From positions 89,959-153,958 of the IMG/VR virus record IMGVR_UViG_3300033066_000778: a DNA stretch of 64,000 nt; one strand, written 5' to 3'. Both the position numbers and the translations under genes were made by a program. Shown one piece after another: positions 1 through 64,000 of this stretch (the stretch's first letter is position 1; the number at the start of each line of letters is the position of its first letter). The notes beneath the pieces were generated by a model. The model was not told the DNA's origin. It made no database searches and saw only the letters and a list, made by a program, of their open reading frames with translations. Source of the stretch: a virus (Duplodnaviria > Caudoviricetes).

Positions 1-56
1 GTTCCGGTAAAAAGAATGGGAATTTTTCTAGGTCAACCTGTTGGTCATCCTCTAGA

Positions 57-623
57 TTACTCTTCGTTGTCATCATTTGACGCTTCACCTAATAGATTTT
101 CGCTTTCCTCAACGTCAGAGATAATACTGGTAAGGATACCTAGCATCTTTTGTCGTTTATCTGACGGCATCTGTTTAACTGAATTGTACACTTCTTTTTG
201 TACTTTGAACTCCGATACAGATTGAATTGTCTTTTGAACTGTTTCAAAGATATCGAATCCGTATAACTGTGCTTCTAAACGTTTAAGCTTCTTTTCATTA
301 GACTCTGCAAATGTTTTCAAAGCATTCATCTGCTGATTCGTAGTCATAAAGGGATAATTCTGTTTGAGCATTCGGCGCATCTCATTTTCAAACTCTACGT
401 CTGAAGCGATTGCTGTTATACTCTTCCTTTGCATCTCTACATAAATAGCTTGCATTTTGATTCTGAGATCTTCAGAACGTTCGATGAAATACTGTTTAAT
501 ACTTGGATCAAGTGTATCTTGTGAATTGAGCCACTCTAGGAGTTTCTCCCATACAAGATTTGCTACTTCATCTTGCGATAGCTCTTCATCTGTATGTATA
601 GTTGAATCTTCAATGTATGTCAT
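57..623 (-). CDS. hypothetical acidic/helical protein
   Basis: 188-aa ORF with an upstream sigma70-like promoter. Confidence 0.7.
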   Translation of the reverse strand: MTYIEDSTIHTDEELSQDEVANLVWEKLLEWLNSQDTLDPSIKQYFIERSEDLRIKMQAIYVEMQRKSITAIASDVEFENEMRRMLKQNYPFMTTNQQMNALKTFAESNEKKLKRLEAQLYGFDIFETVQKTIQSVSEFKVQKEVYNSVKQMPSDKRQKMLGILTSIISDVEESENLLGEASNDDNEE

Positions 624-653
624 GTTCTATATCTCGAATATAAAAGATGTGTT

Positions 654-682
654 AATATAATCCCTTGAAGTATCAATGTCAA
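654..682 (-). promoter_or_regulatory. sigma70-like promoter
   Basis: TTGACA(682-677)-17 nt-TATATT(659-654). Confidence 0.65.
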
Positions 683-699
683 ATTTACTGCCAAAACGC

Positions 700-726
700 A
701 AAAAAGGGAGCCAAACGGCTCCCTTT
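700..726 (-). terminator. intrinsic terminator
   Basis: aaagggagcc-aaac-ggctcccttt hairpin with a U-tract on the minus strand. Confidence 0.7.
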
Positions 727-973
727 AGGTCTATGTAGTCTTTTATTTTTATGCTTTTATACTTAGTAGTTCTCTAAGGGCTAGATTTTCCTCATGAAGA
801 GCTTTTACAGCGTTAAACAGTAAGATATCTTTTTGTTTGAGTTCGGCAATTTCTTTCGAGGTTTCTTTTATACGTAAGTAAAGACTCCTGTACTTCAGAC
901 GATGCTTTAAATGCTTCGTAACTAGCTGAAACTTGTTTTTCTAGTGTACTAATCCTACTAGACGTATCAAACA

Positions 974-1446
974 TTATGCTGTCTTACTTCCCTTTACCTT
1001 ATTGCCTGTTACCATATCTGGAGTAACATCCCATTTATATGAAGCATCTTTTTCACTAGAGCCTCGATATGTACTGACGTTATTAGAAAGAGAAACGAAC
1101 GCGGCGTTTACTCCAATAGAGTCAGCCGAGTAGTTAGCGACGCCTCTAAGGCTAATGCCAATACTACCCGCTTCAGCAAAGGAATCCTGGTTCGCACCGA
1201 GGAAGACAAACTGCCAATTATAGTTCTTCTCTTGATGTTCGATCATTTCCTTGATCTTATCTTTAGAGAACTCTGTACTGGAGTTTTCCTGTCCATCAGT
1301 AATGATAATAACCATTACTTTCGACGGACGATCTTCTTCCTTGGTGTTACTAAGGCGGGTTCCTGTCCAACTGATAGCCTTGCCAACTGCGTCGAGTAGA
1401 GCCGTAGATCCTCTAGGGACATAGGTTCTCTCGTTGAGAGTACTCC
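974..1446 (-). pseudogene. von Willebrand factor A (VWA) domain protein, N-terminally truncated
   Basis: The frame upstream of the 974..1315 ORF reads LNERTYVPRGSTALLDAVGKAI...VIIITDGQENSS...WQFVFLGAN. The DxSxS MIDAS N-terminal half is absent and there is an in-frame stop near 1472. Confidence 0.7.
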
Positions 1447-1790
1447 TTATATCTATTCCGTAGTTCTGTCTCTAAACAAGAAACGATACCGTAGTGCTTA
1501 ACTCTGTATACATAGTCAAGAAATTCTGAATCTGTAAGTTTTCCTTTTGCTGGACCTCCCGCTTTTCTAAGTTCAGAAAGAAGAGCGTTCTTTATATGTT
1601 GTGTATCCATAAGGCGTATTGGAGTAATTCCTTTAGACTCGGAAAAGTATACTTTTTCTTCGCCAAGGCTATTTATAGCATTAACAACATCGTCAGGATG
1701 CCCTGTAAGCGTTAGGCCATTAGAAAGAACGTAGTTTACATTGGTTCCAATATATGGAATATTTTCAGTAAGTTTCTTCGTCGCTCGCAT
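1413..1790 (-). CDS. hypothetical protein
   Basis: 125-aa ORF in a contiguous minus-strand run. Confidence 0.6.
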   Translation of the reverse strand: MRATKKLTENIPYIGTNVNYVLSNGLTLTGHPDDVVNAINSLGEEKVYFSESKGITPIRLMDTQHIKNALLSELRKAGGPAKGKLTDSEFLDYVYRVKHYGIVSCLETELRNRYKEYSQRENLCP

Positions 1791-2070
1791 GTTTCTCTAT
1801 ACTCCTCATTAGCCCTTCCATAGCTTTCGTATGACACAGACCACCACGATAAGATCCACTAATTTCACACCAGTCCACAATTGCACCAGCTTCATTAGAT
1901 GGAAAAATATATGTTTCTGGACCAGTATACGGAGCTACTACGGCTGAAACAATAACAAAATTTGTTTTCTCATCCTCGTCATTATTGCCTCTGTAAGTAA
2001 TTGCTTCATCTAGTTCATACAGGACAGCTTTACCGCGCATACCTTCGATTGCTCTTATACGCTTATACAT
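1765..2070 (-). CDS. hypothetical phage protein
   Basis: 101-aa ORF, GGAG RBS. Confidence 0.65.
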   Translation of the reverse strand: MYKRIRAIEGMRGKAVLYELDEAITYRGNNDEDEKTNFVIVSAVVAPYTGPETYIFPSNEAGAIVDWCEISGSYRGGLCHTKAMEGLMRSIEKHASDEETY

Positions 2071-2071
2071 G

Positions 2072-2326
2072 TTACTCCCTTGCTAATGGTGCAGCCATAT
2101 TGATTGCTTCGTGGATTGACGTAATAAAAACCTCAATAGCTTCTTTTCCATGTATTTTTTCGAGATTTAAAACGAATTCTATATTTACTTGAATAAGAGG
2201 ATTTTTCTTACTCGCAGCTATCTTAAAAACGTGATTCCTTTTAGTTCCATCGGGCATTGGTTCCCATTCAGAAATACCATCAGGAAAATCTACTAAGAGT
2301 CTTTCTACTAGTTCTTCGTTTGTCAT
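2072..2326 (-). CDS. hypothetical protein
   Basis: 84-aa ORF, AAGGAG RBS. Confidence 0.65.
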   Translation of the reverse strand: MTNEELVERLLVDFPDGISEWEPMPDGTKRNHVFKIAASKKNPLIQVNIEFVLNLEKIHGKEAIEVFITSIHEAINMAAPLARE

Positions 2327-2431
2327 GTTACTCCTTTTGAACTTTCAATATTATGTACTATTTATTCTTCTTCTAACAGAGAATAATAGTCTGGGTGACA
2401 ATGTTCGACAGTTTAAACGAAAGGTTTTTTT

Positions 2432-3055
2432 ATGACAGAAATTACAGAAGAGTTTATTGCATCTCTTATAGGTCTTCCGTATAAAAGTAAAATATGCGTA
2501 ACATGTAAGCAATGTAAAAAAGAAATTTACAGAACAAAACATGCTATCCTTCGTCGTTACTGGGCAAAAGCTAAGTTGATCTTCTGTGGGGCGACTTGCT
2601 ACGGGTTATTTAACGATAAACGTATTGTACGTACTTGCGTGAACTGCCAGAACAAAACATTTACTCGTTTTTGCTCCCAGTCTTGTTCGGCTATATATAA
2701 TAATATGCATAAGAAAACTGGGCATCGTCGCGCAAAGTTAGAAATCGCTATTGAAAAAAAACTTTTAGAAGCGGGCGTTACCTTTGTATGTAATGACCGA
2801 AAAACTGTTGGGTATGAACTTGATTTTTTCTTTCCTACCTTACGTAAGGCAATTGAAATAAACGGTATTTATCATTACAAGCCAGTACATTCGGAGGCTA
2901 AATTCAAGCGTATACAAGAGATAGATAATGAAAAGATACAACGCTGTGAGAAAGCTAATATTCAATTACTAGTAAAGCCAAATTTATATATTCGTTTTAC
3001 TCCAGAAATAATAGAAAAAACTTGGACAGAGATAAAAGAATTCCTAGATAGATAA
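2432..3055 (+). CDS. putative free-standing endonuclease (Cys-rich Zn repeats + Vsr/DUF559-like PD-(D/E)XK domain)
   Basis: CxxC/FCSxxC repeats, then KLE...YELDFFFP...AIEINGIYHY; lone gene on the opposite strand beside the tRNA cluster. Confidence 0.7.
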   Translation: MTEITEEFIASLIGLPYKSKICVTCKQCKKEIYRTKHAILRRYWAKAKLIFCGATCYGLFNDKRIVRTCVNCQNKTFTRFCSQSCSAIYNNMHKKTGHRRAKLEIAIEKKLLEAGVTFVCNDRKTVGYELDFFFPTLRKAIEINGIYHYKPVHSEAKFKRIQEIDNEKIQRCEKANIQLLVKPNLYIRFTPEIIEKTWTEIKEFLDR

Positions 3056-3140
3056 AAACTTCCGTAAGCGGAATAGACTCTTTTAATTTCATGTGATTTT
3101 ATTTTACTGTTATCTATTCCGCTTACCACTCAATTAAAAT

Positions 3141-3225
3141 TGGTGGGACTGACGCGGTTCGAACGCGTACGACTTTCGTCACGATTTTTTGAGAATCGCG
3201 TGTATTCCGATTCCACCACAGTCCC
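3141..3225 (-). tRNA. tRNA-Leu(CAA)
   Basis: GGGACTG/CAGTCCC acceptor, CTCAAAA loop, long V-arm, TTCGAAC, ACCA end. Confidence 0.92.
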
Positions 3226-3226
3226 A

Positions 3227-3301
3227 TGGAGCGTGTAACAGGATTTGAACCCGTAACCTACAGCTTGGAAGGCTGAGACTCTACCATTGAGTTATACACG
3301 C
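3227..3301 (-). tRNA. tRNA-Gly(TCC)
   Basis: GCGTGTA/TACACGC, CTTCCAA loop, TCCA end. Confidence 0.92.
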
Positions 3302-3309
3302 ATTATAGT

Positions 3310-3495
3310 TGAATGACGATCAGCTAGTACAATACCTGCAAGGGCGGAATGCCCCAGACGTATAATATTACGTTACCATGCTCAAACATCACTAACGAAA
3401 CCAACTAATTCCGGCATAATTATATGCTTAGGCGGCATAGGAATCACCCTACTTCGTCGTATCCGCCTCATGTACTATCCGGTGATTAACCGGCA
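3310..3495 (-). ncRNA. unidentified multibranch structured RNA between tRNAs
   Basis: Closing helix TAGTACA/TGTACTA enclosing GGCGG/CCGCC (with inner TAGG/CCTA), GCATA/TATGC, ACGTA/TACGT and GGGC/GCCC hairpins. Confidence 0.5.
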
Positions 3496-3508
3496 CGTAT
3501 TAAGATAT

Positions 3509-3597
3509 TGGTAAGAGTGGGTGGGGTCGAACCACCATATACCTTGTAAGGGCATCCAGCTTATAAGGCTGGGGCTATACCATTTAGCTACACTCTT
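3509..3597 (-). tRNA. tRNA with TAT anticodon (nominal Ile) and a long variable arm
   Basis: AAGAGTG/CACTCTT, CCAGC-CTTATAA-GCTGG, 19-nt V region, GGTGG-TTCGACC-CCACC, ACCA. Confidence 0.88.
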
Positions 3598-3608
3598 ATA
3601 ATTGAAAA

Positions 3609-3685
3609 TGGCGGGTATGAGGAGATTTGAACTCCCGTTCTCTGACGTGACAGGCCAGCGCTTTTGACCGCTAAGCTACACACCC
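3609..3685 (-). tRNA. tRNA-Asp(GTC)
   Basis: CTGTCAC loop, TTCAAAT T-loop, GCCA end. Confidence 0.92.
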
Positions 3686-3693
3686 GTAAGTAA

Positions 3694-3776
3694 TGGACTA
3701 GGTAGGGTTACTGGCAGTACTTGCTCCCTACTCCTCAAAGTCTGAGTGACCGCGATCATTGAAATCTACTAGTCCA
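3694..3776 (-). ncRNA. tRNA-sized four-way-junction RNA, not a canonical tRNA
   Basis: TGGACTAG/CTAGTCCA terminal stem, three internal hairpins, no TTCGA loop. Confidence 0.45.
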
Positions 3777-3780
3777 AAAT

Positions 3781-3856
3781 TGGCTGGAGCGGAAGGATTC
3801 GAACCTTCATTAGCTGGGTCAGAGCCAGCGTTCCTGACCAATTGAAAGACGCCCCA
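3781..3856 (-). tRNA. tRNA-Gln(CTG)
   Basis: CTCTGAC loop, GAAGG-TTCGAAT-CCTTC, GCCA. Confidence 0.92.
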
Positions 3857-3859
3857 ATA

Positions 3860-4087
3860 TTACCTTGCTATGTCTTTACCCTTTTCATAGATTGAAATTC
3901 CGTCGTTACAGTTACGAGTAGGGCACTTAACTATCATACTTCTTAACCTACCGTTGAAGTACATTACTTGTGTTAATGAAAGTGCTTCTTCCTCGTCTAG
4001 TTCTACTTCACACTTACAGTTATAGCATTTTCCTGCGTAAATAACGTTGACTTTTTTTGGGAGAATGCCTTCTTTAATTATTCGCAT
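3860..4087 (-). CDS. small Zn-ribbon-like protein
   Basis: CYNCKC...CPTRNC. Confidence 0.6.
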   Translation of the reverse strand: MRIIKEGILPKKVNVIYAGKCYNCKCEVELDEEEALSLTQVMYFNGRLRSMIVKCPTRNCNDGISIYEKGKDIAR

Positions 4088-4259
4088 TTCTTTTTCCTAC
4101 TGCGCCAGAAAGCCACAGTCCAAAGTTCCATGCACCAAACATTGCGAATAATGTATGAACGATGTCAACAGCAATCATAGCCATGGTATAGTTTAGGAGA
4201 GTAAGAATGAGTATTGAATACATCAAAATAATTACAACGTAAACTTTTTTATCAGTCAT
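4074..4259 (-). CDS. small membrane protein
   Basis: two hydrophobic segments. Confidence 0.55.
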   Translation of the reverse strand: MTDKKVYVVIILMYSILILTLLNYTMAMIAVDIVHTLFAMFGAWNFGLWLSGAVGKRNANN

Positions 4260-4294
4260 GGTTTTTTTACTATTCCTTACAACAAATACAAAGT

Positions 4295-4384
4295 TGGTGA
4301 AGCGAGTATGATTCGAACATACGATGGGGTTATTAGTCCTACGGGGTTACAGCCCGTTTCCTTCAGCCACTCGGACATCGCTTC
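4295..4384 (-). tRNA. tRNA-Tyr(GTA)
   Basis: GAAGCGA/TCGCTTC, CTGTAAC loop, long V-arm, ACCA. Confidence 0.92.
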
Positions 4385-4417
4385 GTTATATTAAAATGGC
4401 GGGAGAACGAAAATCTT

Positions 4418-4978
4418 CTACTGAGAATTTTCTAATTGTAATAGCTGGTAAATAGCGTAATTACTTTCTATTTTATGCCTACGCCTATGACAATTAGAGC
4501 ACCGAACGTCACACTTAGCAATTTCTTTTTCTACTAATTCCCAAGTACAGTTATTTTTGGCCATACTGGAAATGTTGTACTCTTTATTTCCTTGATGATC
4601 AAATTCTAAGACTAAAGGATCTTTCTCTCCACAGTCAACACAAAAGTGTGTTTTAAAGTAAGCCAAGATATTTTTGTAAATTAAAAATTTACGATTATTA
4701 CTGTAGAGCTTAGCCCTATCAATATATTTAGCTTGATTACGCTTATAGTGTATATTACCCGCTGCGTTTTGACAAGTCTTGCACACATTTTGTATACGCC
4801 CAGACTTACTATCTTTTAAGTTAAAAAATGCCCTGTCAAAGTAGCCTTTACAAGCTAAACAGATTATTTTACCATCTTCTCTTATCCTTGATGCTCGGCG
4901 CTTTTTGCTATTACATTCTCTGCAAGACTGTGCTCTTTTACTTTTTTCTTTAGTGCATATCGGACATATATTATTCAT
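4418..4978 (-). CDS. HNH endonuclease inserted in the tRNA cluster
   Basis: CVDCGEKDPLVLEFDH...CDVRCSNCHRRRH; own TTGACA-17-TACATT promoter with the -10 box only 7 nt before the ATG. Confidence 0.8.
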   Translation of the reverse strand: MNNICPICTKEKSKRAQSCRECNSKKRRASRIREDGKIICLACKGYFDRAFFNLKDSKSGRIQNVCKTCQNAAGNIHYKRNQAKYIDRAKLYSNNRKFLIYKNILAYFKTHFCVDCGEKDPLVLEFDHQGNKEYNISSMAKNNCTWELVEKEIAKCDVRCSNCHRRRHKIESNYAIYQLLQLENSQ

Positions 4979-5012
4979 ACAAAATAATGTACACTAAAAA
5001 AAGCAAAATGTC

Positions 5013-5054
5013 AAGGCAGTCTCTAAAATCATATAAAGTTTTAGAGACTGCCTT
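5013..5054. terminator. long perfect hairpin inside the tRNA operon
   Basis: aaggcagtctctaaaa / ttttagagactgcctt. Confidence 0.5.
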
Positions 5055-5061
5055 TCTAATA

Positions 5062-5136
5062 TGGCTCGGTTGGTAGGAATTGAACCTACGACAGTTCGAT
5101 TAACAGTCGAACACTCTACCACTGAGTTACAACCGA
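5062..5136 (-). tRNA. tRNA-Asn(GTT)
   Basis: TCGGTTG/CAACCGA, CTGTTAA loop, GCCA. Confidence 0.93.
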
Positions 5137-5144
5137 ATGAAACT

Positions 5145-5219
5145 TGGAGCACTGAAGTCGATTCGAACGACTGAATAGCAGGGTTGCAATCTGCCCTCTT
5201 ACCACTTGAGTATCAGTGC
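5145..5219 (-). tRNA. tRNA-Cys(GCA)
   Basis: GCACTGA/TCAGTGC, TTGCAAC loop, TCCA. Confidence 0.92.
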
Positions 5220-5230
5220 GTTATTTGAAA

Positions 5231-5309
5231 TGGGACCGGGAACTGGATTTGAACCAGTGATCTCTAGCTTATGAGGCTAGCGTGGTAGACCAGACTGCAC
5301 CATCCCGGT
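5231..5309 (-). tRNA. tRNA-Met(CAT) (initiator-like D-arm, C73 discriminator)
   Basis: ACCGGGA/TCCCGGT, CTCATAA loop, CCCA end; lacks the three G-C anticodon-stem pairs of typical initiators. Confidence 0.85.
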
Positions 5310-5315
5310 ATAGGT

Positions 5316-5407
5316 ATTGGTAGCTCTAAGGGCAAAAGGCCATGGTTGGTGAATTCAGCGTTAAGGAGGTCAACGTATGAAAAGAACAACCTTAAAAAGC
5401 TACCAAT
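5316..5407 (-). ncRNA. stem-closed small RNA with a pyrimidine-rich anti-SD loop
   Basis: ATTGGTAGCTTT/AGAGCTACCAAT stem; contains ACCTCCTTA. Confidence 0.4.
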
Positions 5408-5423
5408 CTTTTAAACTAAGAAA

Positions 5424-5496
5424 TGGTAGGAATAGCCCTTCGAAAAGGAGAGGGGGGACATCTCTGAGGAAGAGTTTCCTAAGAGCTATTCCTACC
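5424..5496 (-). ncRNA. cloverleaf-like small RNA ending in ACCA
   Basis: GGTAGGAATAGC/GCTATTCCTACC stem plus three hairpins (one TTCG tetraloop). Confidence 0.45.
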
Positions 5497-5509
5497 GGGG
5501 ACTTACAGA

Positions 5510-5582
5510 TTCAGTTTTCAAGGGTCCGTTGTTCGTCAACCGCGAACACTGTAAAGATGAGCCGTTTGGGTTGAGATGTCAA
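5510..5582 (-). promoter_or_regulatory. tRNA operon promoter with rrn-like boxB/boxA leader
   Basis: TTGACA-17-CATCTT, hairpin TGTTCG/CGAACA, then CCTTGAAAACTGAA. Confidence 0.65.
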
Positions 5583-5782
5583 GGCTTCTTCTCAGGTTTC
5601 TCTTTTCTTTGCTTTACAAGGATATTATACGCCTCAACCATTGCTTCTAGGAGTTTTGCGTTATTTCCATAAAGTAAAATGACAGGGGTATTACTTGTAT
5701 CGTCCGTATACGTCACTCCAGCAACGTAAAGCTGATCTGGCATTTTTCTGGAACGTGGTGGTAGAACTTTAAGCTCTCTCAT
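5579..5782 (-). CDS. hypothetical protein
   Basis: 67-aa ORF in an overlapping run. Confidence 0.55.
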   Translation of the reverse strand: MRELKVLPPRSRKMPDQLYVAGVTYTDDTSNTPVILLYGNNAKLLEAMVEAYNILVKQRKEKPEKKP

Positions 5783-6179
5783 TAATTGTATCCTTTATTA
5801 CCTTGGCTTGGCGTTCACTTACTTTAGTGCTTTTCTCTTGAATGTAAATAGTTAGTTCTTGCTGAATAGCCTGGACTAACGGGGTCATAAGCTCATAGTA
5901 TTTCTGTTCATTGAGCTTAAGTCTACTTTTAAGTTCCTTGCTCTCCTTACTAGAGAAAAACAATGTACTTACATCTCCTGGTAAATCCCTTGCGGCCCAT
6001 TCAGTTAGTTTGGTCATCTGAGCCTTAAACTCTGATAAGGACTCATCCAAGATATGTTGTAAGGATTTAATTTCGTCTACATATCTTTGACGGATTTTTT
6101 CTACACTTTTAATGTGCCAGTAACGAATACTCAAAAGAAGCATTATACAAACGACTGTAGTAGCGAGGATAGAAATCAA
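5769..6179 (-). CDS. N-terminally anchored coiled-coil protein
   Basis: N-terminal TM helix, heptad-rich C-terminus. Confidence 0.6.
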   Translation of the reverse strand: MISILATTVVCIMLLLSIRYWHIKSVEKIRQRYVDEIKSLQHILDESLSEFKAQMTKLTEWAARDLPGDVSTLFFSSKESKELKSRLKLNEQKYYELMTPLVQAIQQELTIYIQEKSTKVSERQAKVIKDTINERA

Positions 6180-6385
6180 AGGTTTTTCTCCATCAGTTGA
6201 GCTTTAGCAATAGCTACTGTGATATCCGGTGCTTTATTTGAATCGAGTAAAACTGCTGCTCGCATGAATACTCTTATACACTTACTTAATGTCCATCCAT
6301 GCTTTTCAGCGGCTAATTCAAATAGCTTTTTATCTTGAAGTGACATTACGAGTAAAAGTTTATGAACGTTTGGATCATCTGCCAT
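6176..6385 (-). CDS. putative ribbon-helix-helix DNA-binding protein
   Basis: KLLLVMS..DKKLFELAAEKHGWTLSKCIR pattern. Confidence 0.45.
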   Translation of the reverse strand: MADDPNVHKLLLVMSLQDKKLFELAAEKHGWTLSKCIRVFMRAAVLLDSNKAPDITVAIAKAQLMEKNL

Positions 6386-6638
6386 GTAACCACTCTAAAA
6401 ACTTAACTGGAAGGCCGTAAGCACCTATGATAATAGTGATGAAAGGAGCAAGACAAAATAATGCAATCTTATTTACATTACCTATCATCTTGTACTCTAA
6501 CTTCGCTAACATCCAATTATAACTACCGATCCAAGCTGGGATACCGACGAGAACAAAAAGAGCAACACAAAAAATAGTTGTTAGTACCAAAATTAAAAAC
6601 CTCCTATTAAATCTAGGAGGTTTTTGTTGTTTTGTCAA
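6375..6638 (-). CDS. two-TM membrane protein
   Basis: hydropathy pattern. Confidence 0.55.
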   Translation of the reverse strand: MTKQQKPPRFNRRFLILVLTTIFCVALFVLVGIPAWIGSYNWMLAKLEYKMIGNVNKIALFCLAPFITIIIGAYGLPVKFLEWLHGR

Positions 6639-6653
6639 TAGTATGTAAGAAAC

Positions 6654-8498
6654 TTACATTCTACCCGTCCAAAAGTCGAACACGAAACCTCGTCGAACGT
6701 ATTCGTATGGCATTTTAAAGTAGCCTTTTAATCCCCAATTAGGCCCCCAAGAATTTCGTACTATCAGGAATCCACCGCCTTTATAGTCTTTGGTTTCTTT
6801 ATACCCAGTTACGCAATTATGTACTGCTACCCCATTTGCTACGTAGGAGTTGTCCTCTTCGACTTCAAAGTTATACACTTTTCCTTGGTAGGGTTCTTTA
6901 CTTATACTACTTATTTTAGAAACTAAATAACTATCACTATAAATACTTTTGTGATTAGTTCTTACTTGTTCTAATTCTTCGTTTGTATTATGTAGGTAAA
7001 CCATGTAGTTTGGCCTACAGTTTATAGTTTTTCCTTTTATTATAGTACTCCTTGCTTTTCGTTTGGTCACTGAAAAAAGTAACCGAAGCCTTTTTAGCAT
7101 AAAAAGTAGTTGGTCTTTCAATGACTCCTCTGAAGTTGAGATTGAGACACCCGTTGGTGTTTTGCACCCATCGGTTTGATACCATCCTGCTACAAAGAAC
7201 TTTTGAAAAAAAGTAGGCGCGGTTAATATGCTATATGGAATGTTTTTCTGGTGTGCAACCCCGCAGATCCCACCAACCTTTAGCGCTAACTTAGTGTCGT
7301 AACAAACTAAGTTAATATGCTTATCAAAATTGTCGATACCAACACTGTTTAAGCTATACTTTTTAAGCAGTTCTTTACACCTGTCTATTAGTTCAGGGTA
7401 GTCTTTTCCAAAAGAAAAACGTAATTTCGCACTCTTAACATTACTGTTTTTACTATATCTGACAGCTACATTACCATCACCAACATACATTCCGAGCAAC
7501 TCGAAGAATTCTTTTTCGTATATAACGTCGTCGTCTACTGTAACCTCATCGTATATTGGAGAGTATAGTAAGTTACCATGCCGTAATTCTTCTGCTTTGG
7601 TCCAACCAATATTTTTTTCGAATGAATTAGTTCTTTTTGTTTGTACTAGCTTTGTTTGTACCGAATACTTTTTCGTAAAGATTGGGTGATCTCCAGTGAC
7701 ACATAAGTTTTCACCACAGTTATTTTGTATCGTATAAACTTCTTCGTCTATCTCCCTAGAAGAAAGGGAAAGGACTCGTCTAAACTTTCCGGTGTGCGTT
7801 AATACCTCATCTCCAACTTCTACGTCTTCGATAGGAAGAAATCCATCTTTTGTTGTAATTGTAGTTCCCGGCAAACAACAAAGAGCGTGACCGCCTAAAG
7901 CTTGTTCTGAATTAGCTGGAATTTGAAGTACGCCCTTTTTAGCCATTTCTTGTGATTCCATATAAGGGAAAACTTCCATTCCTATTACTACGGGGTATCC
8001 GTTAGCTATACTATTCTTTAATTCTAGAATGTTTCTTAAAGCAAAGGTAGAAGGAAGTCTATACTTTTTAGCTTCTTCGATTTCTTCTGGTGAAGGAGCA
8101 ACTTTAAAGTCCTTGATTATATAAGGATCTCTTTGTTCCGTACAAGATCCATATTCTTGAATAACTTGCATTCCTACACGAATCGTCATTCCAGAGTCTT
8201 CGTTTATCGTTCCTTCTTGCCTTCGGGCCATATAGTAGTGAAACAACCGACTTAATCTAGTTGCGTCACTATTTGTCTTGAGTAGGAGGAATTCCCTTAA
8301 ACCAGAAACGATAGCATGACTACCACAACTACCCAAAGAAGACTGGTTAGTAATAGGAGAACACTGTGAGCTTAAGTCTACAAACTTAGGAAGTTCTTTA
8401 ATCTGCTTCGTAGCCTGGATCTTGAAGTCAGAAGATACTGTCCTAGAATGAGAAAGGTTGTAAATACCTTTTGTCGGAACTAATTCACTTTTAGGCAT
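6654..8498 (-). CDS. papain-like cysteine peptidase (C1) containing an intein
   Basis: QSSLGSC (catalytic Cys), GGHA (His), RNSWGPNWGLKGYF (Asn). Confidence 0.9.
   Translation of the reverse strand: MPKSELVPTKGIYNLSHSRTVSSDFKIQATKQIKELPKFVDLSSQCSPITNQSSLGSCGSHAIVSGLREFLLLKTNSDATRLSRLFHYYMARRQEGTINEDSGMTIRVGMQVIQEYGSCTEQRDPYIIKDFKVAPSPEEIEEAKKYRLPSTFALRNILELKNSIANGYPVVIGMEVFPYMESQEMAKKGVLQIPANSEQALGGHALCCLPGTTITTKDGFLPIEDVEVGDEVLTHTGKFRRVLSLSSREIDEEVYTIQNNCGENLCVTGDHPIFTKKYSVQTKLVQTKRTNSFEKNIGWTKAEELRHGNLLYSPIYDEVTVDDDVIYEKEFFELLGMYVGDGNVAVRYSKNSNVKSAKLRFSFGKDYPELIDRCKELLKKYSLNSVGIDNFDKHINLVCYDTKLALKVGGICGVAHQKNIPYSILTAPTFFQKFFVAGWYQTDGCKTPTGVSISTSEESLKDQLLFMLKRLRLLFSVTKRKARSTIIKGKTINCRPNYMVYLHNTNEELEQVRTNHKSIYSDSYLVSKISSISKEPYQGKVYNFEVEEDNSYVANGVAVHNCVTGYKETKDYKGGGFLIVRNSWGPNWGLKGYFKMPYEYVRRGFVFDFWTGRM
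6816..7877 (-). mobile_element. intein with LAGLIDADG homing endonuclease (354 aa)
   Basis: CLPGT N-terminus, TGDHP block B, LLGMYVGDG and FVAGWYQTDG, VYNFEV...VHN/C C-terminus. Confidence 0.92.
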
Positions 8499-9571
8499 TA
8501 TGGTTTAGCTCCTTTCTTTACTGGCCCTGCGGATACGTTTTTAGCATCGGGGTTGGACCGTACTGCTGCTTTACGCCGTGGTGGTGCTCCTGAAGGTGGC
8601 TTATCTGCTTTAGATGACCCGGATTGCACTGGAGTGTCTGTCGTTACCGTTGGAATACGGTGAATTTTTGCCTCTTTAGCTTCTTCTGGAGATGGATTTT
8701 CAATTGGTTCCGGACCAGAAGTTGTTGTTAGATTCGTTAACGTTGCCCCATTAACGTCCTGTACATTGTGCGCAACAGCTCGCCGTAGCCCTTTAAAAAA
8801 GCTGTGCATACTTGGTTCTGGACTTTCTTGACTCTGAGCAGGGGCAGCGGAAGGTGTCGTAGCTGGTGCCGCTGTAACAGTCGTTTGTGCTTTTGCTGTA
8901 CCACCTTCCATGGCCTTAGTAGCATCCGCTACTGATTGCGGGTGCGGTGCAGAAGGAGAAGCCTGTTGCGTCGGTGTAGCAGTGGGAGGATTTGGTGTCT
9001 TTGGAGCAGGAGGTTTAGCTGTCTGTGATGGTGATGCAGACGAGCCCATTTTTAATGTTCCTCTTTGCATCGCAGATCTAAAATCAAAACCAGATGCTGG
9101 TGGCTTTGGTGAAGAAGAAGGTGAAGAAGAAGGTGAGGAAGAAGACCGCCCTGAAACTGGTTTATAACCAGAAGCAGCTTCTTTCTTTAATGCCTCCTCA
9201 TCTCTAGACGTAGAGATTGGTGCAGAAGCATTCATTACACGATCTCTTAGAGGATTAAGGACACTTTTCCTAAACTCAACTGGTTCTTGAGCAATTCGCG
9301 CTGTTTCTGTATTAGCCCTATCCTGCCTTTCAAGGTTCTTGGCTTCTTTTTTATACCCCTTCATTATATCTCCAACATTTTTTTTAGCCGCTCTAACTTG
9401 AGGATGATCTATAATGTCGTTATCAATAGCAAAGTTCTTTACGCCAACACCAATATTCTTTAAACCAGTAAGAAGTTTATTCCCTGTATTTTTTAATCCT
9501 GTTCGAACATTTAGTTCGTTCAGTTCCTGCTGTTCCTGTATTACTCTAAATAATGTTTCGTTAAAACTCAT
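8498..9571 (-). CDS. low-complexity Pro/Ser/Ala-rich putative internal head protein
   Basis: N-terminal (I/L)xE motifs, disordered composition; 12-bp tandem repeat (SSSP) at about 9108-9143. Confidence 0.55.
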   Translation of the reverse strand: MSFNETLFRVIQEQQELNELNVRTGLKNTGNKLLTGLKNIGVGVKNFAIDNDIIDHPQVRAAKKNVGDIMKGYKKEAKNLERQDRANTETARIAQEPVEFRKSVLNPLRDRVMNASAPISTSRDEEALKKEAASGYKPVSGRSSSSPSSSPSSSPKPPASGFDFRSAMQRGTLKMGSSASPSQTAKPPAPKTPNPPTATPTQQASPSAPHPQSVADATKAMEGGTAKAQTTVTAAPATTPSAAPAQSQESPEPSMHSFFKGLRRAVAHNVQDVNGATLTNLTTTSGPEPIENPSPEEAKEAKIHRIPTVTTDTPVQSGSSKADKPPSGAPPRRKAAVRSNPDAKNVSAGPVKKGAKP

Positions 9572-11277
9572 TAGGATTTTCCTCTTTTAATTAGGTCACG
9601 CGGATTATTAACGGAAGCAATGAGTTCATTGCGTTTTTCCTCAGGTATACCCCGTTGTGCAAGAACGCGGTGAACATAAGAAAAACTACGCTCATTTTTA
9701 AGGGCTCGCCATTCAGCGGCCATACTTTTTCTATCGCCCATTTTTTCTTCGCGTCTCTTTACGTCAGCTGCCTTGTCTAACTGGACACGAAATGCTTTTG
9801 CCGGTTCATCAGACTGTTGAACGGGTCTATCTGCAAAATGCTTAGCAGCTAGTGAAGCATAAACAGGATCGTGCTTTAATCCTTGCGGGTGCGGTAAGTG
9901 AAGACCAGATACATAATCTGAAAGTGTTCTATCCTGGCTATTTGGGTCTTCTTTTGTCTTTTTTAGAATATGCCGTTCGCCAGTTAAGTACCTATCCGTT
10001 AAAAACCGACCTGTTCCTGCTGGATAATGCTCTTCTGGATTAAACCCTTCAAAATAACGCCTTACTATTTTTACTGCGTGTTCTGGACTCGTTGGTTTCT
10101 CACCATACGTAGACTCAATATGCCCTTGTAATTTAGCTGTTGCTTTTGGATCTCGGAAAGAAGCATTAGCTAGTCTTTCGACGTGATCATAAAAATGCCC
10201 TTTTAGCTCTTCATCGTCGTGTAACGTCGCGGCCATATCATGAAGACCTAAAGACTTAACGGCATGGTCGCGTACCTTAGCAGCTTCCAAAGACGATTCA
10301 GTAAATCGCTTCATAAACTTGCGACCGGCTGCCCTTTGTGCTGATGCTCCTGCTACTCTAGCTCTATACGCTTCAAGTGACCCTAATGACCTTCCGGTTC
10401 CTACACCTCTTAATAGTTTAGAGTTAGGATTTTTACCTGCTGTACCTGCCGTAGCGGAATCTTGTACAGACATAACACCTGTACTGAGTCCTTCTTTACC
10501 TCTCGTTAACCCTTCTATCGCTACGTCCTTATCTCCAGTTGTTCGTACACCAGGACCAGATGCAATAAGGGTTTGACGAGTAGCATGTTGTCTACTACCA
10601 TGAAGAGCTTCGTCAGCCATACCAAATGCTGTTGAACTTTTCTTTGGAATTGTTGCTTTTGGTTCAGTTAAGTTAATTACATGCTTAACAACACTACCTA
10701 AATGTTCGGTTGGCGACTTAAACATATGTGGATTCATTCTAAGTGCAGCGCCGTGTGGTGTAACTTCCGTAGAAAAGATTTTTCCGTTAAACGGATGATC
10801 ATCTGGAAGATCTAATGCGCTAAAATCTACGTGTATTTTCATTGGCGGAAGTTTTACTTCGCCTAACGCTTCTACCGTATCGTCAGAAAGTACTTGTTGA
10901 TTATTCCTGTTGACATACTCATTTGGAATATGCTGTAAAAGTCGGGTTGCACCACCTGACCATTTATTAGTAGCAGGATCTTTTTTACCCTGCATGTACT
11001 GAACCATATGTGACTTAAGTTCTTCTTTAGCGTCCGCGTGTTGTAATACATGATTAACTACAACACGATGTGGATCTGTACTATGCGCCATTTTTTCCTG
11101 TAAAGCAGGAAGATCCTTTAGAATATCAGGATCTGTTGGAAAGTGAACAAACGTTTGTCCATGAACAAATTTTTGTTCACCTTCACTTAAGAAGATAGAA
11201 AAATCCTCGTCTAAGATGTGTTCTCTTAGATAAAGGTTCTCTTCGTAAAGTTCACTATAAGTATCGAATATGTTCAT
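9571..11277 (-). CDS. putative internal head/ejected protein
   Basis: acidic leader with LYEE/LRE/ILDE/FLSE, His-rich body. Confidence 0.55.
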   Translation of the reverse strand: MNIFDTYSELYEENLYLREHILDEDFSIFLSEGEQKFVHGQTFVHFPTDPDILKDLPALQEKMAHSTDPHRVVVNHVLQHADAKEELKSHMVQYMQGKKDPATNKWSGGATRLLQHIPNEYVNRNNQQVLSDDTVEALGEVKLPPMKIHVDFSALDLPDDHPFNGKIFSTEVTPHGAALRMNPHMFKSPTEHLGSVVKHVINLTEPKATIPKKSSTAFGMADEALHGSRQHATRQTLIASGPGVRTTGDKDVAIEGLTRGKEGLSTGVMSVQDSATAGTAGKNPNSKLLRGVGTGRSLGSLEAYRARVAGASAQRAAGRKFMKRFTESSLEAAKVRDHAVKSLGLHDMAATLHDDEELKGHFYDHVERLANASFRDPKATAKLQGHIESTYGEKPTSPEHAVKIVRRYFEGFNPEEHYPAGTGRFLTDRYLTGERHILKKTKEDPNSQDRTLSDYVSGLHLPHPQGLKHDPVYASLAAKHFADRPVQQSDEPAKAFRVQLDKAADVKRREEKMGDRKSMAAEWRALKNERSFSYVHRVLAQRGIPEEKRNELIASVNNPRDLIKRGKS

Positions 11278-11282
11278 TACAC

Positions 11283-11855
11283 TTATTCAGACTTACCGTC
11301 ACCTTCGTCAGAGTCTTCGGGTTCTTCTGTATCATTTACTTCTTCACTATCAGCGTCACCTTCTACAAGATAGCTAGCAAGAGCAATTAAAGATTCAGTA
11401 ATAAACTCTGGGGCATCATCAGCTTCTAGAGCTTCAGTCATATTGATTAGGAAATCAATATTATCTGTCGTAGGATTCTCTACGATAGTGACAAGATCCT
11501 TAGCTTGCTTCGTATAGCCAACTTCTTCTAATGAGTTGACGATATAATCAAGGCTATTTGGATTAGTAAACATATCAGAAAGAGATTCTTCCATTGGGTT
11601 TCCGTGCATCATTACGTTATCGCCCTGACCTTCAACAGACTGATTCTGTTGGAAGGCAACGGCTTTCTGGTAATCAGCTGAACTTGATTGCATAAAGGGC
11701 CATGAAGGACTTCCAAACCATTCGCCAGAAAGCATCTGACGAGCAGTTCCACCCTTAGCAGTTAAGTCATTATTATCGGGTGTAGTATTGTAAGGACCAG
11801 TCGTGAAGGCTTCTTTTAGAATTCTTGTTACGATCTTATCAACGTCGATTTTCAT
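11283..11855 (-). CDS. acidic putative virion protein
   Basis: ILKEA motif, acidic tail. Confidence 0.55.
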   Translation of the reverse strand: MKIDVDKIVTRILKEAFTTGPYNTTPDNNDLTAKGGTARQMLSGEWFGSPSWPFMQSSSADYQKAVAFQQNQSVEGQGDNVMMHGNPMEESLSDMFTNPNSLDYIVNSLEEVGYTKQAKDLVTIVENPTTDNIDFLINMTEALEADDAPEFITESLIALASYLVEGDADSEEVNDTEEPEDSDEGDGKSE

Positions 11856-11865
11856 AGTTATTTCC

Positions 11866-14157
11866 TTATTTATTTTTTCCAGACTTTTGCTGAGCTTGTA
11901 ATTGTCTGAGTAACTCTAATTTTTTAGAGTCAACTAGTCTTAACTTTTGAAGTGGTTTACCTTCACTATCCCGTGGAATTGGTGCTTTTCCAACAGCCCA
12001 ACCCTGTTTATTTACTTTAGCTTCTGGTGCTCCGGTTCCCATATCCTGTGTTGAGGCTCTATGACGATCATCAACCGTAGTTGGTTCTCTTAAGCTAGTT
12101 GGGTAATATTCACCCATACGATCAAGAGAAGAACGACGGGTCTTTTCCCCTGCGGAAAGCATAATGTTTACTGGATCTCTTTCTTGGGTTAAACCAGGGG
12201 TACTTCTAATACTTTGGTTTTGAGGAAGAAGTCCACCAGGATTTCTCTGAACACGAGGGTTACCCGCTTTGTCATCGCGTACTTTAGTCTTTTGTCTTAC
12301 GGCAGATATACCAGAGAACTTTAATGGTCCTTGCTTCCCTACTGCTGATGCTTTTAGGAATCCAGTATCAGTAAAAAGACTATCGACTTCAGAAGCAGGC
12401 ATTTCCGCACTATATTCAAGTGTATGCCCATGATCTAGTGTGAATGTTCCTTTTGGAGCAGAAATTCCTCTAGCACTATCTTTAGCTGTCATGGTAACAG
12501 CCCAAGGAGGAGCGGTTCTTGTTACACCATTTTTATCTACTTTTACTGAACTACCAATCCAAGGACGAACGTCTGTCGGAGCAGGAGTTTTTCCAGTAAC
12601 CTGAAGATTAGGAACAAGTTTTCCTTCTTTATCTTTTACAAGAGGATTTTCAAGATTAACTTGTTTAATATCTTCTCTTGTTCTATTTCCTCTAGGTTCT
12701 ATTTCTGGGATGTGTGCAACCGAAGCATTTATATCAAAATGCTCTTGCATCGCGTTATGTGTATCCCTCGCCAACATAGATGAGTTATTCATCTTGGAAT
12801 GAGGAATTCTAACTTTAACACGAACGCGGCCATTACCTAGATCTTCTTGTTCGATAGCATTACGGTGTGTACCATGCGTTGTTCCACCAGCAATCTCGGA
12901 AATCGCAGGGCGGCCACTTTCAGTCTTTACCTCAGCTAGTTCTCTATGGATATTATCTAATGTTTTTTCTTGGTGATCGAGAGCAGCCTTTACAAGTTGC
13001 TTAACATTGAAGTCTGTAGACTGTCCCGATCCATGATGCGCAACACCTTTACCACCACGAAGGTCAGCACGATAGGTAGCACCAATGTCTTTTTGCGTTG
13101 TGCCTGTGTGTTTCTGTGGTGTTATTTTTGGATCTTGTGGAGGAAGAAATGGCTCTGTAAAATCAGCAAGAGCATTTTCTTTCTTTTTCCCAACGTAAAG
13201 AATGCCAGTTTCAGGATGTTGGGCGATCTTCATACCCTTAGAGTGTAGATGTGTAATTAACTGTCCATGAAGATCACTGACATACTCGTTATGATCAGCG
13301 TTACCAGGAATCTCGTGGATCCCATTTTGACGGAGGTAGCCACCGATAAGAGATGATTCCTTATGTTGGGATTTAGCACCTAGCTTCGTTGCACCGTTGT
13401 AAACGAGACGAAGCACTCTACCGATTTTTGGTGAAAGTGTTTTGTGATCACCAGAAATAACAGTAGCAAGAGCGTCGGCACTATCGTGTTTATTCTGCTT
13501 TCTATACATATCATGGACACGCTCTAACGAATCACCAACCATCTGACCCCAGTGTTCGTCATCTCTGATCCCTCCGGCTTTAACAATTTGTCCGGTTAGG
13601 TGCCTACGAACAACGTCGGCAAGCTCCTGTTGTTGGGAGTTACTTAACGTTTTAGGAGTTTCCTCATCTTCGTTGATTTGCTTGTGAATCCCGCCATAAA
13701 GGTAAAGCTCAGAAAGAATAGGGTTACTCTTCTTAACAACAGGAGTAGCCGCTACTTCATTAGCTTTAAGTTCATCGAGCTTTACTTTTAAGTCTCTAAG
13801 CATATCAGCCTTAGACTGCTGTTGAGGAATGACATCTTCTAGTAAGAAACTAAAGTCATCCATGTTTATAACGCCTTCTTTCTGATCTTGTGAACCTTTT
13901 TTCTTTTTCTTCTTTTTCTTTTTATCTTCTTCTGAATTAGCATCAGGAGTCGTTAAACCAAGGAACTTACTTTCGTCAGGAAGCTCCTCTTGTGTATGCA
14001 TTGTCTCATCATCAAAATTAGAACCATCGGCGGCGAGAGGCTTGTCGTCACTTCCTAGTAGCTTTCCAGTAACGAGGTCTACTTTAGGACCAATGTACTT
14101 TTTTGGATTTGTATCAGTCATATCAGCTGTTTCAACTAATATATTGAAAAGGCGCAT
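11866..14157 (-). CDS. large putative internal head/ejected protein
   Basis: ILVE, LLE, ILSE, INE motifs; poly-K tract. Confidence 0.55.
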   Translation of the reverse strand: MRLFNILVETADMTDTNPKKYIGPKVDLVTGKLLGSDDKPLAADGSNFDDETMHTQEELPDESKFLGLTTPDANSEEDKKKKKKKKKGSQDQKEGVINMDDFSFLLEDVIPQQQSKADMLRDLKVKLDELKANEVAATPVVKKSNPILSELYLYGGIHKQINEDEETPKTLSNSQQQELADVVRRHLTGQIVKAGGIRDDEHWGQMVGDSLERVHDMYRKQNKHDSADALATVISGDHKTLSPKIGRVLRLVYNGATKLGAKSQHKESSLIGGYLRQNGIHEIPGNADHNEYVSDLHGQLITHLHSKGMKIAQHPETGILYVGKKKENALADFTEPFLPPQDPKITPQKHTGTTQKDIGATYRADLRGGKGVAHHGSGQSTDFNVKQLVKAALDHQEKTLDNIHRELAEVKTESGRPAISEIAGGTTHGTHRNAIEQEDLGNGRVRVKVRIPHSKMNNSSMLARDTHNAMQEHFDINASVAHIPEIEPRGNRTREDIKQVNLENPLVKDKEGKLVPNLQVTGKTPAPTDVRPWIGSSVKVDKNGVTRTAPPWAVTMTAKDSARGISAPKGTFTLDHGHTLEYSAEMPASEVDSLFTDTGFLKASAVGKQGPLKFSGISAVRQKTKVRDDKAGNPRVQRNPGGLLPQNQSIRSTPGLTQERDPVNIMLSAGEKTRRSSLDRMGEYYPTSLREPTTVDDRHRASTQDMGTGAPEAKVNKQGWAVGKAPIPRDSEGKPLQKLRLVDSKKLELLRQLQAQQKSGKNK

Positions 14158-14225
14158 AAAAATAGATCTCCATAACAGGAGATCTAAAAGTTGAAAAGCA
14201 AATTGTGAAATAATTGAAAGTATAA

Positions 14226-14606
14226 TTACTCAGATGATATTAAGCTCTCTTTTATAGCTAAAAAGGACTTTATGGTGTACTCTATAGACTTAATCTTTTC
14301 AGTCTGTACGCCATACTTCTGAGCTAACCGAGTAATCTCTTGAGGGGTGTTTTTCTCCTGTAAGGAGTAATACACGTCAAGGTCACGTAAGCAATTAAGC
14401 ATCGTTTTTGTTTCTGGGATCTTGATTGTTCTTCCAGCAAAGACGTAAAGAAAATCAAGTAGTTTTTCAAAGGGGATTAACTCCCCTAATTCTTGAACTA
14501 GTTCAAGTTCATTTTCAACGTATGCATAGAAAAGCTGCTTAAATTCATCAGTGTTTTTTATGAGCTTATTGTACGGAACGTAATTCGTTAAATTATCGGG
14601 GGACAT
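14226..14606 (-). CDS. Mor/C-family transcription activator-like protein
   Basis: ELIPFEKLLDFLYVFAGRTIKIP...RDLDVY...RLAQKYGV matches the Mor dimerisation + HTH layout. Confidence 0.65.
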   Translation of the reverse strand: MSPDNLTNYVPYNKLIKNTDEFKQLFYAYVENELELVQELGELIPFEKLLDFLYVFAGRTIKIPETKTMLNCLRDLDVYYSLQEKNTPQEITRLAQKYGVQTEKIKSIEYTIKSFLAIKESLISSE

Positions 14607-14826
14607 GCTTATTCTCTAAATCAAACATTGGTTTTTCAGTGAACATCTTATCTGCTAAAAACCTGTTTTCCTTGGTCATTAGCAAATCATGTCCTTTACA
14701 GTCTGGTTTAGCTGTTAGCTCAACACAAAAAGGACAGTAAAGTTCCATTCGACAGGCAGTACACAGATTCTTTTCTTTCAGTTTCTTACCACAGTTATAA
14801 CATTCCATCAAGAAGCTCCAAAACAA
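14593..14826 (-). CDS. small Cys-rich protein
   Basis: three CxxC pairs. Confidence 0.55.
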   Translation of the reverse strand: MFWSFLMECYNCGKKLKEKNLCTACRMELYCPFCVELTAKPDCKGHDLLMTKENRFLADKMFTEKPMFDLENKHVPR

Positions 14827-15095
14827 AAATGGGAGTTAACAATGTAACTCCCATATTATATGTTGTTTACCCTAACTTGTCAACTAATTGATCGGATGCT
14901 TACCTTTTACCTTCTTTACTCGATATCGTTTACTCACGGGTAAGAGACGGAGAACTTCTTTTGGAACCAACTCATTAAGGTCTTCAACCTCTTTAATCAG
15001 TTCCTTCTTGTTGTTCTTTAATGTCGTTGGTAGTTCTTCCCACTTGCCTTTGTCCCATACCTCGATGATGTACATTTAGATCATTCTATCCTTTC

Positions 15096-15365
15096 TTAGC
15101 CTCGTGTGCTCTCTAATAGTAGTTGCGTTTTTTGTTCATTATTGTTTAAGAGTAGTGAAATATCAACGCAATTCACATTTGCTGCAACGGCATTCCAAAT
15201 CTTTTCAAGCAAAGTCATAGCCTCTTTCTTGGAAGACAGCTTAAGATTCTCCTCTCCCTTTACCAGAGAGAACCGAAGTCCTGATCCATCTCCGTATGTC
15301 TCAACTTGAATACGGACCAGATTCTCCGTATTGATAATCGTACCGTCAAGGAAGCGAATAAACAT
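15096..15365 (-). CDS. hypothetical protein
   Basis: 89-aa ORF, GGAG RBS. Confidence 0.6.
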   Translation of the reverse strand: MFIRFLDGTIINTENLVRIQVETYGDGSGLRFSLVKGEENLKLSSKKEAMTLLEKIWNAVAANVNCVDISLLLNNNEQKTQLLLESTRG

Positions 15366-15544
15366 TTACGTTGACTCCTTAGTTTCTTCATTTTCTAAGT
15401 CAATGAGCTTGCATGACTGTTGAGAGAGGATGTCATTTAGTAACTTTAGCCTTGCGTCAGGGTCCAAACCACCGATAAGCCCATGGATCCTAAGAGTATC
15501 ATAGAGAATCTGGTAAAGGAGCAAGGCTTGATGAGAACTAATCT

Positions 15545-16228
15545 TCATATCTTTGAGCCCATAAGGGCTTCCCAAGAAACTGGAGCAACTGTACGAACCA
15601 AAGCCGAAATCGCATCAGCGTAATCTTGACTCTCTTTTTGAGCCGTAGGTGCTGCCCTATGATTTACGATACGAGCGTAAGCGTAAAGAGAACCAGTTTC
15701 AATAAACTCGGTATAAGTTGAAACAGGAAGAACCATACGCGCTTGTTCGGGACAGACATCCTCTTCCAGAAGTCTAAGGTATAGATCCCTTGCTTCGGTG
15801 TAGAAGTCCTTAATCCGGTACTTTAGGTACGTATAGTCCTCTTCATGTAGGACACGATCTGACGACCCTTGTTTCTTATCTGATGCAGCGTGTCTTAGAC
15901 TAGAAGGAAGATGAAACTCTGGATCGTCTGTAACGTAGCGACGTGAAATCTCATTACGTGAAAGACCGACCTGATGCTTAAAGTATTGACGAGCTACGAA
16001 AAAAGGCATTTTAATACGAAGCTGGATTTGTACATGGGTGAAAGGAGAGAAGTGCGGGGGTTGACTTTGCGCTAGGTAGTTAACCAGTGACCTATCCTTC
16101 ATATCAAAGATTTCTTTGTGCTTGTTGAAGGATACCCTTGCGGCATTCACAACCGAAAGGTCATTACCCATGCTGTCAATGAGACTTACGAAACCCTTAT
16201 CTAATACGTAAATGGTAGGAGGGTTCAT
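15545..16228 (-). CDS. thyX: flavin-dependent thymidylate synthase
   Basis: VVNAARVSF, HFSPF, ARQYFKH, NEISRRY, EQARMVLP. Confidence 0.95.
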   Translation of the reverse strand: MNPPTIYVLDKGFVSLIDSMGNDLSVVNAARVSFNKHKEIFDMKDRSLVNYLAQSQPPHFSPFTHVQIQLRIKMPFFVARQYFKHQVGLSRNEISRRYVTDDPEFHLPSSLRHAASDKKQGSSDRVLHEEDYTYLKYRIKDFYTEARDLYLRLLEEDVCPEQARMVLPVSTYTEFIETGSLYAYARIVNHRAAPTAQKESQDYADAISALVRTVAPVSWEALMGSKI

Positions 16229-16680
16229 TTCTCATCCATCTTATGAAGTCCGTGATTAAGACTATCGGGCTTAGGACCAAGGGTTACAACGTAAGCGAGG
16301 ATACGATTAAGAAGCCGAAGACGATTCTGGAACAATGAACGCTGCTCTTCAGTGAAAGTAACCTTCTGAATGAACTTGGCTAGAATCCTGTACGTATTGT
16401 TCATTACGTTTGTTAGCTGTTCAGCCGTAATGTCTTCGCTTTCACAATAACGATGTACACCCTTGCATGTACCAGTACACCAAACGTAATGCATGGCATC
16501 AAGATCTAGATTCTTCTTATGGGCTGCTTCCTGTGAGATCTTGAGTTGACGACGAAGCTCTCTATTCTGTTCTTTCAGTTGTTTAACTTCGTTCTTGTAA
16601 TAGTTCTCAACTTTACTCATCTTGTAAACCAGATTACTATAGTTTACAAGTAGCGCCCAGTATTTATCCAACGTCCTCAT
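16225..16680 (-). CDS. hypothetical coiled-coil protein
   Basis: 151-aa ORF. Confidence 0.6.
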   Translation of the reverse strand: MRTLDKYWALLVNYSNLVYKMSKVENYYKNEVKQLKEQNRELRRQLKISQEAAHKKNLDLDAMHYVWCTGTCKGVHRYCESEDITAEQLTNVMNNTYRILAKFIQKVTFTEEQRSLFQNRLRLLNRILAYVVTLGPKPDSLNHGLHKMDEK

Positions 16681-16937
16681 TTACCAACCTTCTTTCCATC
16701 AATAGTTGCCTCAAGACTTAGTTCGGCTCCAAAGAACGTATTGGACCCGAGTTCTTTCCAAGAGGTTCCGTCATCTGAGTATAGGACAAGTACTTTAAAA
16801 TAGCCTTGCTTTGGCTTTTCAACTGGAGCTTCCTTTACAGGTACAGTTGGCGTTGGGTTTACTTTACCTTTAGCCTGTACTCCAAAGAGAAGTCCGATAC
16901 AAAGTGGAATGGTGGCGAAACTTAGTTTACTGAGCAT
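16677..16937 (-). CDS. secreted/membrane-anchored small protein
   Basis: signal-peptide-like N-terminus. Confidence 0.55.
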   Translation of the reverse strand: MLSKLSFATIPLCIGLLFGVQAKGKVNPTPTVPVKEAPVEKPKQGYFKVLVLYSDDGTSWKELGSNTFFGAELSLEATIDGKKVGK

Positions 16938-17558
16938 CTTGCCTCACTATATAATGTCTGATAGCCATGTTACCAGCCATGAGAAGTACTGTTACGACTG
17001 CGTAGAAAAGGCTACCTTGAACTATATCGGAAATGAAGACGGCAAGGTTAAATCCTTGCGTTACATCAAGAAGCTGTATTGAGTTCTGTGTACGAGTCAT
17101 CATTATTCAACTTTAGAGCGGGCTTACTGAAGGCAAGGAGCATTTCCGTGAGTTCCTTCTTCATTGTTTCTGGAGAGAAGTAAACGTCGAATGGAACGTC
17201 CCATTGTCCGTTCGGTAGTTTAATTCCGATGAAGTACTCAGTATTTCCGTCAATTCCATCTGGATCAATAATGATTCGGTAGTCGTTTGTTTCAGTCGTG
17301 TTGCTCATTTGGTTCCCTTTCGACATTCTGTGTGTTTGCCTTGTGCCAGTCCCAAGCTTCCTTGAAGCACTCTAGGTAATCTGGTCCCTTACTGATGAAA
17401 GGTCCAGCTATTTGTTTACTAACGTTATCTTTCTTGTTTAACGTAAGATAGTATTTAAGGTTGTTGAATCGTGTACCACTGACGAGGTCAATGGCGTAGA
17501 TACTCGTAACCCTTGAAATCAGATCTTTCACGCTTATATTTACCTCCTAGGATAATAT

Positions 17559-17735
17559 ATGACAAAAGAAGAACTTGACAAGCTCCTGAAGCTAATAAAT
17601 GAGAACCCAACTGAAATTCAACTACCAAAGATTGATGATAAAAAACTACTTGATACTTATCAGGTTGGATTCTTAAACGGTTACGCTAACCTGAGAATGA
17701 AGATCAAAAGGCTGTTCATCCCACAAGGTGGTTGA
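17559..17735 (+). CDS. 58-aa lone plus-strand protein (not in ORF track)
   Basis: MTKEELDKLLKLINENP...QGG*, followed by an agctata/tatagct hairpin. Confidence 0.5.
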   Translation: MTKEELDKLLKLINENPTEIQLPKIDDKKLLDTYQVGFLNGYANLRMKIKRLFIPQGG

Positions 17736-17763
17736 TGCCATAACTAAGCTATAGTTTATAGCT

Positions 17764-18156
17764 TTAGAACGGAACCAGATACTGATCTAGTTGTTCTGGA
17801 ATTTCGTAAGTTTCTGGCCTAAGTAACAGTAGCGTTAAGCAATTATCCGAACATACAGTACGAAGAACATAAGTATTCGCCTGTTGCCACTCTGTTCCCT
17901 TAACATGGAAATATACAAAGTGAACTAGATCTGGATACGGTGGATCTTTGTAGTAATACTCTTTTTTAGGTCCGTCACAAATACAACAACCAGCAAAAGT
18001 ACATAGTGATGATGTTAGTAATACGCCGTTATCGTTGTAAACACTGATACCAATTTCTTCTACTTCAATTGGTAACAGGTCTAGCCTTAGTACATATCTA
18101 CCCTTACTTGGGGCTAGGTCATCCAAGGCTAATACAAGAGAGAAATTACTTTTCAT
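17764..18156 (-). CDS. treble-clef-like (TRASH/FCS) Zn-finger array member
   Basis: CCICD...VCSDNCLTLLLLR. Confidence 0.7.
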   Translation of the reverse strand: MKSNFSLVLALDDLAPSKGRYVLRLDLLPIEVEEIGISVYNDNGVLLTSSLCTFAGCCICDGPKKEYYYKDPPYPDLVHFVYFHVKGTEWQQANTYVLRTVCSDNCLTLLLLRPETYEIPEQLDQYLVPF

Positions 18157-18578
18157 TTAACGTCATTCATAAAGTTTATTAGACTATCTTTCCAAAGAAA
18201 CTTTACCTTTGGGTATTCTGGCGTAACACTTTCAACCAAACAAAATAAATCCAGACATTGTTTATTACAGAATGTAAAAATTCTTTGCCAGTGACTATGT
18301 GTTGAATAAAGCTCTAAATTAGCCATATTTATGTTGCTTACAGAGACGTAAACATAGAGCTTCTTCCGGTGGTATCCAAGGTCATGACGGTTTTGGTCAC
18401 AGCCCTTGCAAAACTCCCAAGGAACACGACCCCGTCCTTCAACATAGATGCAGTCCCCTATAGCTGACTGGATTTCGTCTATGCTTTCGATTTTTTCGAA
18501 TGTATAGCTGTACGTACCCGGCGAGAAAGGTGCAAAAGGCATAGGACCAAGATGCTTCCGTAGAGGAAAAAAGATCAA
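18153..18578 (-). CDS. Zn-finger array member
   Basis: CKGCD...FCNKQCLDLFCL. Confidence 0.7.
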   Translation of the reverse strand: MIFFPLRKHLGPMPFAPFSPGTYSYTFEKIESIDEIQSAIGDCIYVEGRGRVPWEFCKGCDQNRHDLGYHRKKLYVYVSVSNINMANLELYSTHSHWQRIFTFCNKQCLDLFCLVESVTPEYPKVKFLWKDSLINFMNDVK

Positions 18579-18877
18579 GGGATAGATGTTGGAATAATTT
18601 GATCATCTTCGCGGAGGAGCCAAAGGTTCTTACACTGTTCGGAGCAAAAGTAGAGATTAAGATTAGACACCAAAGCGTCATTAAAAGAAACAACAATAAC
18701 ACTTGAACTACTAACATGCTCTTTTTCACAAAAACAGCAGCTAACTTCGTGATCTAAAGCTGTAGTGAATACTTTGTTAATAACAATTTTATTATTGTTA
18801 TTTCTATAAAAAGCAAGGTAACGCTGTATAGTCTTATGCTCGGCTTCAACGCGATTGATTGTTTTTGTCTCAGGCAT
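18575..18877 (-). CDS. Zn-finger array member
   Basis: CCFCE...FCSEQCKNLWLLR; start re-assigned to MPETK. Confidence 0.7.
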   Translation of the reverse strand: MPETKTINRVEAEHKTIQRYLAFYRNNNNKIVINKVFTTALDHEVSCCFCEKEHVSSSSVIVVSFNDALVSNLNLYFCSEQCKNLWLLREDDQIIPTSIP

Positions 18878-19289
18878 CTTTGTCACACTCGCGTAATGCC
18901 CTAGCATCTGAAAGAGCATTATGTGGGATTTTGGAAGAAAAACAAGATAACCGGCTATCTACTCTGAAGGTAAGAATAGGTGTATGTAGTTCCATCCTTA
19001 TGCCAGGACCAGTTATAAGGGCATTACAGAAAAGCTTGATATCTTCAGGCCAATCAGCAATGATCGTAATCTCCCAAAACTGCCTGAGAAACTTATTGAG
19101 CTTTTCCTGAAACTTCTTGTACGTTATGGGCTTTTTATTCAAGATTGGTATTACGTTGTCTTTAACCCAAGGAACTGGACTTCGGCAAGCTAAAACCTCA
19201 TAAAACTCTTCACCAGTTTCAGCCACCAAAGCCATGGAGATTAGTTTCCCGTTGAAGCCATTAAATTCTGTATCAATATAAATGTTCAT
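18870..19289 (-). CDS. DEDD 3'-5' exonuclease (RNase AS-like)
   Basis: IDTEF...LISMALV...WVKDNVIP...HNALSDARAL. Confidence 0.85.
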   Translation of the reverse strand: MNIYIDTEFNGFNGKLISMALVAETGEEFYEVLACRSPVPWVKDNVIPILNKKPITYKKFQEKLNKFLRQFWEITIIADWPEDIKLFCNALITGPGIRMELHTPILTFRVDSRLSCFSSKIPHNALSDARALRECDKDA

Positions 19290-19681
19290 TTCTTCCTCTT
19301 ACTCCTTGTCGTTCTTCCAATAACCGCTGTGTACATCCAGTATGGTAGATTAAATGGTACGATCTGGTCACCGATCTTAATCGTTGGGTATATCCCTCTA
19401 ACAGTACTGTAAAGTAGATCTACCTCTATATCTTCTTTTATCGTGTATCGTAAACAAAACATGTCGTAGCATGGTAAGGAGCAAAAAGTGGTACAAATAC
19501 CGAAGTCATTATATACCGTGTAGAAACCTCGTTTTGTCTTTATCTGTTTTTCACACATATTACAGTTAAAACTAAGTTCAAGACTATTCTCTTTGCACCT
19601 TACTATATCACGAGTAGGAAACTCCAAAAACGCATCGTACCTCGTAGGTGGGATAACCTGTTGCCAGCCAAGTGGTATCAT
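19286..19681 (-). CDS. Zn-finger array member
   Basis: CNMCE...FCSLPCYDMFCLR. Confidence 0.7.
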   Translation of the reverse strand: MIPLGWQQVIPPTRYDAFLEFPTRDIVRCKENSLELSFNCNMCEKQIKTKRGFYTVYNDFGICTTFCSLPCYDMFCLRYTIKEDIEVDLLYSTVRGIYPTIKIGDQIVPFNLPYWMYTAVIGRTTRSKRKK

Positions 19682-19902
19682 GCGTAGTCATCCATAAATA
19701 TTCTGCCATACCGGATCAAATGCAAGGACATACATTGAATACTACAAAAATAACAGGCTGGATAGGTGCCGTCTATGTAAAAGCAAGTATAGCTGTTTGG
19801 ATAATGATTCATTATAATATCAATGATCTCTGGGTCTACAGCACAACTAATACTTAGTACTGTCCTATTATCTACTTCAGAACTACAACAAAGACAAAGC
19901 AT
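19678..19902 (-). CDS. Zn-finger array member
   Basis: CLCC...FCSIQCMSLHLIR. Confidence 0.7.
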   Translation of the reverse strand: MLCLCCSSEVDNRTVLSISCAVDPEIIDIIMNHYPNSYTCFYIDGTYPACYFCSIQCMSLHLIRYGRIFMDDYA

Positions 19903-19903
19903 C

Positions 19904-20125
19904 TTAACCTTCTCTCAAGATAAGGATGCGCTCACACTCTTCTGAGCATACAGCAACGGTAATTTTCTGTTTTAGGGATTTGTGTAATTGCATGGCTAAG
20001 GGAGACGTTGGCCTATACGTAATCTGCATGTACCTACCATTTTTAGACTCTAGCTTACTTTCACAAACATGGCAATGAAAGGTAAAAACAATGTTATCTT
20101 TATCGCCGCCTAGAGTAAATGACAT
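19904..20125 (-). CDS. Zn-finger array member
   Basis: CHVC...VCSEECERILILREG. Confidence 0.72.
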   Translation of the reverse strand: MSFTLGGDKDNIVFTFHCHVCESKLESKNGRYMQITYRPTSPLAMQLHKSLKQKITVAVCSEECERILILREG

Positions 20126-20394
20126 TAGCCTTTCCTCAAATCATAAATACCCAAACAAGCGTCTGAGCAAATGTATATGAGGGAACTTGTTGACGACCAA
20201 GTAACATAAGTATCTGAGGATAACCGGACGTAGCACTTATTCGTACCTATGTCCTCATTACAAACCCCACAGTAAATCTTTAAGGTCATCTTTACGTTAT
20301 CTTTTTGAATGTCAATAATAGAACCGTAGTTATCCGCTATATTACTAGTTTTAGCCCAATTGAGCTTGTAATCGTCTTCGTTAGTTATTGGCAT
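20125..20394 (-). CDS. Zn-finger array member
   Basis: CGVC...ICSDACLGIYDLRKG. Confidence 0.72.
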   Translation of the reverse strand: MPITNEDDYKLNWAKTSNIADNYGSIIDIQKDNVKMTLKIYCGVCNEDIGTNKCYVRLSSDTYVTWSSTSSLIYICSDACLGIYDLRKG

Positions 20395-20645
20395 CAGTCA
20401 TGTCCTTCTCGTAGGATAAACAACTCTAAACAACGGTCAGAACAGATGTACACGTTACAGGATACCGTATAGCCATATTCTCCGTAAAGCGGAACATGAG
20501 TATCTGTTGATACACGACTATAGTATGTACTATCAAAGTCTACCATTAAACCACAAACATCACAGACATGATTAACATAATACGTGAAAGACTGATTACC
20601 AGGAGGTAATGTAACAACGAGGTTATTATCCACGGCTGAGTTCAT
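20394..20645 (-). CDS. Zn-finger array member
   Basis: CDVC...YICSDRCLELFILREG. Confidence 0.72.
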   Translation of the reverse strand: MNSAVDNNLVVTLPPGNQSFTYYVNHVCDVCGLMVDFDSTYYSRVSTDTHVPLYGEYGYTVSCNVYICSDRCLELFILREGHD

Positions 20646-20817
20646 AAAGCTCCTTACACCGATCTGAGCAAAAGTAAATAAAAGTCTCGTAGCGAGGGGG
20701 TTTAGCTTGCACTTGCATATGCAAAGTACACAAAACCTGATTTATCGTCTTAACAGGGTTACCACACTGGAAACAAGGAGTTTCACTGATTAACGACGTA
20801 TAAAAGAAGTGGATCAT
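20626..20817 (-). CDS. Zn-finger array member
   Basis: CFQC...FCSDRCKELYELSRG. Confidence 0.72.
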   Translation of the reverse strand: MIHFFYTSLISETPCFQCGNPVKTINQVLCTLHMQVQAKPPRYETFIYFCSDRCKELYELSRG

Positions 20818-21086
20818 ACACTCTCATTTGTATACGGTTCGTAAAACAGAGGCTTTAATACTATACCCTGTTCTACACTAAACATATCCAAACATACGTC
20901 AGAGCAAATATAACTTGGTTTAACAAAGTCTGTCTCAGAAATAATGTGTACAGTATGTACCCATCCGCTCGTTGTTATCTTGGTTTTACAGACATAACAA
21001 TACGTATCCAAAGGTAATAGTCCTATCTCTAAAGATAATAGTCCTATCTTTATAGAGTATCCCTGGCAATAGAATCTATCGGGCAT
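20814..21086 (-). CDS. Zn-finger array member
   Basis: CYVC...ICSDVCLDMF. Confidence 0.72.
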   Translation of the reverse strand: MPDRFYCQGYSIKIGLLSLEIGLLPLDTYCYVCKTKITTSGWVHTVHIISETDFVKPSYICSDVCLDMFSVEQGIVLKPLFYEPYTNESV

Positions 21087-21087
21087 T

Positions 21088-21273
21088 TTATACCCTCAGC
21101 ATTTGTATGTTCATACACTCTTCTGAACAACAGTAATAGTAATGTTCATAATATTGACTTCTTCGCTCTATTACTAAATAACAAATCATATCTTTTTCTA
21201 CTTGTGTATCACATACTGGACAAGACATAGACCCAAACGGTGATTTCGCTCTTCCAGTGGATACAATACTCAT
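21088..21273 (-). CDS. Zn-finger array member
   Basis: CPVC...CCSEECMNIQMLR. Confidence 0.72.
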   Translation of the reverse strand: MSIVSTGRAKSPFGSMSCPVCDTQVEKDMICYLVIERRSQYYEHYYYCCSEECMNIQMLRV

Positions 21274-21482
21274 TAGCCTAATCTCAGTAAAAGAAAATCT
21301 CTACAAGCAGTTGAACAACAGTAGGAAACACACTCAATTTGTATAGCATTGGGCTTTTCATACGCTACTGAATAACATACTGATCTTGGCTTTATTTCAG
21401 CTTCACATACTGTACAAAACAACTTGTAAAAAGCATTATTTGTATAAGGGACTTTTATCGTACCAGAATATGTAATGCTCAT
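21273..21482 (-). CDS. Zn-finger array member
   Basis: CTVC...CCSTACRDFLLLRLG. Confidence 0.72.
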   Translation of the reverse strand: MSITYSGTIKVPYTNNAFYKLFCTVCEAEIKPRSVCYSVAYEKPNAIQIECVSYCCSTACRDFLLLRLG

Positions 21483-21679
21483 TATCCAATCCTCAGTATA
21501 AACAAGTCTTTACATTGCGTTGAACAACAAAAGCTTTTAACCCTGGATGGAACGAAAGCCCAAAGAGTATAAGTAATTTCAAAGTAGTTATAATGTGCTC
21601 TGATGTCTTTATCGCAAATGGAGCAAATCAGATCTACTGGAGTAGATCTCCAATCTACGTCTACAGCCCTTATAGCCAT
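21482..21679 (-). CDS. Zn-finger array member
   Basis: CSIC...CCSTQCKDLFILRIG. Confidence 0.72.
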   Translation of the reverse strand: MAIRAVDVDWRSTPVDLICSICDKDIRAHYNYFEITYTLWAFVPSRVKSFCCSTQCKDLFILRIG

Positions 21680-22041
21680 TGGATCACGTCGTCATTTTCG
21701 TCGGGAGGCATGTAACACCCCGCATTCAGACAAAACAGAGAAACACACTGATCCGAACAAAACAGTAATGCAATCCCCATGATAAATCTGTTAGGAAACG
21801 AAGCCGGGTTAATCAAGGCCAAAATGGGTTTAAACCCCTGACGAAGCAAGGGGTCATTAAGATTCTTACCAGAAGAGATGTCTGCTGTCAACTCAAAGAA
21901 GCACATCAAGAACGAATCGTCTTTACCAAGTTTCTCGTTACACATAAAACATTGTTTTTTACCAGAAACCAAAGGGTCATCACGTTTTACGACGAATTTC
22001 TTGCTATACAGATCATAGATGTCTTTTATCTTAGTGTCCAT
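21670..22041 (-). CDS. Zn-finger array member
   Basis: CFMC...FCSDQCVSLFCL. Confidence 0.72.
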   Translation of the reverse strand: MDTKIKDIYDLYSKKFVVKRDDPLVSGKKQCFMCNEKLGKDDSFLMCFFELTADISSGKNLNDPLLRQGFKPILALINPASFPNRFIMGIALLFCSDQCVSLFCLNAGCYMPPDENDDVIQWL

Positions 22042-22331
22042 TCTGCCTTCTTTAAACCTCGCCAGTTAATCTTCGAATACGCGTCACTGGAAATATAGAA
22101 CAAATCGTGGCAAGGTCTAGTACAAAAATACAAAAGCTTATCAGTAAAAGCGTTAGGATGCCTTAGCATCATATAGTAGTAAGGTTTATTACCAATTTCT
22201 TTTTTACAGTAAAAACAATATTTAATTACGTCAGGACCATCTGCCTTCATTTTATAAAGGGTATTCACGTCATGGCGAACTTTAGGTCTTTTTCGTTTAA
22301 TACTCATAGTGATTCCAAAGTTATTGCTCAT
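22026..22331 (-). CDS. Zn-finger array member
   Basis: CFYC...FCTRPCHDLFYI. Confidence 0.72.
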   Translation of the reverse strand: MSNNFGITMSIKRKRPKVRHDVNTLYKMKADGPDVIKYCFYCKKEIGNKPYYYMMLRHPNAFTDKLLYFCTRPCHDLFYISSDAYSKINWRGLKKAEWTLR

Positions 22332-22564
22332 AAGGATCTAACCAGCCATAATTCTAAGCAGGATTTAGAACAAAACCAAACAAACTCTAAGTTAATGCTA
22401 ACCAAAGAATTATCGTTTAAACTCTCTGAGTAATATGCCCGTTTTTCTATCGAAAGTAGTTGAGTTACCATAGAATCTGAACAACCATCACACGCATAAG
22501 GGTAAGGACTGCTTAGCTTAGTGCTGTTGTACTTTCCATACTTATACGATAAGTTTTTAGCCAT
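22328..22564 (-). CDS. Zn-finger array member
   Basis: CDGC...FCSKSCLELWLVR. Confidence 0.72.
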   Translation of the reverse strand: MAKNLSYKYGKYNSTKLSSPYPYACDGCSDSMVTQLLSIEKRAYYSESLNDNSLVSINLEFVWFCSKSCLELWLVRSL

Positions 22565-22859
22565 TATCCAATACCCAAAGTTCCTTACACATTTTAGAGC
22601 AAAAGAACTTTATTTCCTCTGTTTTGCTGGCGGGAAACATAATACCGTCACGCTGTACAACATGATATCTGCGTTCTATGTATAACACTCTATAATGGCA
22701 GAAACCAGAAAAGTCACATCGTTCACAAGTTCGCCACTTACCAACTTTAAGTTTTCGTATACCAATATCTACCGCACGACAAATTCTTAACCAGCCGTTT
22801 GCACTATTGATATCTTTTAATTTAATGATCTTATTATTCATACGTGACACAAAGCCCAC
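22557..22859 (-). CDS. Zn-finger array member
   Basis: CERC...FCSKMCKELWVL. Confidence 0.72.
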   Translation of the reverse strand: MGFVSRMNNKIIKLKDINSANGWLRICRAVDIGIRKLKVGKWRTCERCDFSGFCHYRVLYIERRYHVVQRDGIMFPASKTEEIKFFCSKMCKELWVLDNG

Positions 22860-23131
22860 AACTGCTTACATTGCTCAGTACAAAAGTAATAATAAGAATG
22901 GTATTTATCCAAAAGAGTTTCTATCTCACTTTCCCCAATCAAGCTTTTTTCTGTCATCACCTTAATAGTATAAGGACACGGAACCTCTCGTCTGCAATGC
23001 GTACATACAAAAGTACCTTTGTACTTACGACGACTTCTCCTGGTATTGAGAGAAATCTCCCTAGTGTATTTTATCTTTTTTCCACTAGTATACGGAAAAA
23101 ACACGTCTTTTAGTTTAAGGAATTCAGACAT
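22838..23131 (-). CDS. Zn-finger array member
   Basis: CTHC...FCTEQCKQLWAL. Confidence 0.72.
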   Translation of the reverse strand: MSEFLKLKDVFFPYTSGKKIKYTREISLNTRRSRRKYKGTFVCTHCRREVPCPYTIKVMTEKSLIGESEIETLLDKYHSYYYFCTEQCKQLWALCHV

Positions 23132-23378
23132 TACTCAATACCCATAAATCACAGCATAACTGGGAACAGAAGTTAAGCTGTATATTATAGAAAAACTCCT
23201 GATCACCATTAAAGCGTTTCTTATATAACTTAGTCTTTAACGTAATCAAAGTACCCACTGAATCACATCGATCACAAGTATAAGGCATGTAATCCATTTC
23301 ATGACAAACGCACTTAAACCTAGCATCGAACCGTTCATCATTAAGTTTATTTCTCATCCGCACTCCCGTAACAACCAT
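23124..23378 (-). CDS. Zn-finger array member
   Basis: CDRC...FCSQLCCDLWVL. Confidence 0.72.
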   Translation of the reverse strand: MVVTGVRMRNKLNDERFDARFKCVCHEMDYMPYTCDRCDSVGTLITLKTKLYKKRFNGDQEFFYNIQLNFCSQLCCDLWVLSNV

Positions 23379-23617
23379 AATTCAGTACATTGCTTACTAC
23401 AAAAAAAGTAAAATAGTTTTTCTTCACAAGTTTGCTTCGTTCTCTTATACTCTGCTTTAAGTATTACCCGAAGTCTAAATCTACAACTATACTCGCCACA
23501 AAACCGACATGAAGCTTCTTCTAATCTGACTTGCTCTTCTGGTGTACAGCTAATAATTACTACTTGTCGGTAATATTGGGTATTCATAAGCTCTTCAGTA
23601 AAAAAGACTTCAGGCAT
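23354..23617 (-). CDS. Zn-finger array member
   Basis: CRFC...FCSKQCTELWLLR. Confidence 0.72.
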   Translation of the reverse strand: MPEVFFTEELMNTQYYRQVVIISCTPEEQVRLEEASCRFCGEYSCRFRLRVILKAEYKRTKQTCEEKLFYFFCSKQCTELWLLRECG

Positions 23618-23801
23618 TTGCTAAATACCAAAGTTTAGCACAGGATAGAGAACAAAAGTAATATCTTCTTTTATACACGAAGCCTAAATACCGAGTTTTT
23701 TCTACTATCCAGTACCTGCAACCTTTAGTATCGCAATGATGACAGACAAAACCCCGTCGTAAGGCAATTTTACTGATTCTGGAATAAGTGATATCAGGCA
23801 T
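23610..23801 (-). CDS. Zn-finger array member
   Basis: CHHC...FCSLSCAKLWYL. Confidence 0.72.
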   Translation of the reverse strand: MPDITYSRISKIALRRGFVCHHCDTKGCRYWIVEKTRYLGFVYKRRYYFCSLSCAKLWYLANA

Positions 23802-24066
23802 GACTCAAATAATAGATATTAGCACATTGTTTAGAACAGAAGTATAGTCTACCCGAAGCATCACGTAAATGTCGTAAAGTATCAGGAATCCAGTAATTCT
23901 TAACCAAGGAAGTTTTAACCGTCATCTTAATACTGTAATTACAACCGAACTTGGAGCAGGTTAAACAACTATACTCCCTTACCTTCCCTTTTCGGGGAAC
24001 GCTGTAATGAGTGGTTGTTATCGTTTCGGTTTTATAATCCGTAATCATGTGAAAAGGTCTAGTCAT
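23794..24066 (-). CDS. Zn-finger array member (first gene of the array)
   Basis: CLTC...FCSKQCANIYYL. Confidence 0.72.
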   Translation of the reverse strand: MTRPFHMITDYKTETITTTHYSVPRKGKVREYSCLTCSKFGCNYSIKMTVKTSLVKNYWIPDTLRHLRDASGRLYFCSKQCANIYYLSHA

Positions 24067-24081
24067 CGCTCATAAATATAT

Positions 24082-24118
24082 ACCTGGGATTGTTAGTATT
24101 CCAGGTTTTTTTGTTTTT
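24082..24118 (+). terminator. intrinsic terminator at the strand switch
   Basis: acctggga/ttccaggt hairpin followed by a T-tract. Confidence 0.55.
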
Positions 24119-24237
24119 ATCCTTTTAGCCCCTTGCTGCCCCCGAAGACCCCATACGCCCATTAACCCCTTTAATTACTTTTATATATCGCTTTTTAACT
24201 TGATTTCTAAAAACGACTCGTTAGGGGAAATGACCCG

Positions 24238-24266
24238 TTGACATCTGGGCATAGGGGGTAGCTAAT
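24238..24266 (+). promoter_or_regulatory. putative sigma70-type promoter of the GC-rich block
   Basis: TTGACA-17-GCTAAT; first hairpin begins at 24273. Confidence 0.5.
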
Positions 24267-24272
24267 TCATTG

Positions 24273-24800
24273 TCCCGGCGAACCGGGAGAGCAAGGGGCA
24301 GGTGTAGGTCACGGGCGGTTGAGAGGCCGTCTAGGGCTGACCCTGCCCAACACTGGCTCGCGCCACGATGAGGCGACAATCGTAGGCGCAGGATGTGTGT
24401 GTAAGTAAACCATCCGCCAGAACCCCCTTCCCAACATTGGAGGGGACTCTCTCTTCGCGGAGGTTAACAATCCGCGTAGTGACCCTAGCACAGATAGCGC
24501 CGGTATGGACTCACCGAACACCGTATGGTGAGGAAGTATCGGAGGTGACTAAAGGTAGTGTAAAGGTAGCACCTTACACTAGCGGTTCGTGGGGACTCCG
24601 AAACCCCAAATAACAAAAGGTTTTCTTTTTCAATGTCCTATCACCCGATGGGGCGGTTAAGAACGCAGTGGTTTCAAGACCACAGTGTCATGCGTTCGAC
24701 CATTGGGTGATAGGCTCACTCCAGGTAGCGTAACACAGCGACGCCGTGCGATGGCGGGGGGACATAGACTAGCGACCTATGTCCCCTTTGTTGCGACGGG
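24273..24800 (+). ncRNA. large GC-rich structured RNA / leader of unknown class
   Basis: At least 10 helices, e.g. tcccgg/ccggga, gggcag/ctgccc, ctggc/gccag, ccccttcc/ggagggg, cgcgga/tccgcg, tagtgtaa/ttacacta, cctatcacccgatgg/ccattgggtgatagg, ggggacatag/ctatgtcccc; no credible ORF. Confidence 0.65.
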
Positions 24801-24802
24801 AG

Positions 24803-24860
24803 GATGGGACGAAACAGAGTTCGCCTGTATGGCTTTGAAAAGCCACTGATGAGTCCCGTC
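24803..24860 (+). ncRNA. hammerhead ribozyme, type II
   Basis: GATGGGAC-GAAA-CAG[agttcgc]CTG-TA^-TGGCT[ttgaaa]AGCCA-CTGATGA-GTCCCGTC; complete core; predicted cleavage after A24829 (GUA). Confidence 0.92.
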
Positions 24861-24887
24861 ATCAGACTGAAACGCAAGGAGGTTCCC

Positions 24888-25316
24888 ATGCGGAACCGCG
24901 CTTCCCTCATTGACCTGAACATCCTCGTGTCCTCCATCCCCGTGTCCGCCCCCGAGACCCGGCAGGGCCGGGTCTTCGCCGCCGCCTGGGCGAAGGCGGA
25001 CGCGGCCTGCGTGGCGAGGCTGAAGGCGCGGCGGGCCGAGATCTCCGCCGCGTGGGCGGAGAAGGAGCGGGCTGAGAAGAAGGAGCGGATCGCCGCCATC
25101 CAGGCGGCGAAGGACCGCGCTGAGGCGCGGCGGGCCGAGGCCCGGAAGGTCGGGGCGGCCCGGCTGCTGAAGGCCGAGATGGAGAGGCAGGAGGCACTCG
25201 CCCGCATCGAGGCGGGCGGGCTGCTCGATGCCATGAAGGGCAAGATCTCGGAGCCGGACGGCATCCGGCTCACCAAGGAGTTGGCGGACATGTTCGCCGC
25301 CTTCGGGGAGATCTGA
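24888..25316 (+). CDS. Ala/Arg/Glu-rich helical protein, first gene after the ribozyme
   Basis: AAGGAGG RBS, ATG at 24888 (not 24804); very high GC. Confidence 0.75.
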   Translation: MRNRASLIDLNILVSSIPVSAPETRQGRVFAAAWAKADAACVARLKARRAEISAAWAEKERAEKKERIAAIQAAKDRAEARRAEARKVGAARLLKAEMERQEALARIEAGGLLDAMKGKISEPDGIRLTKELADMFAAFGEI

Positions 25317-25378
25317 TCTCCCCGAACAGCCACCTCACCGTTCGCAAGACCGGAACGATGTCGGTGGTCGAGAAGTAA

Positions 25379-25483
25379 ATGGAATTCATCGAGAGCAATC
25401 TGGTAGAGATTGCTTTCAGTCTGATAACGCTCATCGTGGCCTGTGCGTGCTATGTGGGCACAAAAGAAAATGAAGGAGAGTAA
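25379..25483 (+). CDS. 34-aa single-TM peptide (not in ORF track)
   Basis: MEFIESNLVEIAFSLITLIVACACYVGTKENEGE*. Confidence 0.4.
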   Translation: MEFIESNLVEIAFSLITLIVACACYVGTKENEGE

Positions 25484-25484
25484 C

Positions 25485-26405
25485 ATGAACAAGATGAATT
25501 ACGCGTTCGACGTGGACGCCCTGAACAACATGCCAGAGATCACGCGGATTGGCACCCACAATGGCGTCTTCCATGCGGATGATGCCTTCGCGTGCGCGGT
25601 GCTGACCGCGCTGTGGCCGGATGTGTGGATCATCCGCACCAGGAACCCGAAGGATCTGGCCTCGTGCCAGCTTCGGGTGGATGTCGGTGCGAAGTACAAC
25701 CCGGCGACGGGCGACTTCGACCACCATCAGGGGAAGATCCTACGGGAGAATGGAATCCCATACTCCTCCTTCGGTCTGATCTGGAAGGAGTACGGGTGGC
25801 TCTTCTTCCCTGGCTGCCCTGAAGCCGCGAAGGAAATCGAAGAAGGGCTCGTCTATCAGGTTGACGCCACGGACTGTGGCTTCAGCCTCTTCACCCCTCT
25901 GACTGAGGAGGCGAAGTTCCCATACTCCGTCTCGTCCGTCATCTCCTCCCTGAATCCGGGGTGGAATGAGGGAGGAGACTTCGATGCGAGTTTCGAGCAG
26001 GCTGTGAAGCTCGCCCGTCAGATCCTCTGGAGGGAGATCTCCCGCGCGAAGGGGACGCTGGAGGCCGAAGGGATCGTGAAGGATGCCCTTGCCAAGAGGG
26101 AGGATAAGCGGGTGTTGATACTCCCGCAGTTCTGCCCCTGGCAGGAGGTCGTCTCTTCCGACCCGGATGTCCTCTACGTCCTGTTCCCCTCCGAGACGGG
26201 GGACTGGCGCATCCAGACGGTGCCTGAAGAACCCGGCTCCTTCAAGGCACGGAAGAGCCTCCCGGCTGCGTGGGGTGCGAAGAGGGATATGGATCTCTTC
26301 TTCGCCACAGGGGTGGAGGACGCAATCTTCTGCCACCCAGGATTGTTCATCGCGGGCTGCAAGTCCCGTGAAGGCGTCCTGAAGATGGCCGAGATGGCCC
26401 TGTAA
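25485..26405 (+). CDS. MYG1 (UPF0160) family metal-dependent hydrolase/exonuclease
   Basis: IGTHNGVFHADD, RTRNP, VDVG..Y.....FDHHQ, YSSFGLIW, FCHPGLFIAG. Confidence 0.92.
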   Translation: MNKMNYAFDVDALNNMPEITRIGTHNGVFHADDAFACAVLTALWPDVWIIRTRNPKDLASCQLRVDVGAKYNPATGDFDHHQGKILRENGIPYSSFGLIWKEYGWLFFPGCPEAAKEIEEGLVYQVDATDCGFSLFTPLTEEAKFPYSVSSVISSLNPGWNEGGDFDASFEQAVKLARQILWREISRAKGTLEAEGIVKDALAKREDKRVLILPQFCPWQEVVSSDPDVLYVLFPSETGDWRIQTVPEEPGSFKARKSLPAAWGAKRDMDLFFATGVEDAIFCHPGLFIAGCKSREGVLKMAEMAL

Positions 26406-26488
26406 TCGGAGTGTCTGAGACATTCCACGAATTCAACCGCTGGTTTGACGAACTAGTCAACCAGATCAACAGAAAGAAGGAGTCTAAC

Positions 26489-26929
26489 ATGACGAAGATC
26501 AACACCCCCGCGATCGGCCACGGACCCGTCAGCCGCATCCCGCTCCCGGTCAAGGCCGGTGAGCACGTCGATCTCGATTTCTGGAGGATGCTGGGTGACC
26601 CGGCATTCGAGGGGGTGACCTTCCGGGTCCAGCGTGGGCTTCCGAGCGGATTCGAGGGGCCTGTGGCCGAGGCCCTGAAGGTGATCTACGGGAAGAAGAT
26701 TGACGACACCTTCTTCCTGTCGATCTGGGCGGGTGAGGTGAAGCGGGAAGGAAAGACCCGCAAGAACGTCAACCTGAAGAAGGCTTCGACGGGAACTCCG
26801 ACTGACCTTCCGGGTGTTGGGGCCATCCCTGTTGGGTACGGGGAGCACGACATCAGAATCCTCCTTCGCTGCATGTTGAGCGCGAAGGTTACGAACGACG
26901 ATAAGAAGAACGATCAAGTCAACTTCTAA
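26489..26929 (+). CDS. hypothetical protein, paralog of 27272..27655
   Basis: AAGGAG RBS; VQRGLP...FFLSIW...NF*. Confidence 0.7.
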   Translation: MTKINTPAIGHGPVSRIPLPVKAGEHVDLDFWRMLGDPAFEGVTFRVQRGLPSGFEGPVAEALKVIYGKKIDDTFFLSIWAGEVKREGKTRKNVNLKKASTGTPTDLPGVGAIPVGYGEHDIRILLRCMLSAKVTNDDKKNDQVNF

Positions 26930-26958
26930 CAAACCTTACAAAGAAAAGGAGTATAGAC

Positions 26959-27189
26959 ATGGCCCGTAAGACTGAACAGGAAAAGCGCAATGAAAGGCGG
27001 ATTGCCAAGGTCCAAGAGCGGGTCATCGCGGCCCGTCGTCTCTGGTGGAACAAGGATGAAGAGGCAGGAATCTACAGGGAGAAGGGCTTCGTCGCCTACT
27101 CCCAACAGTTGAAAAGTGAAGCTGAAAAGCTTTACGAGGCTTACCTCGATGAAGAGTCTCGCCTCTATGCCCTGAAGGGGAACAAGTAA
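26959..27189 (+). CDS. hypothetical protein
   Basis: AAGGAG RBS, 76 aa. Confidence 0.7.
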   Translation: MARKTEQEKRNERRIAKVQERVIAARRLWWNKDEEAGIYREKGFVAYSQQLKSEAEKLYEAYLDEESRLYALKGNK

Positions 27190-27193
27190 GGGC

Positions 27194-27208
27194 ATAGGAA
27201 TCGAACCC
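27194..27208 (+). repeat. dispersed ATRGGAATCGAACC motif, copy 1
   Basis: ATAGGAATCGAACCC. Confidence 0.8.
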
Positions 27209-27271
27209 GTATCGTCGTCAGTAACAGCATCAAATAACAAAGTACAAAAAGCAGTCCTTAAGGAGGACAAA

Positions 27272-27655
27272 ATGAACCAGACCAACATCGACACCAACAC
27301 CGCCGAGGGCTTCATCAACAAGCTGACCGCTCAGGGTCAGTACGATTACTTCCGCCTTCACCGCTTCGCCGGTCACAACACCTTCGGGGGAACGCTGATC
27401 AAGGTTCAGCGGGGTGTCCCCGAACAGTACAAGGCCAACTTCCCCGATTGTCAGGACAGGTACTTCCTGTCGATCTGGAAGTACACCGAAGTGGCAGGGA
27501 ACGTCACCCTCACCACGAGACTGTCGAAGGAGACGATGCACTTCGACAAGGACACGGCTGTCCTCATGCTCAAGCTGATGGGCCTGAAGTGGGGAGGCAT
27601 CGTGGCATCGAAGCACAACCCCGTCAACACCCCGAAGGCCAACAACAACTTCTAA
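27272..27655 (+). CDS. hypothetical protein, paralog of 26489..26929
   Basis: AAGGAGG RBS; VQRGVP...YFLSIW...NF*. Confidence 0.75.
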   Translation: MNQTNIDTNTAEGFINKLTAQGQYDYFRLHRFAGHNTFGGTLIKVQRGVPEQYKANFPDCQDRYFLSIWKYTEVAGNVTLTTRLSKETMHFDKDTAVLMLKLMGLKWGGIVASKHNPVNTPKANNNF

Positions 27656-27668
27656 GTAAGTAGTTTAA

Positions 27669-27700
27669 CGGGGCTTAAGGCTGAAAGGTCTTAGGCCCCA
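27669..27700 (+). terminator. hairpin/terminator
   Basis: ggggcttaag/cttaggcccc. Confidence 0.5.
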
Positions 27701-27731
27701 TTATTCCTAACAAAAACTAAAGGAGAATAAA

Positions 27732-28373
27732 ATGAGCCGTTCTTACTCCACCTACAAACGGGATTACGCTTACAAGGTTTCGGACCCTTCGACTCCCGAT
27801 GTGAAGGTTCGGGAATACTTCATCAAGGACAACGAAGAGAAACTGGAACTGTTGGCAAGGAACGAACGGTCTCAGAAGTACAACTACGGGAAACGGGGAT
27901 CGGCAATCATCAAAAGACAGATTGTCGAAGGTGTCTTGAGGAAGACAAAGAACGTTCGGGCTGCTTACCGGGCGTTGATCAAGAAGTCTCCGAAACGTAT
28001 GTGTGCTGAAACAGCATTCGACTGGTTCGGTGTATTGGATATGACCCATTGCACGGAACGAATCGAATGGAGACCGAAGTTCTTTGTGGATGGAGAGAAC
28101 GTTCGTCCTGGTACTGAACTGATCGAGACAGAAGCCCGGAACCCCAAGTGGAAGAGCCTGTGGAATTCCAAACCACCAACACCTGAAGAGGAACTCAAGA
28201 GAAAGAAAAACGATCTCCTCTTGAGTATCAGGGATAACAAGGATTACCTCAGACGGCTCGAATGGAGAAAGGAAACCATCGAGAGGTTCGCCAAGGCAAC
28301 TGTACAGGAAGCAATCGAAAGGACCAACGAAAAGATTGCTGACCTTTACAAGCAACTGAGCAACCTGAAGTAA
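27732..28373 (+). CDS. hypothetical basic protein
   Basis: 213 aa, AAGGAG RBS. Confidence 0.7.
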   Translation: MSRSYSTYKRDYAYKVSDPSTPDVKVREYFIKDNEEKLELLARNERSQKYNYGKRGSAIIKRQIVEGVLRKTKNVRAAYRALIKKSPKRMCAETAFDWFGVLDMTHCTERIEWRPKFFVDGENVRPGTELIETEARNPKWKSLWNSKPPTPEEELKRKKNDLLLSIRDNKDYLRRLEWRKETIERFAKATVQEAIERTNEKIADLYKQLSNLK

Positions 28374-28511
28374 TGGAAATCCAGCACGGTCAGTGCCGAT
28401 GCTGGGATGAGGAATAAAGATGATTGAAAAGTCAATCCTCTGCTTCCTGTGCGTCACAGTATGGATTCTCTTCGTCCGTGACGTCATCAACTTCTACAAG
28501 GAGTACAGGTA

Positions 28512-28868
28512 ATGTTCTTTGATGTCGTTCCCCTCGATGTCATGTATCGCCTTGAAGGGCTCTTTGCCCTTGATGAATACAAGTACGAACTAGATCCAGA
28601 TGAGAAGTATGTTCAACTTGTATGCGATGATGACGTTGCATGGGAGCCCATTGAGTTTCAATACGTAACCCCAAAAGATCAATGGGATATCATGGGGTTA
28701 AGAGAAGCTCAACGGCTCTTTAATGAGCGTGAATACATGAAAGGATTAAGGATAACACAAGACTATGAGGATTACGGGACTGATGGAAACAGATGGTACT
28801 GGCCTGATGATCCACAATTCGATCTTGTAAAGCCAGGTAAGGAAAGAAGGATGCGTAGGTTTAAGTAA
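28512..28868 (+). CDS. hypothetical acidic protein
   Basis: 118 aa. Confidence 0.65.
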   Translation: MFFDVVPLDVMYRLEGLFALDEYKYELDPDEKYVQLVCDDDVAWEPIEFQYVTPKDQWDIMGLREAQRLFNEREYMKGLRITQDYEDYGTDGNRWYWPDDPQFDLVKPGKERRMRRFK

Positions 28869-28886
28869 AGTACGACTAATAGGCGG

Positions 28887-28905
28887 ATGGGAATCGAACC
28901 TTACG
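28887..28905 (+). repeat. dispersed ATRGGAATCGAACC motif, copy 2
   Basis: ATGGGAATCGAACCTTACG. Confidence 0.8.
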
Positions 28906-29430
28906 TATCCTTACATGTGCATAAACAGCTATAGCCCCTATGAAGGGGCTTAAATAGTATACGCACATTAAGAGTGTTTTAACTTTAGTATCTTAGGCTA
29001 ATGATGTTATCACGGCCACATTCCGTCTTAGATCATTATGCTTATTTTACTTTAGTTTTAACTGAACTTTAAGTCATTAAGGATTAAGAGGGGCTTCGGG
29101 GTTAATGAACGCAATGTCAATGTTCCCGATTAGCTCTTTGATCCTAATTACTTTGATTCATCTTCTCTTATGTATAAGTATCTAAGGTTACACATCACGG
29201 ATTAAATAACATTGAACTTTCAAGTAACATGATTACAAACCTATGTCGGCATGCCGACTTAAGGAGGTAATGGATGCATTGGTGTCCATTGGAGACATTG
29301 GCCCTTTCAATGCTCTTTAACCACTTTAATATCATTTGGATGGGCGTAAAGGAGTATATATACGTATTACGGAATAAAATTCTGTAATGACTGTATAGTT
29401 ACAGTCCTTTCGCCTATCAAAACGAATGGA

Positions 29431-29496
29431 ATTAAAGGATTAGGGGATTAAAGGATTAGGGGATTAAAGGATTAGGGGATTAAAGGAAGTAAGGGG
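29431..29496 (+). repeat. 16-bp tandem repeat ATTAAAGGATTAGGGG x3 plus a degenerate fourth copy
   Basis: read directly. Confidence 0.9.
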
Positions 29497-30175
29497 ATGC
29501 GATATACATGGGATTTAACACCGATAGGTAGATGTAACCAATACTTCATATGTAAGGGAAAGGCACGAGAGTTTTCCTTACTGAAGGAGTATAACTACAC
29601 TGCTTATTTCGTACGCGATTCTGGAGATAGCTACACAACGACTGAATTCGGTGATTGGACAGAAGGATGTCTAATCATTACGTTCAAAAACGGAAGGGAA
29701 GTAAAGGAGTTAAGCTCATGTTGAAGACGATCCTGGTTAACAACTTCCAACCAGAAGATCTAAAGAATCAGATTGGTGTCATGAAAGATATGGACATCAC
29801 TTTGATCTTCAATGTCCGTTCACTTGAAGGGTTGATTCGGGAGCTTCGTGAGTACTGTGACTGTATGGATAAAGTTCTTCAAGAACATTTGGATGCAGAA
29901 AGACCTAACTCTTACTTCATCCCTGGTGGTATAAAGGAATGGGATGAAAATCAGTATCGAATGAAGCGTGGTGATCCTCCTGATTGGGCTACGAATCCAA
30001 ACCTTAAGCACATCAAGGAGATCTGAAAATGGAAATCAACCTTAAGAAGCCTTACTTCAACAAAAGGCGTCCTACCTTTGAGGAATATCTGAATTCTACA
30101 TTGCTTTCATGGGACTTAACTGGCGTATCTACCAAGAGTACATCGAGAAGTAGAAAGGTATAAGGAGTAAAAGAA

Positions 30176-30622
30176 ATGAGTAATGTTCCTTCATACTTCC
30201 TTCGTGGTTACTGCAAGGTTGGTCAACTCTTCCAGCCTAAAGCATCACATCACTCTGCATGGGGGAGTCGGCAGGTATGGGAGATTGTCTCCGTACATGA
30301 GGGAGGGAAGGACGGATTGTTTACCCTTCGCCTCTTTGGTGATCCTGAAGAGATCTTTAATCCGGACGACGCGGATGCGAAAGACTTTGACAAGTGCGTC
30401 CGTGCTTATACTCTGTACACTGCTTACAAGGTAGTGGACAGAAAGAAGTACGTTGAGGCTATCGCAAAGGTCAATGAGGTGAAAGAGGCAACGGTCAAAG
30501 CTAACGTGAAACAGAAAAGAACTGAGTTGATTGAGGAACTGGAGAAGCAAGCGTACAGTATCCGTTTACTCTCCATCGCATACGAAGAGACAGTTAACAA
30601 ACTGAAAGGATTGGAGGTATGA
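30176..30622 (+). CDS. hypothetical protein
   Basis: 148 aa, TAAGGAG RBS. Confidence 0.7.
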   Translation: MSNVPSYFLRGYCKVGQLFQPKASHHSAWGSRQVWEIVSVHEGGKDGLFTLRLFGDPEEIFNPDDADAKDFDKCVRAYTLYTAYKVVDRKKYVEAIAKVNEVKEATVKANVKQKRTELIEELEKQAYSIRLLSIAYEETVNKLKGLEV

Positions 30623-30623
30623 C

Positions 30624-30896
30624 ATGTGGGGATTGATTGGTATCGCTATCCGTTCGGTGGTTGATGCTTTCATTGGTGGTACGGGGGTATCGACTACCGA
30701 TCGTACCTATCGTGGTAACAACTGTTATCATTGTGGACATGGATACATGAAGGTATTCAGTGGTTACAATGGTACATCGTGGTATGCTCTCGTAACCTGT
30801 GATCGTTGCGGTCATTCTTCTCCATGCGGTTATGGAAAGAACGAAGACGACGCCAAGAGTAACGCAGTCTCTATTTGGAATACAATGGAGGAGTAG
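30624..30896 (+). CDS. Lar (restriction-alleviation)-like Zn ribbon
   Basis: CYHCG...VTCDRCG...AVSIWN pattern. Confidence 0.5.
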   Translation: MWGLIGIAIRSVVDAFIGGTGVSTTDRTYRGNNCYHCGHGYMKVFSGYNGTSWYALVTCDRCGHSSPCGYGKNEDDAKSNAVSIWNTMEE

Positions 30897-31165
30897 ACAA
30901 TGTTTGTGTTTGATGAAGTTGAAGAAGAGCCCATTGACCCTGAGAAGTTTAAGCCTGGGTCATTTGGTTGTCATGAACTGTTGGACAGAACGAACTTGAT
31001 CATCAACATGATTGATAGGGAGATTCTTCAACATCCTTCCTGTCAAATGAATCCCAAGTGGCTTAAGCTTGCTAACAAAGCGTCTGAAGCCCTTGGTAAG
31101 CTGTACGTCGCTGTCGGAACAAAGCATCTGTAATAATAACGAGTAAAGAAAGAAGGAGTAAAGAA

Positions 31166-31603
31166 ATGAAAAAGAATACCCTCACCCGTGCCCAGGCCAA
31201 GTACTTCAACGAGAAGCTCACGAGCCTTGAGTATGTCCTCCATGATATCAAGACGGGTGGTAAGAAGGTTACCATCCCGGTCAATGAGATCAAGGATGCC
31301 ATCTTCACAGCATCAACGAAGATCACTCACGATCATGAGCTTAAGGTTCCGTACACCAAGGATTCATACTGTTTTGGCGCTGGCTATAACATCCATGTTG
31401 ACCTTACCACGACGCCGACATACAAGAAGGCCCTTGCTGAAGTACAGGGGAGTAAGGCTACCAAAGAAAGAAACAACATGATTGATACGTACCAGAAGCT
31501 GATTGAGGAGTTCAGGCTCAAGCTCATCTTCGGTACTGAAGCCAACGCCCTCCTCGATGAACTGAACAACCTTACCAACGCCATCAACAAGCTCATGGAC
31601 TAA
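31166..31603 (+). CDS. hypothetical protein
   Basis: 145 aa, AAGGAG RBS. Confidence 0.7.
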   Translation: MKKNTLTRAQAKYFNEKLTSLEYVLHDIKTGGKKVTIPVNEIKDAIFTASTKITHDHELKVPYTKDSYCFGAGYNIHVDLTTTPTYKKALAEVQGSKATKERNNMIDTYQKLIEEFRLKLIFGTEANALLDELNNLTNAINKLMD

Positions 31604-31613
31604 GGAGTAAAAG

Positions 31614-31871
31614 ATGTACGAGATCAAGAAGGTTGACGACTGTTCAGGTGACCAACTCGCTTTCGCTGTCAACCATGATAGCATGAAGATCATCGTGGGT
31701 AAGTCTGGTCACGCTAAGCTGCTTAACATCGTAGCAGCGGAGCCGATTGATTACCCAACTGGCGGATGGATCTTTCGCCGGAAGGGACAGATTGCCGACA
31801 GTGGAATGTTAAAGAAGGTTAAGCAGGATAGGGAAGAGATCGTCGAGATGCTTAAGATGATCTTCTGCTAA
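31614..31871 (+). CDS. hypothetical protein
   Basis: 85 aa, TAAGGAG RBS. Confidence 0.65.
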   Translation: MYEIKKVDDCSGDQLAFAVNHDSMKIIVGKSGHAKLLNIVAAEPIDYPTGGWIFRRKGQIADSGMLKKVKQDREEIVEMLKMIFC

Positions 31872-31880
31872 TACCTTAGC

Positions 31881-31899
31881 ATGGGAATCGAACCTTACG
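31881..31899 (+). repeat. dispersed ATRGGAATCGAACC motif, copy 3
   Basis: ATGGGAATCGAACCTTACG (19 bp identical to copy 2). Confidence 0.8.
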
Positions 31900-32605
31900 C
31901 TTATGTGTACTGTCATTGACTTTACTCTTGAACTACTGTCATGCTCGTGCTATCTGATTAGGGGGAAGTAATGTACAGAATGGAGGTTAAGGTGGGTAAC
32001 GAAAAGGTTCCTGCCATTCAATTCGTAGAGAACAATAACATCGACGTTACCAGTATCGTTGGTAAGACGGTGTTGGCTGTAAAGCTCCATAACTCTAACG
32101 ACTATTGGGGGGATGATGGCTTTACTATCCTCTTCACAGATGGTAGTATCATGACTGTTGGTGCATCCGATGACTGCGGATTTCCAATGGTGAGTACTGC
32201 TGTAAAAGAAAGAGGAGATTAAATGTGGACCTTCTTTATATCATGGAATCGTCACCGATTTGTTTTCGCCCCTTTTTCAGGTGAACTAATCCTCGTCCTG
32301 AATTTTGGGGGATTGCAGATTGGTTGGATGAGGATGGACTTAGAGTATTACCTTGACAACCTCGCTCTATCAATTGAGGAGGAGATAACTGAACGCCTTA
32401 CCAAAGAAAAGAAAGAGGAGGAAGAAGACAATGTTGGATAACATGATAATTAACGGTGATAAGATCTTGAAAGGAATGGAAGAAGATCTGATCACATTTC
32501 AAGCTGAACTTCTCGGAAGAGAGTTTAACACCATGTTAGCGGAGATGCTTAAGACCGAAGAAGCATACTCTGAACTGGTTGAGAAGATTGGAGAGGAGAA
32601 ATAAG

Positions 32606-33070
32606 ATGTACGGATTTCCTACTTGGTCAGCAGATCAGAAGAAACTCCTGGTTGTCGTTGCTGAGGATAAGCTTTCCGATGCAGTCAAGCAGTGGGAAAC
32701 GCTTCCTTATGACTTCGTCAGCTGCATGAAGATCGCAAAGACATTGGTTACTTGTGTAGATGAACGCATCGCACAAGATATCTGTACCGTTTTTGGTGCA
32801 GAGAAGAAGCCTTGCCCTGAATGTCCTCCTGATCTGAACACTTGGATCATCAGTTTCTCCACCGACCAAGACTTCTGTGAGTACCTGTCAATGAGCAACA
32901 TGGCTAACGTCATCTACCTGAATGGTACTTCAGTCTTTAACGTGTCATTCGATGCGATGGCACGTAAGACAATTGAGAAACTTAAGCTCATTGACGATGG
33001 TGAGGTTAAGCACGAAGAGAAACCTATAGATGACGATGCGTGGCTAAAAGATCTTGGCATCGTATCGTAA
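32606..33070 (+). CDS. hypothetical protein
   Basis: GGAGG RBS, MYGFPTW start. Confidence 0.6.
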   Translation: MYGFPTWSADQKKLLVVVAEDKLSDAVKQWETLPYDFVSCMKIAKTLVTCVDERIAQDICTVFGAEKKPCPECPPDLNTWIISFSTDQDFCEYLSMSNMANVIYLNGTSVFNVSFDAMARKTIEKLKLIDDGEVKHEEKPIDDDAWLKDLGIVS

Positions 33071-34800
33071 AAAGAAATGAGGAAAAGAATATAAGAAACA
33101 GTACAAAAGAATCCTACAAGCAACTGATAACACAGTAGTTAATAACATTACTACATTACATCGTAACTAACATAATCCAAGAACAGTATAAGAAACGAAC
33201 AGGCAAGAAGGAGCCTAAGATGATTAAGTTTATCGTCAAGAGTTTGCACAACATTTCTGAATTCCTCCTCTGGAGATCAATCGACATCAGCGAACTCTCA
33301 ATGAAGATTGACGAGTACTTCAAGGAGGATGAAGATGGAAGTACCACCGATAACGTTGAAAGCAATTGTGCGGAGGAACGATCCACTCCGTCCAGAACGA
33401 AGAACATTGACTATAAGAGCCTTAGAGAAAACAACCATCCGGATAAGTCCGGTTACATCAACTGAAGAACCTCCTATGACAATTCGTACGGAGTTTAATG
33501 AAGACGATAGCATCGACAGTGCAAGTCTTCAAACAATCATGGATGCTAAGAAAGTCTTTCTTGGTAACATCCATGGTTATGCACTGACGAAGAGGGGACA
33601 GAACGATAACCATGTTCTAGTAACTCTCCTTAGCTATGATAATGATCATTGGAGAGTGAAAAACGGTATGGTTGTGTACTCCACAAGTTGGATCCAAGAA
33701 GAGATTGCTTTGTTACAGGCAATCGAAACTTGGTGTGAACAAAACTGTGAACCTGATACCGTCTATGATGGCAAACAATACGGATGGGAGTTTAAATGAA
33801 GGCATTCGCTAGACAACGCTTCTATGACATCCATCGTGGAGAAGGGTGTACTACGCGTGAGTACCTTGGTACATTAACGTGTACAACATTCGGACATGTG
33901 GATGAGTTCTATAAGTGTACATGTAATGACCAAATTTCAGTAATTACCTTTCGAAAGAACGAATGCATCGTAGTTTTCTCTAGGCATGGATCTAACGTTG
34001 ATCTCTTTGATCGTTTCTTCGATAGATTCCAACGATTCAAGCACCTAGGGACATACCAAGCCGTAATAGAACAAATGATGGAGGAAAACAAGCGTGCAGA
34101 TCAAGCTTGAAAACTTCAATAACTGTCCTGGCTATAAGGTAGCTAAGGACATCGCAGGAAGTAAAGCCTTGATGGTTGAGGATCTTCCTGACCTTGAGTA
34201 CTGGCAGAACGATGAAGCAACACTTGTACTTTCAATCAATCTGAATACCACGAGGCTTAACATGACGGATGCTTTCACAAAAGTTATTGGTCTCATCTCA
34301 AGGTATAGACCAGATGAAGTCCATAGCCATCCGAAAGGTAATCAACTCTTCTACCGCCTGTGGTGGGATTAAGGAGAAAGAAATGGACACATACATCTAC
34401 ACGCCACAAAACGGAAAGCTTACAAGAGTAACAGCACCAATTGAACGATACTTTATATTGTTCTACGAGAATGATGCTGATATCTCAGATCCTCAAGTAG
34501 CATTTAAATTAGCACAGAAAAGCTTTTATACTGCTGGTGCTTTCTCCTCTCTTATTGATGAAGCACTGATGAACGATCACATCGTCGTCATCAGAAAGTT
34601 AGCTGTAACACCGTAGAAGATAATGCTAACGTGTAACAAAAACGAATACGATAAACTTCAAGAAGACATTCTCTACTTCATACGGACTATGGCAACAGAC
34701 TTCGATCATTATGAAGATGCACATAAGTACCGTACACTTTGTTACGTGTGTGAAGCAGAAGAATTAAATCGTAAACTTGAAATCAAATTCATAGACTAAC

Positions 34801-34817
34801 ATGGGAATCGAACCTTA
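34801..34817 (+). repeat. dispersed ATRGGAATCGAACC motif, copy 4
   Basis: ATGGGAATCGAACCTTA. Confidence 0.8.
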
Positions 34818-34940
34818 ACATTATTTACATAAACATAGGAGTACGCTTAAAGCATACAATCCTCCCAACGTCCGAAGTAAAATTGAAAGTGAGCATGTAT
34901 AAATATGGTACAATTTGCCTATACACATAAGGAAGAGAAG

Positions 34941-35414
34941 ATGGACGTTATCACCTACGAAGAGTTGTCTAACATCCTTCGTAAAGTCCAAGGGGCTCCG
35001 TTCGCTGAGATCATCACCGAGACAGACCTTAGTGATTACCAGTTTACGGACTCACCATTCCTTAACAGGCTTAAGAAGGTAGCGAAGTATACTGTTCAAC
35101 TCGGTGCTTCCTACGAAGAAGCCATGAAGAGCATTAACCCCAACTTCACCATTAAAGATCGCAAGTGGGGCGAACACATCAACAACATCCTTATCGAACA
35201 TAAGGGTAAGTTGTATGTCTCATGTATCATCCAGAGAAAACACTTTTCTTTCCTCAAAGTTGGAAAGGACAAAGTAACGGATGAGATGGAGAAACAAATC
35301 AAGCCTTACTTGAAACCACTGGAAGAACCTAGTAACCCTGTTGGATACCGTAGGTTTAAGATCTACAGCATCAAACAGATTTCTTTCAATAACAAATCGT
35401 ATATGATCCTGTAA
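34941..35414 (+). CDS. hypothetical phage protein
   Basis: TAAGGA RBS, MDVITY start. Confidence 0.65.
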   Translation: MDVITYEELSNILRKVQGAPFAEIITETDLSDYQFTDSPFLNRLKKVAKYTVQLGASYEEAMKSINPNFTIKDRKWGEHINNILIEHKGKLYVSCIIQRKHFSFLKVGKDKVTDEMEKQIKPYLKPLEEPSNPVGYRRFKIYSIKQISFNNKSYMIL

Positions 35415-35891
35415 GGAGTAAACATGAAAAGAGCTAGTGAACTTACCTTCTTGAAATGGTTTTACTCTCACGCTGACTTTGGTCCAGCTGAAGGAGATGT
35501 AAGAGTTGGATTGAAGCTAGACTTCGTTGAACAGACGGGAACTCTCCTACCTAAAGGGTACGAAATAGATCCTGACGAAGTTGTTGAAAACGATATCGAG
35601 GATGAGGAGTAAACGTGAAAGAAACCGTTGCATACACCCAGTACATGAAAAACTTGGAGAAGGAAGCTAAGCTCTTCAAGACTATCAAGTACATCACCGA
35701 GTTCCTCACGGATGAAAATCCTTACGATGATGACGAGAATCCGAAAGTATCGTGTGATGTAAATAACAGTACCGTTTTAATCATGTCTCCTGACCTTATT
35801 ATTTCAATCTTCAAGCGTTAATATTACACCTGAACCCCGTAACCAAACAATAACAACAACAAGTACAACCAACAAGTAAGAAAGGAAGCAC

Positions 35892-36995
35892 ATGCTTACA
35901 AATCTCGAAACCTTCCGTACAGCCTTCGCGGTCAACGAACCTCTTCTCATCATGGGTCTTCCCGGTGTTGGGAAGACGAGAGCCCTTGAGGCTTTCCTTG
36001 AAGAGCAGAACGTTTCGTTCGTCACCTTGATTGCATCCATCAGGGAACCATCCGACTTCGGTGGTCAGCCCTTGATCGACCCCAATACGGGTGACTTCCG
36101 TTTGGCTCCTCCTGCATGGGCAAAGAAGCTGAAGGAAGCTGGTGACCGTGGACAGCGTACGGCAGTCTTCATGGATGAGATCACGACCTGTGCCCCTAGT
36201 GTACAGGCTGCTCTCCTCCGTGTCATCACTGACCGAGTGGTTGGTGAACTGAGCCTTCCCGATAACTGTTGGATGATTGCAGCGGCTAACCCGCCTGAAA
36301 TCGCTGCCAATGGTTACGAGTTGACTCCTCCCCTTGCCAATAGGTTCATCCACGAAGAGTACAAATTCGATCCCAGCGATTGGGTTCTTGAATTCCCCCG
36401 TTACTTTGGCAAGGTTCCGAAAGTATTCGGAGTTGACGAAGTGACCTGGGCTCAGGCAAGATCCTCCATCGCAGGATTCTTGTACACTCGTCCTAACCTC
36501 GTCATCGACTTCCCGAAGGAAGCTACCAAGCAGTCGAAAGCTTGGCCTTCCCCTCGTACTTGGGACAAGGCTTCCAGGTGCTTGGCTGGTAACAACAACA
36601 ACCTTGAGAAGGCTGTTAGCTCCATCGCTGGTGCCGTTGGTTCCGGTGCTGCTATGGAATACATCAGCTTCATGAGGACTTCTGACCTTCCCAACCCGGA
36701 AGAACTTCTCAAGGATCCTACCAAGTTGGTCCTGAAGGAACGCCGTGGAGACATCGTCTTCGCAGTTCTGTCCTCGGTTCATGCAGTGGTTGCTAACAAG
36801 CTCACTCAAGAACGTTGGGCAGCTGGTTGGAAGGTTCTCCATCGTGCCTTCACTCTCGGCTACCAGGACATCGCAACCTGTTGGGCTCGTCACTTTGCTG
36901 ATCGCTCGATGATTGTCAAGGGGTTCAATATCAACATCCCGGAAATCAAGCCCTTCCTTGATATCCTCAAGGAAGCTAACGTCGTCCTCAAGTAA
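35892..36995 (+). CDS. MoxR-like AAA+ ATPase
   Basis: GLPGVGKT Walker A, FMDE Walker B, AAANP, PLANRF, PSPRTW. Confidence 0.9.
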   Translation: MLTNLETFRTAFAVNEPLLIMGLPGVGKTRALEAFLEEQNVSFVTLIASIREPSDFGGQPLIDPNTGDFRLAPPAWAKKLKEAGDRGQRTAVFMDEITTCAPSVQAALLRVITDRVVGELSLPDNCWMIAAANPPEIAANGYELTPPLANRFIHEEYKFDPSDWVLEFPRYFGKVPKVFGVDEVTWAQARSSIAGFLYTRPNLVIDFPKEATKQSKAWPSPRTWDKASRCLAGNNNNLEKAVSSIAGAVGSGAAMEYISFMRTSDLPNPEELLKDPTKLVLKERRGDIVFAVLSSVHAVVANKLTQERWAAGWKVLHRAFTLGYQDIATCWARHFADRSMIVKGFNINIPEIKPFLDILKEANVVLK

Positions 36996-37009
36996 TCTCT
37001 AAGTAAACG

Positions 37010-37039
37010 AGGGGGTTAATTAGAAATAGTTAACCCCCT
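37010..37039 (+). terminator. hairpin, exact duplicate of 39413-39442
   Basis: AGGGGGTTAATTAGAAATAGTTAACCCCCT. Confidence 0.75.
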
Positions 37040-37058
37040 CTTTCCTATCAAGGAGTAT

Positions 37059-38363
37059 ATGATGGCTGAAAGCAAAACGTCCCCCATCGTTCTGTTGAGG
37101 TACAAGATCTCCACAGACTTCCCGTACTTCTCTTCACTTACATTCGGATTGATTCTTCGGGAAGTACCTGAAGACAGTGAACTCAAGACTTTTGCGATTG
37201 ATAAGTACATGAGAATGTATTACAACCCGAAGATGTTCGAAGTTTGTTCACCCGAACAGCTTAAGGCAATCTTCATCCACGAACTTCAGCACATTCTCCG
37301 TGAACATCATGAGCGTGGCGAACACTTTGAGAATCAGAAGTTGTTCAACATCGCTGGTGATTGCGAGATCAATGATGATCTTGAGGCTAACTTCAAGGGA
37401 CTGAAGCTTCCTGATTGGGCAGTCTTCCCCAAGAACTATGAACTGCCCGATGACAAACTTGCGGAATGGTATTACAATAACCTTCCCAAGGGATCCGAAG
37501 GTGGTGATGGAGACGGAGACGGCGAGGGAGAAGGTAAGTGCAACGGAACCTGTAAGTCTGGTAACCCAAAGGGTAAACCTAGTAAGAATGCTAGGTGTAC
37601 TTGTCCTCATCCTCCCAAGGGTAAGGATAGCTGTGGTTCACTGAAGGGTGGATCATGGGAAGAGGGTGAGCCGACTGACAAAGCTCCCGGTCACTCCAAG
37701 GTGATGCGAGACTTCTACCGTAAGGATACGGCTGAGAAGATCGTTGAAGCTTCCAAGTCTCGTGGTGATGTTCCTGCTGGATTGCTCCGATGGGCACAGG
37801 AACACCTGAAGAATAAGATTGACTGGAAGAAAGAGTTCCGGTCATTCGTTCTTAAGAAGATCAACGAGACGATCTCCGGTATGACTGACTACACATACCA
37901 GAAGCTCTCTCGTAGGCAGAGTGCCTTCCCTAATGTAATCGTCCCTGGATTCCACACTCCGGTTATCAACGTAGCTATCATTCAGGATACATCTGGATCC
38001 ATGAGTGATACCTACCTCTCTCAGTCTGTAGCGGAATTGAACAACATCCTCAAGGTTGTTCGTGCTAACGTCACTTACGTATCGGTTGATGCTGAAGTTG
38101 GTTTCCTTGGTAGAGTTACCAATACAACAAAGCTCCCGATGGTTGGTGGAGGGGGAACAGACATGCGAGTAGGCTACGAAGCTCTCGCTAAGGAGAAACA
38201 GAAACCTAATCTTATCATCTGTATGACTGACGGCTACACTCCGTGGCCTGATGCTCCTATCCCTGGTGTCAACAACTGCATCGTTGTCTTGTACGAAGGT
38301 GTTCAACCTAATGTTGGAGCGCCTGATTGGGCGAAGGTTCTCTACGTAGACGTAAAGGAGTAA
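37059..38363 (+). CDS. DUF2201-type metallopeptidase + VWA protein
   Basis: HELQH (HExxH), DTSGSM MIDAS, GGGGTD, TDGY. Confidence 0.9.
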   Translation: MMAESKTSPIVLLRYKISTDFPYFSSLTFGLILREVPEDSELKTFAIDKYMRMYYNPKMFEVCSPEQLKAIFIHELQHILREHHERGEHFENQKLFNIAGDCEINDDLEANFKGLKLPDWAVFPKNYELPDDKLAEWYYNNLPKGSEGGDGDGDGEGEGKCNGTCKSGNPKGKPSKNARCTCPHPPKGKDSCGSLKGGSWEEGEPTDKAPGHSKVMRDFYRKDTAEKIVEASKSRGDVPAGLLRWAQEHLKNKIDWKKEFRSFVLKKINETISGMTDYTYQKLSRRQSAFPNVIVPGFHTPVINVAIIQDTSGSMSDTYLSQSVAELNNILKVVRANVTYVSVDAEVGFLGRVTNTTKLPMVGGGGTDMRVGYEALAKEKQKPNLIICMTDGYTPWPDAPIPGVNNCIVVLYEGVQPNVGAPDWAKVLYVDVKE

Positions 38364-39403
38364 TGTATATGGCTATCGTAAAGAAACAGGTTATCACTTC
38401 AATGCTTTCTTCCCTGTATAACCGTACGACTCGTTCGGAAATGGATGGTATCGTCAAGACTGTTAAGGAACAGCAGTCAGACTACGACATCTATATCCCA
38501 TGCGAGACGGGTAAGATCCACTTGGTTCTCTTGAGGAAAGGTAAGCTTCACTTCTGTAACCATGATAAGGATGAACTGAAAGCTCACATCGGTTTGGATA
38601 TGCTTCGCTCTGAAGCATTCACCGATACTGAGTTGACAGGTTGTGCTTTACTCTACCGCTTCCTCAAGTATCCTATCACCAAGCGTGAGACGATCCTGAG
38701 AGAGTTTGGTTACAATCGTTACTCGTATGGATCGGTGGAATCTTTTAATACTATTCCGTCAAAGAAACAGTTCCTTCAGTGGCTTACTCAAGAGCCTATC
38801 TCTAGCGCGGTGGTAACCAAACCTACACGGAGACAGACGGCAAGAGGTAGGCAGAAAGAACTCATTGACTCGGTTCATATCACTGAGCCTGAACGTTTCC
38901 ATCCTACCTTTGAGACTGTCCTCGGCATGGTGTCCAAGACTATCGAGTACAACGAGTCCAAAGAGTTCCGTGGTGACTACAAGATGGCCTTCGACTCAGA
39001 GAAACTTCAGCTGGCATTCGGTAAGGAGTTCTCCATCAAGGCTACTGAAGTAGCTGAGCCACGAGATCGGTACGCATATGGACGCAGGCGTAAGCCAGTT
39101 ATCAATGAACTGACAACGGTTACTTTGGATTATGAGTGGTACAAGTCAGTCTTCAAGAATAAGCTAGCAGTATTCAATAACAAGCTCATCACAGCCGTGC
39201 TCAAGAAGCACTATGAAGGTTGCTATACAGTTCGTATGCTTATGAATACGCGAGGCTTTGGTGTCGTGGAAAAGGTCCAGCGTATCTACATCATGAGTCG
39301 TACTGAAGTAGCCGTCCCGAAAGAGGATTGGATGCACGGTGCTACATGGGAAAGGTATAAGAACATTCCCATCTGCGCCGGTCGAATGGAAGAAGTTAAG
39401 TAA
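38363..39403 (+). CDS. hypothetical protein
   Basis: coupled to the upstream gene, AAGGAG RBS. Confidence 0.7.
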   Translation: MYMAIVKKQVITSMLSSLYNRTTRSEMDGIVKTVKEQQSDYDIYIPCETGKIHLVLLRKGKLHFCNHDKDELKAHIGLDMLRSEAFTDTELTGCALLYRFLKYPITKRETILREFGYNRYSYGSVESFNTIPSKKQFLQWLTQEPISSAVVTKPTRRQTARGRQKELIDSVHITEPERFHPTFETVLGMVSKTIEYNESKEFRGDYKMAFDSEKLQLAFGKEFSIKATEVAEPRDRYAYGRRRKPVINELTTVTLDYEWYKSVFKNKLAVFNNKLITAVLKKHYEGCYTVRMLMNTRGFGVVEKVQRIYIMSRTEVAVPKEDWMHGATWERYKNIPICAGRMEEVK

Positions 39404-39412
39404 CTAATCAAC

Positions 39413-39442
39413 AGGGGGTTAATTAGAAATAGTTAACCCCCT
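39413..39442 (+). terminator. hairpin, exact duplicate of 37010-37039
   Basis: AGGGGGTTAATTAGAAATAGTTAACCCCCT. Confidence 0.75.
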
Positions 39443-39514
39443 TCTCCCTTATCTATAATTTCCTGGGCGTACATAACTGAAATTATTAACCCGTACAACT
39501 AAGGAGTATACAAA

Positions 39515-40492
39515 ATGGCTAACACAAATTTCGCTGGTATCCTTCCGTGGGCATTCGGTGCTGACGTTACCTCTTGTGAAACGACCGGCGATGTCCTCGT
39601 CATGTCTGGACTCAATTGGGATGTCGAAAAGATCCCCCTTCGTGCTGCTATCCCTGTTCAGAACGAAGCTGGTGAAACCATCGACCTCATCAAGCGTGTC
39701 GCTCGTAAGTTCGGTATCAACCGTAAGGATACCAATGAGATCATTGGTGTGGTTGGTAAGAACTTCCGAGCAGTCCCCAATGAAGAAGCCTTCAGCATCT
39801 TCGATGCTTTGACTTCCAGCGTCGGGTGTAAGTACACCAACGCTGGTTCCTTGGGTGATGGTGAATTGGTTTGGATGTGTGCGAAAGTTCCTTCCACTCT
39901 CCGTGTCCATGACACAGACGATGTGATCGAAGAGCACATGGTCTTGACGAATGCTTTCAATGGCACCAAGACTCTTACTCTCCGCTTCACTCCTGTTCGG
40001 ACAAAGACCAACAGTGTTCTCAACATCTCCCTTCGTAAGACGAAGGACACCATCTCTCTCCGTCATACCCGTAACCTTGACGACAGACTGAAGGAAGCGT
40101 CTGAAGTTCTTGGTATCAAACAGGATTACTTCGATAGCCTGAACGTTGTGTTCAACGAACTGGCAACGAAGCCTGTTGGTAGTAAGGAATTCGAAGCAGT
40201 CCTTGACGCTGTCATGCCCGTTCCCTCCGAGGGTAGACCTACCCGTCGTGAGAACTCCCGTGAACGGATCGTGGAACTTCTGGCAGAAGAGAATGCTACG
40301 GCTCCTGACGAACTGAAGAACACTGCGTGGACGGTGTTCAATGCATTCTCTTCCTACGCAGATCACCACAAGTCCTTCAAGTCCCGTAAGGACGAAGAGG
40401 GATCGAAGGAAGAACTCCGCTTCCTTTCCATCCTGTCCGGTCCTTCCCAGACGATGAAGAACTCCGTCCTGTCCGAACTCATGGCCCTCTAA
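39515..40492 (+). CDS. DUF932 family phage/plasmid protein
   Basis: GLNWDVEK, GVVGKNFRAVPN, AGSLGDG, TPVR, RHT, TAWTVFNA. Confidence 0.85.
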   Translation: MANTNFAGILPWAFGADVTSCETTGDVLVMSGLNWDVEKIPLRAAIPVQNEAGETIDLIKRVARKFGINRKDTNEIIGVVGKNFRAVPNEEAFSIFDALTSSVGCKYTNAGSLGDGELVWMCAKVPSTLRVHDTDDVIEEHMVLTNAFNGTKTLTLRFTPVRTKTNSVLNISLRKTKDTISLRHTRNLDDRLKEASEVLGIKQDYFDSLNVVFNELATKPVGSKEFEAVLDAVMPVPSEGRPTRRENSRERIVELLAEENATAPDELKNTAWTVFNAFSSYADHHKSFKSRKDEEGSKEELRFLSILSGPSQTMKNSVLSELMAL

Positions 40493-40506
40493 TTCAACTG
40501 AAGGAT

Positions 40507-40546
40507 AGGGGATACGTAGAGTATATGTATCCCCTTCTTTCTTTTT
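40507..40546 (+). terminator. intrinsic terminator
   Basis: aggggatac/gtatcccct followed by a T-tract. Confidence 0.7.
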
Positions 40547-40563
40547 AATTACTGGAGATTAAG

Positions 40564-41133
40564 ATGCCAAGAACTAAGTTTACATTCGACACTACTATTA
40601 AGATTGGCCCTTTCAAGTTTAACCTAGCTGAATCAACTTACAATTGTATCTACTGTGGTAACCCAGCGACGCTGAAGATGCTGGTAACAAAGAATCCTAA
40701 GTTGGCTAGTATCTTCAGACGTGAGGATATGAGATGGATGACTAATCATGCAAGGTTCTGCTCAACCAATTGTATCAAGGGTGAACTACTCAAGAAGTTC
40801 TTTGAGCTTAAGGTTCAAACAACTGACCTTAAGGTTGAGCAGTACCTCATGGAGCCTGATGACAATAGTAACATCGTTGTTAAACAACCTGTAATCCTAA
40901 ATACTACAGCACTATATGCAGCTAAACCATACAGGAAAGAAAGGATTATAACCTTCTCCTCTTATGGTCCTACCTTCGCTCCTTATCTTGTTGTTCATGC
41001 TCAAAAGATTGAAACTAAATGGGGAGGACATACCCAATCATACTGGATGCCTGAAGGTATCAATCTTTACACTGAAGGCGAGTTTGATCAAGTATACGCA
41101 CCTACTTGTAAACCTAACCGACTTGTACGATAG
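40564..41133 (+). CDS. long-form FCS Zn-finger protein (paralog of 49104 and 49606)
   Basis: KIGPF...CIYC...FCSTNCIK. Confidence 0.7.
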   Translation: MPRTKFTFDTTIKIGPFKFNLAESTYNCIYCGNPATLKMLVTKNPKLASIFRREDMRWMTNHARFCSTNCIKGELLKKFFELKVQTTDLKVEQYLMEPDDNSNIVVKQPVILNTTALYAAKPYRKERIITFSSYGPTFAPYLVVHAQKIETKWGGHTQSYWMPEGINLYTEGEFDQVYAPTCKPNRLVR

Positions 41134-41145
41134 GAATCGAACCTT
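41130..41145 (+). repeat. dispersed ATRGGAATCGAACC motif, copy 5
   Basis: ATAGGAATCGAACCTT overlapping a stop codon. Confidence 0.8.
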
Positions 41146-41421
41146 GTGTACATCTTAAATATTTACTATACATGCGTACCACTACCAATGGTAAGTCGTA
41201 CGTGCGCTTACTGCACTTATCCTATTGAAGTTGGTCCTGCATACTGTACCGTAGCTCAATTCAGTAAATTCGCACGACGAACAACGATGCCATTCATAAA
41301 GATCTTTTGTAGTAGAGAGCACTTTCTTTTATTCATAGATGAAGAAACAGACTATACTGTTGTTGGCTGTAATATGGATGTAATATATAGGATTATGGAT
41401 CCAACAGATCATCTACCATGA
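41146..41421 (+). CDS. degenerate FCS Zn-finger protein
   Basis: CAYC...FCSREH. Confidence 0.6.
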   Translation: MYILNIYYTCVPLPMVSRTCAYCTYPIEVGPAYCTVAQFSKFARRTTMPFIKIFCSREHFLLFIDEETDYTVVGCNMDVIYRIMDPTDHLP

Positions 41422-42014
41422 AAGAGATCTATACTCTAAACAGATTCTTTTCTACTCAACTATATTCCATCCTTCCAGAAACTCCTTTCTTCTGTCAAAC
41501 GTGTGAAGAAAAAAAGGTTATAAAGGATGGTAATGTAATAATGGCGTCCTTTAATTACGTATTAAAAGGACGTATGCATTACTTTTCCCATACCTTTTAC
41601 TTCTGTACCAGTGCAGAACTACTTGACTTCTTTCAAAAGAACAACGACTATATCGTAACAGGTATGACGCTAAATTCCTTCAAACAACAGGGCAAACCTA
41701 AAGGAAAAAAAGGAGAAGAAGAAATGGAAAATCCTAAGTTTCAGATTGAGAACAGCCCGACGTACTACCCATTCATCAAGAAGCTCGCTAACCGCTGCTT
41801 GGTGTGTATGAAGAAGAGCGAAGAAGGTAACGAAGATATCGTTTCCGTTTTCGATCCTGAACAGAAAACTTATATCCTTGCTGGTATCACTTGTAAGGAC
41901 TCTCACTGCGGAACAATGTTCATGCTCGCCAACGCCCATAAGGAAGCATACGTTATCCTTGAGGAGCAACTGAATGCCATCGCAGAGTACGAAGAAGAGC
42001 GCGCTAAGAAATAA
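41418..42014 (+). CDS. two fused Zn-finger units (internal RBS/ATG near 41724)
   Basis: CQTC...FCTS and CLVC...CKDSHC. Confidence 0.55.
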   Translation: MKEIYTLNRFFSTQLYSILPETPFFCQTCEEKKVIKDGNVIMASFNYVLKGRMHYFSHTFYFCTSAELLDFFQKNNDYIVTGMTLNSFKQQGKPKGKKGEEEMENPKFQIENSPTYYPFIKKLANRCLVCMKKSEEGNEDIVSVFDPEQKTYILAGITCKDSHCGTMFMLANAHKEAYVILEEQLNAIAEYEEERAKK

Positions 42015-44318
42015 TATACTGGTAATAATTGGAGCCTTCCGTCCAGCATGTGGCTGTGAAGGTTGTCAAAAGCCTATAACTAGATTGAGCGTAAGAACAA
42101 CGAGTCCAAAAAATAACAACATACAACACTATCAAGTGGATGTAAGTAGCATAACTAGATTCTATGATATACATCGTATCTATGTAGTACAAATAAAAAT
42201 AGCTGAAGTGAAAGACTTAGTAAAACAGTGCAATGAATACAACAATTATATAGAGAAACGATATGGTTAAACAAAGAGAAGCTCTAAGAATTGCAGAGGT
42301 AGGTAGTTCGGGCTATGCACTCTTATGCAAATGCGACGTATGTAAAGAAGAAATAAAGGGAGCTATAGCCCTTGACTTACGAATAGCAAAAGTCTATTCA
42401 CCTGAATCTCCGTTTGTAAACGGCTTTGTAAGTGGCTATACTTATACTAGGTTAGACGACAAGTATATTCCTGTCTTTTATGACAAACATGCTATCTACA
42501 TAACTAAGTTGATGTATAGCCACTTTCAAATGCTAACAAAACAGTACAGCAGCTTTAATTCGAGAAAAGAGTAACATGAGATTTGACTACAGCGCCTATG
42601 ATACATTAAAGATGCTTAACGTTAACCTCGTTAGAAACGATCCTTGTCTATGTAACGCTTGTATAGACTACTTGATAGACCATCCAACTTACGTTTTGGA
42701 GGTAGCTGAAAAGGACTTCAAAGAAATGATCGACCGATTCTTTCGCAATGATAGAGTACGTAAATGACTGAAAAAGATACAGCAATAGTATTTTGGCTAT
42801 CCGGTATATTCAACGTAACGCATCCAAGGTTTAAGGAGAAGAATGAATTAGACGAGTATGATGCTGCGCTCCTGAAAGCTAGACACATTGGTAACAAAAG
42901 TTACTTTACAATAAAAGTAAACATGACTAATGTTAACGTTGTATTTAATAAGCGCCGGTTGTACTTCCATAAGATTAGTCATAGGGACTTTACGTTCCTA
43001 GCCAGATACTACAACACATGGACGTACCAATGCCTACGAAAAGAAAGCAGTTTATAGTAAGTAAGATCGTAAGAATAAGTTGGGATAGAAACTGTAGACA
43101 CTGTAGAAAGAAGCGAGTAGTAAAGTATGACATCCATAAGAAAGAGATGGAATGGGGAAGGGTTATCTTTACTCTTTCTGATTACTACTGTATTTACTGT
43201 GCGCAAAAACTTCTAATGAGTAATAACGCGTACATAACTAACGTAAAGACATCAACCCTGGATACTTTACTGAGAGGAAAGCAATGAGAGCCGATGGTAA
43301 ATGGGTAGAAGGTTCTTTCTCCTGTACACTATGCCGTAGATCTTTCGATATGGAAGTTAAGCTTCGGACTAACGGTAATCAATCCTTTCTGGATATGCAT
43401 AATTCCGTTCACGTTGCTGACTTCTTTAACTATGTCTTCCAAGATGAAATGATCCGTAAAGCATTCTTTAACTTCAACAAAAACAAACTTACCATTGCTC
43501 TGCTCCAGAGTGGAACGTTTTACTAATGTTTCCTTCATTCGTAGTTTTCTCCACAATTTTTGAAGTAAGAGCTAATATGTGTCATGTACTACATGAGAAG
43601 TTTCCAATGACATTAAGAGTTTCATACCATTCTTACAAAGCAAAGACCCAAGGAAGAGCGAGGGCAATGATGTACCGTAATCGTTGCCCTCACCACTACA
43701 CGAAGGAAGATAGCTCTTACTTTAGTGAAGATGGATACTATGCTTTGGGATTGTCATTGAACACATTAAAAAGTGTCAGTGTAAAAGACCTGACAAAATG
43801 GATGTAACGACATGGCAGGTTACCTCACTTACACTATCATAACATGTAGATGCCACTCAAAGAAAGATGCGTTAGCGCATATGAAAGAGATGTTCTTTGA
43901 TGCCCGTCCTAACTACAATATATATGCTTGCAGTATTCCAGTAAAGTATATCAAACTTTACATTCCATTGGTCACGTACGTGACCAATGAAGAGTAAACC
44001 TTTATTCACAGTAATCAGCTGCTGCTGTGATATGTGTTTTGCCAGCTTAGAAGAAGAGCAGGTATTACTTAATGGCATACTATTATACATCTGTAGTCTA
44101 AAGATGTCTAAGTTACAGTACACATTTATTAAAGTCTTTTCAAAATGAGTTTCAATGCATTAAACATACATTTCATTGTTTGCGGTTGTGATAACTGTAT
44201 AGACGATGCAATGTATAGACTTAGAGCATACCCAACAGCGAATGTTTATGTTACAAGGATACAGATGTATTCATTGTTATACACACTACAAAAGGTATAC
44301 AGTAAAGGAGTAACGTGA
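41974..44318 (+). other. run of about 10 small coupled ORFs of the second small-protein family
   Basis: 41974, 42263, 42576, 42764, 43018, 43284, 43526, 43812, 43987..44148, 44145..44318; CxCxxC/CxxC motifs and, in most, a shared C-terminal Y-strand/helix. Confidence 0.6.
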
Positions 44319-45862
44319 ATTTAATATCACTACGTAATGATCGACTTGTAGTTCGTTTTGACTACGACCCTGGATATATTATCAGGGTTGGTAACATTCC
44401 ATCAGCTAAGTATGATAGTACTAATAAACTTTGGACGGTTGGTGTAGAATATCTTGACGGGGTCTTGTTTAACTTTCCTGACTTTCCTATTACTTCAGAT
44501 GTACAAAACATTCTCAGTAAAAGAAAGACAGTAAAGTTTATTGACAAGGCTCCTGAAAGTATCAATGGCATTAAGCTCTACCAACATCAGATAGATAATG
44601 TCAATACCATTCTTAACAAGAAGAAAGTCCTACTGGCTGATGAACAAGGATTGGGTAAGACGTATTCAGCCCTAGTAGCGGCTGAGCTTGCTAAGCTTCC
44701 TGTATACATTATTGCACCTAAGTCCCTTCATGCTATGTGGCGTAAGGAAGCAGAAGCGGTAGGCATCGAACCCGCCGATATAATTTCATGGGCTAAAATC
44801 CCTGATCCCCCTGATGATCCTAATATCTTCTGTATCCTTGATGAAGCTCATGCATTACAGAATATGCGGAGTAAACGAACACAAGACGTAATCTACTTCT
44901 GTAAAGAAGCTCCCATGATCGTGGCTATGACAGGTACACCACTTAAGAACGGTAGGCCAATAAATCTCTTTGGTATTCTTACAGTACTTAAGCATCCCTT
45001 GTCTTATAGCAAAAGACTCTATGAAGTAAATTACTGTAATGCCAAACCTACTAGGTTTACCAAATGGGATTGTAACGGTGCTAGTAACCTTCATGATCTT
45101 TACACCAAAGTGTCCAATATTCTAATTCGACATCGTAAAGAAGATTGTCTTGATCTTCCCGATAAGACTCGTGTAATCCGTGAAGCCGAACTTACAGCAG
45201 AAGCTAAGCGAATCTTTAATAGTACAATGACAAGATATGCTAATGAATGGCGAGAGAAAGTAAGGAAGGGTTGGGTTAACCCTCATGCTGAAAAGCTCGT
45301 TATGTACAGCGCATGTCGTCAAGCAGCATCATTGGCGAAGATCCCATCAGCCGTAGAGATAGCTGAAGAGCTTTACGATAATAATAGGCAAGGAGTATTC
45401 TTCGTATCTTACCGTCAAAGTGCTAATGCCCTTGCTGAGAAGCTGAGAGAACTCGGATATAGCGTAGGAGTAATTACAGGGGATTACAGCATCAATCAAA
45501 GGAACGAAAGTATTACTAAGTTTCAAGCTAGTAAAGACAACTTTATTATCTGTACCTTTGAAGCTGGTGGTGTAGGCATTACTCTTACTGCTGCAAGTTA
45601 TGTAACGCTCGTGGATAGGGCATGGACTCCCGGTATTGTTCTTCAAGCAGAAGATCGGGTACATCGCATCTCTCAAAAGAATGCGGTTACGAGTACTTGG
45701 CTCAGTATTCCAGCATATGATGATCCGATTGATCAGATGCTCATTGACAAATCCAAGAATATCTCTCATGTTCTTACAGGTAATCCTGAAATGGAAAAGA
45801 TAGAACTCGGATCGTCTAATGAGCTTGACTCAGTCTTCAGTAAGATCTTCATGAACTTCTGA
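44315..45862 (+). CDS. SNF2-family helicase with N-terminal HARP domain (SMARCAL1-like)
   Basis: VRFDYD..YD...KLW, LADEQGLGKT, DEAH, TGTP, QAEDRVHRI. Confidence 0.9.
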   Translation: MNLISLRNDRLVVRFDYDPGYIIRVGNIPSAKYDSTNKLWTVGVEYLDGVLFNFPDFPITSDVQNILSKRKTVKFIDKAPESINGIKLYQHQIDNVNTILNKKKVLLADEQGLGKTYSALVAAELAKLPVYIIAPKSLHAMWRKEAEAVGIEPADIISWAKIPDPPDDPNIFCILDEAHALQNMRSKRTQDVIYFCKEAPMIVAMTGTPLKNGRPINLFGILTVLKHPLSYSKRLYEVNYCNAKPTRFTKWDCNGASNLHDLYTKVSNILIRHRKEDCLDLPDKTRVIREAELTAEAKRIFNSTMTRYANEWREKVRKGWVNPHAEKLVMYSACRQAASLAKIPSAVEIAEELYDNNRQGVFFVSYRQSANALAEKLRELGYSVGVITGDYSINQRNESITKFQASKDNFIICTFEAGGVGITLTAASYVTLVDRAWTPGIVLQAEDRVHRISQKNAVTSTWLSIPAYDDPIDQMLIDKSKNISHVLTGNPEMEKIELGSSNELDSVFSKIFMNF

Positions 45863-45863
45863 T

Positions 45864-47453
45864 ATGAACTACTACACGATTGCAACGATAATCCGCTCTA
45901 TCACTTATGATTGTTGTAATTGTAAGATGAGTTTAGCTCCGTCTATTCAAGTAAGAGCTAAAGTACATAATAGGCCGTCTAACTATCATAGGCCGTCTAA
46001 CTATCCTCACTACATGAGTTTCTGTGCTACTTGCTTCAAACATTTAATGGAGCAAGCTAATGTATATGTAGTTACAAGACGGCATATAGATTTAATGGCA
46101 GAGATCTATGACAGCACTGATAATACAAGACTTTACTGACTCCATCTTCTGGCGTTGTCGTATATGTGAATGCTCAACAAGAGAAACAGTTGGTTATCAA
46201 CTATTAAGGGATCGTAATTTTGTACCGTCAGTAATTTGTGTATATTGCACGAAGAATCAAGTCAGTAGTTACCCTACATATACTACTCATATTAGATTCC
46301 GTGAATTTCAACTGCTTGCCCAGAAGTTTTTGAAAGACTGATATGTATAATATAATCCGTGACTTTCTAGTAGACACGTCATGGGTGTGTAGTGAATGTG
46401 ACATAAGAGATATAAATACTGTTGGCGTAGAAGTAAAAAACTCCATTATAGGAGCCCTACCATCGGTGTATTGTCTAAACTGCTTTCTACGTAAGTTAAA
46501 AGGTATGGACACATATGCTCTTCGTATTAAGAATTCTGAATTAGAAAGTCTCATTACAAAATATGTATTCCTTAATTGAAGATGCAATTGTCGATAGTGA
46601 AGACCAATGGGGATGTGACGATTGTAAAAGATCAATCGTTACGTCTATGAAACTTACACGACGGAATGAAGGCATAACTATTAGAGGTTACGTTTCATGT
46701 GTTCGCTGCCTTAGAAAATTATTCCTTAGCCAACCAGTTTATGCATACAAAATGAAGAAAAAAGATTTTAGTGCCTTAGTTAAACTCTTCAGAAACAGAA
46801 AATGATAATAAAATACATTCAGCATGAAATAAAAACTATGTGGAAGGGAAGATGCTTTTTCTGTAGACGATGCGTAAGCTATTTTGTAGCTATCTACGAA
46901 AAAGACGGAGGTAGATGGAGTTGTATGCGCTGTCTGAAAAAAAACTTGACTACTGCATACGTAAGTGATATACCTATTCGTGACTTTAAGGCTATTGTAC
47001 TTAAGCTAAAGTTAAAATGAATATAGAATCTTATGTAGCTAATGATTCACAAGGTGTTCCTTGTTTATACTGTCACAACTGTCACAGTCGATCAACAGAA
47101 GTTGTTATTGGTTTAAGATCTCATAGTATATGGGCTGTCTGTATCCCATGCCTAAGAAAACATATTACAAACATAACGATATGTTATATGGCCTTAGGTA
47201 ACTTTAAGGCCCTTATAAACAGATTGAACTTAACATGAATGTACAAGCATACATAAGAGAAGATCCGTATAAAGCACCATGTTACTATTGCCAAAGTTTT
47301 CATAAGGCATTTGTTTATGGAGTATTACACTTAGAGTATGTATACTACATTTGTATTCCATGTTTTAAAAAACACATGTCAGAAACTACTATATGTCGAC
47401 TTCGTCGCAGCCACTTTAAGGAACTGGTGCTAGACATGAAACTAAAGAGGTGA
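45864..47453 (+). other. seven tandem CxxC...CxxC Zn-finger paralogs
   Basis: ORFs 45864, 46108, 46343, 46563, 46802, 47017, 47235, each ending in a Y..(I/L)...(D/E)F..L(V/I)-like segment. Confidence 0.75.
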
Positions 47454-48450
47454 GTATGTCAACAGGTTATTGGCCCGTACTTCCTATGCAAGCAAAGACT
47501 GGCTATAAGTTATTTGAAATGACGGATGAAGTTGTAAAGCAAATAACTGCGTCAAATAACTTCATATTCACCTATCATGTTTGTTCTGTATGTGAAAGGA
47601 AAGTTACTTTTAGTAAAGGTAACTATTTACGGTTCTCATATAATTATATGAGTGATGAACTTCCTTCACCTGAGTATAGTAATGACGATTTGAATTTCTG
47701 GCTCAGTAGACTTAAGATCCAACTAATACACACGAATAGATATAGCTTTACTCCTATAGGGTTACTAGCTCTTTGCTCAGAGCAATGTTTGGATCTGCAA
47801 ACGCTCCAACAAGGTGAAGATAGTAATGATTCAACGTTCTTATTCTAGAGTGAATCTGTAATGTCAAAGTTAGGATTAGGATCAGGACTTAACCTTGATA
47901 CAAAAGTCTTTAAGATAGACAACCTCTCTATACATACCATAGCAAAAGAAAGACAAAGAGAAAGATACTGCTGTGTTTGCTACGGTGAAAAGGTATGTGA
48001 ATACTACGTAGAGTTTAGCATACGAAGAAAAGTAGGTTACAATGAGTTTCCTGTTTATACAATAGAAGATATATGCTCGGATACCTGCTGTGATATTGTA
48101 CGGTTAAGGTTTAATCTAGTATGATAACAAAGTTTCTCATTACAAAAAAGTTTCGTGCTCGTTATGAAAAGAAACTTACGATAGGACCAATATACTCTCC
48201 GTGGTGTTGGAAGAACATCTCTCCTCCAGTATGTGATATTTGCGGTGAGTTACTTCCTTCAATAGCTACATACTACTTTGTTATTTCACACCATAAAGCA
48301 ATCATGCCCATTAAACCTGAATACGAAGACTGGTGTCTAAGAATTTATTCTTCACAAGCACACATGGGCTCGGCTGAAGGAGTATATAAAGCTTTCTTTA
48401 TCCATGGTCCCCATAAGCCGTGCAAAGATCTTCTACCACTTCGTTATTAA
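47450..48450 (+). other. three further FCS-type Zn-finger genes
   Basis: 47450 (CSVC..LCSEQCLDL), 47861 (CCVC..ICSDTCCDIVRLR), 48121 (CDIC..HKPCKDLLPLR). Confidence 0.65.
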
Positions 48451-48527
48451 CCCCCTTGAAAAGTAACCTCAAACGTATATATTAACCCTTGCGACCGGAT
48501 AGGTCGTCCATTCCAAAGGAGTACATC

Positions 48528-48920
48528 ATGAACACAAAGAGAAGAGAACACGTTGAAAACTGCCGTAAGGCTTTCGAAGAATTCATGGCGACGAAACCGC
48601 CTGTTATCATCCGCTATATCAAGCGGGGAGCCACCAAGAAGAAGGGCGTAGTCATCGTAGTCAAGAGGGAAGAGGATGAAGAGCCGTACATCGGATGGTC
48701 CCTGTGCCGTAATAAGGAACCCTTCAACAAGTACATTGGTCTTCACCTTGCCATCGAGAGGGCATTCAAGTCTTATCAGGTAGCTGAGGAAGAGGATCTT
48801 ACTAAGCTTATCCCGGTTACGGTATGGAAGGAGCTTGATAAGATGTCCGAAGACGTTGATAAGAAGTTTAAGCTAAGCCCTGAGAAGACGGAACAGATCG
48901 AGTCCACGGACATTTACTAA
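48528..48920 (+). CDS. hypothetical phage protein
   Basis: AAGGAG RBS; IGWSLC...FNKYIGL..A..RA. Confidence 0.65.
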   Translation: MNTKRREHVENCRKAFEEFMATKPPVIIRYIKRGATKKKGVVIVVKREEDEEPYIGWSLCRNKEPFNKYIGLHLAIERAFKSYQVAEEEDLTKLIPVTVWKELDKMSEDVDKKFKLSPEKTEQIESTDIY

Positions 48921-49103
48921 TGGGTTGCTCTAACCCTTACTGCGCTAGCTGTACAAGAGAAGACATAATAAAGCAATGTGAGGAAGAGTATAAGAAACCT
49001 CTAGAAGAACTGAAGAAACTAGTAAGAGCACACCTAGACGGTATAGACGCTAACTCTACATGCGGTTATTCAGAAGAGGTATTACGCGAATGGATGGATA
49101 AGA

Positions 49104-49634
49104 ATGCGTAGTGTAGTACTATCCTTAAAACAATTTGGAGTTAGTTTTCACGTAAGTAACTTCAATACGTATACGTGTGCATACTGTAATAACATCGCAA
49201 GGATGTACTTCTCCCTGAAAACAAAAGTTGGAAAGGTACTGTTTAATACGGATGCCTTCCGTAGTCAGCATAACAGAGCTTTCTGTTCCATTACCTGCTT
49301 CAAAAGATTTTGTTTTCAGGAGATGTTTAAAAACAGAATGGGTTATCACGATGTACTGGAACAGTTACTTAATGATCTAAACCCTGTAGTAATAGTAAAG
49401 GAGTATGAAACTTGTACCGTTAAACTAGAGAAAGGCTTCTCAAAAGATGGTACAGTAATACTCAGTCTCTCCCCTTACTTCAATAAAAAAGGAGAAGACA
49501 GTAAAAGAGATAGAGTAGAGATGGATTGGACCGTAAGGGTATACGTCTTTAGGGGACAAGACGCTCAAGACTTTGGTGAAACACTACTGTCATTAGTGAG
49601 AGACAATGTCGAACAGACTACCACCGACGCTTAA
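49104..49634 (+). CDS. long-form FCS Zn-finger protein
   Basis: KQFG...CAYC...FCSITCFK. Confidence 0.65.
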   Translation: MRSVVLSLKQFGVSFHVSNFNTYTCAYCNNIARMYFSLKTKVGKVLFNTDAFRSQHNRAFCSITCFKRFCFQEMFKNRMGYHDVLEQLLNDLNPVVIVKEYETCTVKLEKGFSKDGTVILSLSPYFNKKGEDSKRDRVEMDWTVRVYVFRGQDAQDFGETLLSLVRDNVEQTTTDA

Positions 49635-50124
49635 AGTAATCAAGTTTGGCCCCTTTTTCGTAAATGTTAAAGGGGCCATTCACCCTTGTGTGGTATGCTC
49701 AGTACCAACATGCTTTAGAGTACCGTTTAATCAGAAGGTAGCTAAAGCTCTATTCGCACGATCATCAGGTCAATCCTATATGTCCCAGACTAAGAGCTAT
49801 ATCTGTTCCGTTAACTGTCTTAAAGCACAGATCTCAGAGAAGCTCTTTAGTCTATCTATTAAACCTACACCAGAGGTTGAAGACTTTCTACTAAACGCCA
49901 AGGATTCTGGCGTAACTTTTAAGTACACACAGACAAAGTTAAAGAACAACATTATAGAAAACCATGTAACCTCTATCTACCAGTTAGATCACAATAACTT
50001 TCTCGTAATTAAAGCGTATAAGTATCTTAACCCAGGATACAACTGGAGAGGTGACGTAGCTATAATGGATATGGAGAACTTCCTAGCTTACAGGGAAGGT
50101 ATTACTTCACTACAGATAGGATAG
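49606..50124 (+). CDS. long-form FCS Zn-finger protein
   Basis: KFGPF...CVVC...ICSVNCLK. Confidence 0.65.
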   Translation: MSNRLPPTLKVIKFGPFFVNVKGAIHPCVVCSVPTCFRVPFNQKVAKALFARSSGQSYMSQTKSYICSVNCLKAQISEKLFSLSIKPTPEVEDFLLNAKDSGVTFKYTQTKLKNNIIENHVTSIYQLDHNNFLVIKAYKYLNPGYNWRGDVAIMDMENFLAYREGITSLQIG

Positions 50125-50740
50125 CCATCTTAAACAAAAGGAGAGAGTAATCCTTCATAAAGTAGGGGTTACTCTCTTCCCACCGTTTACTAATTAGTTT
50201 GGTAGAGGGATCTCTACCTTCGAAGAATGAGTTGATGCAAAACAGTATCAACTCATTTTTGTTTTTATACTTGTTCAAACTAATTACTTTATCTATTATT
50301 AGCGATTGCAATGAGTTAAGGTACGTATAATCGAATTGATTTGAGTTTACAAAGATCTTGTTATCTACGATTTCAGACTCAGTTAGCTCCGAGTTAAGAT
50401 CAGTAAGGTATACAAAGATCGGTTTCTTATTTTTCATTCGATGGTAATGAGTCTTAAAGCTCCAAGACGTTACTTTTACAACAATCGCTATAACCTGGGC
50501 TGGTACTACGGAGATGTCCATTAGCTTTGGTAAGACCGTATAGACATCCAGTCGTACTTGTTGTTGTATGTCTTGGTAGTCCTCATGGTGTTTGTTCTTT
50601 AAGCTCGATGCAATCTTACTAAGTACATTAACGATGAGAGGATCCAATGTCGAATAGATTGTTGTTATCAGTTCCGGTGTTGGCGAGGTCTTGTAAGCTT
50701 GGAACTCGTTGGCAATCACAGCATCGTCTAAACGGAGCAT
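50102..50740 (-). CDS. divergent sigma-70 region-2-like protein
   Basis: LIVNVLSKI...DYQDIQQQVRLDVYTVLPK...IVVKVTSWSFKTHYHR resembles ECF region 2. Confidence 0.5.
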   Translation of the reverse strand: MLRLDDAVIANEFQAYKTSPTPELITTIYSTLDPLIVNVLSKIASSLKNKHHEDYQDIQQQVRLDVYTVLPKLMDISVVPAQVIAIVVKVTSWSFKTHYHRMKNKKPIFVYLTDLNSELTESEIVDNKIFVNSNQFDYTYLNSLQSLIIDKVISLNKYKNKNELILFCINSFFEGRDPSTKLISKRWEESNPYFMKDYSLLLFKMAILSVVK

Positions 50741-50753
50741 ACACACCTTGGGG

Positions 50754-50770
50754 ATGGGAATCGAACCCAT
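50754..50770 (+). repeat. dispersed ATRGGAATCGAACC motif, copy 6
   Basis: ATGGGAATCGAACCCAT (perfect 5-bp T-arm-like palindrome). Confidence 0.8.
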
Positions 50771-50811
50771 CAGGTAGATTTTTTGAGTAAATATCATATC
50801 ATTGCTACTAA

Positions 50812-51321
50812 TTACTTTAATTGTTGTTCTAATTCTTTTATTCTTTTCTTTGCTAAGCTTAGCTTAAACCTGTTCCTAGCTAGTTCAAAGCAAAGTTTCG
50901 TAATGTCAGTTCTGCTATTCGCTATAAACTCAGCATCAGCTTCATTACTGGCGAGGATGTTACTGCCATTCGGTAACTCGATCATAAGGCAACCTGGAGC
51001 ACATTCCCAAGGACCGGGAGACGCCCTTGAAGCCCTTCGTTCAATATCATAGAACTTGGTAAGCGTAAGAGCCGACCTTCTGTATAAGGAGGCAAGGTTC
51101 TTTGGTTGTTTAGGTTTGCGCTTAATTGCTTTAAGCTTTCGTACTCGTCGCTTACATTGGTTAAGAGCTAACTCTAAGTTATCTATTTGTTCTCTTAGCT
51201 CATTGTCATGCGTCTTCAAAAGAAGTAAATAGTTTAAATACTTCTCAAGATTAACATTCTTCCAATCGGCTAACGATGTTAAACACGTTTCAAATTGTTT
51301 TCTTGTTAGTGAATATTTCAT
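50812..51321 (-). CDS. coiled-coil + Ead/Ea22-like domain protein
   Basis: RASPGPW...DAEFIANSRTDI. Confidence 0.55.
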   Translation of the reverse strand: MKYSLTRKQFETCLTSLADWKNVNLEKYLNYLLLLKTHDNELREQIDNLELALNQCKRRVRKLKAIKRKPKQPKNLASLYRRSALTLTKFYDIERRASRASPGPWECAPGCLMIELPNGSNILASNEADAEFIANSRTDITKLCFELARNRFKLSLAKKRIKELEQQLK

Positions 51322-51366
51322 TCCGTAACTAATATAAACTAAATGTGTTATAAGTCAAGTAAACAC

Positions 51367-51397
51367 AAAAAAGCCGTAAGGGTAACACCTTACGGCA
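51367..51397 (-). terminator. intrinsic terminator
   Basis: gccgtaagg/ccttacggc with a U-tract on the minus strand. Confidence 0.7.
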
Positions 51398-51678
51398 TGG
51401 AGGGATGCTCCTTTTCCGGCGTCTATATTATTAGAATTGATCCCGTTTTTCTTTGACTGTTGACATTGCTAGATCGGCAAGAGCGAGAGCCTTCTCAACC
51501 AATCTGTTTTCATTCCATTCAGCGGTGGTTGGGCTATTGACTAATCCCGTGTAAGCGGTTCGGAAGTAATCCTCCCAAATATCGAAATCAGTTTCAAAGA
51601 AACCCATTGAAACGTTTTGACTATTAGCCGCACAACAATCGTCGGCTCTATTTACAGCGGTGTTATTATCTTCCATCA

Positions 51679-52104
51679 TTAGTCCTTTACGCTTGATCCA
51701 CTATAATCACGTTCGGGGGGGATAGTTAGCTTATGACGAACTGCGAAGTAAATGAGATTGTTCTTGATTTCCTTACGCCACTTCCTACGCTGTTCACGGC
51801 TGTAAAGATCTTTCTTCGGTGTGATATTAGCTAGAACGCTCTTCGCTGCCCTTGAATAAACGTTATCTAGTTCCTTGATCGGTGGAGTAATTGACGAGAC
51901 TTTAACAATTGACTTTGCGATACCGAGGGGGGAAAGGCATCCAATATCATTGTTTTCTACGACGATGGCTGACTTTGCTGTTCTACGAACTGCGTAAGCA
52001 TAACCAAGTTGAACGTTATCCATCCATACCTTGTTAAAAACTGATTGAAGGATTTCCTGTTCGGTTGGAACAGGGGCTGTTGGTTTTACTGTCTTCTTAG
52101 CCAT
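51679..52104 (-). CDS. hypothetical protein
   Basis: 141 aa, AAGGAG RBS. Confidence 0.65.
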   Translation of the reverse strand: MAKKTVKPTAPVPTEQEILQSVFNKVWMDNVQLGYAYAVRRTAKSAIVVENNDIGCLSPLGIAKSIVKVSSITPPIKELDNVYSRAAKSVLANITPKKDLYSREQRRKWRKEIKNNLIYFAVRHKLTIPPERDYSGSSVKD

Positions 52105-52172
52105 TAGATCTCCTTTAAGTGATACCCAAATATGAGGTCTATTGGCGGATTACGCAAGGGGTTTATAACACT

Positions 52173-52979
52173 TTACTTTCTAAATCGGTCAGCTACTTTC
52201 CTGAACTTTGTGATGGCATACCGAAGATGCCCCTTCTTTTCCTCGTCAGATTGACCTACTTTATGTCGTTGTGCTAAATACCTGTTTATTCTAACCTTAA
52301 ATTGATTATCTACAGCAGTTGGAACTTTACCATGTGTGTAAGAAGACACGATTTGTTCTCCTACGTGCGGAAAAGATCCAACAAGAGTATCAATATGTGC
52401 TTCAGCTTCATCGTCTAAACGCTGAGAAGCTTCTTGATTCTGTATAGCTGGGCGTTCAACCTTATCTATACCCTTCGTTGCCCGGTCCCATGCCCCTCGT
52501 CCAGCTGCTCTTCCTGCTTCTGATGGTTGCGCTTCATTAAGGTCTAGGCTAAATACTGAATCAATAAAACTTTCAGGTAATGGAAGACCGGGTTTAAACG
52601 TGTCTTCTCTTAGTATTGCTTCTAAATACTTTAGAGCATCTTTCCTGGGCGTTTCATGTTCTTGAATGATATTAGTAATAGCCTCGAAAAGACTCTCACT
52701 AAACATCTTTTGTTTGTCTTTCTTGGACTTCTTCTTATGACAAGACTTACAAAGTATTTGTGTTTTCTTAATCTCTTTGGAGCGATTCTCCTTAGAATGA
52801 CTCCAGATCTTATGACCATCCCTATTTCGTTTAGGGGTCTTATGATCTAAATCTGCGGTTGAACTCGAAACTGGTTTTCCGCAACGGGCGCACTTCTTCC
52901 CTTTAAAGTGATCTACTCTACGTTTATGAATCCATTTCCTTTGGAATTCGCGCTGTTTAGCTGGATCTTTATATGGCAT
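52173..52979 (-). CDS. HNH-domain protein fused to a putative head-protein segment
   Basis: CARCG...DLDHK...QILCKSCH, then MFSE/LFE/IIQE/ILRE/LNE. Confidence 0.7.
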   Translation of the reverse strand: MPYKDPAKQREFQRKWIHKRRVDHFKGKKCARCGKPVSSSTADLDHKTPKRNRDGHKIWSHSKENRSKEIKKTQILCKSCHKKKSKKDKQKMFSESLFEAITNIIQEHETPRKDALKYLEAILREDTFKPGLPLPESFIDSVFSLDLNEAQPSEAGRAAGRGAWDRATKGIDKVERPAIQNQEASQRLDDEAEAHIDTLVGSFPHVGEQIVSSYTHGKVPTAVDNQFKVRINRYLAQRHKVGQSDEEKKGHLRYAITKFRKVADRFRK

Positions 52980-52981
52980 TA

Positions 52982-54646
52982 TTAATCACCAGAAGCGAGC
53001 CAGTGTCGCCTATACTCATCTGCTTGAGAATCCGATAAATTTGCCCACTCAATCGGCGATATCTCGTCACGCCGAGGTATTTTTGCCTTAGCTGGACTTT
53101 GGGTTGTGGGTGGTGCAACTGGTTTTGTCACGGTAGAAGGCGTCTCCGCTGTGGACTTTGGTTTAGCTAAAAAAGAAGGAACTTTTCCAGCAGCTCTTAG
53201 TTTTTCCAGCTCTATCCTATTTTTTTCATCGTGCTTTTTCCATACTTCTGGGTCGTAAACTTCATTCAACATACTAGATAAATTTTGGTAAGAACAAGAC
53301 TCATTGAAGTCTGGATCATTTACTGGTTTATACTTAGTTCCACGTTTTAAACCATAAGCTTCTGCTTTAACTCTATTTTTATCTCGTCTGAACTCGCGAG
53401 TCCAACGGTCAACACGCTGATCTTCCCTACGGGGAGAGTAGGGATGACTCATATGCTCTTTTTCTTCTTTCTTATGCTGGTCACTAAGTATACCAGATAC
53501 ATACGTTGACATATTACGCTTAATTGGTTTAATACTTGGCCCTTCAGGAGCCTCACCAGGAACTTTAATTGCTTTAGCAACCTTAGTTACTGCGTTACCT
53601 AGTATTTCTTTAAACCCTTCATTAATGATGCCCTGTAAATTTATTTCTGAATTACTACGATTCTCATTCGTTACTTCTTCTGTATAAGTAGAAGGAATTC
53701 TTTGTTCCTTACCCTGATTCATCCTAAGTCGTTTAATACTCGTAACACGATTTACAGCATCTTCCATGCTTAGGTCTTTTACTTTTCCACCTTGACGAAG
53801 GAAAGCCGGTAGGTCATAATCCTTATCAAGTGTTTCTGGGGTGGTAGCGCCATAAGCACTGGTAGCCTTTTGCGCGTTATCATAGGCACTACTAGCTTTA
53901 GTAGCCGACGCACCCTTGTTGACGTTACCCTTAGATGTCTTAACAAGGTTACTTAGTTTAGTCTTAGCCCATGAACCTGCGTCACTAAGCCAACCCTCAT
54001 CCAACATTGATTGTAAATTGTTATAACTGTTATCCATCGTATTTTCCTCTGCTCTATTCTTTCCTTTATTTAACCGTTCAATCTTTCTCTTTGTATCCCC
54101 AAGTGAACCAATAAGTACTCTTTTTTTGCTTTCGGATTTAGACCGGGCAATTAACTGTTCTTCTCGGGCCTGTGTTCTAAACAAAAAAGGACCATACCCT
54201 TCACTATCATACCCGGTAGGAGCACCGTACATATGAAATGGTATAGAATCGTCTTTATCACGATTTTCTGCACGGTTGTCTTCTTCTTCTTTAATCGCGT
54301 CTAGTTTTGTCTTATGTACTACTCCGTCCTTATGTTGAGGAGGGGAGTAAATAGTATAGAGCTTGAGTAAGGTCTTTCCAACGTTAAACACGTTATGCTT
54401 GGTTCCTGCTGGAACGATGAAAGCATCACCATCGGAGACTTTATTTTCTTCGCCTGCGATTACGGCGTTACCTTCACCTTGCTCAACACGGAAAAACTGA
54501 TCAACCTTATGTACCTCATCACCAATATCTTGATTTGGTTTAAGTGACATAAGGGAGAGTTGAGAATGTTTTCCCGTAAAAGCAATTTTACGGAAATTCG
54601 TATTACTCTTAGTCAGTTTTTCAATATTGTCTTTGAAGTATTTCAT
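52982..54646 (-). CDS. cupin domain fused to a long disordered segment with repeated NLxx(M/I)(L/I)xE motifs
   Basis: DIGDEVH..DQFFRVEQG...VPAGTKHNV...YSPPQH. Confidence 0.85.
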   Translation of the reverse strand: MKYFKDNIEKLTKSNTNFRKIAFTGKHSQLSLMSLKPNQDIGDEVHKVDQFFRVEQGEGNAVIAGEENKVSDGDAFIVPAGTKHNVFNVGKTLLKLYTIYSPPQHKDGVVHKTKLDAIKEEEDNRAENRDKDDSIPFHMYGAPTGYDSEGYGPFLFRTQAREEQLIARSKSESKKRVLIGSLGDTKRKIERLNKGKNRAEENTMDNSYNNLQSMLDEGWLSDAGSWAKTKLSNLVKTSKGNVNKGASATKASSAYDNAQKATSAYGATTPETLDKDYDLPAFLRQGGKVKDLSMEDAVNRVTSIKRLRMNQGKEQRIPSTYTEEVTNENRSNSEINLQGIINEGFKEILGNAVTKVAKAIKVPGEAPEGPSIKPIKRNMSTYVSGILSDQHKKEEKEHMSHPYSPRREDQRVDRWTREFRRDKNRVKAEAYGLKRGTKYKPVNDPDFNESCSYQNLSSMLNEVYDPEVWKKHDEKNRIELEKLRAAGKVPSFLAKPKSTAETPSTVTKPVAPPTTQSPAKAKIPRRDEISPIEWANLSDSQADEYRRHWLASGD

Positions 54647-55009
54647 TTAGATAGGAAACTTCTCGTCTATATCCTTGCTTTCTTCACACTGTTTAAGGGC
54701 AAGTTGGGCAGCAAGGAGTTCATGCTCAACTTGAATCTTAGCCTGCACCATGTCGAAGTACTTAGTCTTCCAATCGTCAAGTTCTTTTCTTAACGTGGAT
54801 ATTTCTTTTTGAAGTTCTTCTTTCTCTTTACGAAGTTCAGCCATTAAGCGTTCTTCGACCGCAGATAAACGATCTTGTAAACTCTGTTTTGCTCCGTATT
54901 TATGGTCCAGAAACTTAGTGATCACGCCACCACTTAAAGCAGCAAGAATGGCTTGCCACCATCCATCACCGGGGCCTGGGGCTAACATATTAGGATCCGG
55001 TATTGGCAT
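54647..55009 (-). CDS. TM + coiled-coil protein (lysis-cassette-like)
   Basis: N-terminal hydrophobic helix, heptads. Confidence 0.55.
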   Translation of the reverse strand: MPIPDPNMLAPGPGDGWWQAILAALSGGVITKFLDHKYGAKQSLQDRLSAVEERLMAELRKEKEELQKEISTLRKELDDWKTKYFDMVQAKIQVEHELLAAQLALKQCEESKDIDEKFPI

Positions 55010-55051
55010 TAAGGTCTCCTAGTTTAAGATAAGCGAGGGCATTACCCAAAG

Positions 55052-55372
55052 CTAGAGCCCACTAGAATTACTTTGATGAAACCATGCTACTGCTGCAAGA
55101 AAGCTCCAAAATAGTAACCCCCCGAACGCGGCTGCTTTGCGTTGACCGTGATTATCATTGTATACTGCTATTATCTGGCAGGAGGCTCCAAGTATAACAC
55201 TAAAACTAAATAGATACATGTAAAAGAGAAAGTCTGTCGGCATCATCGTCTGTACATCATGTTTTGACATCAATATTATATACCAGATAGCAGCGAGGCC
55301 AGACATTCCTTCCAATATTTCTGTATCTTGATCCATTAAAGAATCAAACAAGTGTTCTACTATTTTACGCAT
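55052..55372 (-). CDS. multi-TM membrane protein, C-terminus apparently frameshifted
   Basis: paralog of 55365..55772; the missing tail ALGNALAYLKLG is in another frame. Confidence 0.55.
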   Translation of the reverse strand: MRKIVEHLFDSLMDQDTEILEGMSGLAAIWYIILMSKHDVQTMMPTDFLFYMYLFSFSVILGASCQIIAVYNDNHGQRKAAAFGGLLFWSFLAAVAWFHQSNSSGL

Positions 55373-55772
55373 GGTATCTCCTATCCACTACGAAGCCACC
55401 TAATCTAATATAAGAAATAGCAGAAAAAATAGCGCATAGTGGTGCGGAGATTACGCCGATAACAGGTTGGAAACTTAAAAACATAAAGTAACTTATAAGT
55501 GACCAACCGCAGACACCAGCGAGAGAAAGAACACGTCTCAAAGTATTTAGCTCTAATATGTAAGCAATCAAGCCAGAAATACCAAATGTAAGAAGAGAAA
55601 TTCCCCAATAAAAATCAGGAAGAAATTTAATCATTGATTGGAAGGCTGGACTAACCTGTACTTTGTCTCTAAAACAAAGTAGTAAAAGACCCCACCCTAC
55701 TGCATTCAAAACACATTTAAGTTCTTGTAGTTCAGCGTAAGGACCAGTAAGTCTATGAAATACTTTAGACAT
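55365..55772 (-). CDS. four-TM membrane protein (holin-like candidate)
   Basis: hydropathy pattern. Confidence 0.6.
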   Translation of the reverse strand: MSKVFHRLTGPYAELQELKCVLNAVGWGLLLLCFRDKVQVSPAFQSMIKFLPDFYWGISLLTFGISGLIAYILELNTLRRVLSLAGVCGWSLISYFMFLSFQPVIGVISAPLCAIFSAISYIRLGGFVVDRRYHA

Positions 55773-56109
55773 TTTGGTCCTTTTTCGCTTCTGAAAGAAT
55801 GCGTCTTAGATTTTCCTCAACTTTAAATGGTGTATTTTTACGGCGTTTACGTGCTACGTCAGCGTAAGCATTACTAAGAGCGTTGGCAGTATCACCAAAA
55901 CGTTCGTTACCGCCCTTACTATTATACCACCGCATTAAACGTCCTTGCTCTTTACGTACCTCCTGGTCTTTAGCCCTTAGTGTCGGGGGTACTTCTTTCT
56001 CGTCATCGGGGTCATCTGCGGCACCGACAGTAAAACCGGGTTTCGGCTCATACTTTTGTCTATAAGTCAAAACTGCATCTGAGTCGATAATCGGGTACTT
56101 AATGGGCAT
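55765..56109 (-). CDS. hypothetical protein with C-terminal ILSE motif
   Basis: 114 aa. Confidence 0.6.
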   Translation of the reverse strand: MPIKYPIIDSDAVLTYRQKYEPKPGFTVGAADDPDDEKEVPPTLRAKDQEVRKEQGRLMRWYNSKGGNERFGDTANALSNAYADVARKRRKNTPFKVEENLRRILSEAKKDQNV

Positions 56110-56181
56110 AAAAACAGAATCTCCCGATTATTATTTCGGGAGATTCAAGGTAAACTTAAAAACTAATTGTACTTTTAAGGG

Positions 56182-56544
56182 TCAGGTGAGCTTTTCCTCC
56201 GCTATCCCATCTCCAGTTGAATATACAATTCTTGTTATACGGGTCTTTTTAATAATCTTCATACAATCCTTACAGGGCCTTGCCATCTTAAAGTCTCGAC
56301 GTGCTACATAAAGAGTAGCCCCGTAAGGAATGTCATAGACCTTACGTATGGCATCCATTTCAGCATGAAGAGTATAGAGCATCCCGTAACGAGTAAGAAC
56401 CTTATCCAAACTAAGGCTCTTATTATAACCACTGGAAACAGGTCTTTTATCTACAACGAGAACTGCTCCAAGCTTATAATGACATTGGCTGGTGTTAGCT
56501 AGATCCTCTGCATCTTTAATGTATACTTTATCTATGTTTCTCAT
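56182..56544 (-). CDS. CMP/dCMP-type Zn deaminase
   Basis: LGAVLV...GYN...HAEMDAI...ARPCKDC. Confidence 0.85.
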   Translation of the reverse strand: MRNIDKVYIKDAEDLANTSQCHYKLGAVLVVDKRPVSSGYNKSLSLDKVLTRYGMLYTLHAEMDAIRKVYDIPYGATLYVARRDFKMARPCKDCMKIIKKTRITRIVYSTGDGIAEEKLT

Positions 56545-56776
56545 TTTAGTACGTCGCGGAGTCTCCGTACGCAAAGATTTACTATTTCAGTTACGTAAAA
56601 GTTACTTAGTTCTCTAGTCGGAAACCTTTTTAGTAAAGACTCCAGTGAGTCACAGCTATTGTTTATCTGCGCCGTTATAGTGTCTACCTTCTTCTGAAGG
56701 TCTAGAACCCTTGTACATACGTTTGTATTTCCCTGTTCTTTATAACCGCTACCACAGAAGTAACACACTGGAGGCA

Positions 56777-57805
56777 TTACATACTCGTTTCATCTTCAGG
56801 GAGATAAAGGTCATCCTCGTTCCTTTGCCTGAAGTAATACCGGATTTGGTCTCTTAGTTTGATACTGCGGTCTTCATAGCGATCTTCTAATTGAAGGAGT
56901 CCTTGGTGATCCTTCTTGATATCAAGAATAGGGTCAAACTGGTTCTCCGTCAAGATCTTCCATCTATCCCAATATTTCCGATCAGACTTACGACCATGCC
57001 AGTAGTGGAGAAGTAGACCAGATACATAACCAATGTTCTTTCTAATATATAGTAGACATTTGCGCTGATACTCCATTACAGCATCACCGTAATTAGAATT
57101 CATATCTGGATGGTAGGAGTACTTACCGTCACCAACAAGGCATTTAGCTATTGTGTTATCTCCTGCCCCTAGGATGGCAATCTCGAACAGACCGCCGATA
57201 GCATCAATAGCTTCCCTTCGTGCCGCCCAGGCGAACCCAGGGTGCCAAGTAAGGATGTTATCCGAGGGTTGTGCCTTCGGGAAGTAGTAGCCAGGAACCT
57301 TGGGCATCGGAATCTGATTGCGGTATGAATAGACAAAGCCCATATGACGAGCAAATGGTTCATAGTCAGGAGAGAGATCCTGTGCTTCAGAGAACATTTG
57401 AACTACGTCATAATGCTGAAGCTGCTGAATGGTTTCTCCTACCCAATCAGGACGGGTAAAAAACACATCGGCATCAACCCAAGCTACGTACTTCCAGTCA
57501 GATGGAAGCCTTTGGATAGCAAGGTTAATAAGGTTTTCTTTAATCCAAAGTTCTTTACGTGTCCTGACCTGTAGGTGCAATGGGTTATTAGGCTCTGTAA
57601 TAGTAAAGAGCCTTTCACCAAACGCACATTCTACAGTATGTAGAATTGCTCCCGAGTCTTCAACTTGTTTCTTAAACTTTTGATAGAGAGCCCATCGGGA
57701 ACGGAAACGAACAGGGTTAAAAACCACTGCAATAACATGCAATGGCTCAAGGACTTTGTCTGGCCTGACGAAATAGTTATTTAACTGCGGTAGATTCTCG
57801 ATCAT
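56777..57805 (-). CDS. glycosyltransferase-like (GT-A, DxD) protein
   Basis: LWIKENLINLA...YVAWVDADV...GFAWA...GAGD...HYWHG. Confidence 0.65.
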   Translation of the reverse strand: MIENLPQLNNYFVRPDKVLEPLHVIAVVFNPVRFRSRWALYQKFKKQVEDSGAILHTVECAFGERLFTITEPNNPLHLQVRTRKELWIKENLINLAIQRLPSDWKYVAWVDADVFFTRPDWVGETIQQLQHYDVVQMFSEAQDLSPDYEPFARHMGFVYSYRNQIPMPKVPGYYFPKAQPSDNILTWHPGFAWAARREAIDAIGGLFEIAILGAGDNTIAKCLVGDGKYSYHPDMNSNYGDAVMEYQRKCLLYIRKNIGYVSGLLLHYWHGRKSDRKYWDRWKILTENQFDPILDIKKDHQGLLQLEDRYEDRSIKLRDQIRYYFRQRNEDDLYLPEDETSM

Positions 57806-58217
57806 AGTTTCCTTTAGAGGGCCAGTAGTAGTTTATTTGTGGCTGTTCTTTCCACCCAAACTGTGAGTAATATTCGTTTAGTTTAAACAGGAGAGCGGCT
57901 CTATGGGAAGAGTGATACCTCTCGTCACCAAGCCACGATGGTAGTTCAATTTCAGTACCTGCGATATCAAAGAGAGGAAGGTTGTTTACCATACCTCGTT
58001 GGATGCACTCAAGAGTAATAGTATTGAAGTAAAGTTTAAGTGCTGGGGTATAGCCCTTCCACTGTAGGACTGCCGGATGGTTTTTCCATCCTTTAGCTTG
58101 CGGATTCTCCAACACATTTAGGATTTGGAGTGCTTCTTTCTTTTGGCAGTTAAGACGTTTGTTATCAAGGTAAGATGCGGTAAGATAGAAAGAAGGATCA
58201 GGAAGAAACGTCTGCAC
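57777..58217 (-). CDS. pyrimidine-dimer DNA glycosylase (DenV/MSMEG_6728-like)
   Basis: QTFLP...LDNKRL..Q..EALQI...NHPAV.QWKGY...PSWLG...SHRAALL.K. Confidence 0.85.
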   Translation of the reverse strand: MQTFLPDPSFYLTASYLDNKRLNCQKKEALQILNVLENPQAKGWKNHPAVLQWKGYTPALKLYFNTITLECIQRGMVNNLPLFDIAGTEIELPSWLGDERYHSSHRAALLFKLNEYYSQFGWKEQPQINYYWPSKGNYDRESTAVK

Positions 58218-58482
58218 TATCCAACTCCGCATTGTCAGCTACGAAGTAAAAGAATTTACAGTACTCAAGAAGTTTTGCTGAATTAAACTTTGCTATATAC
58301 TGGGATACCATTAGGTCAAGAAATAGCTGCTGCTCTCTTACTTCTGCCTCGGTGGAGGCGCGAAGTGTGTCTATAACAGGTTGAGTAAGTTCTCTCTGTA
58401 GAATCTTAAAGAGATCCTGATGAGTATAAACAGGAATTTCCTCGATAACTTTTTTTACTACTTCTTTTTTTACTAGGCGCAT
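58198..58482 (-). CDS. hypothetical protein, paralog of 60558..60788
   Basis: EEIPVYTHQDL vs EEIEIYTKQEL. Confidence 0.6.
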   Translation of the reverse strand: MRLVKKEVVKKVIEEIPVYTHQDLFKILQRELTQPVIDTLRASTEAEVREQQLFLDLMVSQYIAKFNSAKLLEYCKFFYFVADNAELDSADVSS

Positions 58483-58803
58483 CAGATGAACTCTTTCTTT
58501 CTAAGAGCTTTAAGCTGCTTCACAATGTTATCTACCATGTTTTGATTACAACGAGCAATAAGAATGTCATTTACTTCTTTGGCGTTCTTGCCTTCGGGAT
58601 CTTGCTCATAGTCTTCATGAAATCCTACATTGGTTTTGATGTAGGCATCGTCTATTTTAAGAGTAACGCCAACCTCGACTATACATTTTGCCATATACAT
58701 TACCTCCAATTAGGTGGTACAAATGTGCGTCCAATCATCACGAAAAACAAGAAGGTTAATACAATTCCTGTTACTAAACCTACGAGGAAAGATGCGATCA
58801 TCG

Positions 58804-59109
58804 TCATTCATCTTCCTCGAACACACAAAACACTTCGTTTGCGTAGATGATCATGTAAAGGGCTCCATCTACCATAAACCGAGTACCAGCGAAACGTCCT
58901 AAGAGAACTTTATCTCCTGGCTTGACGGTCGGTGGGGGAAGACGCTTTGTTGACGTTAGTCGTCCTTTACCAACTGCTATTACGATACCTGTAATATAGT
59001 TGTTGTCCGTAGACGTAACCGTAGCAGGAATAATGATCTTCCCGGCTTTTCTTTCTTGCGATGAGGGGACACGAACTAAAATCTTATTGTGCAGTGGTGT
59101 TACTTGCAT
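58804..59109 (-). CDS. groES: co-chaperonin GroES/Cpn10
   Basis: PLHNKILV...IIIP...GIVIAVGKG...VKPGDKVL..FAGT. Confidence 0.9.
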   Translation of the reverse strand: MQVTPLHNKILVRVPSSQERKAGKIIIPATVTSTDNNYITGIVIAVGKGRLTSTKRLPPPTVKPGDKVLLGRFAGTRFMVDGALYMIIYANEVFCVFEEDE

Positions 59110-59357
59110 TAAGCTCTCTTTTCGTTACAACGTCAATAAGGGAAGCGAGGAAGTCACGGCTTGAATCTGATAGCTGTCTTGAAGCTAAGGCTTCATTAAG
59201 CTCTCGAATGATTATTTCACGTTCGATATTAGTAAAAAACTCCCAATAATTCTTACAGATCGGTTCAAGATCATAAAAAGCGTAGGAATCTCTTGAGAGA
59301 CAGTAGCGTACGGCCCATAAGCCTAAGAGCTTAACAGCTTTTTCTAGTTTTCTATCT

Positions 59358-59771
59358 TTATATTTGTTCATTTTTCTTCTTTTCGTACGTACGTAACATG
59401 TCTAATGCTACAATACCTACTTCACTAGTTTTTCTTTCGGGATCACAGCCACAAGCTTGAAATAATTCAATAAAACCGGGGTCATCTTTGAGTATATTAA
59501 AGGATATACAGCAGTATGCTCCGCTAAGCTGACCCTTATGAGCAAAACCACACCAACATAATTCATCTGGAGACATTGCCATACAGGAACGACCACAATC
59601 CGAACAACGGTAAATGGGATTTCCACCTGTTGTCATTCCGTTACCTGTTACGCAGCGAAGGATTCTACCACCACAAGCTCGGCAAAGATGGTCTTCAATT
59701 GCCCATGTCCTTTTAGGAGTTAGCATCCGGGTATTCTCCATTTGTAGAAGAGGAGGCGTATCTAAATTCAA
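59358..59771 (-). CDS. Cys-rich hypothetical protein
   Basis: CRACGGR, CSDCG, CWCG. Confidence 0.6.
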   Translation of the reverse strand: MNLDTPPLLQMENTRMLTPKRTWAIEDHLCRACGGRILRCVTGNGMTTGGNPIYRCSDCGRSCMAMSPDELCWCGFAHKGQLSGAYCCISFNILKDDPGFIELFQACGCDPERKTSEVGIVALDMLRTYEKKKNEQI

Positions 59772-60152
59772 TAAGAGTTTTTACTACGTAAATCTTCTTA
59801 CAGAAAGCACAGTTTAACGTAAACTCTTCTTCGTCAACTATACCATCCCGTTCATGGATTACAGCGAAGTGTCTGTCTAGTTTACCACAAAATGGGCAAA
59901 CAGGACCATTATTACTTTCAGTCTTCATCCTCATCCTCACTATATGGCTTTCCACCGCATTCTTCAAGGCATTTATAAGAACAGTAACCTTCACTTAATG
60001 GATGTAGCTCACGGTCATAACCACAGGAACAACACCAATGAAACGTATTCCAGCAATTAGGATTTTCGCAGTAACCCTGGTAAATATCCTTTGGTGGAAT
60101 CTTTTTACTCCGCATATTGGTAAACTTATAGGGTAGGTTATCCTTGTATTCT

Positions 60153-60461
60153 TCATCCATTAGGACTTTCCTTTTCCTTTAGACAACGGTAAGCTGCCTT
60201 TGCAATAAACTGTATTGCTTCTTCTGGCTCCATACAACCTGCGGCAAACATTTCCGTTCCATACGCTTCTTCATAATACCATACAGGATCTATATAGATA
60301 GAGTCTGGCCCATAGCAAGAATCCTCTTTTTCACCAATGGACATCGACCAATGCTCACCACGAGCCCGAAAATAAAACTTTTCTCCGTTAATTGTACCTT
60401 CACCTTGAACTGGACACATTCCACCTAGTTCTTTGATGATGATTACGATATCACTTGTCAT
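60153..60461 (-). CDS. hypothetical phage protein
   Basis: CPVQGEG....FYFRARG..W motif. Confidence 0.65.
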
Positions 60462-61425
60462 CTTTGTGTCTAATCCTGTGTACGATTAACTGTGTTAAAG
60501 ACCCCAAAAGAGCGGCGGCTAAGCAGTAAGCCCAAAAGTATTCTGGCATGTTATCTCCTAATTTTCCATTTCAGCGTTAAAAGGAACAAGATCAAGAAGT
60601 TGACACAGATAAAGAATATCAACCCGATCAAAGTTATCTAGTGCTTTTATGACTTGTTTTTCTTTTTCAACACTCCAATTAACACCATTGAACAATTTAA
60701 CTAGAAAAGTATTTTGAAGTTCTTGCTTTGTATAAATCTCTATTTCTTCGTAAGTAGGAACAGTAATAGGACGACGTATTTTTTTCATTTTACATCCACG
60801 ACATTAAGAACTAGACTATCACCATTACTAAAAAGTAAAACTAGTTTTTGTGCTGTTTTGTCTTTCTCTCTCGGTTCTAGTCTATAGCCCTCCAACATAT
60901 GGCTAGAAACAAGGTGAAAGAGTTCATCTTCAAGTTGAGTCAGTTGAAACATTTATTTACCACAGATGTAACAAGTAGGAATAGCCCATAATGGTTTTTC
61001 TTTTTTCTTCATTAGTAATTCGTTATAGCAACGCTATTATTTGTTCTTACTACAAGAAACCACGAACTCTTATGCTTTCTTCTATCTCAGCGCCAATAAT
61101 TCTTGTTCAGACCTGTTTTTTCCATGTCTTTAAGCTCTTCTTGTAGTCTTGCGATTTCTGCATGAATCGCTTGGGCAGTGGTATTGTACACTTTAAAAAT
61201 TCTTCCTGTTTTAGCATACAATGCTATTTGAACAGGACTTAATTTTCTAAGTTTTTCTCTGCGTTCATAGAAAGCTCTTTTTTTAGCTACTTCGTGCTCT
61301 TCAGCGAGCATTTTGTAGTATTCAGTTTGAGCATTATAGGCTTCTAGCTGGGCTTTCTCAAGTGCAGACAGCACCTTCTTTTTTCTAGGTGGTTTTGACA
61401 TTATTTTACTCCTTCGTTTGTCATT

Positions 61426-61734
61426 TTAGTACTTAGTAACAGTAATTCCGTTGTTTGTTTTGACAACAAGAAACCACGAACTATTATGCTTTACAATAGT
61501 AAATTTCATTTCACTATGCTCAAAGTCTTCAAACGTTATGTCTTGTTTTACAGGAGCAGTATAAGCATCTTGCCAAGAAGAAAGTATAACAAATCCTATA
61601 AGAGTTATAAGTCCTGCTGTAGTAGTTATTGCGAGAGTGGCTAAACAAAACGGGGCAACACGGTCGCTAAGCCAGTCAAGGAAAGCCTCTGACTTACTAT
61701 ATCTTGGCTTATCTTCACTCCAAGCATGTTTCAT
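61426..61734 (-). CDS. membrane-anchored hypothetical protein
   Basis: single TM segment. Confidence 0.6.
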   Translation of the reverse strand: MKHAWSEDKPRYSKSEAFLDWLSDRVAPFCLATLAITTTAGLITLIGFVILSSWQDAYTAPVKQDITFEDFEHSEMKFTIVKHNSSWFLVVKTNNGITVTKY

Positions 61735-62014
61735 TTACTATCTCCTTGTGCCTTGAGGACACCGAAGAACATTTCACATAGTTTCCTAAAGTTTGACCAC
61801 GTCATAACTGGTAAGGCTACACGAACAACGATAGGGAAGGTAAATACGATTTGGTTATCATCAACGTTGACAGTCCACGTATTAGAGTCGTTACCACAAA
61901 CAAGGTTTTCTTCCATCCAAGAAATTTAGTGAAATTTTACCCAAAAATCAAGGGCTAAAAAACAAAAGGGAGATAATTGCTTATCTCCCCCTTAAAAACT
62001 AAAGGTAGGATTAG

Positions 62015-62404
62015 TTATTCTTTCTCTAGGTTTACGTCCTCTCTCGTAGTATCGCTAACGGCAGCACTATACCCATTGTTGTATCCGTTATTATAGCCCT
62101 CATTATACGTATCGAGTAAAGCGTCAACAACCCACATGTAGTTTGTAACAAGGCCATTAGACTTGTCCTTGAACTCCTTTAGAGTATTACCATCTAAATC
62201 CTTGATGGTAAGGACATACTCTTCACCTTGCTTACAAACCGTAATTGTCATTTGTTGGTCTTCACTGACTGCCTTTAGTATAGTATTATCTTCCACTTGT
62301 TCTCCACTTGTTACTTTAAGTATACCAGGGGCTGTTCTATACAACGGGTTAATGTCATTGTTTGCCGGGAGCCATTCTACTTCGTCACCAAAGAGCATTG
62401 CCAT
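62015..62404 (-). CDS. hypothetical protein
   Basis: 129 aa, GYNN repeats; downstream terminator at about 61960-61990. Confidence 0.6.
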   Translation of the reverse strand: MAMLFGDEVEWLPANNDINPLYRTAPGILKVTSGEQVEDNTILKAVSEDQQMTITVCKQGEEYVLTIKDLDGNTLKEFKDKSNGLVTNYMWVVDALLDTYNEGYNNGYNNGYSAAVSDTTREDVNLEKE

Positions 62405-62618
62405 ATTACTTCCTCGCGTCTAGAGCTTCTTGAAGTTCCTTGATCTGTCTGTCACGGGGGAAATACCACCTAACGAAATTAGGTTTCTTTTCTACACTAT
62501 CCATAAACTGCTCTAGCGTAATAGTACAGTTCTCTGGATATACTGCGTGACAAAGAACATCTTGATTCGGGCCATTCTTCATTGGCATATTTTCTAGGTA
62601 AAAAGCTGCTAACATAAT

Positions 62619-63128
62619 TTACTCCTTTGTTACAGGTATGTCTTTAAAGTAAGACAAAGCTTTTGTTGGAAGACCTTCGATACTTGGGTTGATATGCGTT
62701 ATAGAAATACTCTCGTACGTCCCGTCAAGAGTATAGCTGTGTATTCGATTATCTGTATTATATGTAAAAGAAGAAGAGGTAAATTTAAGAATCACATCAT
62801 GTAAGTCATACGAAATGCGTTCTATACCTTGTGAGTCAGTAAGAAGAATCCTTAGCAAACGAGGGCAGAAACTATTACCAGCTAACGTATACGAAAATAG
62901 TGCGTGAGGAAAATCGTAGAAAACACCGACATTTCGTAGAGTAAGAGTAATGTGTTTATCTGCTTTTAAGTCAATAGTTTCCGTCGCAATCCTAAATGTT
63001 TCTGTTTCGCAAATATCGTCATTTGCCGTAGTGATAATTACTTGGTAATTAAATGGCTTTATCACAGTGTCAAAGTTACGAAAAAAATGTAGCATTCCAC
63101 CGTTTGCTAAGGTTCCTTGTATACTCAT
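62619..63128 (-). CDS. hypothetical beta-rich protein (possibly tail-tube-like fold)
   Basis: LLTDSQG...YDL.DV...TY pattern; weak. Confidence 0.4.
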   Translation of the reverse strand: MSIQGTLANGGMLHFFRNFDTVIKPFNYQVIITTANDDICETETFRIATETIDLKADKHITLTLRNVGVFYDFPHALFSYTLAGNSFCPRLLRILLTDSQGIERISYDLHDVILKFTSSSFTYNTDNRIHSYTLDGTYESISITHINPSIEGLPTKALSYFKDIPVTKE

Positions 63129-63133
63129 TTACT

Positions 63134-64000
63134 TTAGGATCCGCATGATCCCCCTTTAGTAAGGTCACAGACATCTGTGAATTCGTAGAATACCTCATCC
63201 TGGTGCTTAAGGGCTGTACTGAAGCGAACAGGAGTAAGGGGTTGACCTCCCCTCGCGCCATCGGGATAGCATGTAATTCCTCTTAGTCTTGGTAGATACT
63301 TCATTAGCATGATACCAAAAGACTGAACAGTACTTTCATTATTGAGTGGATGACCCCAATGCGGAAGGTTAATCGTAGAGCTAATGGAATGATCTACGTA
63401 CTCTTGAACGTGAGCCTGGAAGGATAGTCTACGCTCAACATCCTCAGCGAGGTTATAAGCATCTTCAATACTATCTGGATTAACACCCTTTTCAACAAGA
63501 CGTTTAGCTGTGGGATCAATGACGTATTGGAAGGCATTCATGTCGGAGCCCTTCTTGTAACGCCGCTTGTAAGCAGCACAGAACACCGGCTCGATACCTG
63601 TTGTTGTTTCCGCGATGATACCAATCGTTCCTGTTGGTGCGATAGCACGAGTCTTTACTGGACAGGAGAGATCGTACATCTTGGAGTACTGTAAAGCGTA
63701 ATCACCACTTTGAGCATAGACCTTAAGGTACTCATCTAACTCAGTATCAGCGCCGTATTTCTTTCCTCTTAAAAGTAGCCATTCATGGATACCCATAAGG
63801 CCGAGGCCGAGACGACGATTCTTAGAACGAATTTGGTCTACCTTGGCGTAAGGAACATCGGAGTAAACTGTACCAGCAAGTAGAAATAGTGTTCCGAGTT
63901 CGACGACGCGCTTCATTTCTTCCAACGAGCCAATACGCGCAAGGTTAATTGATCCTAGATTACAGATGTCAGAATCGTCAGCAGAGGATACTTCCGTACA
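63134..64000 (-). CDS. nrdJ: class II (B12-dependent) ribonucleotide reductase, C-terminal part
   Basis: DICNLGSIN, RRLGLGLMG, AIAPTGTI, DHSISSTINLP, RGITCYPDG, C-terminal CxxxxxxxC. Confidence 0.9.
   Translation of the reverse strand, partial: CTEVSSADDSDICNLGSINLARIGSLEEMKRVVELGTLFLLAGTVYSDVPYAKVDQIRSKNRRLGLGLMGIHEWLLLRGKKYGADTELDEYLKVYAQSGDYALQYSKMYDLSCPVKTRAIAPTGTIGIIAETTTGIEPVFCAAYKRRYKKGSDMNAFQYVIDPTAKRLVEKGVNPDSIEDAYNLAEDVERRLSFQAHVQEYVDHSISSTINLPHWGHPLNNESTVQSFGIMLMKYLPRLRGITCYPDGARGGQPLTPVRFSTALKHQDEVFYEFTDVCDLTKGGSCGS

Follow-up and report, generated by a model that had tools for sequence, protein, structure and literature searches.

What does a phage do with 22 small, strongly diverged cysteine proteins that are encoded side by side? 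This question is raised by positions 17764-24066 (minus strand) of a 64,000-nucleotide stretch of DNA, here called the window, which belongs to the 154-kb contig of an uncultured, very distant T4-like myovirus. The array contains 23 consecutive ORFs, of which 22 encode Cys4 mini-proteins of 61-141 aa. All of the gene junctions are overlapping or abutting, with gaps of -50 to +1 nt (ATGA, TAATG, ATGnnTGA), and this packing makes a single operon of 23 genes with translational coupling, read out from the strand switch, the most likely arrangement. The features of the locus, from the strand switch to the gene that closes it, are as follows.

24067-24830, no strand assigned: strand-switch region without ORFs, enriched in GC and strongly structured, immediately upstream of the array
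23794-24066, minus: member 1, first gene of the operon, 90 aa, basic (+9), five-Cys subtype
23610-23801, minus: member 2, 63 aa, basic, five-Cys subtype
23354-23617, minus: member 3, 87 aa, five-Cys subtype
23124-23378, minus: member 4, 84 aa (77 aa by the database gene call)
22838-23131, minus: member 5, 97 aa, basic, five-Cys subtype
22557-22859, minus: member 6, 100 aa from GTG (94 aa by the database call), basic, five-Cys subtype
22328-22564, minus: member 7, 78 aa
22026-22331, minus: member 8, 101 aa, basic (+12), 80% identical to its L021 orthologue
21670-22041, minus: member 9, 123 aa, inter-knuckle loop of 60 residues, 80% identical to its L021 orthologue
21482-21679, minus: member 10, 65 aa, CCS type
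21273-21482, minus: member 11, 69 aa, CCS type
21088-21273, minus: member 12, 61 aa, CCS type
20814-21086, minus: member 13, 90 aa, not present in the relative L019
20626-20817, minus: member 14, 63 aa, 73% identical to its L019 orthologue
20394-20645, minus: member 15, 83 aa, 89% identical to its L019 orthologue
20125-20394, minus: member 16, 89 aa, orthologues 93% (L022) and 49% (L019) identical
19904-20125, minus: member 17, 73 aa, positional counterpart in L022 35% identical
19678-19902, minus: member 18, 74 aa, first knuckle at residue 3
19286-19681, minus: member 19, 131 aa, C-terminal tail of 60 residues
18870-19289, minus: probable DEDDh 3'-5' exonuclease, not a member, 139 aa
18575-18919, minus: member 20, 114 aa
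18153-18578, minus: member 21, 141 aa from TTG (129 aa by the database call)
17764-18156, minus: member 22, last gene, 130 aa, orthologue 83% identical with dN/dS ~0.07
17559-17735, plus: locus-closing gene on the opposite strand, 58 aa, with homologues after the arrays of L004, L005, and L001-3

The array promoter is likely located in the region at 24067-24830, together with a divergent structured RNA. The 22 members share the motif C-x2-C, a 23-60-residue spacer, and then [FIVC]-C-[STN]-x2-C-x2-[LIM]. In a MAFFT alignment no column is invariant other than the start Met and the four Cys, and column identity averages 15%. Every one of the 22 frames is intact and carries all four Cys; cysteine makes up 6.6% of the array, compared to 1.2% of large ORFs. 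The motif is present in 22 of the 24 minus-strand ORFs of at least 60 aa inside the array, the remaining two being the exonuclease and a shadow ORF, and in 4 of 388 ORFs of at least 60 aa elsewhere on the contig, all four of which are genuine dispersed members. Chance is ruled out as the source of this excess. The array had been noticed in an earlier note made from the sequence, and its description stands, including the exonuclease as lone interruption: this gene features DEDDh-type motifs and matches Rv2179c-like 3'-5' exoribonucleases weakly (Pfam E 0.006; PDB 6s0m/4oke E ~0.01). At least five dispersed family members on the contig, outside the array, had been overlooked.

47450-47848, plus: dispersed member, 132 aa
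47861-48124, plus: dispersed member, 87 aa
49104-49634, plus: dispersed member with a C-terminal extension of ~100 aa, 176 aa
40564-41133, plus: dispersed member, paralogue of 49104-49634, 189 aa
41418-42014, plus: degenerate two-unit member, 198 aa, fourth Cys lost from the first unit
22064-22309 of the contig: further family member, beyond the window

Sequence and fold comparisons point, weakly but in agreement with each other, to membership of the domain in the TRASH/YHS/FCS/eL24 treble-clef superfamily. In a set of 73 members taken from six phages, the shared signature reads C-x-[VI]-C ... [YFW]-[VFLI]-C-S-x2-C-x-[NED]-[LMI]-[WFY]-[LIV]-L, with the four Cys invariant. The family profile retrieved YHS-domain proteins from 1.84 billion representatives (E 5e-8 to 1e-4), and from the PDB it retrieved archaeal eL24 and a YHS-like domain (E 0.014). 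The AF2 model of a 69-aa member (member 11, pLDDT 82.8) features a knuckle, a beta-hairpin, and a C-terminal helix, with the third and fourth Cys located at the strand end and the helix start, and the same core elements are modelled at lower confidence in a second, divergent protein, member 1. Foldseek gave eL24 as the best match (prob 0.98, E 0.17), the nearest named cluster in the ESM Atlas is a phage zf-FCS cluster, and an hhalign superfamily comparison reached a probability of 55% over 25 columns. No family match above threshold was obtained in Pfam, PHROGs, or NCBIfam, and all of the Pfam matches were sub-threshold. The core of the fold is predicted to be a single Cys4 metal site of the TRASH/FCS (treble-clef) type, in which the C-x2-C knuckle and the C-S-x2-C at the start of an amphipathic C-terminal helix would clamp a small beta-hairpin. 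The constant part of these proteins, which the earlier note proposed as a docking surface, is first of all the fold core, because it is the zinc site and the helix bearing two of the ligands.

The treble-clef likeness put forward in the earlier note is thus borne out by the YHS and eL24 matches and by the modelled elements, while its two narrower comparisons are not. The ClpX N-terminal Zn domain was rejected, since the second knuckle of ClpX is C-x2-C and no ClpX model matched at E ≤1. YacG, an inhibitor of E. coli DNA gyrase, is likewise a small stand-alone Cys4 protein with F-C-S-x2-C; however, the Pfam YacG model reached E 0.37 only, in one member, and the NCBIfam model 0.083. The C-terminal tail of YacG enters GyrB, and the array members feature no equivalent of this tail.

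TRASH-type fingers (YHS PF04945, zf-FCS/MYM PF06467, Arc_trans_TRASH PF08394, DUF7576 PF24461, and eL24 PF01246) share the C-x2-C ... C-x3-C ligands with the array family, and in both an aromatic-aromatic-C-S-x2-C opens the helix; the profile matches are weak and reciprocal. However, no array member attains any curated threshold. The inter-knuckle spacer in the window exceeds the ~20 residues that are canonical for TRASH, the helix closes with four conserved hydrophobics and the stop usually follows ~10 residues past the last Cys, and the proteins are stand-alone, phage-only, and arrayed. Bacillus phage G features a lineage-specific zinc ribbon expansion of ~35 copies (Iyer et al. 2021, PMC7824862), which likewise consists of tens of diverged copies of a small zinc-binding domain without known function in a large phage. 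The array family is distinct from these ribbons: the profile found nothing credible in phage G (one match, E 0.028, within a 693-aa ORF), and the copies studied here form one tight operon at a locus that is conserved between distant phages. The earlier statement that no such phage system had been described therefore holds for the zinc family, but not for the expansion. The family is new, and paralogue expansion in large phages is of a kind already known.

The locus arose by an old tandem expansion, specific to this lineage, of a phage-specific family of mini-proteins. The farther apart two paralogues lie in the array, the less similar they tend to be (Spearman -0.25, permutation p 0.0008), in agreement with the tandem duplication proposed earlier; the sub-clades of neighbours proposed with it hold in part, the best partner being an immediate neighbour in 8 of 22 members. 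All of the paralogues are old (25-41 bits, 15-25% identical), and a search for recent DNA duplicates in the array found none. Arrays of 4 to 25 copies occur in at least five other metagenomic phage lineages, and the family was not found in the nearest cultured phages, T4, or Bacillus phage G. The window and L004/L005 share a GC-rich ORF-free region, an array, and a homologous 58-63-aa gene on the opposite strand, and because this layout and the closing-gene homologue are shared, the L004/L005 array demonstrably occupies the same locus. The number of copies varies, even between near-identical strains: L019 lacks one member and has an additional one, the near-identical L004 and L005 differ by one member truncated in L004 and by two extra members, and 5 genes stand ahead of the same orthologue in L026 vs 16 in L005.

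Orthologues in sister fragments retain their gene order, with identities of 35% to 93%, and L022, a sister phage, carries the exonuclease at the same position (83% identical). Paralogues differ in everything outside the core, namely the tails, the N-terminal strand, and a loop of 19-73 residues; within each orthologue these parts are conserved. The comparison of loops and knuckles suggested in the earlier note shows purifying selection in both, with pooled pN/pS values for orthologues of 0.178/0.562 (core) and 0.220/0.637 (variable parts). Values well below 1 in core and variable parts, together with the retained order, indicate real genes, probably with individual functions. The array can tentatively best be viewed as a panel of small binders, decoys, inhibitors, or adaptors directed against host, defence, or competitor-phage targets, which would serve in takeover or counter-defence much as the earlier note proposed.

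It is also possible, if somewhat unlikely, that the members are nucleic-acid binders that use the zinc finger as a binding module, either as regulators of transcription or translation or as structural DNA/RNA-binding proteins. The nearest folds include eL24 and the PARP-1 fingers, which bind rRNA and DNA, respectively, but the structural matches are to generic treble clefs with low Z (≤5.3). Six of the 22 members are strongly basic (+5 or more) and are grouped toward the promoter-proximal end, whereas the majority are neutral or acidic (median +1, range -7 to +12, three at -5 or below). A 207-aa protein of the same genome (2432-3055) couples two similar finger motifs to a PD-(D/E)xK-like part (E 0.0038). 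The exonuclease inside the array fits this role as well; however, it is lineage-specific and was not found in the arrays of L004, L005, and L012. Transcription-factor or structural DNA-binding roles were suggested for the phage G expansion by Iyer et al. (PMC7824862), yet 28 distinct regulators would far exceed the expected need of a 154-kb phage.

A role in capsid assembly, in which the members modulate folding or assembly of the major capsid protein or poison co-infecting relatives via contact motifs, is improbable. It is prompted by two syntenic L004/L005 members in which stretches resemble residues 65-82 (E 2.5e-6) and 422-441 (E 1.5e-8) of gp23, the two most conserved gp23 motifs of the phage clade. 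The second motif is itself under selection in a diverged orthologue that is 58% identical: it shows 6 synonymous changes and 1 conservative change in 13 codons, compared to 11 non-synonymous changes in 15 codons of its flanks. However, the L026 orthologue, itself truncated, lacks the other capsid-like piece. Such look-alikes were seen in 2 of ~75 members examined, no borrowed motif is detectable in the window's own members, and 20 or more unrelated variable bodies would be left unexplained. The loop of L005 4795-5178 copies a clade gp23 segment that aligns to T4 gp23 residues ~78-113. The first quarter of gp23 is its most conserved region and bears Gol, the peptide that the Lit protease senses via EF-Tu (review PMC3014915). 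The L005 piece falls in this quarter, but it belongs to the L005 array rather than to the window and has no counterpart in the L026 orthologue.

Metal handling is very improbable. In this reading, which follows proposals made for the TRASH/YHS domains of cells, the proteins would buffer or chaperone zinc or copper, and their many copies would act as a metal sink during infection. The four metal ligands are the sole invariant residues and the nearest cellular relatives of the profile are YHS domains of copper-handling proteins, but a dosage function predicts copies that are alike, the variable part of each orthologue is under purifying selection, and the lone Cys4 site of a treble clef usually has a structural role. 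That the ORFs are filler of a hyperplastic region, having little or no function and persisting through duplication and drift, is scarcely credible and largely refuted by the selection data, even with shifting copy number between near-identical strains, a truncated L004 copy, and no matches in curated libraries or known function, given the intact frames and a locus that is conserved across phages despite near-complete divergence of the member sequences.

In the panel reading, each protein would be a small binder in its own right, with a minimal zinc site as its scaffold, and the members jointly would form a set of inhibitors, decoys, or adaptors, each with a different target; the mixed net charge fits such varied targets. 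As the two capsid-like L004/L005 members suggest, at least some of the family may act through mimicry, presenting a short stretch copied from a conserved motif of another protein. The genes of the panel would be gained, lost, and replaced as the targets change.

The zinc-finger gene array described in the earlier note is real: 23 consecutive minus-strand ORFs span 17764-24066, and 22 of them (61-141 aa) share a cysteine motif. In the 22 members this motif consists of C-x2-C, a spacer of 23-60 residues, [FIVC]-C-[STN]-x2-C and then hydrophobic residues. A MAFFT alignment of the members features only the start Met and the four Cys as invariant columns, with a mean column identity of 15% and no conserved block of 7-10 columns, and the net charge of the proteins is mixed, from -7 to +12. 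Within the array the motif is present in 22 of the 24 minus-strand ORFs of at least 60 aa, versus 4 of 388 in the rest of the contig, and all four of these are genuine dispersed members. All gene junctions in the array fall between -50 and +1 nt (ATGA, TAATG, ATGnnTGA), a packing that makes the block look like one translationally coupled operon. Promoter and terminator scans did not exceed shuffled expectation, and T4-type late-promoter and sigma-70 strings showed no enrichment. A five-Cys subtype (C-x2-C-x3-6-C) accounts for five of the six promoter-proximal genes and is present again in L005, an array-bearing metagenomic phage contig, so some subtypes are older than the split of these phages. 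The array contains one gene of another kind:

18870-19289, minus strand: non-member gene with DEDDh-type motifs and weak matches to Rv2179c-like exoribonucleases

This sole interruption had been named a DEDD exonuclease. There is one non-member, and D-T-E, a central acidic motif and H-x4-D are all visible in its translation, but the family matches are weak, with an E of 0.006 to the Pfam Rv2179c-like family, which is below threshold, and of 0.0075-0.011 to PDB 6s0m/4oke over residues 2-72 only. A tie between the exonuclease and the array was dropped because the arrays of L004, L005 and L012, all from other phage contigs, lack this gene.

Profile searches of the whole contig recovered the 22 array members and the following additional copies:

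Window 40564-41133: dispersed member, paralogue of 49104-49634
Window 41418-42014: degenerate two-unit form
Window 47450-47848: dispersed member
Window 47861-48124: dispersed member
Window 49104-49634: dispersed member, paralogue of 40564-41133
Contig 22064-22309: dispersed member outside the window

A profile of the array-alignment type gave 26 hits in the phage's own genome. Against 1.84 billion representative proteins the family profile found only 57 matches at E<=0.001, which comprise about 17 proteins encoded in the window itself, five close orthologues in sister phages and about 25 small proteins with the same motif; the others are YHS-domain proteins plus a handful of spurious C2H2 proteins. 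When the family alignment was used in a word-indexed search, nearly everything recovered was already known. The best PHROGs result was one member at E 0.006, NCBIfam gave no credible match, and the family was not found in the five nearest cultured phages, T4 or Bacillus phage G. The check for copy-number variation in relatives that the earlier note proposed revealed arrays of 4 to 25 members, with differences even between L004 and L005. These two near-identical contigs (L005 is the start of a 136-kb contig) carry 25 array members each; L012 carries 15, L026 about 14, L011 five and L013 four. Additionally, the database protein P0037 lies in a packed run of eight small genes. The signature drawn from 73 members in six phages reads C-x-[VI]-C, then 19-73 spacer residues, then [YFW]-[VFLI]-C-S-[EDK]-x-C-x-[NED]-[LMI]-[WFY]-[LIV]-L, and the median tail past the last Cys is 10 residues.

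The likeness to TRASH/zf-FCS treble clefs proposed from the sequence holds for the ligand pattern and the FCS motif and is compatible with the predicted topology, but no member scores above the curated threshold of YHS, zf-FCS, zf-FLZ, DUF7576, L24e or Arc_trans_TRASH. The Cys ligands, C-x2-C followed by C-x3-C as in TRASH/FCS, are invariant in all 22 array members and in the 73 members of six phages. The "FCS" motif of these 73 has Y/F/W at position -2 in 60%, V/F/L/I at position -1 in 78% and Ser after the third Cys in 89%. AF2 modeling of the 69-aa member (21273-21482) with a 66-sequence family alignment predicted three short strands and a C-terminal helix (pLDDT 82.8, pTM 0.68), with the third and fourth Cys at the strand-to-helix turn, where the helix begins. 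The divergent first gene (23794-24066) was modelled less confidently (pLDDT 60.9), with matching core elements and a disordered N-terminus. The best Foldseek matches in the PDB were archaeal eL24 (probability 0.98 but E 0.17 and TM 0.47) and then PARP-1 fingers. VIA, a search independent of Foldseek, gave Z scores of 5.3 for PARP-1 Zn2, 4.7 for eL24 and 3.6 for MYM TRASH and also found C1 domains; all scores are at or below 5.3, a range that is common for small folds and expected of any small treble clef.

Profile comparisons point in the same direction. DUF7576 has the best Pfam score, at E 0.0027 and in five of 22 members, which is under the gathering score; zf-FLZ and zf-FCS are also sub-threshold, and NCBIfam L24e matches the family at E 0.034. 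Multi-repeat YHS proteins were matched by the family profile with E values of 5e-8 to 1e-4 among 1.84e9 sequences, each match covering the second knuckle (the C-S-x2-C pair) and the helix only. An hhalign comparison gave a probability of 55% and an E of 1.2e-4 over 25 columns at the second knuckle. PDB profile matches were to eL24 and the YHS-like domain of phenol hydroxylase (E 0.014), and in the ESM Atlas a phage zf-FCS cluster is the closest one that has a name. The domain is probably a highly diverged TRASH/FCS-type treble clef, as judged from sequence and model. Two other suggested likenesses were not upheld. The second knuckle is C-x3-C in all members, not the C-x2-C of the ClpX N-terminal zinc domain, and no ClpX model (PF06689) appeared at Pfam E<=1; YacG (PF03884 / PRK01343) matched one member each at Pfam E 0.37 and NCBIfam E 0.083. 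A homodimer prediction for the 69-aa member scored 0.00 in a program in which the fold itself was uncertain, and is evidence neither way. The "constant docking surface" that had been proposed is not separable from the fold core on present data.

The window corresponds to bases 89959-153958 of a 153,958-bp IMG/VR virus record that is estimated to be 83% complete. The contig encodes a gp23-type capsid protein, a gp21-type prohead protease, a gp20-type portal with an intein, a tail sheath and a Rad50-like ATPase, as well as ThyX, a MoxR-type ATPase, a DUF2201 VWA protein, DUF932 and a SNF2 helicase. The closest cultured capsid proteins, from Listeria phage LIS04, Bacillus phages SP-15 and HSE3, a Streptococcus phage and Flavobacterium phages, are only 27-32% identical. 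More than 50 metagenomic capsid proteins are 55-93% identical and make up a sizeable uncultured clade. A megablast search of 50,697 phage records with the array and neighbouring genes gave zero matches, as did tblastn of the same records with a 763-aa neighbour and one family member, and a search for related loci with the VWA protein recovered no viral contig. The MoxR-type ATPase / DUF2201 metallopeptidase-VWA / DUF932 module at window 35892-40492 is the same as that of L012 (4461-8874; 39-53% identity), and family members come after the module in both. Inteins with LAGLIDADG endonuclease parts split a papain-like protease (window 6654-8498, minus strand) and the gp20 portal (contig 83468-86545, minus strand, equal to 3468-6545 of L010, a piece of the same contig). 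The L004 ThyX gene (15386-16957) is enlarged to 523 aa and has an intein-like segment in common with the portal insert. The window also contains a tRNA cluster:

3141-5309, minus strand: nine tRNA genes (Leu, Gly, Ile(tat), Asp, Gln, Tyr, Asn, Cys, Met)

A 207-aa protein with two FCS-like knuckle pairs (2432-3055, plus strand) adjoins this cluster. Toward its C-terminus it has weak similarity to a PD-(D/E)xK restriction-nuclease domain (PvuRts1I-like_N, E 0.0038), and it could be a homing-type nuclease, binding DNA through such fingers.

Comparison with relatives shows a conserved array locus whose gene content changes. Common to the window and L004/L005 is a layout of an ORF-free, GC-enriched strand-switch region, the array, and a homologous 58-63-aa gene on the opposite strand, and the array member sequences are barely more alike between phages than paralogues are. 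Such a strand-switch region lies directly upstream of the array in three phages (window 24067-24830, L004 2977-3911 and L026 526-1447). RNAfold z-scores are -8.7 on the strand opposite the array and -4.9 on the array strand in the window, and -6.2 on the opposite strand in L004; in L026 either strand scores about -5. Between L004 and L026 the region aligns with 73% identity over 889 nt. Rfam gave no family at E<=1 for window 24000-25000, and thus a canonical hammerhead was not recovered there. Beyond this region, a GC island at 24800-28400 (55-57% GC, against 38% for the phage) has a MYG1/UPF0160-family gene (25443-26405, E 1e-74) alongside several ORFs that match no family, and looks like a recent acquisition from a GC-richer source.

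In four sister-phage fragments (L001, L019, L021, L022) the gene order is kept, exonuclease included, with orthologue identities of 35%-93%, where the exonuclease stands at 83%; L019 lacks one member and has one additional. Most of the array is identical in L004 and L005, which are set apart by one truncated and two extra members, and one shared orthologue is preceded by five genes in L026 and 16 in L005. The serial tandem duplication suggested for the array is consistent with a drop of similarity with array distance (Spearman -0.25, permutation p 0.0008), but every copy is old. The DNA repeats detected only mirror the conserved motif, so that recent duplication and recombination repeats were dropped as an explanation.

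The comparison of loop and knuckle selection that had been called for was carried out on 14 pooled orthologue pairs, with pN/pS of 0.178/0.562 in the core (knuckles plus helix) and 0.220/0.637 in the variable parts. The variable bodies are constrained almost as much as the core. The pooled pN/pS for L004 versus L005 is 0.061/0.258, and the member at 17764-18156 has a dN of 0.089 and a dS of 1.23 against its orthologue. Synonymous sites are near saturation in the fastest orthologue pairs, where positive selection is not assessable. Because the variable parts are nearly as constrained as the core, paralogue-specific functions are favoured, and junk or a pure metal-sink role is disfavoured. The reading we prefer, to which we give a little short of an even chance, is that the members together act as a panel of small binding or decoy proteins that serve host takeover, counter-defence or competition between phages, in which a zinc-clamped minimal scaffold would bear paralogue-specific surfaces. 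Binding of nucleic acid by the members is less probable but still a serious contender; it is favoured by the folds seen among the nearest relatives, by the basic character of members close to the promoter, by the finger-plus-nuclease-like protein at 2432-3055 and by the view taken by Iyer et al. of the phage G expansion. A role in capsid assembly has a slim chance, and metal buffering is very unlikely given purifying selection on the variable parts that almost equals that on the core. Functionless filler is hardly credible with purifying selection on each copy.

Two array members of relatives hint at a possible mechanism. When all 75 members were compared by short-word BLAST with the non-family proteins of the phage itself, two significant short matches emerged, each to gp23, the major capsid protein, and each from an L004/L005 member. 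In L005 4795-5178 (L004 7068-7451) it is the loop that matches gp23 65-82 (E 2.5e-6), and in L005 5593-5898 (L004 7866-8171) it is the C-terminal tail that matches gp23 422-441 (E 1.5e-8). The look-alike pieces are 18-27 residues long, and the two gp23 segments are its most conserved motifs across the clade. P0134 (L026 2649-2969) is a 58%-identical orthologue of the tail-bearing member and keeps the 13-residue core GY[IV]YAPWVPFYKT. Codons of this core show six synonymous changes and one conservative change, against 11 non-synonymous changes in the 15 flanking codons, a contrast which indicates that the tail look-alike is under purifying selection. The L026 counterpart of the loop-bearing member is truncated and ends before the capsid-like piece. 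Capsid-protein motifs are known to be detected by abortive-infection sensors. The loop-matched segment aligns to about residues 78-113 of T4 gp23. This stretch falls within the protein's first quarter, in which a review places Gol, the segment that the Lit abortive-infection protease senses (PMC3014915). The same BLAST revealed no borrowed motif in the window's own members, nor was one found in other representative family hits; mimicry is therefore a lead for the family, not a finding about the window's array. On a speculative and rather improbable reading, the arrays would be "motif-display" libraries, in which the small zinc scaffold would display, as decoys, brief imitations of conserved stretches of phage (perhaps host) proteins, such as the capsid motifs that abortive-infection sensors recognise, blunting or mistiming sensors or hindering rival phages, and array gain and loss would track the sensors of different hosts.

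The earlier statement that no such phage system had been described holds for the protein family itself, which is not in Pfam, PHROGs or NCBIfam, but an expansion of a small zinc-binding domain, a zinc ribbon in roughly 35 copies, is on record for phage G (Iyer et al. 2021, PMC7824862). The phage G expansion is of a different family, as the family profile, run against the complete phage G genome, found one marginal match, at E 0.028 within a 693-aa ORF. Small zinc-domain expansions in large phages and TRASH/FCS fingers as a superfamily were thus already known. What is new is a family that these three collections do not cover, with arrays in at least six metagenomic phage lineages, a conserved array locus that is demonstrable in one comparison (window versus L004/L005), copy-number change between strains, and capsid-motif look-alikes in members of a relative's array, one of them under selection.

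One unnamed family of mini-proteins takes up about 4% of the phage contig and a comparable fraction in several related uncultured phages. A locus that is kept, content that turns over and purifying selection on each copy form the pattern expected of genes in host-virus or virus-virus conflict, and resemble the multigene families of large eukaryotic DNA viruses. The two embedded gp23 look-alikes, one clearly selected, provide a testable handle on possible mimicry by phages of their own most conserved, and hence most easily sensed, proteins. Additionally, the family offers a compact natural zinc scaffold in which loop insertions of 19-73 residues are tolerated, and it can serve to mark a large, uncultured T4-like phage clade.

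What the first reader, a model, noticed from the sequence alone, without database searches (positions are those of the whole stretch)
24273..24800. About 530 nt of densely structured GC-rich RNA of unknown class between a promoter and the ribozyme
Seen: immediately after TTGACA-17-GCTAAT the sequence folds into at least 10 helices in two domains (24273-24607 and 24637-24800) separated by a U-rich linker. A possible long-range CTAGGG(24331)/CCCTAG(24483) pairing exists. There is no credible ORF, and I could not recognise RNase P, tmRNA, SRP or group I/II core motifs. Inference: a discrete large ncRNA whose 3' end is made by the hammerhead, possibly the earliest phage transcript (decoy, scaffold or antitermination RNA).
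Basis: partly seen in the sequence, partly recalled or inferred. Interest (0 to 1): 0.8.

Follow-up and report, generated by a model that had tools for sequence, protein, structure and literature searches.

The report
Conserved structured phage leader RNA with hammerhead
A roughly 530-base non-coding stretch at the start of an uncultured phage's early genes folds into a strongly conserved RNA of no known family, and a classic hammerhead ribozyme sits at its end, placed to cut it off from the first gene's message; what the RNA does is unknown.

Summary
Window 24272-24802 (+) is non-coding and far more structured than shuffled sequence (z = -10.6, against -3.0 on the other strand). It matches no Rfam family.

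One close homologue turned up, L167 on a JGI metagenome contig. Leader plus ribozyme differ at about 5% of positions there, while four-fold degenerate sites of the adjoining ORF1 differ at 34%. Against a fold predicted from the window alone, 13 changes at paired positions break 2 pairs where 10.1 are expected (P = 1.5e-4). Two are double compensatory changes. This is a functional RNA read on the + strand.

The element at 24803-24860 is a canonical type II hammerhead, with the cut after A24829. Its core is invariant in L167, and its fold lies within 1 kcal/mol of the local optimum.

More distant relatives complicate the picture. L162/L165 and L122 keep the same promoter-upstream block and the same jump to GC-rich sequence. 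Each carries a different, unalignable structured leader of 455-690 nt with no terminal hammerhead.

So this is an orphan RNA family with two known members, not a widespread class. Transcription, cleavage and function could not be tested.

Best reading: an early leader RNA released by the ribozyme (confidence 0.45). A cis-acting regulatory leader is the main rival.

The parts
24180..24237 (+). Conserved AT-rich block upstream of the promoter (TTTTATATAT..AAAAACGACTCGTTAGGGGAAATGACC). It is the one stretch shared by all four related contigs.
   Evidence: Alignments A1, A3 and A4. BLASTN against L162 gives 85-88% identity up to 24257, and against L122 75% over 24182-24240.
24238..24266 (+). Promoter-like site: TTGACA, 17-nt spacer, GCTAAT. 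The predicted start is near 24272-24274.
   Evidence: Read from the sequence. Identical in L167. L122 has TTGGCC-17-GCTATA. L162 has no matching -10. The consensus scan does not call it. Function is inferred.
24272..24596 (+). Domain 1: a multi-branched fold closed by GUCCC/GGGAC. It holds a long hairpin at 24296-24348 with a GNRA loop (GAGA; GAAA in L167). It also holds a hairpin at 24456-24476 whose 9-nt loop contains the palindrome GUUAAC.
   Evidence: MFE and RNAalifold folds. Compensatory A-U to C-G change at 24300/24344. G-U to G-C changes at 24313/24332 and 24315/24330.
24347..24501 (+). Invariant core of domain 1: 155 nt with no difference between the window and L167, loops included.
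   Evidence: Alignment A5 and the list of differences. Neutral divergence next door is about 34%.
24597..24636 (+). Linker, A-rich then U-rich (..AAAUAACAAAAGGUUUUCUUUUUCAAUG). It contains a weak hairpin, GAAACC/GGUUUU, followed by a U run. It is the most variable part of the RNA.
   Evidence: Five of the differences from L167 fall here.
24637..24802 (+). Domain 2: a long hairpin (24637-24714) and a branched arm (24719-24802). The closing helix of the arm abuts hammerhead stem II.
   Evidence: Compensatory A-U to G-C change at 24662/24696. Pair-preserving changes at 24648 and 24679.
24757..24787 (+). Hairpin with 11-bp arms. Its 9-nt loop ACTAGCGAC (24768-24776) is exactly reverse-complemented in L167 (GTCGCTAGT).
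   Evidence: Alignment A5. The stem is unchanged.
24803..24860 (+). Type II hammerhead. Stem II: 24803-10/24853-60. GAAA: 24811-14. Stem III: 24814-17/24825-28. Cleavage after A24829. Stem I: 24830-35/24840-45. CUGAUGA: 24846-52.
   Evidence: Sequence. Motif finder. The same design occurs in more than 120 viral contigs. The core is invariant and stem III is improved in L167. The fold is within 1.0 kcal/mol of the local MFE.
24846..24865 (+). Competing hairpin CUGAUGA/UCAUCAG, which sequesters the catalytic core and overlaps the 3' strand of stem II. It may release the mRNA after cleavage.
   Evidence: Local MFE. An AUCAG tail is present in 30 of 148 family members against 0.9 expected. The release role is inferred.
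24876..25316 (+). Shine-Dalgarno AAGGAGG and ORF1 (24888-25316, 142 aa, rich in Arg, Ala and Glu), the first gene after the ribozyme.
   Evidence: The L167 homologue is 84.6% identical in protein and 82.8% in DNA.

Best explanation
Window 24272-24829 is the 5' leader of the phage's rightward early operon. It is a folded, two-domain non-coding RNA of a lineage-restricted family with two known members. A canonical type II hammerhead is built onto the base of its second domain.

Proposed sequence of events:
1. Transcription starts about 7 nt after GCTAAT.
2. The hammerhead folds as it is made and cuts after A24829.
3. This frees an RNA of about 557 nt. Its 5' end is a triphosphate next to a hairpin. 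Its 3' end is the stem III hairpin with a 2',3'-cyclic phosphate.
4. The mRNA is left with a 5'-OH and the stem I hairpin, 58 nt before ORF1.
5. Refolding of the 3' product into the CUGAUGA/UCAUCAG hairpin would break stem II and let the two RNAs part.
6. The freed RNA then most likely acts on its own early in infection, as a protein-binding scaffold or decoy.

Shown here:
- The fold is far stronger than chance.
- It belongs to the + strand.
- There is no coding capacity.
- Sequence and pairing are under purifying selection.
- The hammerhead is canonical and conserved.

Inferred, not shown:
- The start site.
- Cleavage in vivo.
- Stability of the product.
- Action in trans.
For: **Structure**
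- z = -10.6 on +, against -3.0 on -.
- In 300-nt windows the structure excess is confined to 24300-24899.

**Selection**
- L167 differs from the leader plus ribozyme by about 28 events in 593 nt.
- ORF1, which starts 27 nt after the ribozyme, differs at 23 of 68 four-fold sites. That rate is even along its length.
- 155 nt are invariant.
- DNA left of 24180 is scrambled between the two contigs.

**Pairing**
- Against the window-only MFE: 13 changes at paired sites, 11 pairs affected, 2 broken, 10.1 expected (P = 1.5e-4).
- RNAalifold: 0 of 203 pairs broken, 2 double compensatory changes, about 8 G-U/G-C or U-A/U-G swaps.
- Those swaps keep pairing only on the + strand.

**Not coding**
- A 1-nt indel frameshifts both ~70-aa ORFs.

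**Hammerhead**
- All core positions are canonical.
- It is the only such motif in the 154-kb contig.
- Its design matches more than 120 phage contigs.
- The one change in L167 turns an A.C mismatch in stem III into G-C.
- The fold is 1.0 kcal/mol above the local MFE in the window and equals the MFE in L167. The family median is 0.4.

**Precedent**
- The hammerhead of haloviruses HF1/HF2 lies 13 nt before the first ORF of an early operon, and the mapped 5' end of that transcript falls within 3 nt of the cut (PMC3088659).
- L035 shows the same order: promoter cluster, leader of about 430 nt, type II hammerhead, Shine-Dalgarno.
Against: - There are no expression data.
- The -10 hexamer is weak and the consensus scan does not call it.
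- Only two sequences exist. Most helices never vary, so they are neither supported nor refuted.
- This region is mosaic in related phages. Part of the low divergence could therefore come from a recent exchange of the leader segment rather than from selection.
- Related phages have unrelated leaders with no terminal hammerhead (L122, L162), which run straight into the ribosome-binding site. Release by a ribozyme is thus not a general need of this locus.
- Nothing points to a particular trans target. There is no complementarity elsewhere in the phage genome above chance.
Confidence: 0.45

Rival explanations
1. The RNA is a cis-acting regulatory leader. It works on its own transcript or on the transcribing polymerase, in one of three ways: as an attenuator (domain 1 plus the hairpin and U run at 24600-24631), as a mask over the ORF1 ribosome site that cleavage removes, or as a nut/put-like processive antitermination site. 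The Arg-rich ORF1 could be its partner. The hammerhead would then play the part that RNase III plays in the lambda N leader.
For: - It sits between a promoter and the first early gene, as nutL and the RNase III site do in lambda (annotation; the mechanism is from established knowledge).
- A U-rich tract follows domain 1 here, and one also follows the GC-rich part of the L122 leader.
- RNAalifold pairs CUUUUU (24626-31) with the Shine-Dalgarno AAGGAG.
- In L122 and L162 the leaders stay joined to the first gene's ribosome site.
- ORF1's best local match to lambda N is the boxB-binding arginine-rich motif: ARLKARRAEISAAW against TRRRERRAEKQAQW, with the same spacing from RR to W.
- A GNRA-loop hairpin is conserved (GAGA/GAAA).
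Against: - The lambda N match has E = 0.12 for a single comparison, in a protein full of RRAE repeats. Pfam, PHROGs and PDB profile searches give nothing.
- No boxA or boxB was identified.
- The terminator-like hairpin has only 2 G-C pairs, and the scan did not report it.
- The pairing with the Shine-Dalgarno is long-range, full of G-U, and untested.
- 530 nt with 155 invariant bases is far more than known attenuators or nut/put sites need.
- A constitutive ribozyme would cut a tethered antiterminator RNA off the transcript.
Confidence: 0.3
2. The RNA has no function of its own. It is GC-rich spacer at the head of a GC-rich early cassette, and it looks conserved because the segment was recently exchanged between two mosaic phages.
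For: - The whole region 24.2-28 kb is GC-rich here and in relatives.
- Identity with L162 ends abruptly at 24257, which shows cassette exchange at this site.
- Three unrelated leaders occupy the same position.
Against: - z = -10.6 is measured against shuffles that keep dinucleotide content, so composition is already controlled for.
- The equally GC-rich ORF1 region gives z = -0.9.
- The changes that did occur avoid breaking pairs (P = 1.5e-4) and include two double compensatory changes.
- A recent exchange would need one end placed in the 27 nt between the ribozyme and ORF1, because four-fold sites diverge by 31-47% from the first codons of ORF1 onward.
- The L162-type leader also shows a compensatory change against L165.
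Confidence: 0.08
3. The signal is a DNA-level element at the divergent control region, such as a replication origin, a packaging site or an injection signal, or the RNA is a ColE1-like primer. It is not a free non-coding RNA.
For: - It lies at the strand switch, where cumulative GC skew reaches its minimum.
- It sits next to repeated AT-rich units that resemble iterons in L122 and L162.
- The flipped loop between 11-bp inverted repeats is a DNA-level event.
Against: - About 20 G-U pairs, and a helix with 4 G-U pairs in 8, would be C.A mismatches on the other strand. The fold excess is strand-specific.
- Substitutions swap G-U with G-C, which matters only for RNA.
- The element ends in a ribozyme.
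- There is no G-rich skew of the kind that favours R-loops (GC skew +0.03).
Confidence: 0.05

Closest known systems
Type II hammerhead ribozymes in phage and prophage intergenic regions, including the HF1/HF2 halovirus hammerhead before the first early ORF (Perreault et al. 2011, PMC3088659)
   Same: Canonical core, hairpin-closed stems I and III, and an open stem II. It sits just before the ribosome site of the first gene of an early operon, so cleavage trims the leader and sets the mRNA 5' end.
   Different: Here the 5' strand of stem II is continuous with a conserved, structured RNA of about 530 nt. The usual context is a short gap between genes: the median ORF-free stretch upstream was 5.5 nt for the family hits that do not overlap a predicted ORF (crude estimate). 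Rfam's Hammerhead_II model does not score it, nor did it score any hit in the five other family loci tested.
Lambda pL leader (nutL plus the RNase III site before N) and the T7 early leader cut at RNase III site R0.3
   Same: Same order of parts: early promoter, structured untranslated leader, endonucleolytic cut, first early gene. The mechanisms are from established knowledge. The lambda layout was seen.
   Different: The cut is made by the RNA itself, not by host RNase III. The leader is several times longer. No boxA or boxB was found. The resemblance of ORF1 to N is not significant.
Large ornate phage-associated RNAs: ROOL and GOLLD (Weinberg et al. 2017, PMC5737381; Kretsch et al. 2025, PMC12286853)
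   Same: More than 500 nt, multi-branched, phage-borne, function unknown, and conserved in unpaired regions too.
   Different: No match to their covariance models. It is not next to tRNA genes. It lies in a 5' leader and is bounded by a ribozyme. Only two members are known, so an ornate tertiary fold or self-assembly cannot be judged.

Membership tests
Hammerhead ribozyme, type II | Catalytic core C3-U4-G5-A6-N7-G8-A9 and G12-A13-A14, with no insertions | tested here: met
   CUGAUGA at 24846-24852 and GAA at 24811-24813, both flush with the stems. Invariant in L167.
Hammerhead ribozyme, type II | Pairs next to the core (G10.1-C11.1, A15.1-U16.1, N1.1-N2.1) and an NUH cleavage triplet | tested here: met
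   G24853-C24810, A24814-U24828 and U24830-A24845. The triplet is GUA, with H17 = A24829.
Hammerhead ribozyme, type II | Stems I and III closed by loops, stem II open | tested here: met
   Stem I is 6 bp with loop UGAA. Stem III is 4 bp (5 bp in L167). Stem II is 8 bp and joins the leader to the mRNA.
Hammerhead ribozyme, type II | Pseudoknot of 4 or more bp between loop I and the tail 3' of stem II (present in most type II members, PMC3088659) | tested here: inconclusive
   By inspection of the sequence, only a 3-bp UGA/UCA pairing is possible. The tail carries the AUCAG shared by 30 of 148 family members.
Hammerhead ribozyme, type II | Score at or above the Rfam RF02276 gathering threshold (37 bits) | tested here: not met
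   No hit at E <= 10. The model also found no hit in five other loci with canonical pattern-defined members, so it is a weak test for this subgroup.
Hammerhead ribozyme, type II | Self-cleavage activity | not testable with these tools
   Needs an in-vitro cleavage assay or mapping of RNA ends.
Known large or structured RNA families (GOLLD, ROOL, OLE, HEARO, raiA, RNase P, tmRNA, SRP, 6S, group I and II introns, riboswitches) | Match to the family's covariance model | tested here: not met
   All 4227 Rfam models were searched, at gathering scores on the whole window and at E <= 10 on 23800-25300. Nothing was found for 24272-24802 on +. ARAGORN found no tRNA or tmRNA.
Lambda-type nut site with an N antiterminator | A boxA/boxB RNA element and an N protein with an arginine-rich motif | tested here: inconclusive
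   ORF1 residues 43-56 align with the lambda N arginine-rich motif (7 of 14 identical, E = 0.12). There is no family hit, and no boxA or boxB was recognised.
One conserved RNA family shared by the related phages at this locus | Detectable sequence or structural homology among the leaders of the window, L122 and L162 | tested here: not met
   - Shared k-mers are at chance level.
- Local alignment z-scores are 1.4, 0.3 and -0.5.
- The covariance model of 24285-24453 finds nothing in the other leaders.

The most novel reading that the evidence does not exclude
The RNA is a new class of large, complex-folded phage RNA. The phage makes it as a discrete species of about 557 nt, bounded by a promoter and a built-in hammerhead, in the first minutes of infection. 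It acts in trans as an RNA decoy or an RNA-only or RNP assembly against a host factor. The invariant 9-nt loop with the palindrome GUUAAC could drive self-association. The unrelated structured leaders at the same site in sister phages would then be alternative versions, swapped under host pressure.
Probability: 0.2. Interest if true: 0.8.

Novelty: new variant of a known kind. Interest (0 to 1): 0.6.

Why it matters
Few bacterial or phage RNAs over 400 nt with complex folds are known. The ones that have been studied proved to be ribozymes, RNP cores or self-assembling cages. This RNA has clean predicted ends, strong evidence of selection and a defined place in the infection programme, so it can be tested directly.

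The locus also offers a natural comparison. Sister phages keep the same promoter region but carry three unrelated structured leaders, and only one of these ends in a ribozyme. That contrast could show what long early leaders and phage hammerheads are for, a question left open since phage hammerheads were catalogued in 2011.

If the RNA turns out to be only a processed 5' UTR, it is an ordinary variant of leader trimming.

Tried and rejected
**Searches for more copies that found nothing**
- BLASTN of 24200-24900 against GenBank phages.
- Scans of viral contigs with the MYG1 and ORF1 proteins.
- Scans with the promoter-block pattern.
- A shared-motif pattern gave 35 hits, none related.
- A metagenome scan with the ORF1 alignment used low-complexity patterns and confirmed nothing.
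- Exact 23- and 24-mers from the invariant core found nothing in metagenome, viral or genome contigs.
- A look-up of earlier findings of this scan by sequence and by relatives returned only this genome.

**Tested links that failed**
- None of the viral loci fetched for their type II hammerheads has an upstream region similar to this leader.
- The MYG1 homologues P0007 and P0010 are cellular; P0004 and P0007 returned no DNA.
- An apparent shared block between the window and L122 (TGGTTTCAAGACC..GTCATG) is not above shuffles, and its UCAA loop changes in L167.
- The leader has no complementarity to the rest of the phage genome above chance.

**Readings rejected**
- A type III reading of the ribozyme (Rfam Hammerhead_3, 15 bits). 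It needs an inserted U before G12 and has a stem III of only 3 bp.
- A 20-codon ORF at 24648-24710. It shows 3 non-synonymous changes to 1 synonymous, and all four fit the RNA helices (by hand).

**Errors and failures**
- My first energy test of the hammerhead used wrong stem coordinates and should be ignored. One search replaces it.

Full report
**Setting.** The window is the last 64 kb of a 153,958-bp IMG/VR viral contig. The contig is about 40% GC. It carries at least nine tRNA genes and has no close relative among GenBank phages. At about 24.1-24.3 kb, a run of small minus-strand genes meets a plus-strand operon. There GC rises from about 0.36 to 0.53-0.62 and falls back by about 29 kb. 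The first plus-strand genes are ORF1 (24888-25316, 142 aa, rich in Arg, Ala and Glu, no family) and a MYG1-family hydrolase (Pfam E = 9.7e-75).

**The observation.** RNA 24268-24880 (+) folds to -266.6 kcal/mol, against -212.9 +/- 5.1 for dinucleotide shuffles (z = -10.6). The opposite strand gives z = -3.0.
- In 300-nt windows the excess is confined to 24300-24899. The even more GC-rich ORF1 segment gives z = -0.9.
- The fold has two closed domains, 24272-24596 and 24635-24802, joined by a U-rich linker. It has about 20 G-U pairs.
- No Rfam family matches, either at gathering scores or at E <= 10. ARAGORN finds nothing.
- TTGACA-17-GCTAAT is present at 24238-24266, but its -10 hexamer is weak and the consensus scan does not call it.

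**The ribozyme.** The bases read as a canonical type II hammerhead:

| Part | Position |
|---|---|
| Stem II | GAUGGGAC 24803-10 with GUCCCGUC 24853-60 |
| GAAA | 24811-14 |
| Stem III | 24814-17 with 24825-28 |
| Cleavage site | after A24829 (H17) |
| Stem I | 24830-35 with 24840-45, loop UGAA |
| CUGAUGA | 24846-52 |

- A pattern built from its core finds the same design in more than 120 viral contigs, often several per contig.
- It is the only such motif in this phage.
- Its fold lies 1.0 kcal/mol above the local MFE. The family median is 0.4.
- Rfam's Hammerhead_II model misses it. The model also found no hit in the five other family loci I tested, so that failure says little.
- The 15-bit type III reading needs an insertion in the core, and I reject it.
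- Perreault et al. (PMC3088659) described type II hammerheads flanking prophage genes. They also described a halovirus hammerhead 13 nt before the first ORF of an early operon, where the mapped mRNA 5' end lies within 3 nt of the cut. That is the nearest precedent.

**A close homologue.** ORF1 has one relative among 5.8 billion proteins (85% identity), on the 1212-bp JGI contig L167. That contig covers the promoter, the leader, the ribozyme and ORF1.
- Over 24268-24860 it differs by 25 substitutions, 2 single-base indels and one flipped loop.
- ORF1 is 82.8% identical in DNA. 23 of its 68 four-fold sites have changed, at a similar rate in all four quarters of the gene.
- DNA left of 24180 is scrambled between the two contigs.
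- The leader therefore evolves about seven times more slowly than neighbouring neutral sites. 155 nt (24347-24501) are invariant.

**How the changes fall on the fold.** I scored them against a fold predicted from the window alone.
- 13 changes fall at paired sites and affect 11 pairs. Only 2 pairs break, against 10.1 expected when the same changes are placed at random (P = 1.5e-4).
- RNAalifold finds 0 of 203 pairs broken. It finds double compensatory changes at 24300/24344 (A-U to C-G) and 24662/24696 (A-U to G-C), plus about eight G-U/G-C or U-A/U-G swaps.
- A GNRA loop stays GNRA (GAGA to GAAA).
- The indel at about 24502 frameshifts both ~70-aa ORFs.
- In the ribozyme the core is invariant. 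The single change turns an A.C mismatch in stem III into G-C.
Two of its bases instead fit a local helix that gains G-C pairs.
- The 9-nt loop at 24768-24776 is exactly reverse-complemented in L167, between unchanged 11-bp arms.

**More distant relatives.** Three further contigs hold the same locus.
- L122 (MYG1 73% identical) and L162/L163/L164 share the AT-rich block ending in AAAAACGACTCGT..GG.AAATG..TTG and the same jump to GC-rich sequence.
- L162 is 85-88% identical to the window up to 24257, inside the promoter spacer. After that it is unrelated.
- Each carries its own structured non-coding leader. L122 has about 455 nt (z = -5.8). L162 has about 690 nt (z = -6.3 on +, -2.9 on -).
- Neither leader ends in a hammerhead.
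- The three leader types share nothing detectable. K-mers are at chance level, local alignment z-scores are 1.4 or less, and a covariance model of 24285-24453 finds nothing.
- The L162 type also shows a compensatory change when compared with L165.
- L162 and L165 carry sub-threshold Hammerhead_II matches (26 and 30 bits), and L165 a sub-threshold Twister-P5 match (31 bits), between early genes. Ribozyme processing therefore seems common in this group's early operons.
- No further copy of the window-type leader was found in any collection.

**Interpretation.** Three points are firm:
1. The leader is a functional RNA read on the + strand.
2. It belongs to a very small family.
3. It ends in a sound hammerhead.

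The rest is inference. I favour release of a free RNA of about 557 nt (confidence 0.45), for these reasons:
- The ribozyme is built directly onto the closing helix of domain 2.
- Both ends of the product would be protected by hairpins.
- Unpaired bases are conserved as strongly as stems, which suggests specific contacts.
- A constitutive cut argues against a role that needs the leader to stay attached to the mRNA.

After cleavage, the CUGAUGA/UCAUCAG hairpin could displace the 3' strand of stem II and free the mRNA. An AUCAG tail recurs in 30 of 148 family members, against 0.9 expected.

The main rival is a cis-acting leader (0.3): attenuation at the U-rich linker, masking of the ORF1 ribosome site, or a nut-like site with ORF1 as its partner.
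- ORF1's best local match to lambda N is the arginine-rich motif that binds boxB, with identical spacing from RR to W.
- That match has E = 0.12, and no profile search supports it. It is a lead only.

Two minor rivals remain:
- An incidental GC-rich spacer (0.08). The composition-controlled z-score and the substitution pattern argue against it.
- A DNA-level element (0.05). The strand asymmetry and the G-U pairs argue against it.

**Verdict.** This is a new, orphan structured RNA joined to a known kind of ribozyme in a known kind of position. Its interest lies in its size, the strength of selection on it, and the natural comparison with unrelated leaders at the same site.

Noticed in passing
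window 24100-29000; L122:2900-9000; L162:300-4061; L165:1-5000: The jump to GC-rich sequence at the promoter, followed by a decline over about 4-5 kb, recurs in three related contigs although their sequences and gene orders differ. MYG1 is 0.61 GC when 1.2 kb from the promoter (window) and 0.53-0.55 when 2.75 kb away (L122).
   Followed up: partly
window 24257 / L162:397: Identity between the window and L162 (85-88%) stops abruptly inside the spacer between the -35 and -10 hexamers. L167 combines L162-like upstream DNA with the window-type leader. The promoter block therefore looks like a recombination joint for swapping early cassettes.
   Followed up: partly
window 24768-24776: A 9-nt hairpin loop is exactly reverse-complemented in L167 between unchanged 11-bp inverted repeats. 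This points to a DNA-level flip, by template switching or recombination between the arms.
   Followed up: no
L165:689-752, L165:1273-1338, L162:1302-1366: Sub-threshold Rfam matches to Twister-P5 (31.1 bits, cut-off 37.6) and Hammerhead_II (29.9 and 26.4 bits, cut-off 37) lie between early genes of related phages.
   Followed up: no
L123:9137-12372: In a 167-kb phage-like contig, the MYG1 gene is flanked by tRNA genes and followed by a CCA-adding enzyme (PolyA_pol + HD). This suggests phage MYG1 acts in tRNA end repair.
   Followed up: no
L035:6400-7030: An unrelated viral contig shows the same order of parts: three TTGACAGTG promoter-like repeats, a leader of about 430 nt, a type II hammerhead (6944-7011), then AAGGAG. 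The last 300 nt give z = -6.6 on +.
   Followed up: partly
L087:5236-7008: Three type II hammerheads lie within 1.8 kb. Two pass the Rfam cut-off (48.1 and 39.9 bits). A stretch of about 575 nt lies between the second and the third.
   Followed up: no
L011, L015, L016, L037, L047: Rfam's Hammerhead_II model reports no hit at the gathering score in these five loci, although each holds canonical-looking type II hammerheads. The model under-detects this phage subgroup.
   Followed up: partly
window 25014-25055 (ORF1 residues 43-56): ARLKARRAEISAAW aligns with the lambda N boxB-binding motif TRRRERRAEKQAQW, with the same spacing from RR to W. The match is not significant (E = 0.12).
   Followed up: partly
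window 24082-24115: A terminator-like hairpin with a T run lies on the + strand just upstream of the rightward promoter. The stretch that contains it is about 85% identical in L162. Its role at a divergent promoter region is unclear.
   Followed up: no
window 28222-28254: A weak match to the Rfam Ocean-VII RNA (23.6 bits, cut-off 53.5, E = 0.0025) lies inside the early operon.
   Followed up: no

Follow-up and report, generated by a model that had tools for sequence, protein, structure and literature searches.

The closest described relatives of the ribozyme reported here are the type II hammerheads of bacteria and prophages (PMC3088659; RF02276), which share its core, its circular permutation with an open stem II and the GUC/GAC closure of that stem, and which likewise lie just before gene starts in phage DNA. 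A pseudoknot between loop I and the 3' tail, present in the majority of RF02276 members, has been described as critical for fast cleavage, and tertiary contacts are needed for fast cleavage at physiological Mg2+; many natural hammerheads have no recognizable tertiary contacts (PMC3088659). In a hammerhead of the pseudoknot type, a stem II that was longer by a single pair reduced activity (PMC3088659). Another close parallel is HHphage of the haloviruses HF1 and HF2, a hammerhead that also lies just upstream of the first open reading frame of a multigene phage transcript, and in which the mapped 5' end of an early transcript falls within 3 nt of the cleavage site (PMC3088659). Phage hammerheads have been proposed to cut long transcripts into messages of gene length (PMC3088659, PMC6765202), and a 2019 review states that the purpose of bacterial and phage hammerheads remains to be defined (PMC6765202).

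Here, we analyze a type II hammerhead from an uncultivated virus whose record spans 153,958 bp; the final 64,000 nucleotides of that record contain the ribozyme and are referred to as the window. Compared with the bacterial and prophage type II hammerheads, the present ribozyme has a stem II of 8 pairs (versus 3 to 5), a stem III of 4 pairs and no pseudoknot between loop I and the 3' tail, it carries GUA in place of the usual GUC, it occurs as a single copy and not in an array, and it falls below the Rfam thresholds. HHphage differs in having a variant core and an archaeal halophile host. The ribozyme is of a kind that is already known and is common in phages, and the present copy is real and unusually built.

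Results

The leader of the first GC-rich gene contains a complete type II hammerhead

A complete type II hammerhead with the full consensus was read directly from the sequence at 24803-24860 on the + strand (Table 1). The motif coincides with a strand switch and with the beginning of a GC-rich island (GC content of 0.53 to 0.62 versus about 0.38), and it is part of the leader of the first rightward GC-rich gene, an open reading frame at 24888-25316 (+) that encodes a 142-aa protein. Its strands follow one another in the order of the type II permutation, namely, the 3' strand of stem II, GAAA, hairpin III, the cut site, hairpin I, the core, and the 5' strand of stem II. Stem II comprises 8 pairs, including one U.G wobble (U24805.G24858), and since its ends are open the topology is type II; on the opposite strand the wobble would become an A.C mismatch, which marks the + strand as the folding strand. 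The conserved hammerhead core is present throughout, with CUGAUGA at 24846-24852, GAA at 24811-24813, and GUA as the N-U-H triplet at 24827-24829, and the core-closing pairs are all standard (G24853-C24810, 10.1-11.1; U24830-A24845, 1.1-2.1; A24814-U24828, 15.1-16.1). With its full core and no adjoining mispair, the candidate is a hammerhead by the acceptance rules of Perreault et al. 2011 (PMC3088659).

Every element listed in the original prediction, which had placed a complete type II hammerhead directly upstream of the first GC-rich gene, was recovered where it had been located, and the coordinates given there for both competing pairings, the Shine-Dalgarno sequence, and the ATG also proved exact when the sequence was read. 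The ATG at 24804 was ruled out as a true gene start because a 1-nt indel in the related contig L100 (described below) breaks the frame.

Table 1. Coordinates of the hammerhead, its competing elements, and the flanking features of the leader
Feature	Position in window	Strand	Details and basis
Body of the large structured noncoding RNA	24270-24757	+	Fold z-score -7.25 for 24270-24795
Terminator-like hairpin, 10 pairs, 9-nt loop, then UUUGUUG	24758-24793	+	Folding; 10 nt before ribozyme
Upstream decoy GACGGGA	24795-24801	+	Perfect 7-nt complement of UCCCGUC 24854-24860; in predicted minimum-energy fold of longer constructs
Stem II, 3' strand GAUGGGAC (11.8-11.1)	24803-24810	+	Pairs with 24853-24860; sequence reading and descriptor scan
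GAAA, conserved G12 A13 A14 and A15.1	24811-24814	+	Aligns with invariant GAAA of model R1
Stem III hairpin ACAG / loop AGUUCGC / CUGU, 4 pairs	24814-24828	+	ACAG 24814-24817, CUGU 24825-24828; descriptor scan
Predicted cleavage site, after A17 = 24829 (GUA triplet 24827-24829), before U1.1 = 24830	24829-24830	+	Hammerhead numbering
Stem I hairpin UGGCUU-UGAA-AAGCCA, 6 pairs, UGAA loop	24830-24845	+	Sequence reading, descriptor scan, and folding
Catalytic core C3-A9, CUGAUGA	24846-24852	+	Sequence reading; aligned to model R1
Stem II, 5' strand GUCCCGUC (10.1-10.8)	24853-24860	+	Sequence reading and descriptor scan
Core-masking tail UCAUCAG	24859-24865	+	Perfect 7-nt complement of CUGAUGA 24846-24852
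Shine-Dalgarno AAGGAGG (24876-24882) and ATG (24888) of first GC-rich gene	24876-24890	+	Sequence reading

The motif is not random

In a descriptor scan of both strands of the 153,958-bp genome, the motif was the sole strong hammerhead match. Among 300 Markov shuffles of the genome, which keep the local dinucleotide content, none reached the motif's 19 stem pairs (the maximum was 17), one had stems of at least 5, 6, and 4 pairs, and loose matches arose at 0.22 per shuffled genome. The motif is non-random. A second hammerhead-like match, of type III, at the very end of the contig (window positions ~63870-63998 on the - strand; stems of 4, 7, and 3 pairs) was rejected as a hammerhead, as it is within the range of the shuffled genomes and is not called by Rfam.

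Viral contigs were scanned with a pattern made from the candidate's own core (GAC-GAAAC ... GUA or GUC ... CUGAUGA-GUC), and the scans returned 98 and at least 120 loci. Well-formed hammerheads, in which stems I and III vary, account for 191 of the 199 distinct matches (96%), so that a match to this pattern in a phage is almost always a real, evolved ribozyme. Stems I and III covary in a 73-sequence alignment of phage type II hammerheads. A covariance model of 73 fetched phage type II hammerheads (model R1), none of them from the present genome, scored the site at 39.6 bits (E 2.7e-8), its only match in the window and in the whole 154-kb genome, although part of this score is circular because the training sequences were selected by a pattern from the candidate's own core. 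The copy in L100 scored 43.2 bits with the same model.

An Infernal search with the Rfam hammerhead models, which had been proposed as a check, did not return any model at threshold. A search of 801 nt at the gathering score gave no hammerhead match; in E-value mode, only the type III model RF00008 aligned to the 801 nt, at 15.2 bits versus a threshold of 48.5, and nothing was reported for the 73-nt unit alone. The candidate is below every Rfam hammerhead threshold, including the gathering criterion of RF02276. The type III fold aligned by RF00008 was itself ruled out, as it depends on a second GAAAC (24869) and on a stem III of only 3 pairs, which is very weak.

Comparison with other phage type II hammerheads

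Our comparator set consists of 197 distinct phage type II hammerheads fetched from viral contigs. A start codon with a Shine-Dalgarno-like motif lies at most 60 nt downstream in 82% of the comparators versus 19% of shuffled tails, and the succession of ribozyme, Shine-Dalgarno sequence, and start codon to which the original prediction had drawn attention is thus the norm for phage type II hammerheads. The distance from ribozyme to start is 32 nt here, 5 of which are due to the longer stem II, compared with a comparator median of 24 nt. Where the present stem II has 8 pairs, all 197 comparators have 3 to 5; its stem III, with 4 pairs, is at the short extreme of a set in which 6 to 8 pairs predominate, and its cleavage triplet ends in A, as do those of 23 comparators, the other 174 ending in C. 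[quoted passage not shown] Cleavage in vitro has been reported for 14 of 18 consensus hammerheads (PMC3088659), and in view of the odd stem lengths and of the tertiary contact that is not apparent here, we set our estimate of activity below that proportion. At least two type II hammerheads lie close together in 35 of the 202 fetched viral loci, and at least three in 8 of the 202 (examples of such loci are L103, L004, L131, and L159).

The core-masking tail overlaps the last two pairs of the long stem II and can form with the core a hairpin (24846-24852 with 24859-24865) of 7 pairs and a 6-nt loop, with a predicted energy of -7.9 kcal/mol. The 6-nt complement CAUCAG of the core word CUGAUG stands just 3' of stem II in 38 of the 197 comparators, versus about 0.9 expected from permuted core words, and the sequestering of the core by UCAUCAG that had been noticed at this locus therefore belongs to a recurrent class. 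These 38 tail-bearing comparators form 10 clusters at 70% identity, the spacing between core and tail varies among them, and one has a hairpin inserted between the two. No comparator exceeds 6 nt, and the 7-nt tail here is the longest. The present locus resembles this self-masking-tail subclass (CUGAUGAGUCC-AUCAG) in that a perfect core complement directly follows stem II and is followed in turn by a Shine-Dalgarno sequence and a start codon, but it differs in its 7-nt complement, in the overlap with stem II, in the 6-nt loop, and in the upstream decoy, which has no parallel in the comparators. We found no description of the subclass in PMC3088659 or PMC6765202. Loop I of hammerheads in the self-masking class often holds part of the core word (UGAUG, AUGA, or AUG), which would give the tail two possible partners in this class, loop I and the core.

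Competing folds and predicted product release

The upstream decoy offers a second competing pairing, with a predicted duplex strength of -11.4 kcal/mol versus -12.3 kcal/mol for the true stem II. For the 58-nt unit, the predicted minimum and the ribozyme fold differ by no more than 0.1 kcal/mol; once the flanks are added, the predicted minimum combines a local hairpin at 24804-24828 with either the decoy or the masking hairpin, and the ribozyme fold makes up 1 to 10% of the predicted ensemble, all of these energies being from nearest-neighbor models that ignore tertiary structure, including the stabilization of the hammerhead core. A penalty on the ribozyme fold that was equal or larger arose in 8% of shuffles of both flanks and in 19% of shuffles of the 5' flank only, and upstream decoys are not enriched among the 197 comparators. 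The pairing proposed for GACGGGA is present as a perfect complement, but it has no counterpart in the 197 comparators, and the suggestion that cleavage is "switchable" remains conjecture, as the native flanks are not significantly worse than shuffled ones. A long-range helix that would hide the Shine-Dalgarno sequence (UUGCG/CGCAA) was ruled out because L100 alters its 3' partner without compensation.

Cofolding of the refolded cleavage products, in which the masking hairpin is predicted to form in the 3' product and alternative hairpins in the 5' product, gave a net predicted binding of only about -4.8 kcal/mol, and the products should therefore separate. Without such refolding, the 8-pair stem II would be expected to hold them together much more tightly. 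Two hairpins are predicted at the 5' terminus of the 3' product, in keeping with the earlier idea of an mRNA led by a double hairpin.

Relatives of the locus

One homologue of the 142-aa protein, with 85% identity, was found in a large protein collection, and it is encoded on a 1,212-bp metagenome contig (L100). Identity with L100 is 94.3% in the noncoding block at about 24237-24887, 83.5% in the adjoining coding sequence, and 56% in the DNA that lies further upstream; differences in the 142-aa gene number 21, 16, and 37 at the three codon positions, an excess at the third. The 58-nt ribozyme has a single change in L100, A24818G, which adds a fifth (G-C) pair to stem III. L100 is the only motif-bearing relative and is near-identical, and there is no covariation for the present copy. 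The competing elements, including the decoy and the masking tail, are unchanged in L100, and the linker between the masking tail and the Shine-Dalgarno sequence differs, including the 1-nt indel, which indicates that the leader is noncoding.

A more distant phage contig, L101, encodes a MYG1 protein that is 73% identical and has the same locus layout, with small leftward genes, a 770-nt gap containing a GC-rich, RNA-like stretch, and then rightward genes. The conserved box AAAAACGACUCGU and a GGUUUCAAGACC hairpin are common to L101 and the window. Searches with model R1 found no hammerhead in L101 or in L102, a 167-kb phage-like contig that also carries a MYG1 homologue. Since L101 has the same layout without a hammerhead, the ribozyme is dispensable for the layout and is an addition in one lineage rather than a constant component of the locus.

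Public phage records contained no DNA match, scans of viral contigs guided by two proteins, the 142-aa protein and MYG1, returned no relatives, a metagenome scan with a geometry-matched hammerhead pattern gave 0 matches, and the promoter-proximal conserved box had 0 matches in viral contigs. Two metagenome matches to this box were unrelated on reading, and a distant MYG1 homologue (P0016) was set aside for its cellular context.

The large RNA and the gene block

The large structured RNA that precedes the ribozyme has no Rfam family in either gathering or E-value mode, blastn and nhmmer searches of the other fetched hammerhead loci matched only the RNA itself and L100, and no tRNA or tmRNA was found in 24000-25000. 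A partly similar GC-rich stretch is present at its place in L101. With the terminator-like hairpin standing 10 nt upstream of the ribozyme, read-through transcripts may be few. The loop of this hairpin, ACUAGCGAC (24768-24776), is the exact reverse complement in L100 and the stem is kept, which amounts to a hairpin-loop inversion.

A box, AAAAACGACTCGT...GG.AAATG, lies upstream of the large RNA at 24208-24232 in the window and at 2855-2880 in L101, where three AT-rich repeats of ~60 nt lie in tandem and the box stands at the end of the third, and it is also conserved in L100. It may be a phage-specific promoter or operator. Hairpins with UUUCAAG(A/G) loops occur at 24669-24690 in the window, within the large RNA, and several times in L101 (at about 3020-3070 and 3300-3330), and they may represent a shared binding site.

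Downstream of the 142-aa gene is a gene for a MYG1-family hydrolase (E 9.7e-75), and the further genes in the GC-rich block gave no family matches. Two of these family-less open reading frames, 26411-26929 and 27272-27655 (+), are distantly paralogous, with 26% identity across 81 aa (E 1e-6) and the common motif VQRG.P ... F(F/Y)LSIW. Within positions 5137-8372 of L102, three tRNA genes lie on the flanks of the MYG1 homologue, which is followed by a gene with PolyA_pol and HD domains like those of CCA-adding enzymes, a context that hints at an action of phage MYG1 on RNA ends. Nine tRNA genes are clustered in the window at 3144-5309 (-).

Discussion

Taking as established that the motif is present and non-random, that it resembles many phage hammerheads, and that the masking tail recurs, we think it probable that this is a genuine, evolved type II hammerhead, that read-through transcripts cut themselves and so free the structured RNA from the mRNA, and that the tail aids the release of the products. 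Transcripts would start near 24240-24270, pass the hairpin at 24758-24793, and fold the three-helix junction, and self-cleavage would then occur between A24829 and U24830. The 5' product would be the structured RNA of ~520 nt with a short tail ending in a 2',3'-cyclic phosphate, and the 3' product would be an mRNA that begins with a 5'-OH and has the stem I hairpin first. In this 3' product, UCAUCAG would fold back on CUGAUGA, so that the long stem II dissolves and the products part, and the masking hairpin would remain as a second 5' hairpin ahead of the ribosome-binding site. Cleavage itself, its extent in vivo, the order of these events, and any effect on mRNA stability or translation are inferred. 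Self-cutting of read-through transcripts at 24829/24830 is the most likely course, and it would agree with both the published processing proposal and the case of the haloviruses HF1 and HF2.

The competing folds could also be taken to mean that the ribozyme is bistable and regulated, with the decoy, the hairpin at 24804-24828, and the masking tail keeping most transcripts inactive, and with cleavage and the separation of RNA and mRNA occurring only when a factor, the speed of transcription, or temperature tips the balance. The use of decoy or mask in the minimum-energy folds of longer constructs, with 1 to 10% of the ensemble left to the ribozyme fold, the near equality of decoy and stem II, the masking tail in a fifth of phage type II hammerheads, and the invariance of all competing elements in L100 are consistent with such regulation, but shuffled flanks are as unfavorable in 8% (both flanks) or 19% (5' flank only) of trials, upstream decoys are not enriched in the comparators, the energy model omits the tertiary stabilization of the core, no ligand- or protein-binding element is evident, and L100 is too close for its conservation to be informative, so that we regard this as unlikely. 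That the ribozyme is a relic or a feeble enzyme, descended from a hammerhead but made too slow to matter in vivo by missing tertiary contacts, an over-long stem II, and competing folds, and with a core left intact by recent origin and not by selection, strikes us as quite unlikely. A pseudoknot is not evident, stem II is beyond the comparator range, one extra stem II pair lowered activity in a pseudoknot-type hammerhead (PMC3088659), the candidate is below the Rfam thresholds, and its conservation in L100 (1 change versus about 3.3 expected) is not significantly above that of the surrounding noncoding block; however, the core and all three closing pairs are perfect, the sole L100 substitution strengthens stem III, the 7-nt tail is longer than that of any comparator and fits co-adaptation to the long stem II, and natural hammerheads without recognizable tertiary contacts are many (PMC3088659). 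That a GC-rich structured leader matches the hammerhead consensus by chance is barely credible: although the motif is short and not called by Rfam, and although very many windows were read, so that rare chance matches are expected somewhere, its pairing is reached in none of the 300 shuffles, 96% of core-pattern sequences in viral contigs are well-formed hammerheads, and the position before the Shine-Dalgarno sequence and ATG and the class-specific masking tail are both independent of the definition of the motif.

A different view of what was selected is that the ribozyme serves to form the 3' end of the large RNA rather than to shape the mRNA, in which case the cyclic-phosphate end would be trimmed as far as the hairpin (24758-24786), perhaps by the exonuclease of the MYG1 family whose gene lies two genes downstream. 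The ribozyme is directly 3' of a structured and conserved RNA (z-score of -7.25; 94% identity in L100), the MYG1 gene (E 9.7e-75) is in the same block, and the L102 MYG1 gene, among tRNA genes and beside the PolyA_pol/HD gene, points to RNA-end metabolism. We nevertheless find this function improbable, since L101 has a related RNA and MYG1 without a hammerhead, the hairpin and its U-tract could form a 3' end without a ribozyme, and the position relative to the Shine-Dalgarno sequence and start codon fits the general mRNA-leader habit of phage type II hammerheads. Very doubtful, in our view, is a throttled gate in which the decoy and the tail set the rate of cutting, the cut matures a previously undescribed RNA of ~520 nt and releases the mRNA of an early block, and MYG1 trims the end; if it were true, the locus would be a self-contained RNA-processing module.

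RiboJ is an engineered insulator part based on a plant satellite-RNA hammerhead. Insulators of the RiboJ type place a hammerhead and a hairpin before the ribosome-binding site, and the mRNA then starts at a fixed 5'-OH end whatever lies upstream. The present locus likewise has a hammerhead and then a hairpin between the upstream part of the transcript and the ribosome-binding site, and by analogy it may have a natural insulating function.

The present copy also shows that well-formed phage hammerheads fall below the Rfam thresholds, and annotation pipelines consequently undercount them. This locus provides a clean test case, in which one ribozyme is flanked by a large structured RNA and the first gene of a block, and because its stem II is exaggerated and its tail can mask the full 7 nt of the core, simple mutants can separate the roles of these two elements in product release or in control.

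Follow-up and report, generated by a model that had tools for sequence, protein, structure and literature searches.

A stop-codon-anchored 14-nucleotide word, conserved in relatives of a T4-like phage and confined to one rightward gene block, as a possible stoperator-like site

Why does a virus that is transcribed almost entirely leftward carry, in its one rightward gene block, repeated copies of a non-palindromic 14-mer whose reverse complement resembles a tRNA T-arm? The source genome is a divergent, novel T4-like myovirus, represented by a record of 153,958 bp (154 kb) that is 83% complete; it carries nine tRNAs and looks lytic. The window analyzed here is the stretch of 64,000 nucleotides that covers positions 89,959 to 153,958 of this record, and all coordinates refer to the window. 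In addition to many small ORFans, the rightward block encodes a MYG1-family protein, a MoxR-type AAA protein, DUF2201/VWA and DUF932 proteins and an SNF2 helicase, and every copy of the word lies within this block or at its right edge:

24395-50124, plus strand: sole rightward gene block of the genome, with many small ORFans and the named genes
27194-27207, plus strand: M1, ATAGGAATCGAACC, 4 nt past the stop of ORF 26959-27189 and 78 nt before ORF 27272-27655
28887-28900, plus strand: M2, ATGGGAATCGAACC, 18 nt past the stop of ORF 28512-28868
31881-31894, plus strand: M3, ATGGGAATCGAACC, 9 nt past the stop of ORF 31614-31871 and 90 nt before ORF 31971-32222
34801-34814, plus strand: M4, ATGGGAATCGAACC, 1 nt past the stop of ORF 34623-34799
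41130-41143, plus strand: M5, ATAGGAATCGAACC, includes the TAG stop of ORF 40564-41133; enclosing stem of 6+3 bp
44759-44772, plus strand: seventh copy, GTAGGCATCGAACC, within the SNF2 helicase gene
50102-50740, minus strand: gp55-like sigma gene, 212 aa, N-terminal domain with sigma region-2 fold
50754-50767, plus strand: M6, ATGGGAATCGAACC (minus strand reads GGTTCGATTCCCAT), 13 nt upstream of the ATG at 50740, the probable true start of the sigma gene

The word ATRGGAATCGAACC occurs six times, always on the plus strand, versus 0.00 copies expected from 100 shuffles. These are the six same-orientation copies that a first, sequence-only reading had listed, each found in its place, and the 19 identical nucleotides it had ascribed to two of them are common to M2 and M3. 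Scanned over the whole record for number and strand bias, the distribution is not random: the 11-mer core GGAATCGAACC is present six times on the plus strand and not once on the minus strand across 153,958 bp, in one block only. It ties, at six copies, with one low-complexity T/C-rich word as the commonest 11-mer of the genome and is the sole word among the top five that is not of low complexity. A lineage-wide consensus, [AG]T[AG]G[GT][AC]ATCGAACC, has seven exact fits, again all on the plus strand and in or at the 26-kb rightward block, and no fit in the remaining 128 kb of the genome. The additional fit is GTAGGCATCGAACC at 44759, which departs at two positions from the pattern of the sequence-only reading and is the positional homologue of GTGGTAATCGAACC in the helicase of a distant relative.

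Where do the copies sit relative to genes? Five of the six start between -4 and +18 nt relative to the end of a plus-strand stop codon, a range for which about 4.8% of the block positions qualify (P for at least five of six ~1.5e-6), in agreement with the earlier remark that five copies lie within 20 bp of such a stop. Among the relatives, an upstream stop is found at -4 to +18 nt in six of seven scored copies (L047, L044, two in L048, two in L049), the exceptions overall being M6 and the L045 copy (80 nt). From the word to the next start there are between 0 and more than 600 nt; M4 precedes the conserved gene d4, whose true start is probably at 34941, by about 140 nt, and M2 is followed some 34 nt downstream by a hairpin (28934-28949) and then by about 600 nt without an ORF. 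The anchor of the word is the upstream stop codon, not the next start codon. Some relatives have the word directly in front of the next start codon, and at the AAA/VWA junction it is found in L048 and L049, at the place where the window and L044 have strong intrinsic terminator hairpins, which argues for punctuation of cistron ends and not for a promoter.

The word is real, it is conserved in related phages, and it is not the remnant of a tRNA. M4 has a conserved counterpart in L047 that overlaps the stop codon, and the interval from geneA to d4 contains small genes that differ in each of four phages and exactly one copy of the word in each. The copy upstream of the sigma-like gene, which the sequence-only reading had placed correctly, is likewise kept in a relative, 13-15 nt before the gene: M6 and its L040 homologue are identical in 14/14 positions and are read in different frames, both flanks have diverged and cannot be aligned, and the two copies each form a hairpin, in M6 with a perfect stem of 5-6 bp, that precedes a U run on the plus strand. 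L044, from the same sample as L040, has 15 nt in common with this copy. M5 is not conserved in L044. At homologous sites it is the word alone that is conserved, as the flanks diverge. In the distant relative, a Logan contig of which 50.2 kb were sampled, seven copies of TGGTAATCGAACC (at most one mismatch) all lie in its rightward block, on the sense strand, and no copy was found in 17 kb of the flanking leftward blocks. Five of these seven are located within real coding sequence, in two reading frames and including the genes for a CCA-adding enzyme and the helicase; with most copies intragenic, the placement at stop codons does not hold there. The word is in sense orientation in six of seven copies in the window genome and in seven of seven in the distant relative. 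At one homologous spacer it is on the plus strand in L048 and inverted in L049, a single transcript of which carries one copy of each polarity. M6, too, runs against its local gene, so that the lineage as a whole does not keep an absolute polarity. The variants differ by lineage as GGA-, GGC- and GGTA-ATCGAACC: GGAATCGAACC is found in the window, L047 and L044/L040, GGCATCGAACC in L045, L049 and one of the two L048 copies (the other being GAGCATCGAACC), and GGTAATCGAACC in the distant relative. Apart from the two forms in L048, the variants are uniform within a genome and differ between lineages, a concerted change that implies a co-evolving trans factor.

What kind of factor could read such a word? 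By analogy with the stoperators of Cluster A mycobacteriophages, the word may be a stoperator-like polar cis site that is recognized by a trans factor encoded in this lineage of phages, a DNA-binding protein being the likeliest candidate; we regard this reading as tentative. A polar binding site for a phage regulator was one of three alternatives that the sequence-only reading had left side by side, and it fits all the data best: the restriction to one block, the strand polarity in two genomes, the concerted variant change and the word-only conservation at homologous sites speak for it. In addition, no sigma-70-type promoter-like match was detected at any copy, and the copies have no conserved RNA fold in common, a significant enclosing stem being present only at M5 and M6, as expected from the earlier statement that the stem is usually not maintained. 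On this stoperator-like reading, the word would punctuate the boundaries between cistrons in the rightward transcription block, which is non-structural, and a protein bound at the word would halt or attenuate RNA polymerase arriving from one direction. M1 to M5 together with the helicase copy could partition the block into units, each about 2-6 kb long, that would be shut off together, and M6 would end rightward transcripts, after their antisense passage through the sigma gene, ahead of the leftward block. That a protein binds the word, that its binding acts on elongation or termination, and which protein this may be is what we infer. If the phage is lytic, as it looks, there is no lysogenic silencing to perform, and a hard transcription stop would be costly in the distant relative, given that five of its seven copies are inside real coding sequence. 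No HTH_3 match was obtained in the genome, of which the record represents 83%.

Could the word act in RNA instead? Copies in the rightward mRNAs (AUGGGAAUCGAACC) might pair with the single complementary copy (GGUUCGAUUCCCAU) at the leader of the sigma gene. M6 RNA is complementary to the other copies because M6 alone sits in the leftward-transcribed region, and the duplex is predicted to comprise 14-16 bp with about -24 to -27 kcal/mol. Located 13-15 nt ahead of the sigma start, GGUUCGAUUCCCAU would fold into a T-arm-like hairpin with a YUNR loop, and abundant rightward transcripts could delay translation of the late sigma or, alternatively, the leader could direct cleavage of the rightward mRNAs. 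The exact preservation of M6 beside the sigma start in L040 despite diverged flanks, the location of most copies in untranslated spacers where the RNA is accessible, the two polarities on the L049 transcript and the fold of the sigma-like protein, a sigma region 2 close to that of T4 gp55, are all consistent with such a device. However, in the 50 kb sampled from the distant relative the complementary copy is missing, both next to the sigma homologue and elsewhere, and five of the copies in this relative are in translated sequence. Moreover, no small-RNA gene, promoter or terminator frames M6, and the sigma gene converges on the last rightward gene with a 23-nt overlap; rightward transcripts overlap the sigma gene in antisense already, which would make a 14-nt trans site redundant. 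Pairing between the two kinds of copies is thus unlikely, and it is doubtful that early and middle transcripts, with 14-nt tags after their stop codons, titrate or silence the late sigma mRNA through RNA-RNA pairing with the T-arm-shaped leader hairpin. If they did, they would constitute an RNA timer for the late-transcription switch in a T4-like phage, with the U-turn of the T-loop co-opted as recognition loop.

Next to be considered is that the word is an activator box or an extended -35-like element for a phage sigma factor or activator, as in middle promoters of the PmSL/MotA type, with the transcript starting about 20 nt downstream. The strict orientation with transcription in one block only would suit a promoter, the word lies 78-140 nt before the next genes of M1, M3 and M4, M1 with its gene and the terminator at 27670 looks like one transcription unit, a CAT is present 20-21 nt past the word in M1 to M4 and in L044, and the phage encodes a sigma-fold protein as well as a weakly Mor-like protein. 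Several sites nevertheless leave no room for initiation and a leader: the ATG follows after 0 nt at the second L048 copy and after 15 nt in L044, and there is no room either at the first L048 copy or at the intergenic copy of the distant relative, where a Shine-Dalgarno sequence begins 1 nt past the word. As a promoter, M6 would drive antisense transcription, and the L049 copy at the homologous spacer is inverted. In T4, the MotA-dependent middle promoter has its box centered near -30 and a TAnnnT 11-13 bp downstream. Across independent sites, neither a -10-like element nor a TAnnnT of the MotA type was found at a fixed distance. MotA, AsiA and T7-type RNA polymerase gave no match in the genome, a weak negative since the control genomes gave none either. 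A promoter element is therefore improbable as well.

The third possibility, a recombination joint, was one of the alternatives of the sequence-only reading, which had pointed to integrases and cassette joints and to synteny breakpoints. The word could be a homology patch or the target of an unrecognized enzyme for swapping cassettes of small genes, or a small mobile unit. Copies cluster in hyperplastic parts of the block, next to genes that have no homologue in relatives; the identity between the window and L047, a 94% relative, rises abruptly from 68% to about 89% precisely at M4; beyond M5 the synteny with L044 is lost; each phage has its own set of genes around the single copy between geneA and d4; and the word is flipped between L048 and L049. 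M1 is enclosed by a segment of 57% G+C that was probably acquired. The breakpoints at M4 and M5 may therefore reflect a passive role like that of PeSL cassettes, for which a function as patches for cassette exchange in T4-type phages was proposed (PMC2839356, PMC4122927). As to an enzyme, neither a tyrosine (PF00589) nor a serine (PF00239) recombinase was found in the 83% complete record, whereas control genomes were positive. Furthermore, a stretch of 14-19 bp is short for exchange by homology, most of the indels that separate the window from L040 or L047 are not flanked by a copy, the synteny around M6 is conserved, and strand polarity and concerted variant change would be left unaccounted for. 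We consider a recombination joint rather improbable.

Another type of polar signal on one strand of the DNA, such as a nick of the T5/phiKMV type, a Chi-like site or a signal for replication or clamp loading, would be in line with the strict strandedness in two genomes, the spacing of mostly 1.7-3 kb and the tolerance within coding sequence in the distant relative, but restriction to one transcription block would not be expected, known Chi sites are far shorter than 14 nt and the anchoring to stop codons would go unexplained, which makes it very unlikely. That the copies are relics of tRNA genes or integrase att cores from a tRNA T-loop can practically be dismissed: although the reverse complement in the window, GGTTCGATTCC(C/T)AT, equals the T-arm consensus and the T-stem of M6 is perfect, neither ARAGORN nor Rfam (E<=10) detected a tRNA-like structure at any of the copies, as the earlier observation of missing tRNA parts had implied, none of the nine phage tRNAs contains this T-arm, no integrase was found in the 83% complete record, and conservation ends at the edges of the word, after 13-15 nt. 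The complementary strand of the distant relative reads GGTTCGATTAC, which breaks the G53:C61 pair, and L045, L048 and L049 read GGTTCGATGCC. Since these variants break the consensus, the T-arm likeness is not a property of the lineage and probably coincidental, which makes the suggested pairing of an mRNA element with tRNA doubtful. Decay of a full tRNA at each copy, considered in the sequence-only reading, was rejected by the same searches.

How does the word compare with known repeated signals of phages? In the c4-type antisense systems of P1/P7 and P4, short target boxes are scattered. As here, short identical boxes are present in several mRNAs and one complementary copy is in a hairpin loop; unlike there, the complementary copy is in an mRNA leader and not in a dedicated small-RNA gene, and the part of the distant relative that was sampled lacks it. 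PeSL and PmSL elements are repeated intergenic sequences beside ORFans in hyperplastic regions of T4-like genomes as well. Some of them coincide with replacement breakpoints between relatives; of the word, M4 is at an identity jump and M5 at a synteny break, and many indels lack a copy at their edges. PeSLs, however, combine a stem-loop with a sigma-70-type (or Mot-box) promoter and a Shine-Dalgarno sequence and are aligned on the downstream gene (PMC2839356, PMC4122927), whereas the word is a bare 14-mer without promoter consensus or constant stem, anchored to the upstream stop. Cluster A stoperators are the sites of L5 gp71-type repressors, 13-mers in short intergenic spaces that are bound by the monomer and whose orientation is tied to the direction of transcription; the bound repressor, a monomeric protein with an HTH and a stoperator domain, blocks elongation in one orientation, and L5 has more than 20 of them genome-wide (PMC9283540). 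In contrast to these, six to seven copies are found here in one 26-kb block of a T4-like, apparently lytic myovirus, the site is putative and known from sequence, most copies are intragenic in the distant relative, and one L049 copy is inverted. Common to both are an asymmetric word of about 13-14 bp that is conserved as sequence and not as fold, copies dispersed over short intergenic spaces, on a stop codon or shortly behind it, and a consensus that varies between related phages; the orientation follows transcription as well, but for M6 and one L049 copy. The shared consensus is one that differs from phage to phage among relatives.

The record (153,958 bp, estimated to be 83% complete), whose final 64 kb form the window, is a very divergent T4-like myovirus, with a gp23-type capsid protein, a gp20-type portal containing an intein, a gp21-type prohead protease and a tail sheath. 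LAGLIDADG homing-endonuclease inteins split two of its minus-strand genes, for a papain-like peptidase (window 6654-8498) and for the portal (genome 83468-86545). Nearly all genes are found on the minus strand, the sole exception being the rightward block, listed here together with the leftward sigma-like gene:

Window ~24395-50124, plus strand: rightward block with many small ORFans, MYG1-family, MoxR-type AAA, DUF2201/VWA, DUF932 and SNF2 helicase genes
Window 50102-50740, minus strand: gp55-like sigma gene, named from the sigma region-2 fold of the predicted model

The helicase has few named homologues, several of them from cyanobacteria.

The window contains six copies of the word ATRGGAATCGAACC (M1 to M6, at 27194, 28887, 31881, 34801, 41130 and 50754), always on the plus strand, and none is expected from 100 dinucleotide-preserving shuffles of the window. 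Over the whole record the core GGAATCGAACC is found six times on the plus and never on the minus strand, and it is the joint commonest 11-mer, tied with one low-complexity T/C-rich word. The six same-strand copies of the sequence-only reading are thus real and not randomly distributed between the strands, and comparison confirms that M2 and M3 have 19 identical bases in common. Its claim that five copies are found near a plus-strand stop codon also holds: five of the six begin from -4 to +18 nt relative to the end of one, a range of starts covering ~4.8% of the block positions (P for at least five of six ~1.5e-6). The upstream stop is the anchor, while the next start codon follows at 0 to more than 600 nt. 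Every copy is located inside the rightward block or 630 nt beyond its last gene, and the genes flanking different copies have no homology to one another. A seventh copy, GTAGGCATCGAACC at 44759 within the helicase gene, has two mismatches to the originally described pattern and fits the lineage-wide consensus exactly. Since the 'IEP' encoded there is common to only 4 of 13 helicase homologues, protein constraint alone is insufficient to explain this copy. A short upstream ORF starting from the ATG of the word (MGIEP...) was rejected, as its length is not kept and it is missing where the word has ATA.

The surroundings of the copies contain further elements. M2 is followed by an ORF-poor stretch of ~600-750 nt (28901-29655), which might encode a non-coding RNA or serve as a binding array, with a terminator-like hairpin at 28934-28949; a 16-nt tandem repeat of the GGATTAAAGGATTAGG type (~4 units) is found near 29428-29492. 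On both sides of M5 three consecutive ORFs (40564-41133, 41146-41421, 41418-42014), all with cysteine-rich FCS/zinc-ribbon-like motifs, form a small paralogous family. An identical 28-nt hairpin, GGGGGTTAATTAGAAATAGTTAACCCCC, is present twice (37011-37038 and 39414-39441), enclosing the DUF2201/VWA gene and the following 358-aa gene, and is a second repeated punctuation element, of terminator type. The segment 24000-28000 has a G+C content of 55-57% compared to ~40% elsewhere, holds a MYG1/UPF0160-family gene (25443-26405, E 1e-74) and was probably acquired recently, though M1 is already in it.

Near and distant searches of the phage collection found no relatives at the DNA level, a search of IMG/VR guided by the helicase protein alone found none either, and the relatives by MCP in IMG/VR were short structural contigs only. 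Relatives were reached via proteins, as fragments of 1-7 kb from closer relatives (loci L040, L044, L045, L047, L048 and L049, the first two from one sample, SRR14932597) and as one distant relative, the 170-kb Logan contig SRR21686414_9969, of which 50.2 kb were sampled. The contig has the core genes of the block at 25-43% identity, and its sampled part contains five exact and two one-mismatch copies of TGGTAATCGAACC, 7/7 on the sense strand of a rightward block and never in 17 kb of flanking leftward blocks. Five of the seven are placed within real coding sequence in two frames (VVIEP, GNRT), including the genes of the CCA-adding enzyme and of the helicase, the latter copy being positionally homologous to the one at 44759. 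At the divergent junction opening this rightward block, ~2.9 kb (4163-7019 of locus L041) are without called genes, the counterpart of the G+C-rich, ORF-poor start of the window's block (24067-24800).

Among the closer relatives, L040, with a sigma protein of 74% identity, keeps the exact 14-mer 15 nt upstream of the sigma start, with both flanks unalignable to those of M6 and in another reading frame, within a C-terminal extension of the upstream ORF. L044 has one copy, 10 nt past a stop codon and 15 nt ahead of the next ORF, and none at the place of M5. In L047 (94% identical in the anchor gene d4) ATAGGAATCGAACC overlaps the stop codon at the place of M4. The variant in L045, L048 and L049 is GGCATCGAACC, the second L048 copy being GAGCATCGAACC; the copies of L048 and L049 begin 0-5 nt past a stop codon, and that of L045 is intergenic, ~80 nt past one. 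In L048 and L049 the word comes next after the stop of the AAA gene, a junction occupied in the window and in L044 by strong intrinsic terminator hairpins. The region ahead of a homologous small gene carries the word in plus orientation in L048 and inverted in L049, where AAGGTTCGATGCCC (571-584) and GGGCATCGAACCTT (2034-2047) form a perfect 14-nt inverted repeat enclosing the small gene and the AAA gene, 1.45 kb in total. Locus L043 was rejected as an unrelated phage, and an IMG/VR contig with a single 17-mer copy is likewise unrelated and was treated as chance. In ~90 further loci retrieved through the AAA alignment ATCGAACC is not enriched (12 on the plus and 17 on the minus strand, versus 14 expected per strand), and their own repeats are unrelated to the word.

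Is the word derived from a tRNA, as its likeness to an antisense T-arm had suggested? This origin was rejected. ARAGORN detects nine tRNAs, all in a leftward cluster (3141-5309) and none at the copies, Rfam (E<=10) gives no tRNA-like match across 24-52 kb, GGTTCGATTCC is in none of the phage's nine tRNAs, and neither tyrosine nor serine recombinases were detected in the 83% complete record. Other tRNA parts are therefore missing at the copies, as first described, and the copies are not pieces of decayed full tRNAs. The Rfam scan, which covered 24000-52000, also listed neither a hammerhead nor any other match within 24000-28221. Folding revealed no structure common to the copies; when the GG/CC pairs were imposed, flanks pair better than shuffled flanks in M5 and M6 only, so that the view of a usually unmaintained stem stands for most copies and not for these two. 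Moreover, the complement in the distant relative, GGTTCGATTAC, breaks the universal G53:C61 pair of the T-arm, and it is probably by coincidence that the window's variant resembles a T-arm. The 164-kb IMG/VR phage G002, with six exact and two one-mismatch copies of GGAATCGAACC, is not an analogue, since true T-arms account for both one-mismatch copies and for all but one of the six exact ones, and it has almost no genes in common with the record. It contains a T-arm-containing element closed by GGGCCTG...CAGGCCC (L034, ~16990-17110), at which ARAGORN calls no tRNA and which may be an unusual tRNA-like RNA.

What, then, could the word do? Comparison of the lineages suggests that it is a functional element of this group of phages. 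Within a genome the variant is constant, changing from one lineage to another, and conservation at homologous sites is limited to the word, both pointing to recognition by a co-evolving trans factor. The word is accompanied neither by a sigma-70-type promoter nor by a -10-like element at constant spacing, the T4 late-promoter TATAAATA is not enriched, and some copies leave no room for a ribosome site or promoter. In rightward direction M6 and its L040 homologue have a hairpin and then a U run. Together with the stop anchoring and the sites where the word replaces a terminator, this would be consistent with polar punctuation at the cistron end. As a candidate mechanism, the protein-bound word might stop or attenuate transcription like a stoperator, the asymmetric repressor-bound site of Cluster A mycobacteriophages, which we tentatively hold to be the best reading, possible rather than probable. 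Two observations speak against a simple hard stop: the location of copies within genes in the distant relative, and the inverted orientation found in L049 and at M6.

M6 deserves separate consideration. According to the alignment with homologues, translation of the leftward sigma-like gene begins at ATG 50740 (212 aa), a start supported by the 74%-identical homologue of likewise exactly 212 aa; the first ATG of the ORF, at 50797, is probably not the start. Read on this strand, M6 is GGTTCGATTCCCAT, with its end 13 nt before the ATG, just upstream of the gene as originally noticed. For the protein Pfam and PHROG gave no match and Foldseek none at E<=0.001; a wider VIA search with the predicted model did match, the N-terminal domain (pLDDT 70-91) aligning with sigma region 2. 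The top 29 structural representatives are nearly all sigma factors (Z 7-10); the match to 7d7d_F, a chain of the T4 gp45-dependent activation complex, has Z 9.6 and rmsd 2.5 Å over 97 residues. By its predicted fold only, the protein may thus be named a very divergent gp55-like factor.

As the sole copy transcribed in the opposite sense, M6 is complementary (14-16 bp) to all other copies, and the rightward copies could pair as RNA with M6 in the sigma leader. The word's location next to the ribosome site of a late-sigma-like gene in two phages and both polarities on one L049 transcript would fit such pairing, which is nevertheless unlikely given 0 complementary copies in the 50 kb sampled of the distant relative. 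The rest of the phage genome contains no partner of complementary sequence. A promoter or activator box, compatible with M1, M3 and M4, does not suit the copies directly adjoining a start codon or Shine-Dalgarno sequence and appears distinctly unlikely. Synteny breakpoints agree in part with a recombination joint like PeSL, the repeated cassette of T4-type phages (PMC4122927): identity jumps from 68% to ~89% at M4, synteny breaks at M5, and variable gene sets surround a single copy between the anchor genes geneA and d4. However, most indels are without the word, no recombinase was detected in the record, and polarity and concerted variant change would be left unexplained, making such a joint quite improbable. 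A nick, Chi-like or replication signal is very improbable, as restriction to one transcription block would be unexpected.

To our knowledge, stoperator-type control is so far known essentially only from temperate actinobacteriophages. Were the word a polar site at which a bound protein stops or attenuates transcription, such control would reach beyond these phages into a large, lytic-looking T4-like lineage whose helicase has mostly cyanobacterial named homologues, and would offer a handle on the temporal programme of phages whose genes, regulators included, are mostly without recognisable family. Should RNA pairing at the late sigma mRNA be true, this would represent a novel type of timing switch. 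On either reading, the lineage variants of the word, which change in concert, provide a natural specificity series for finding its partner.

The closest described system to the word is that of the stoperators of Cluster A mycobacteriophages. These are 13-bp asymmetric sites, each bound by one repressor monomer, which are found in short intergenic spaces, are oriented with transcription and halt elongation in one orientation only (PMC9283540). Their copy number and genome-wide spread are not matched by the word, and membership in the stoperator family is not claimed; the likeness suggested here would be one of mechanism.
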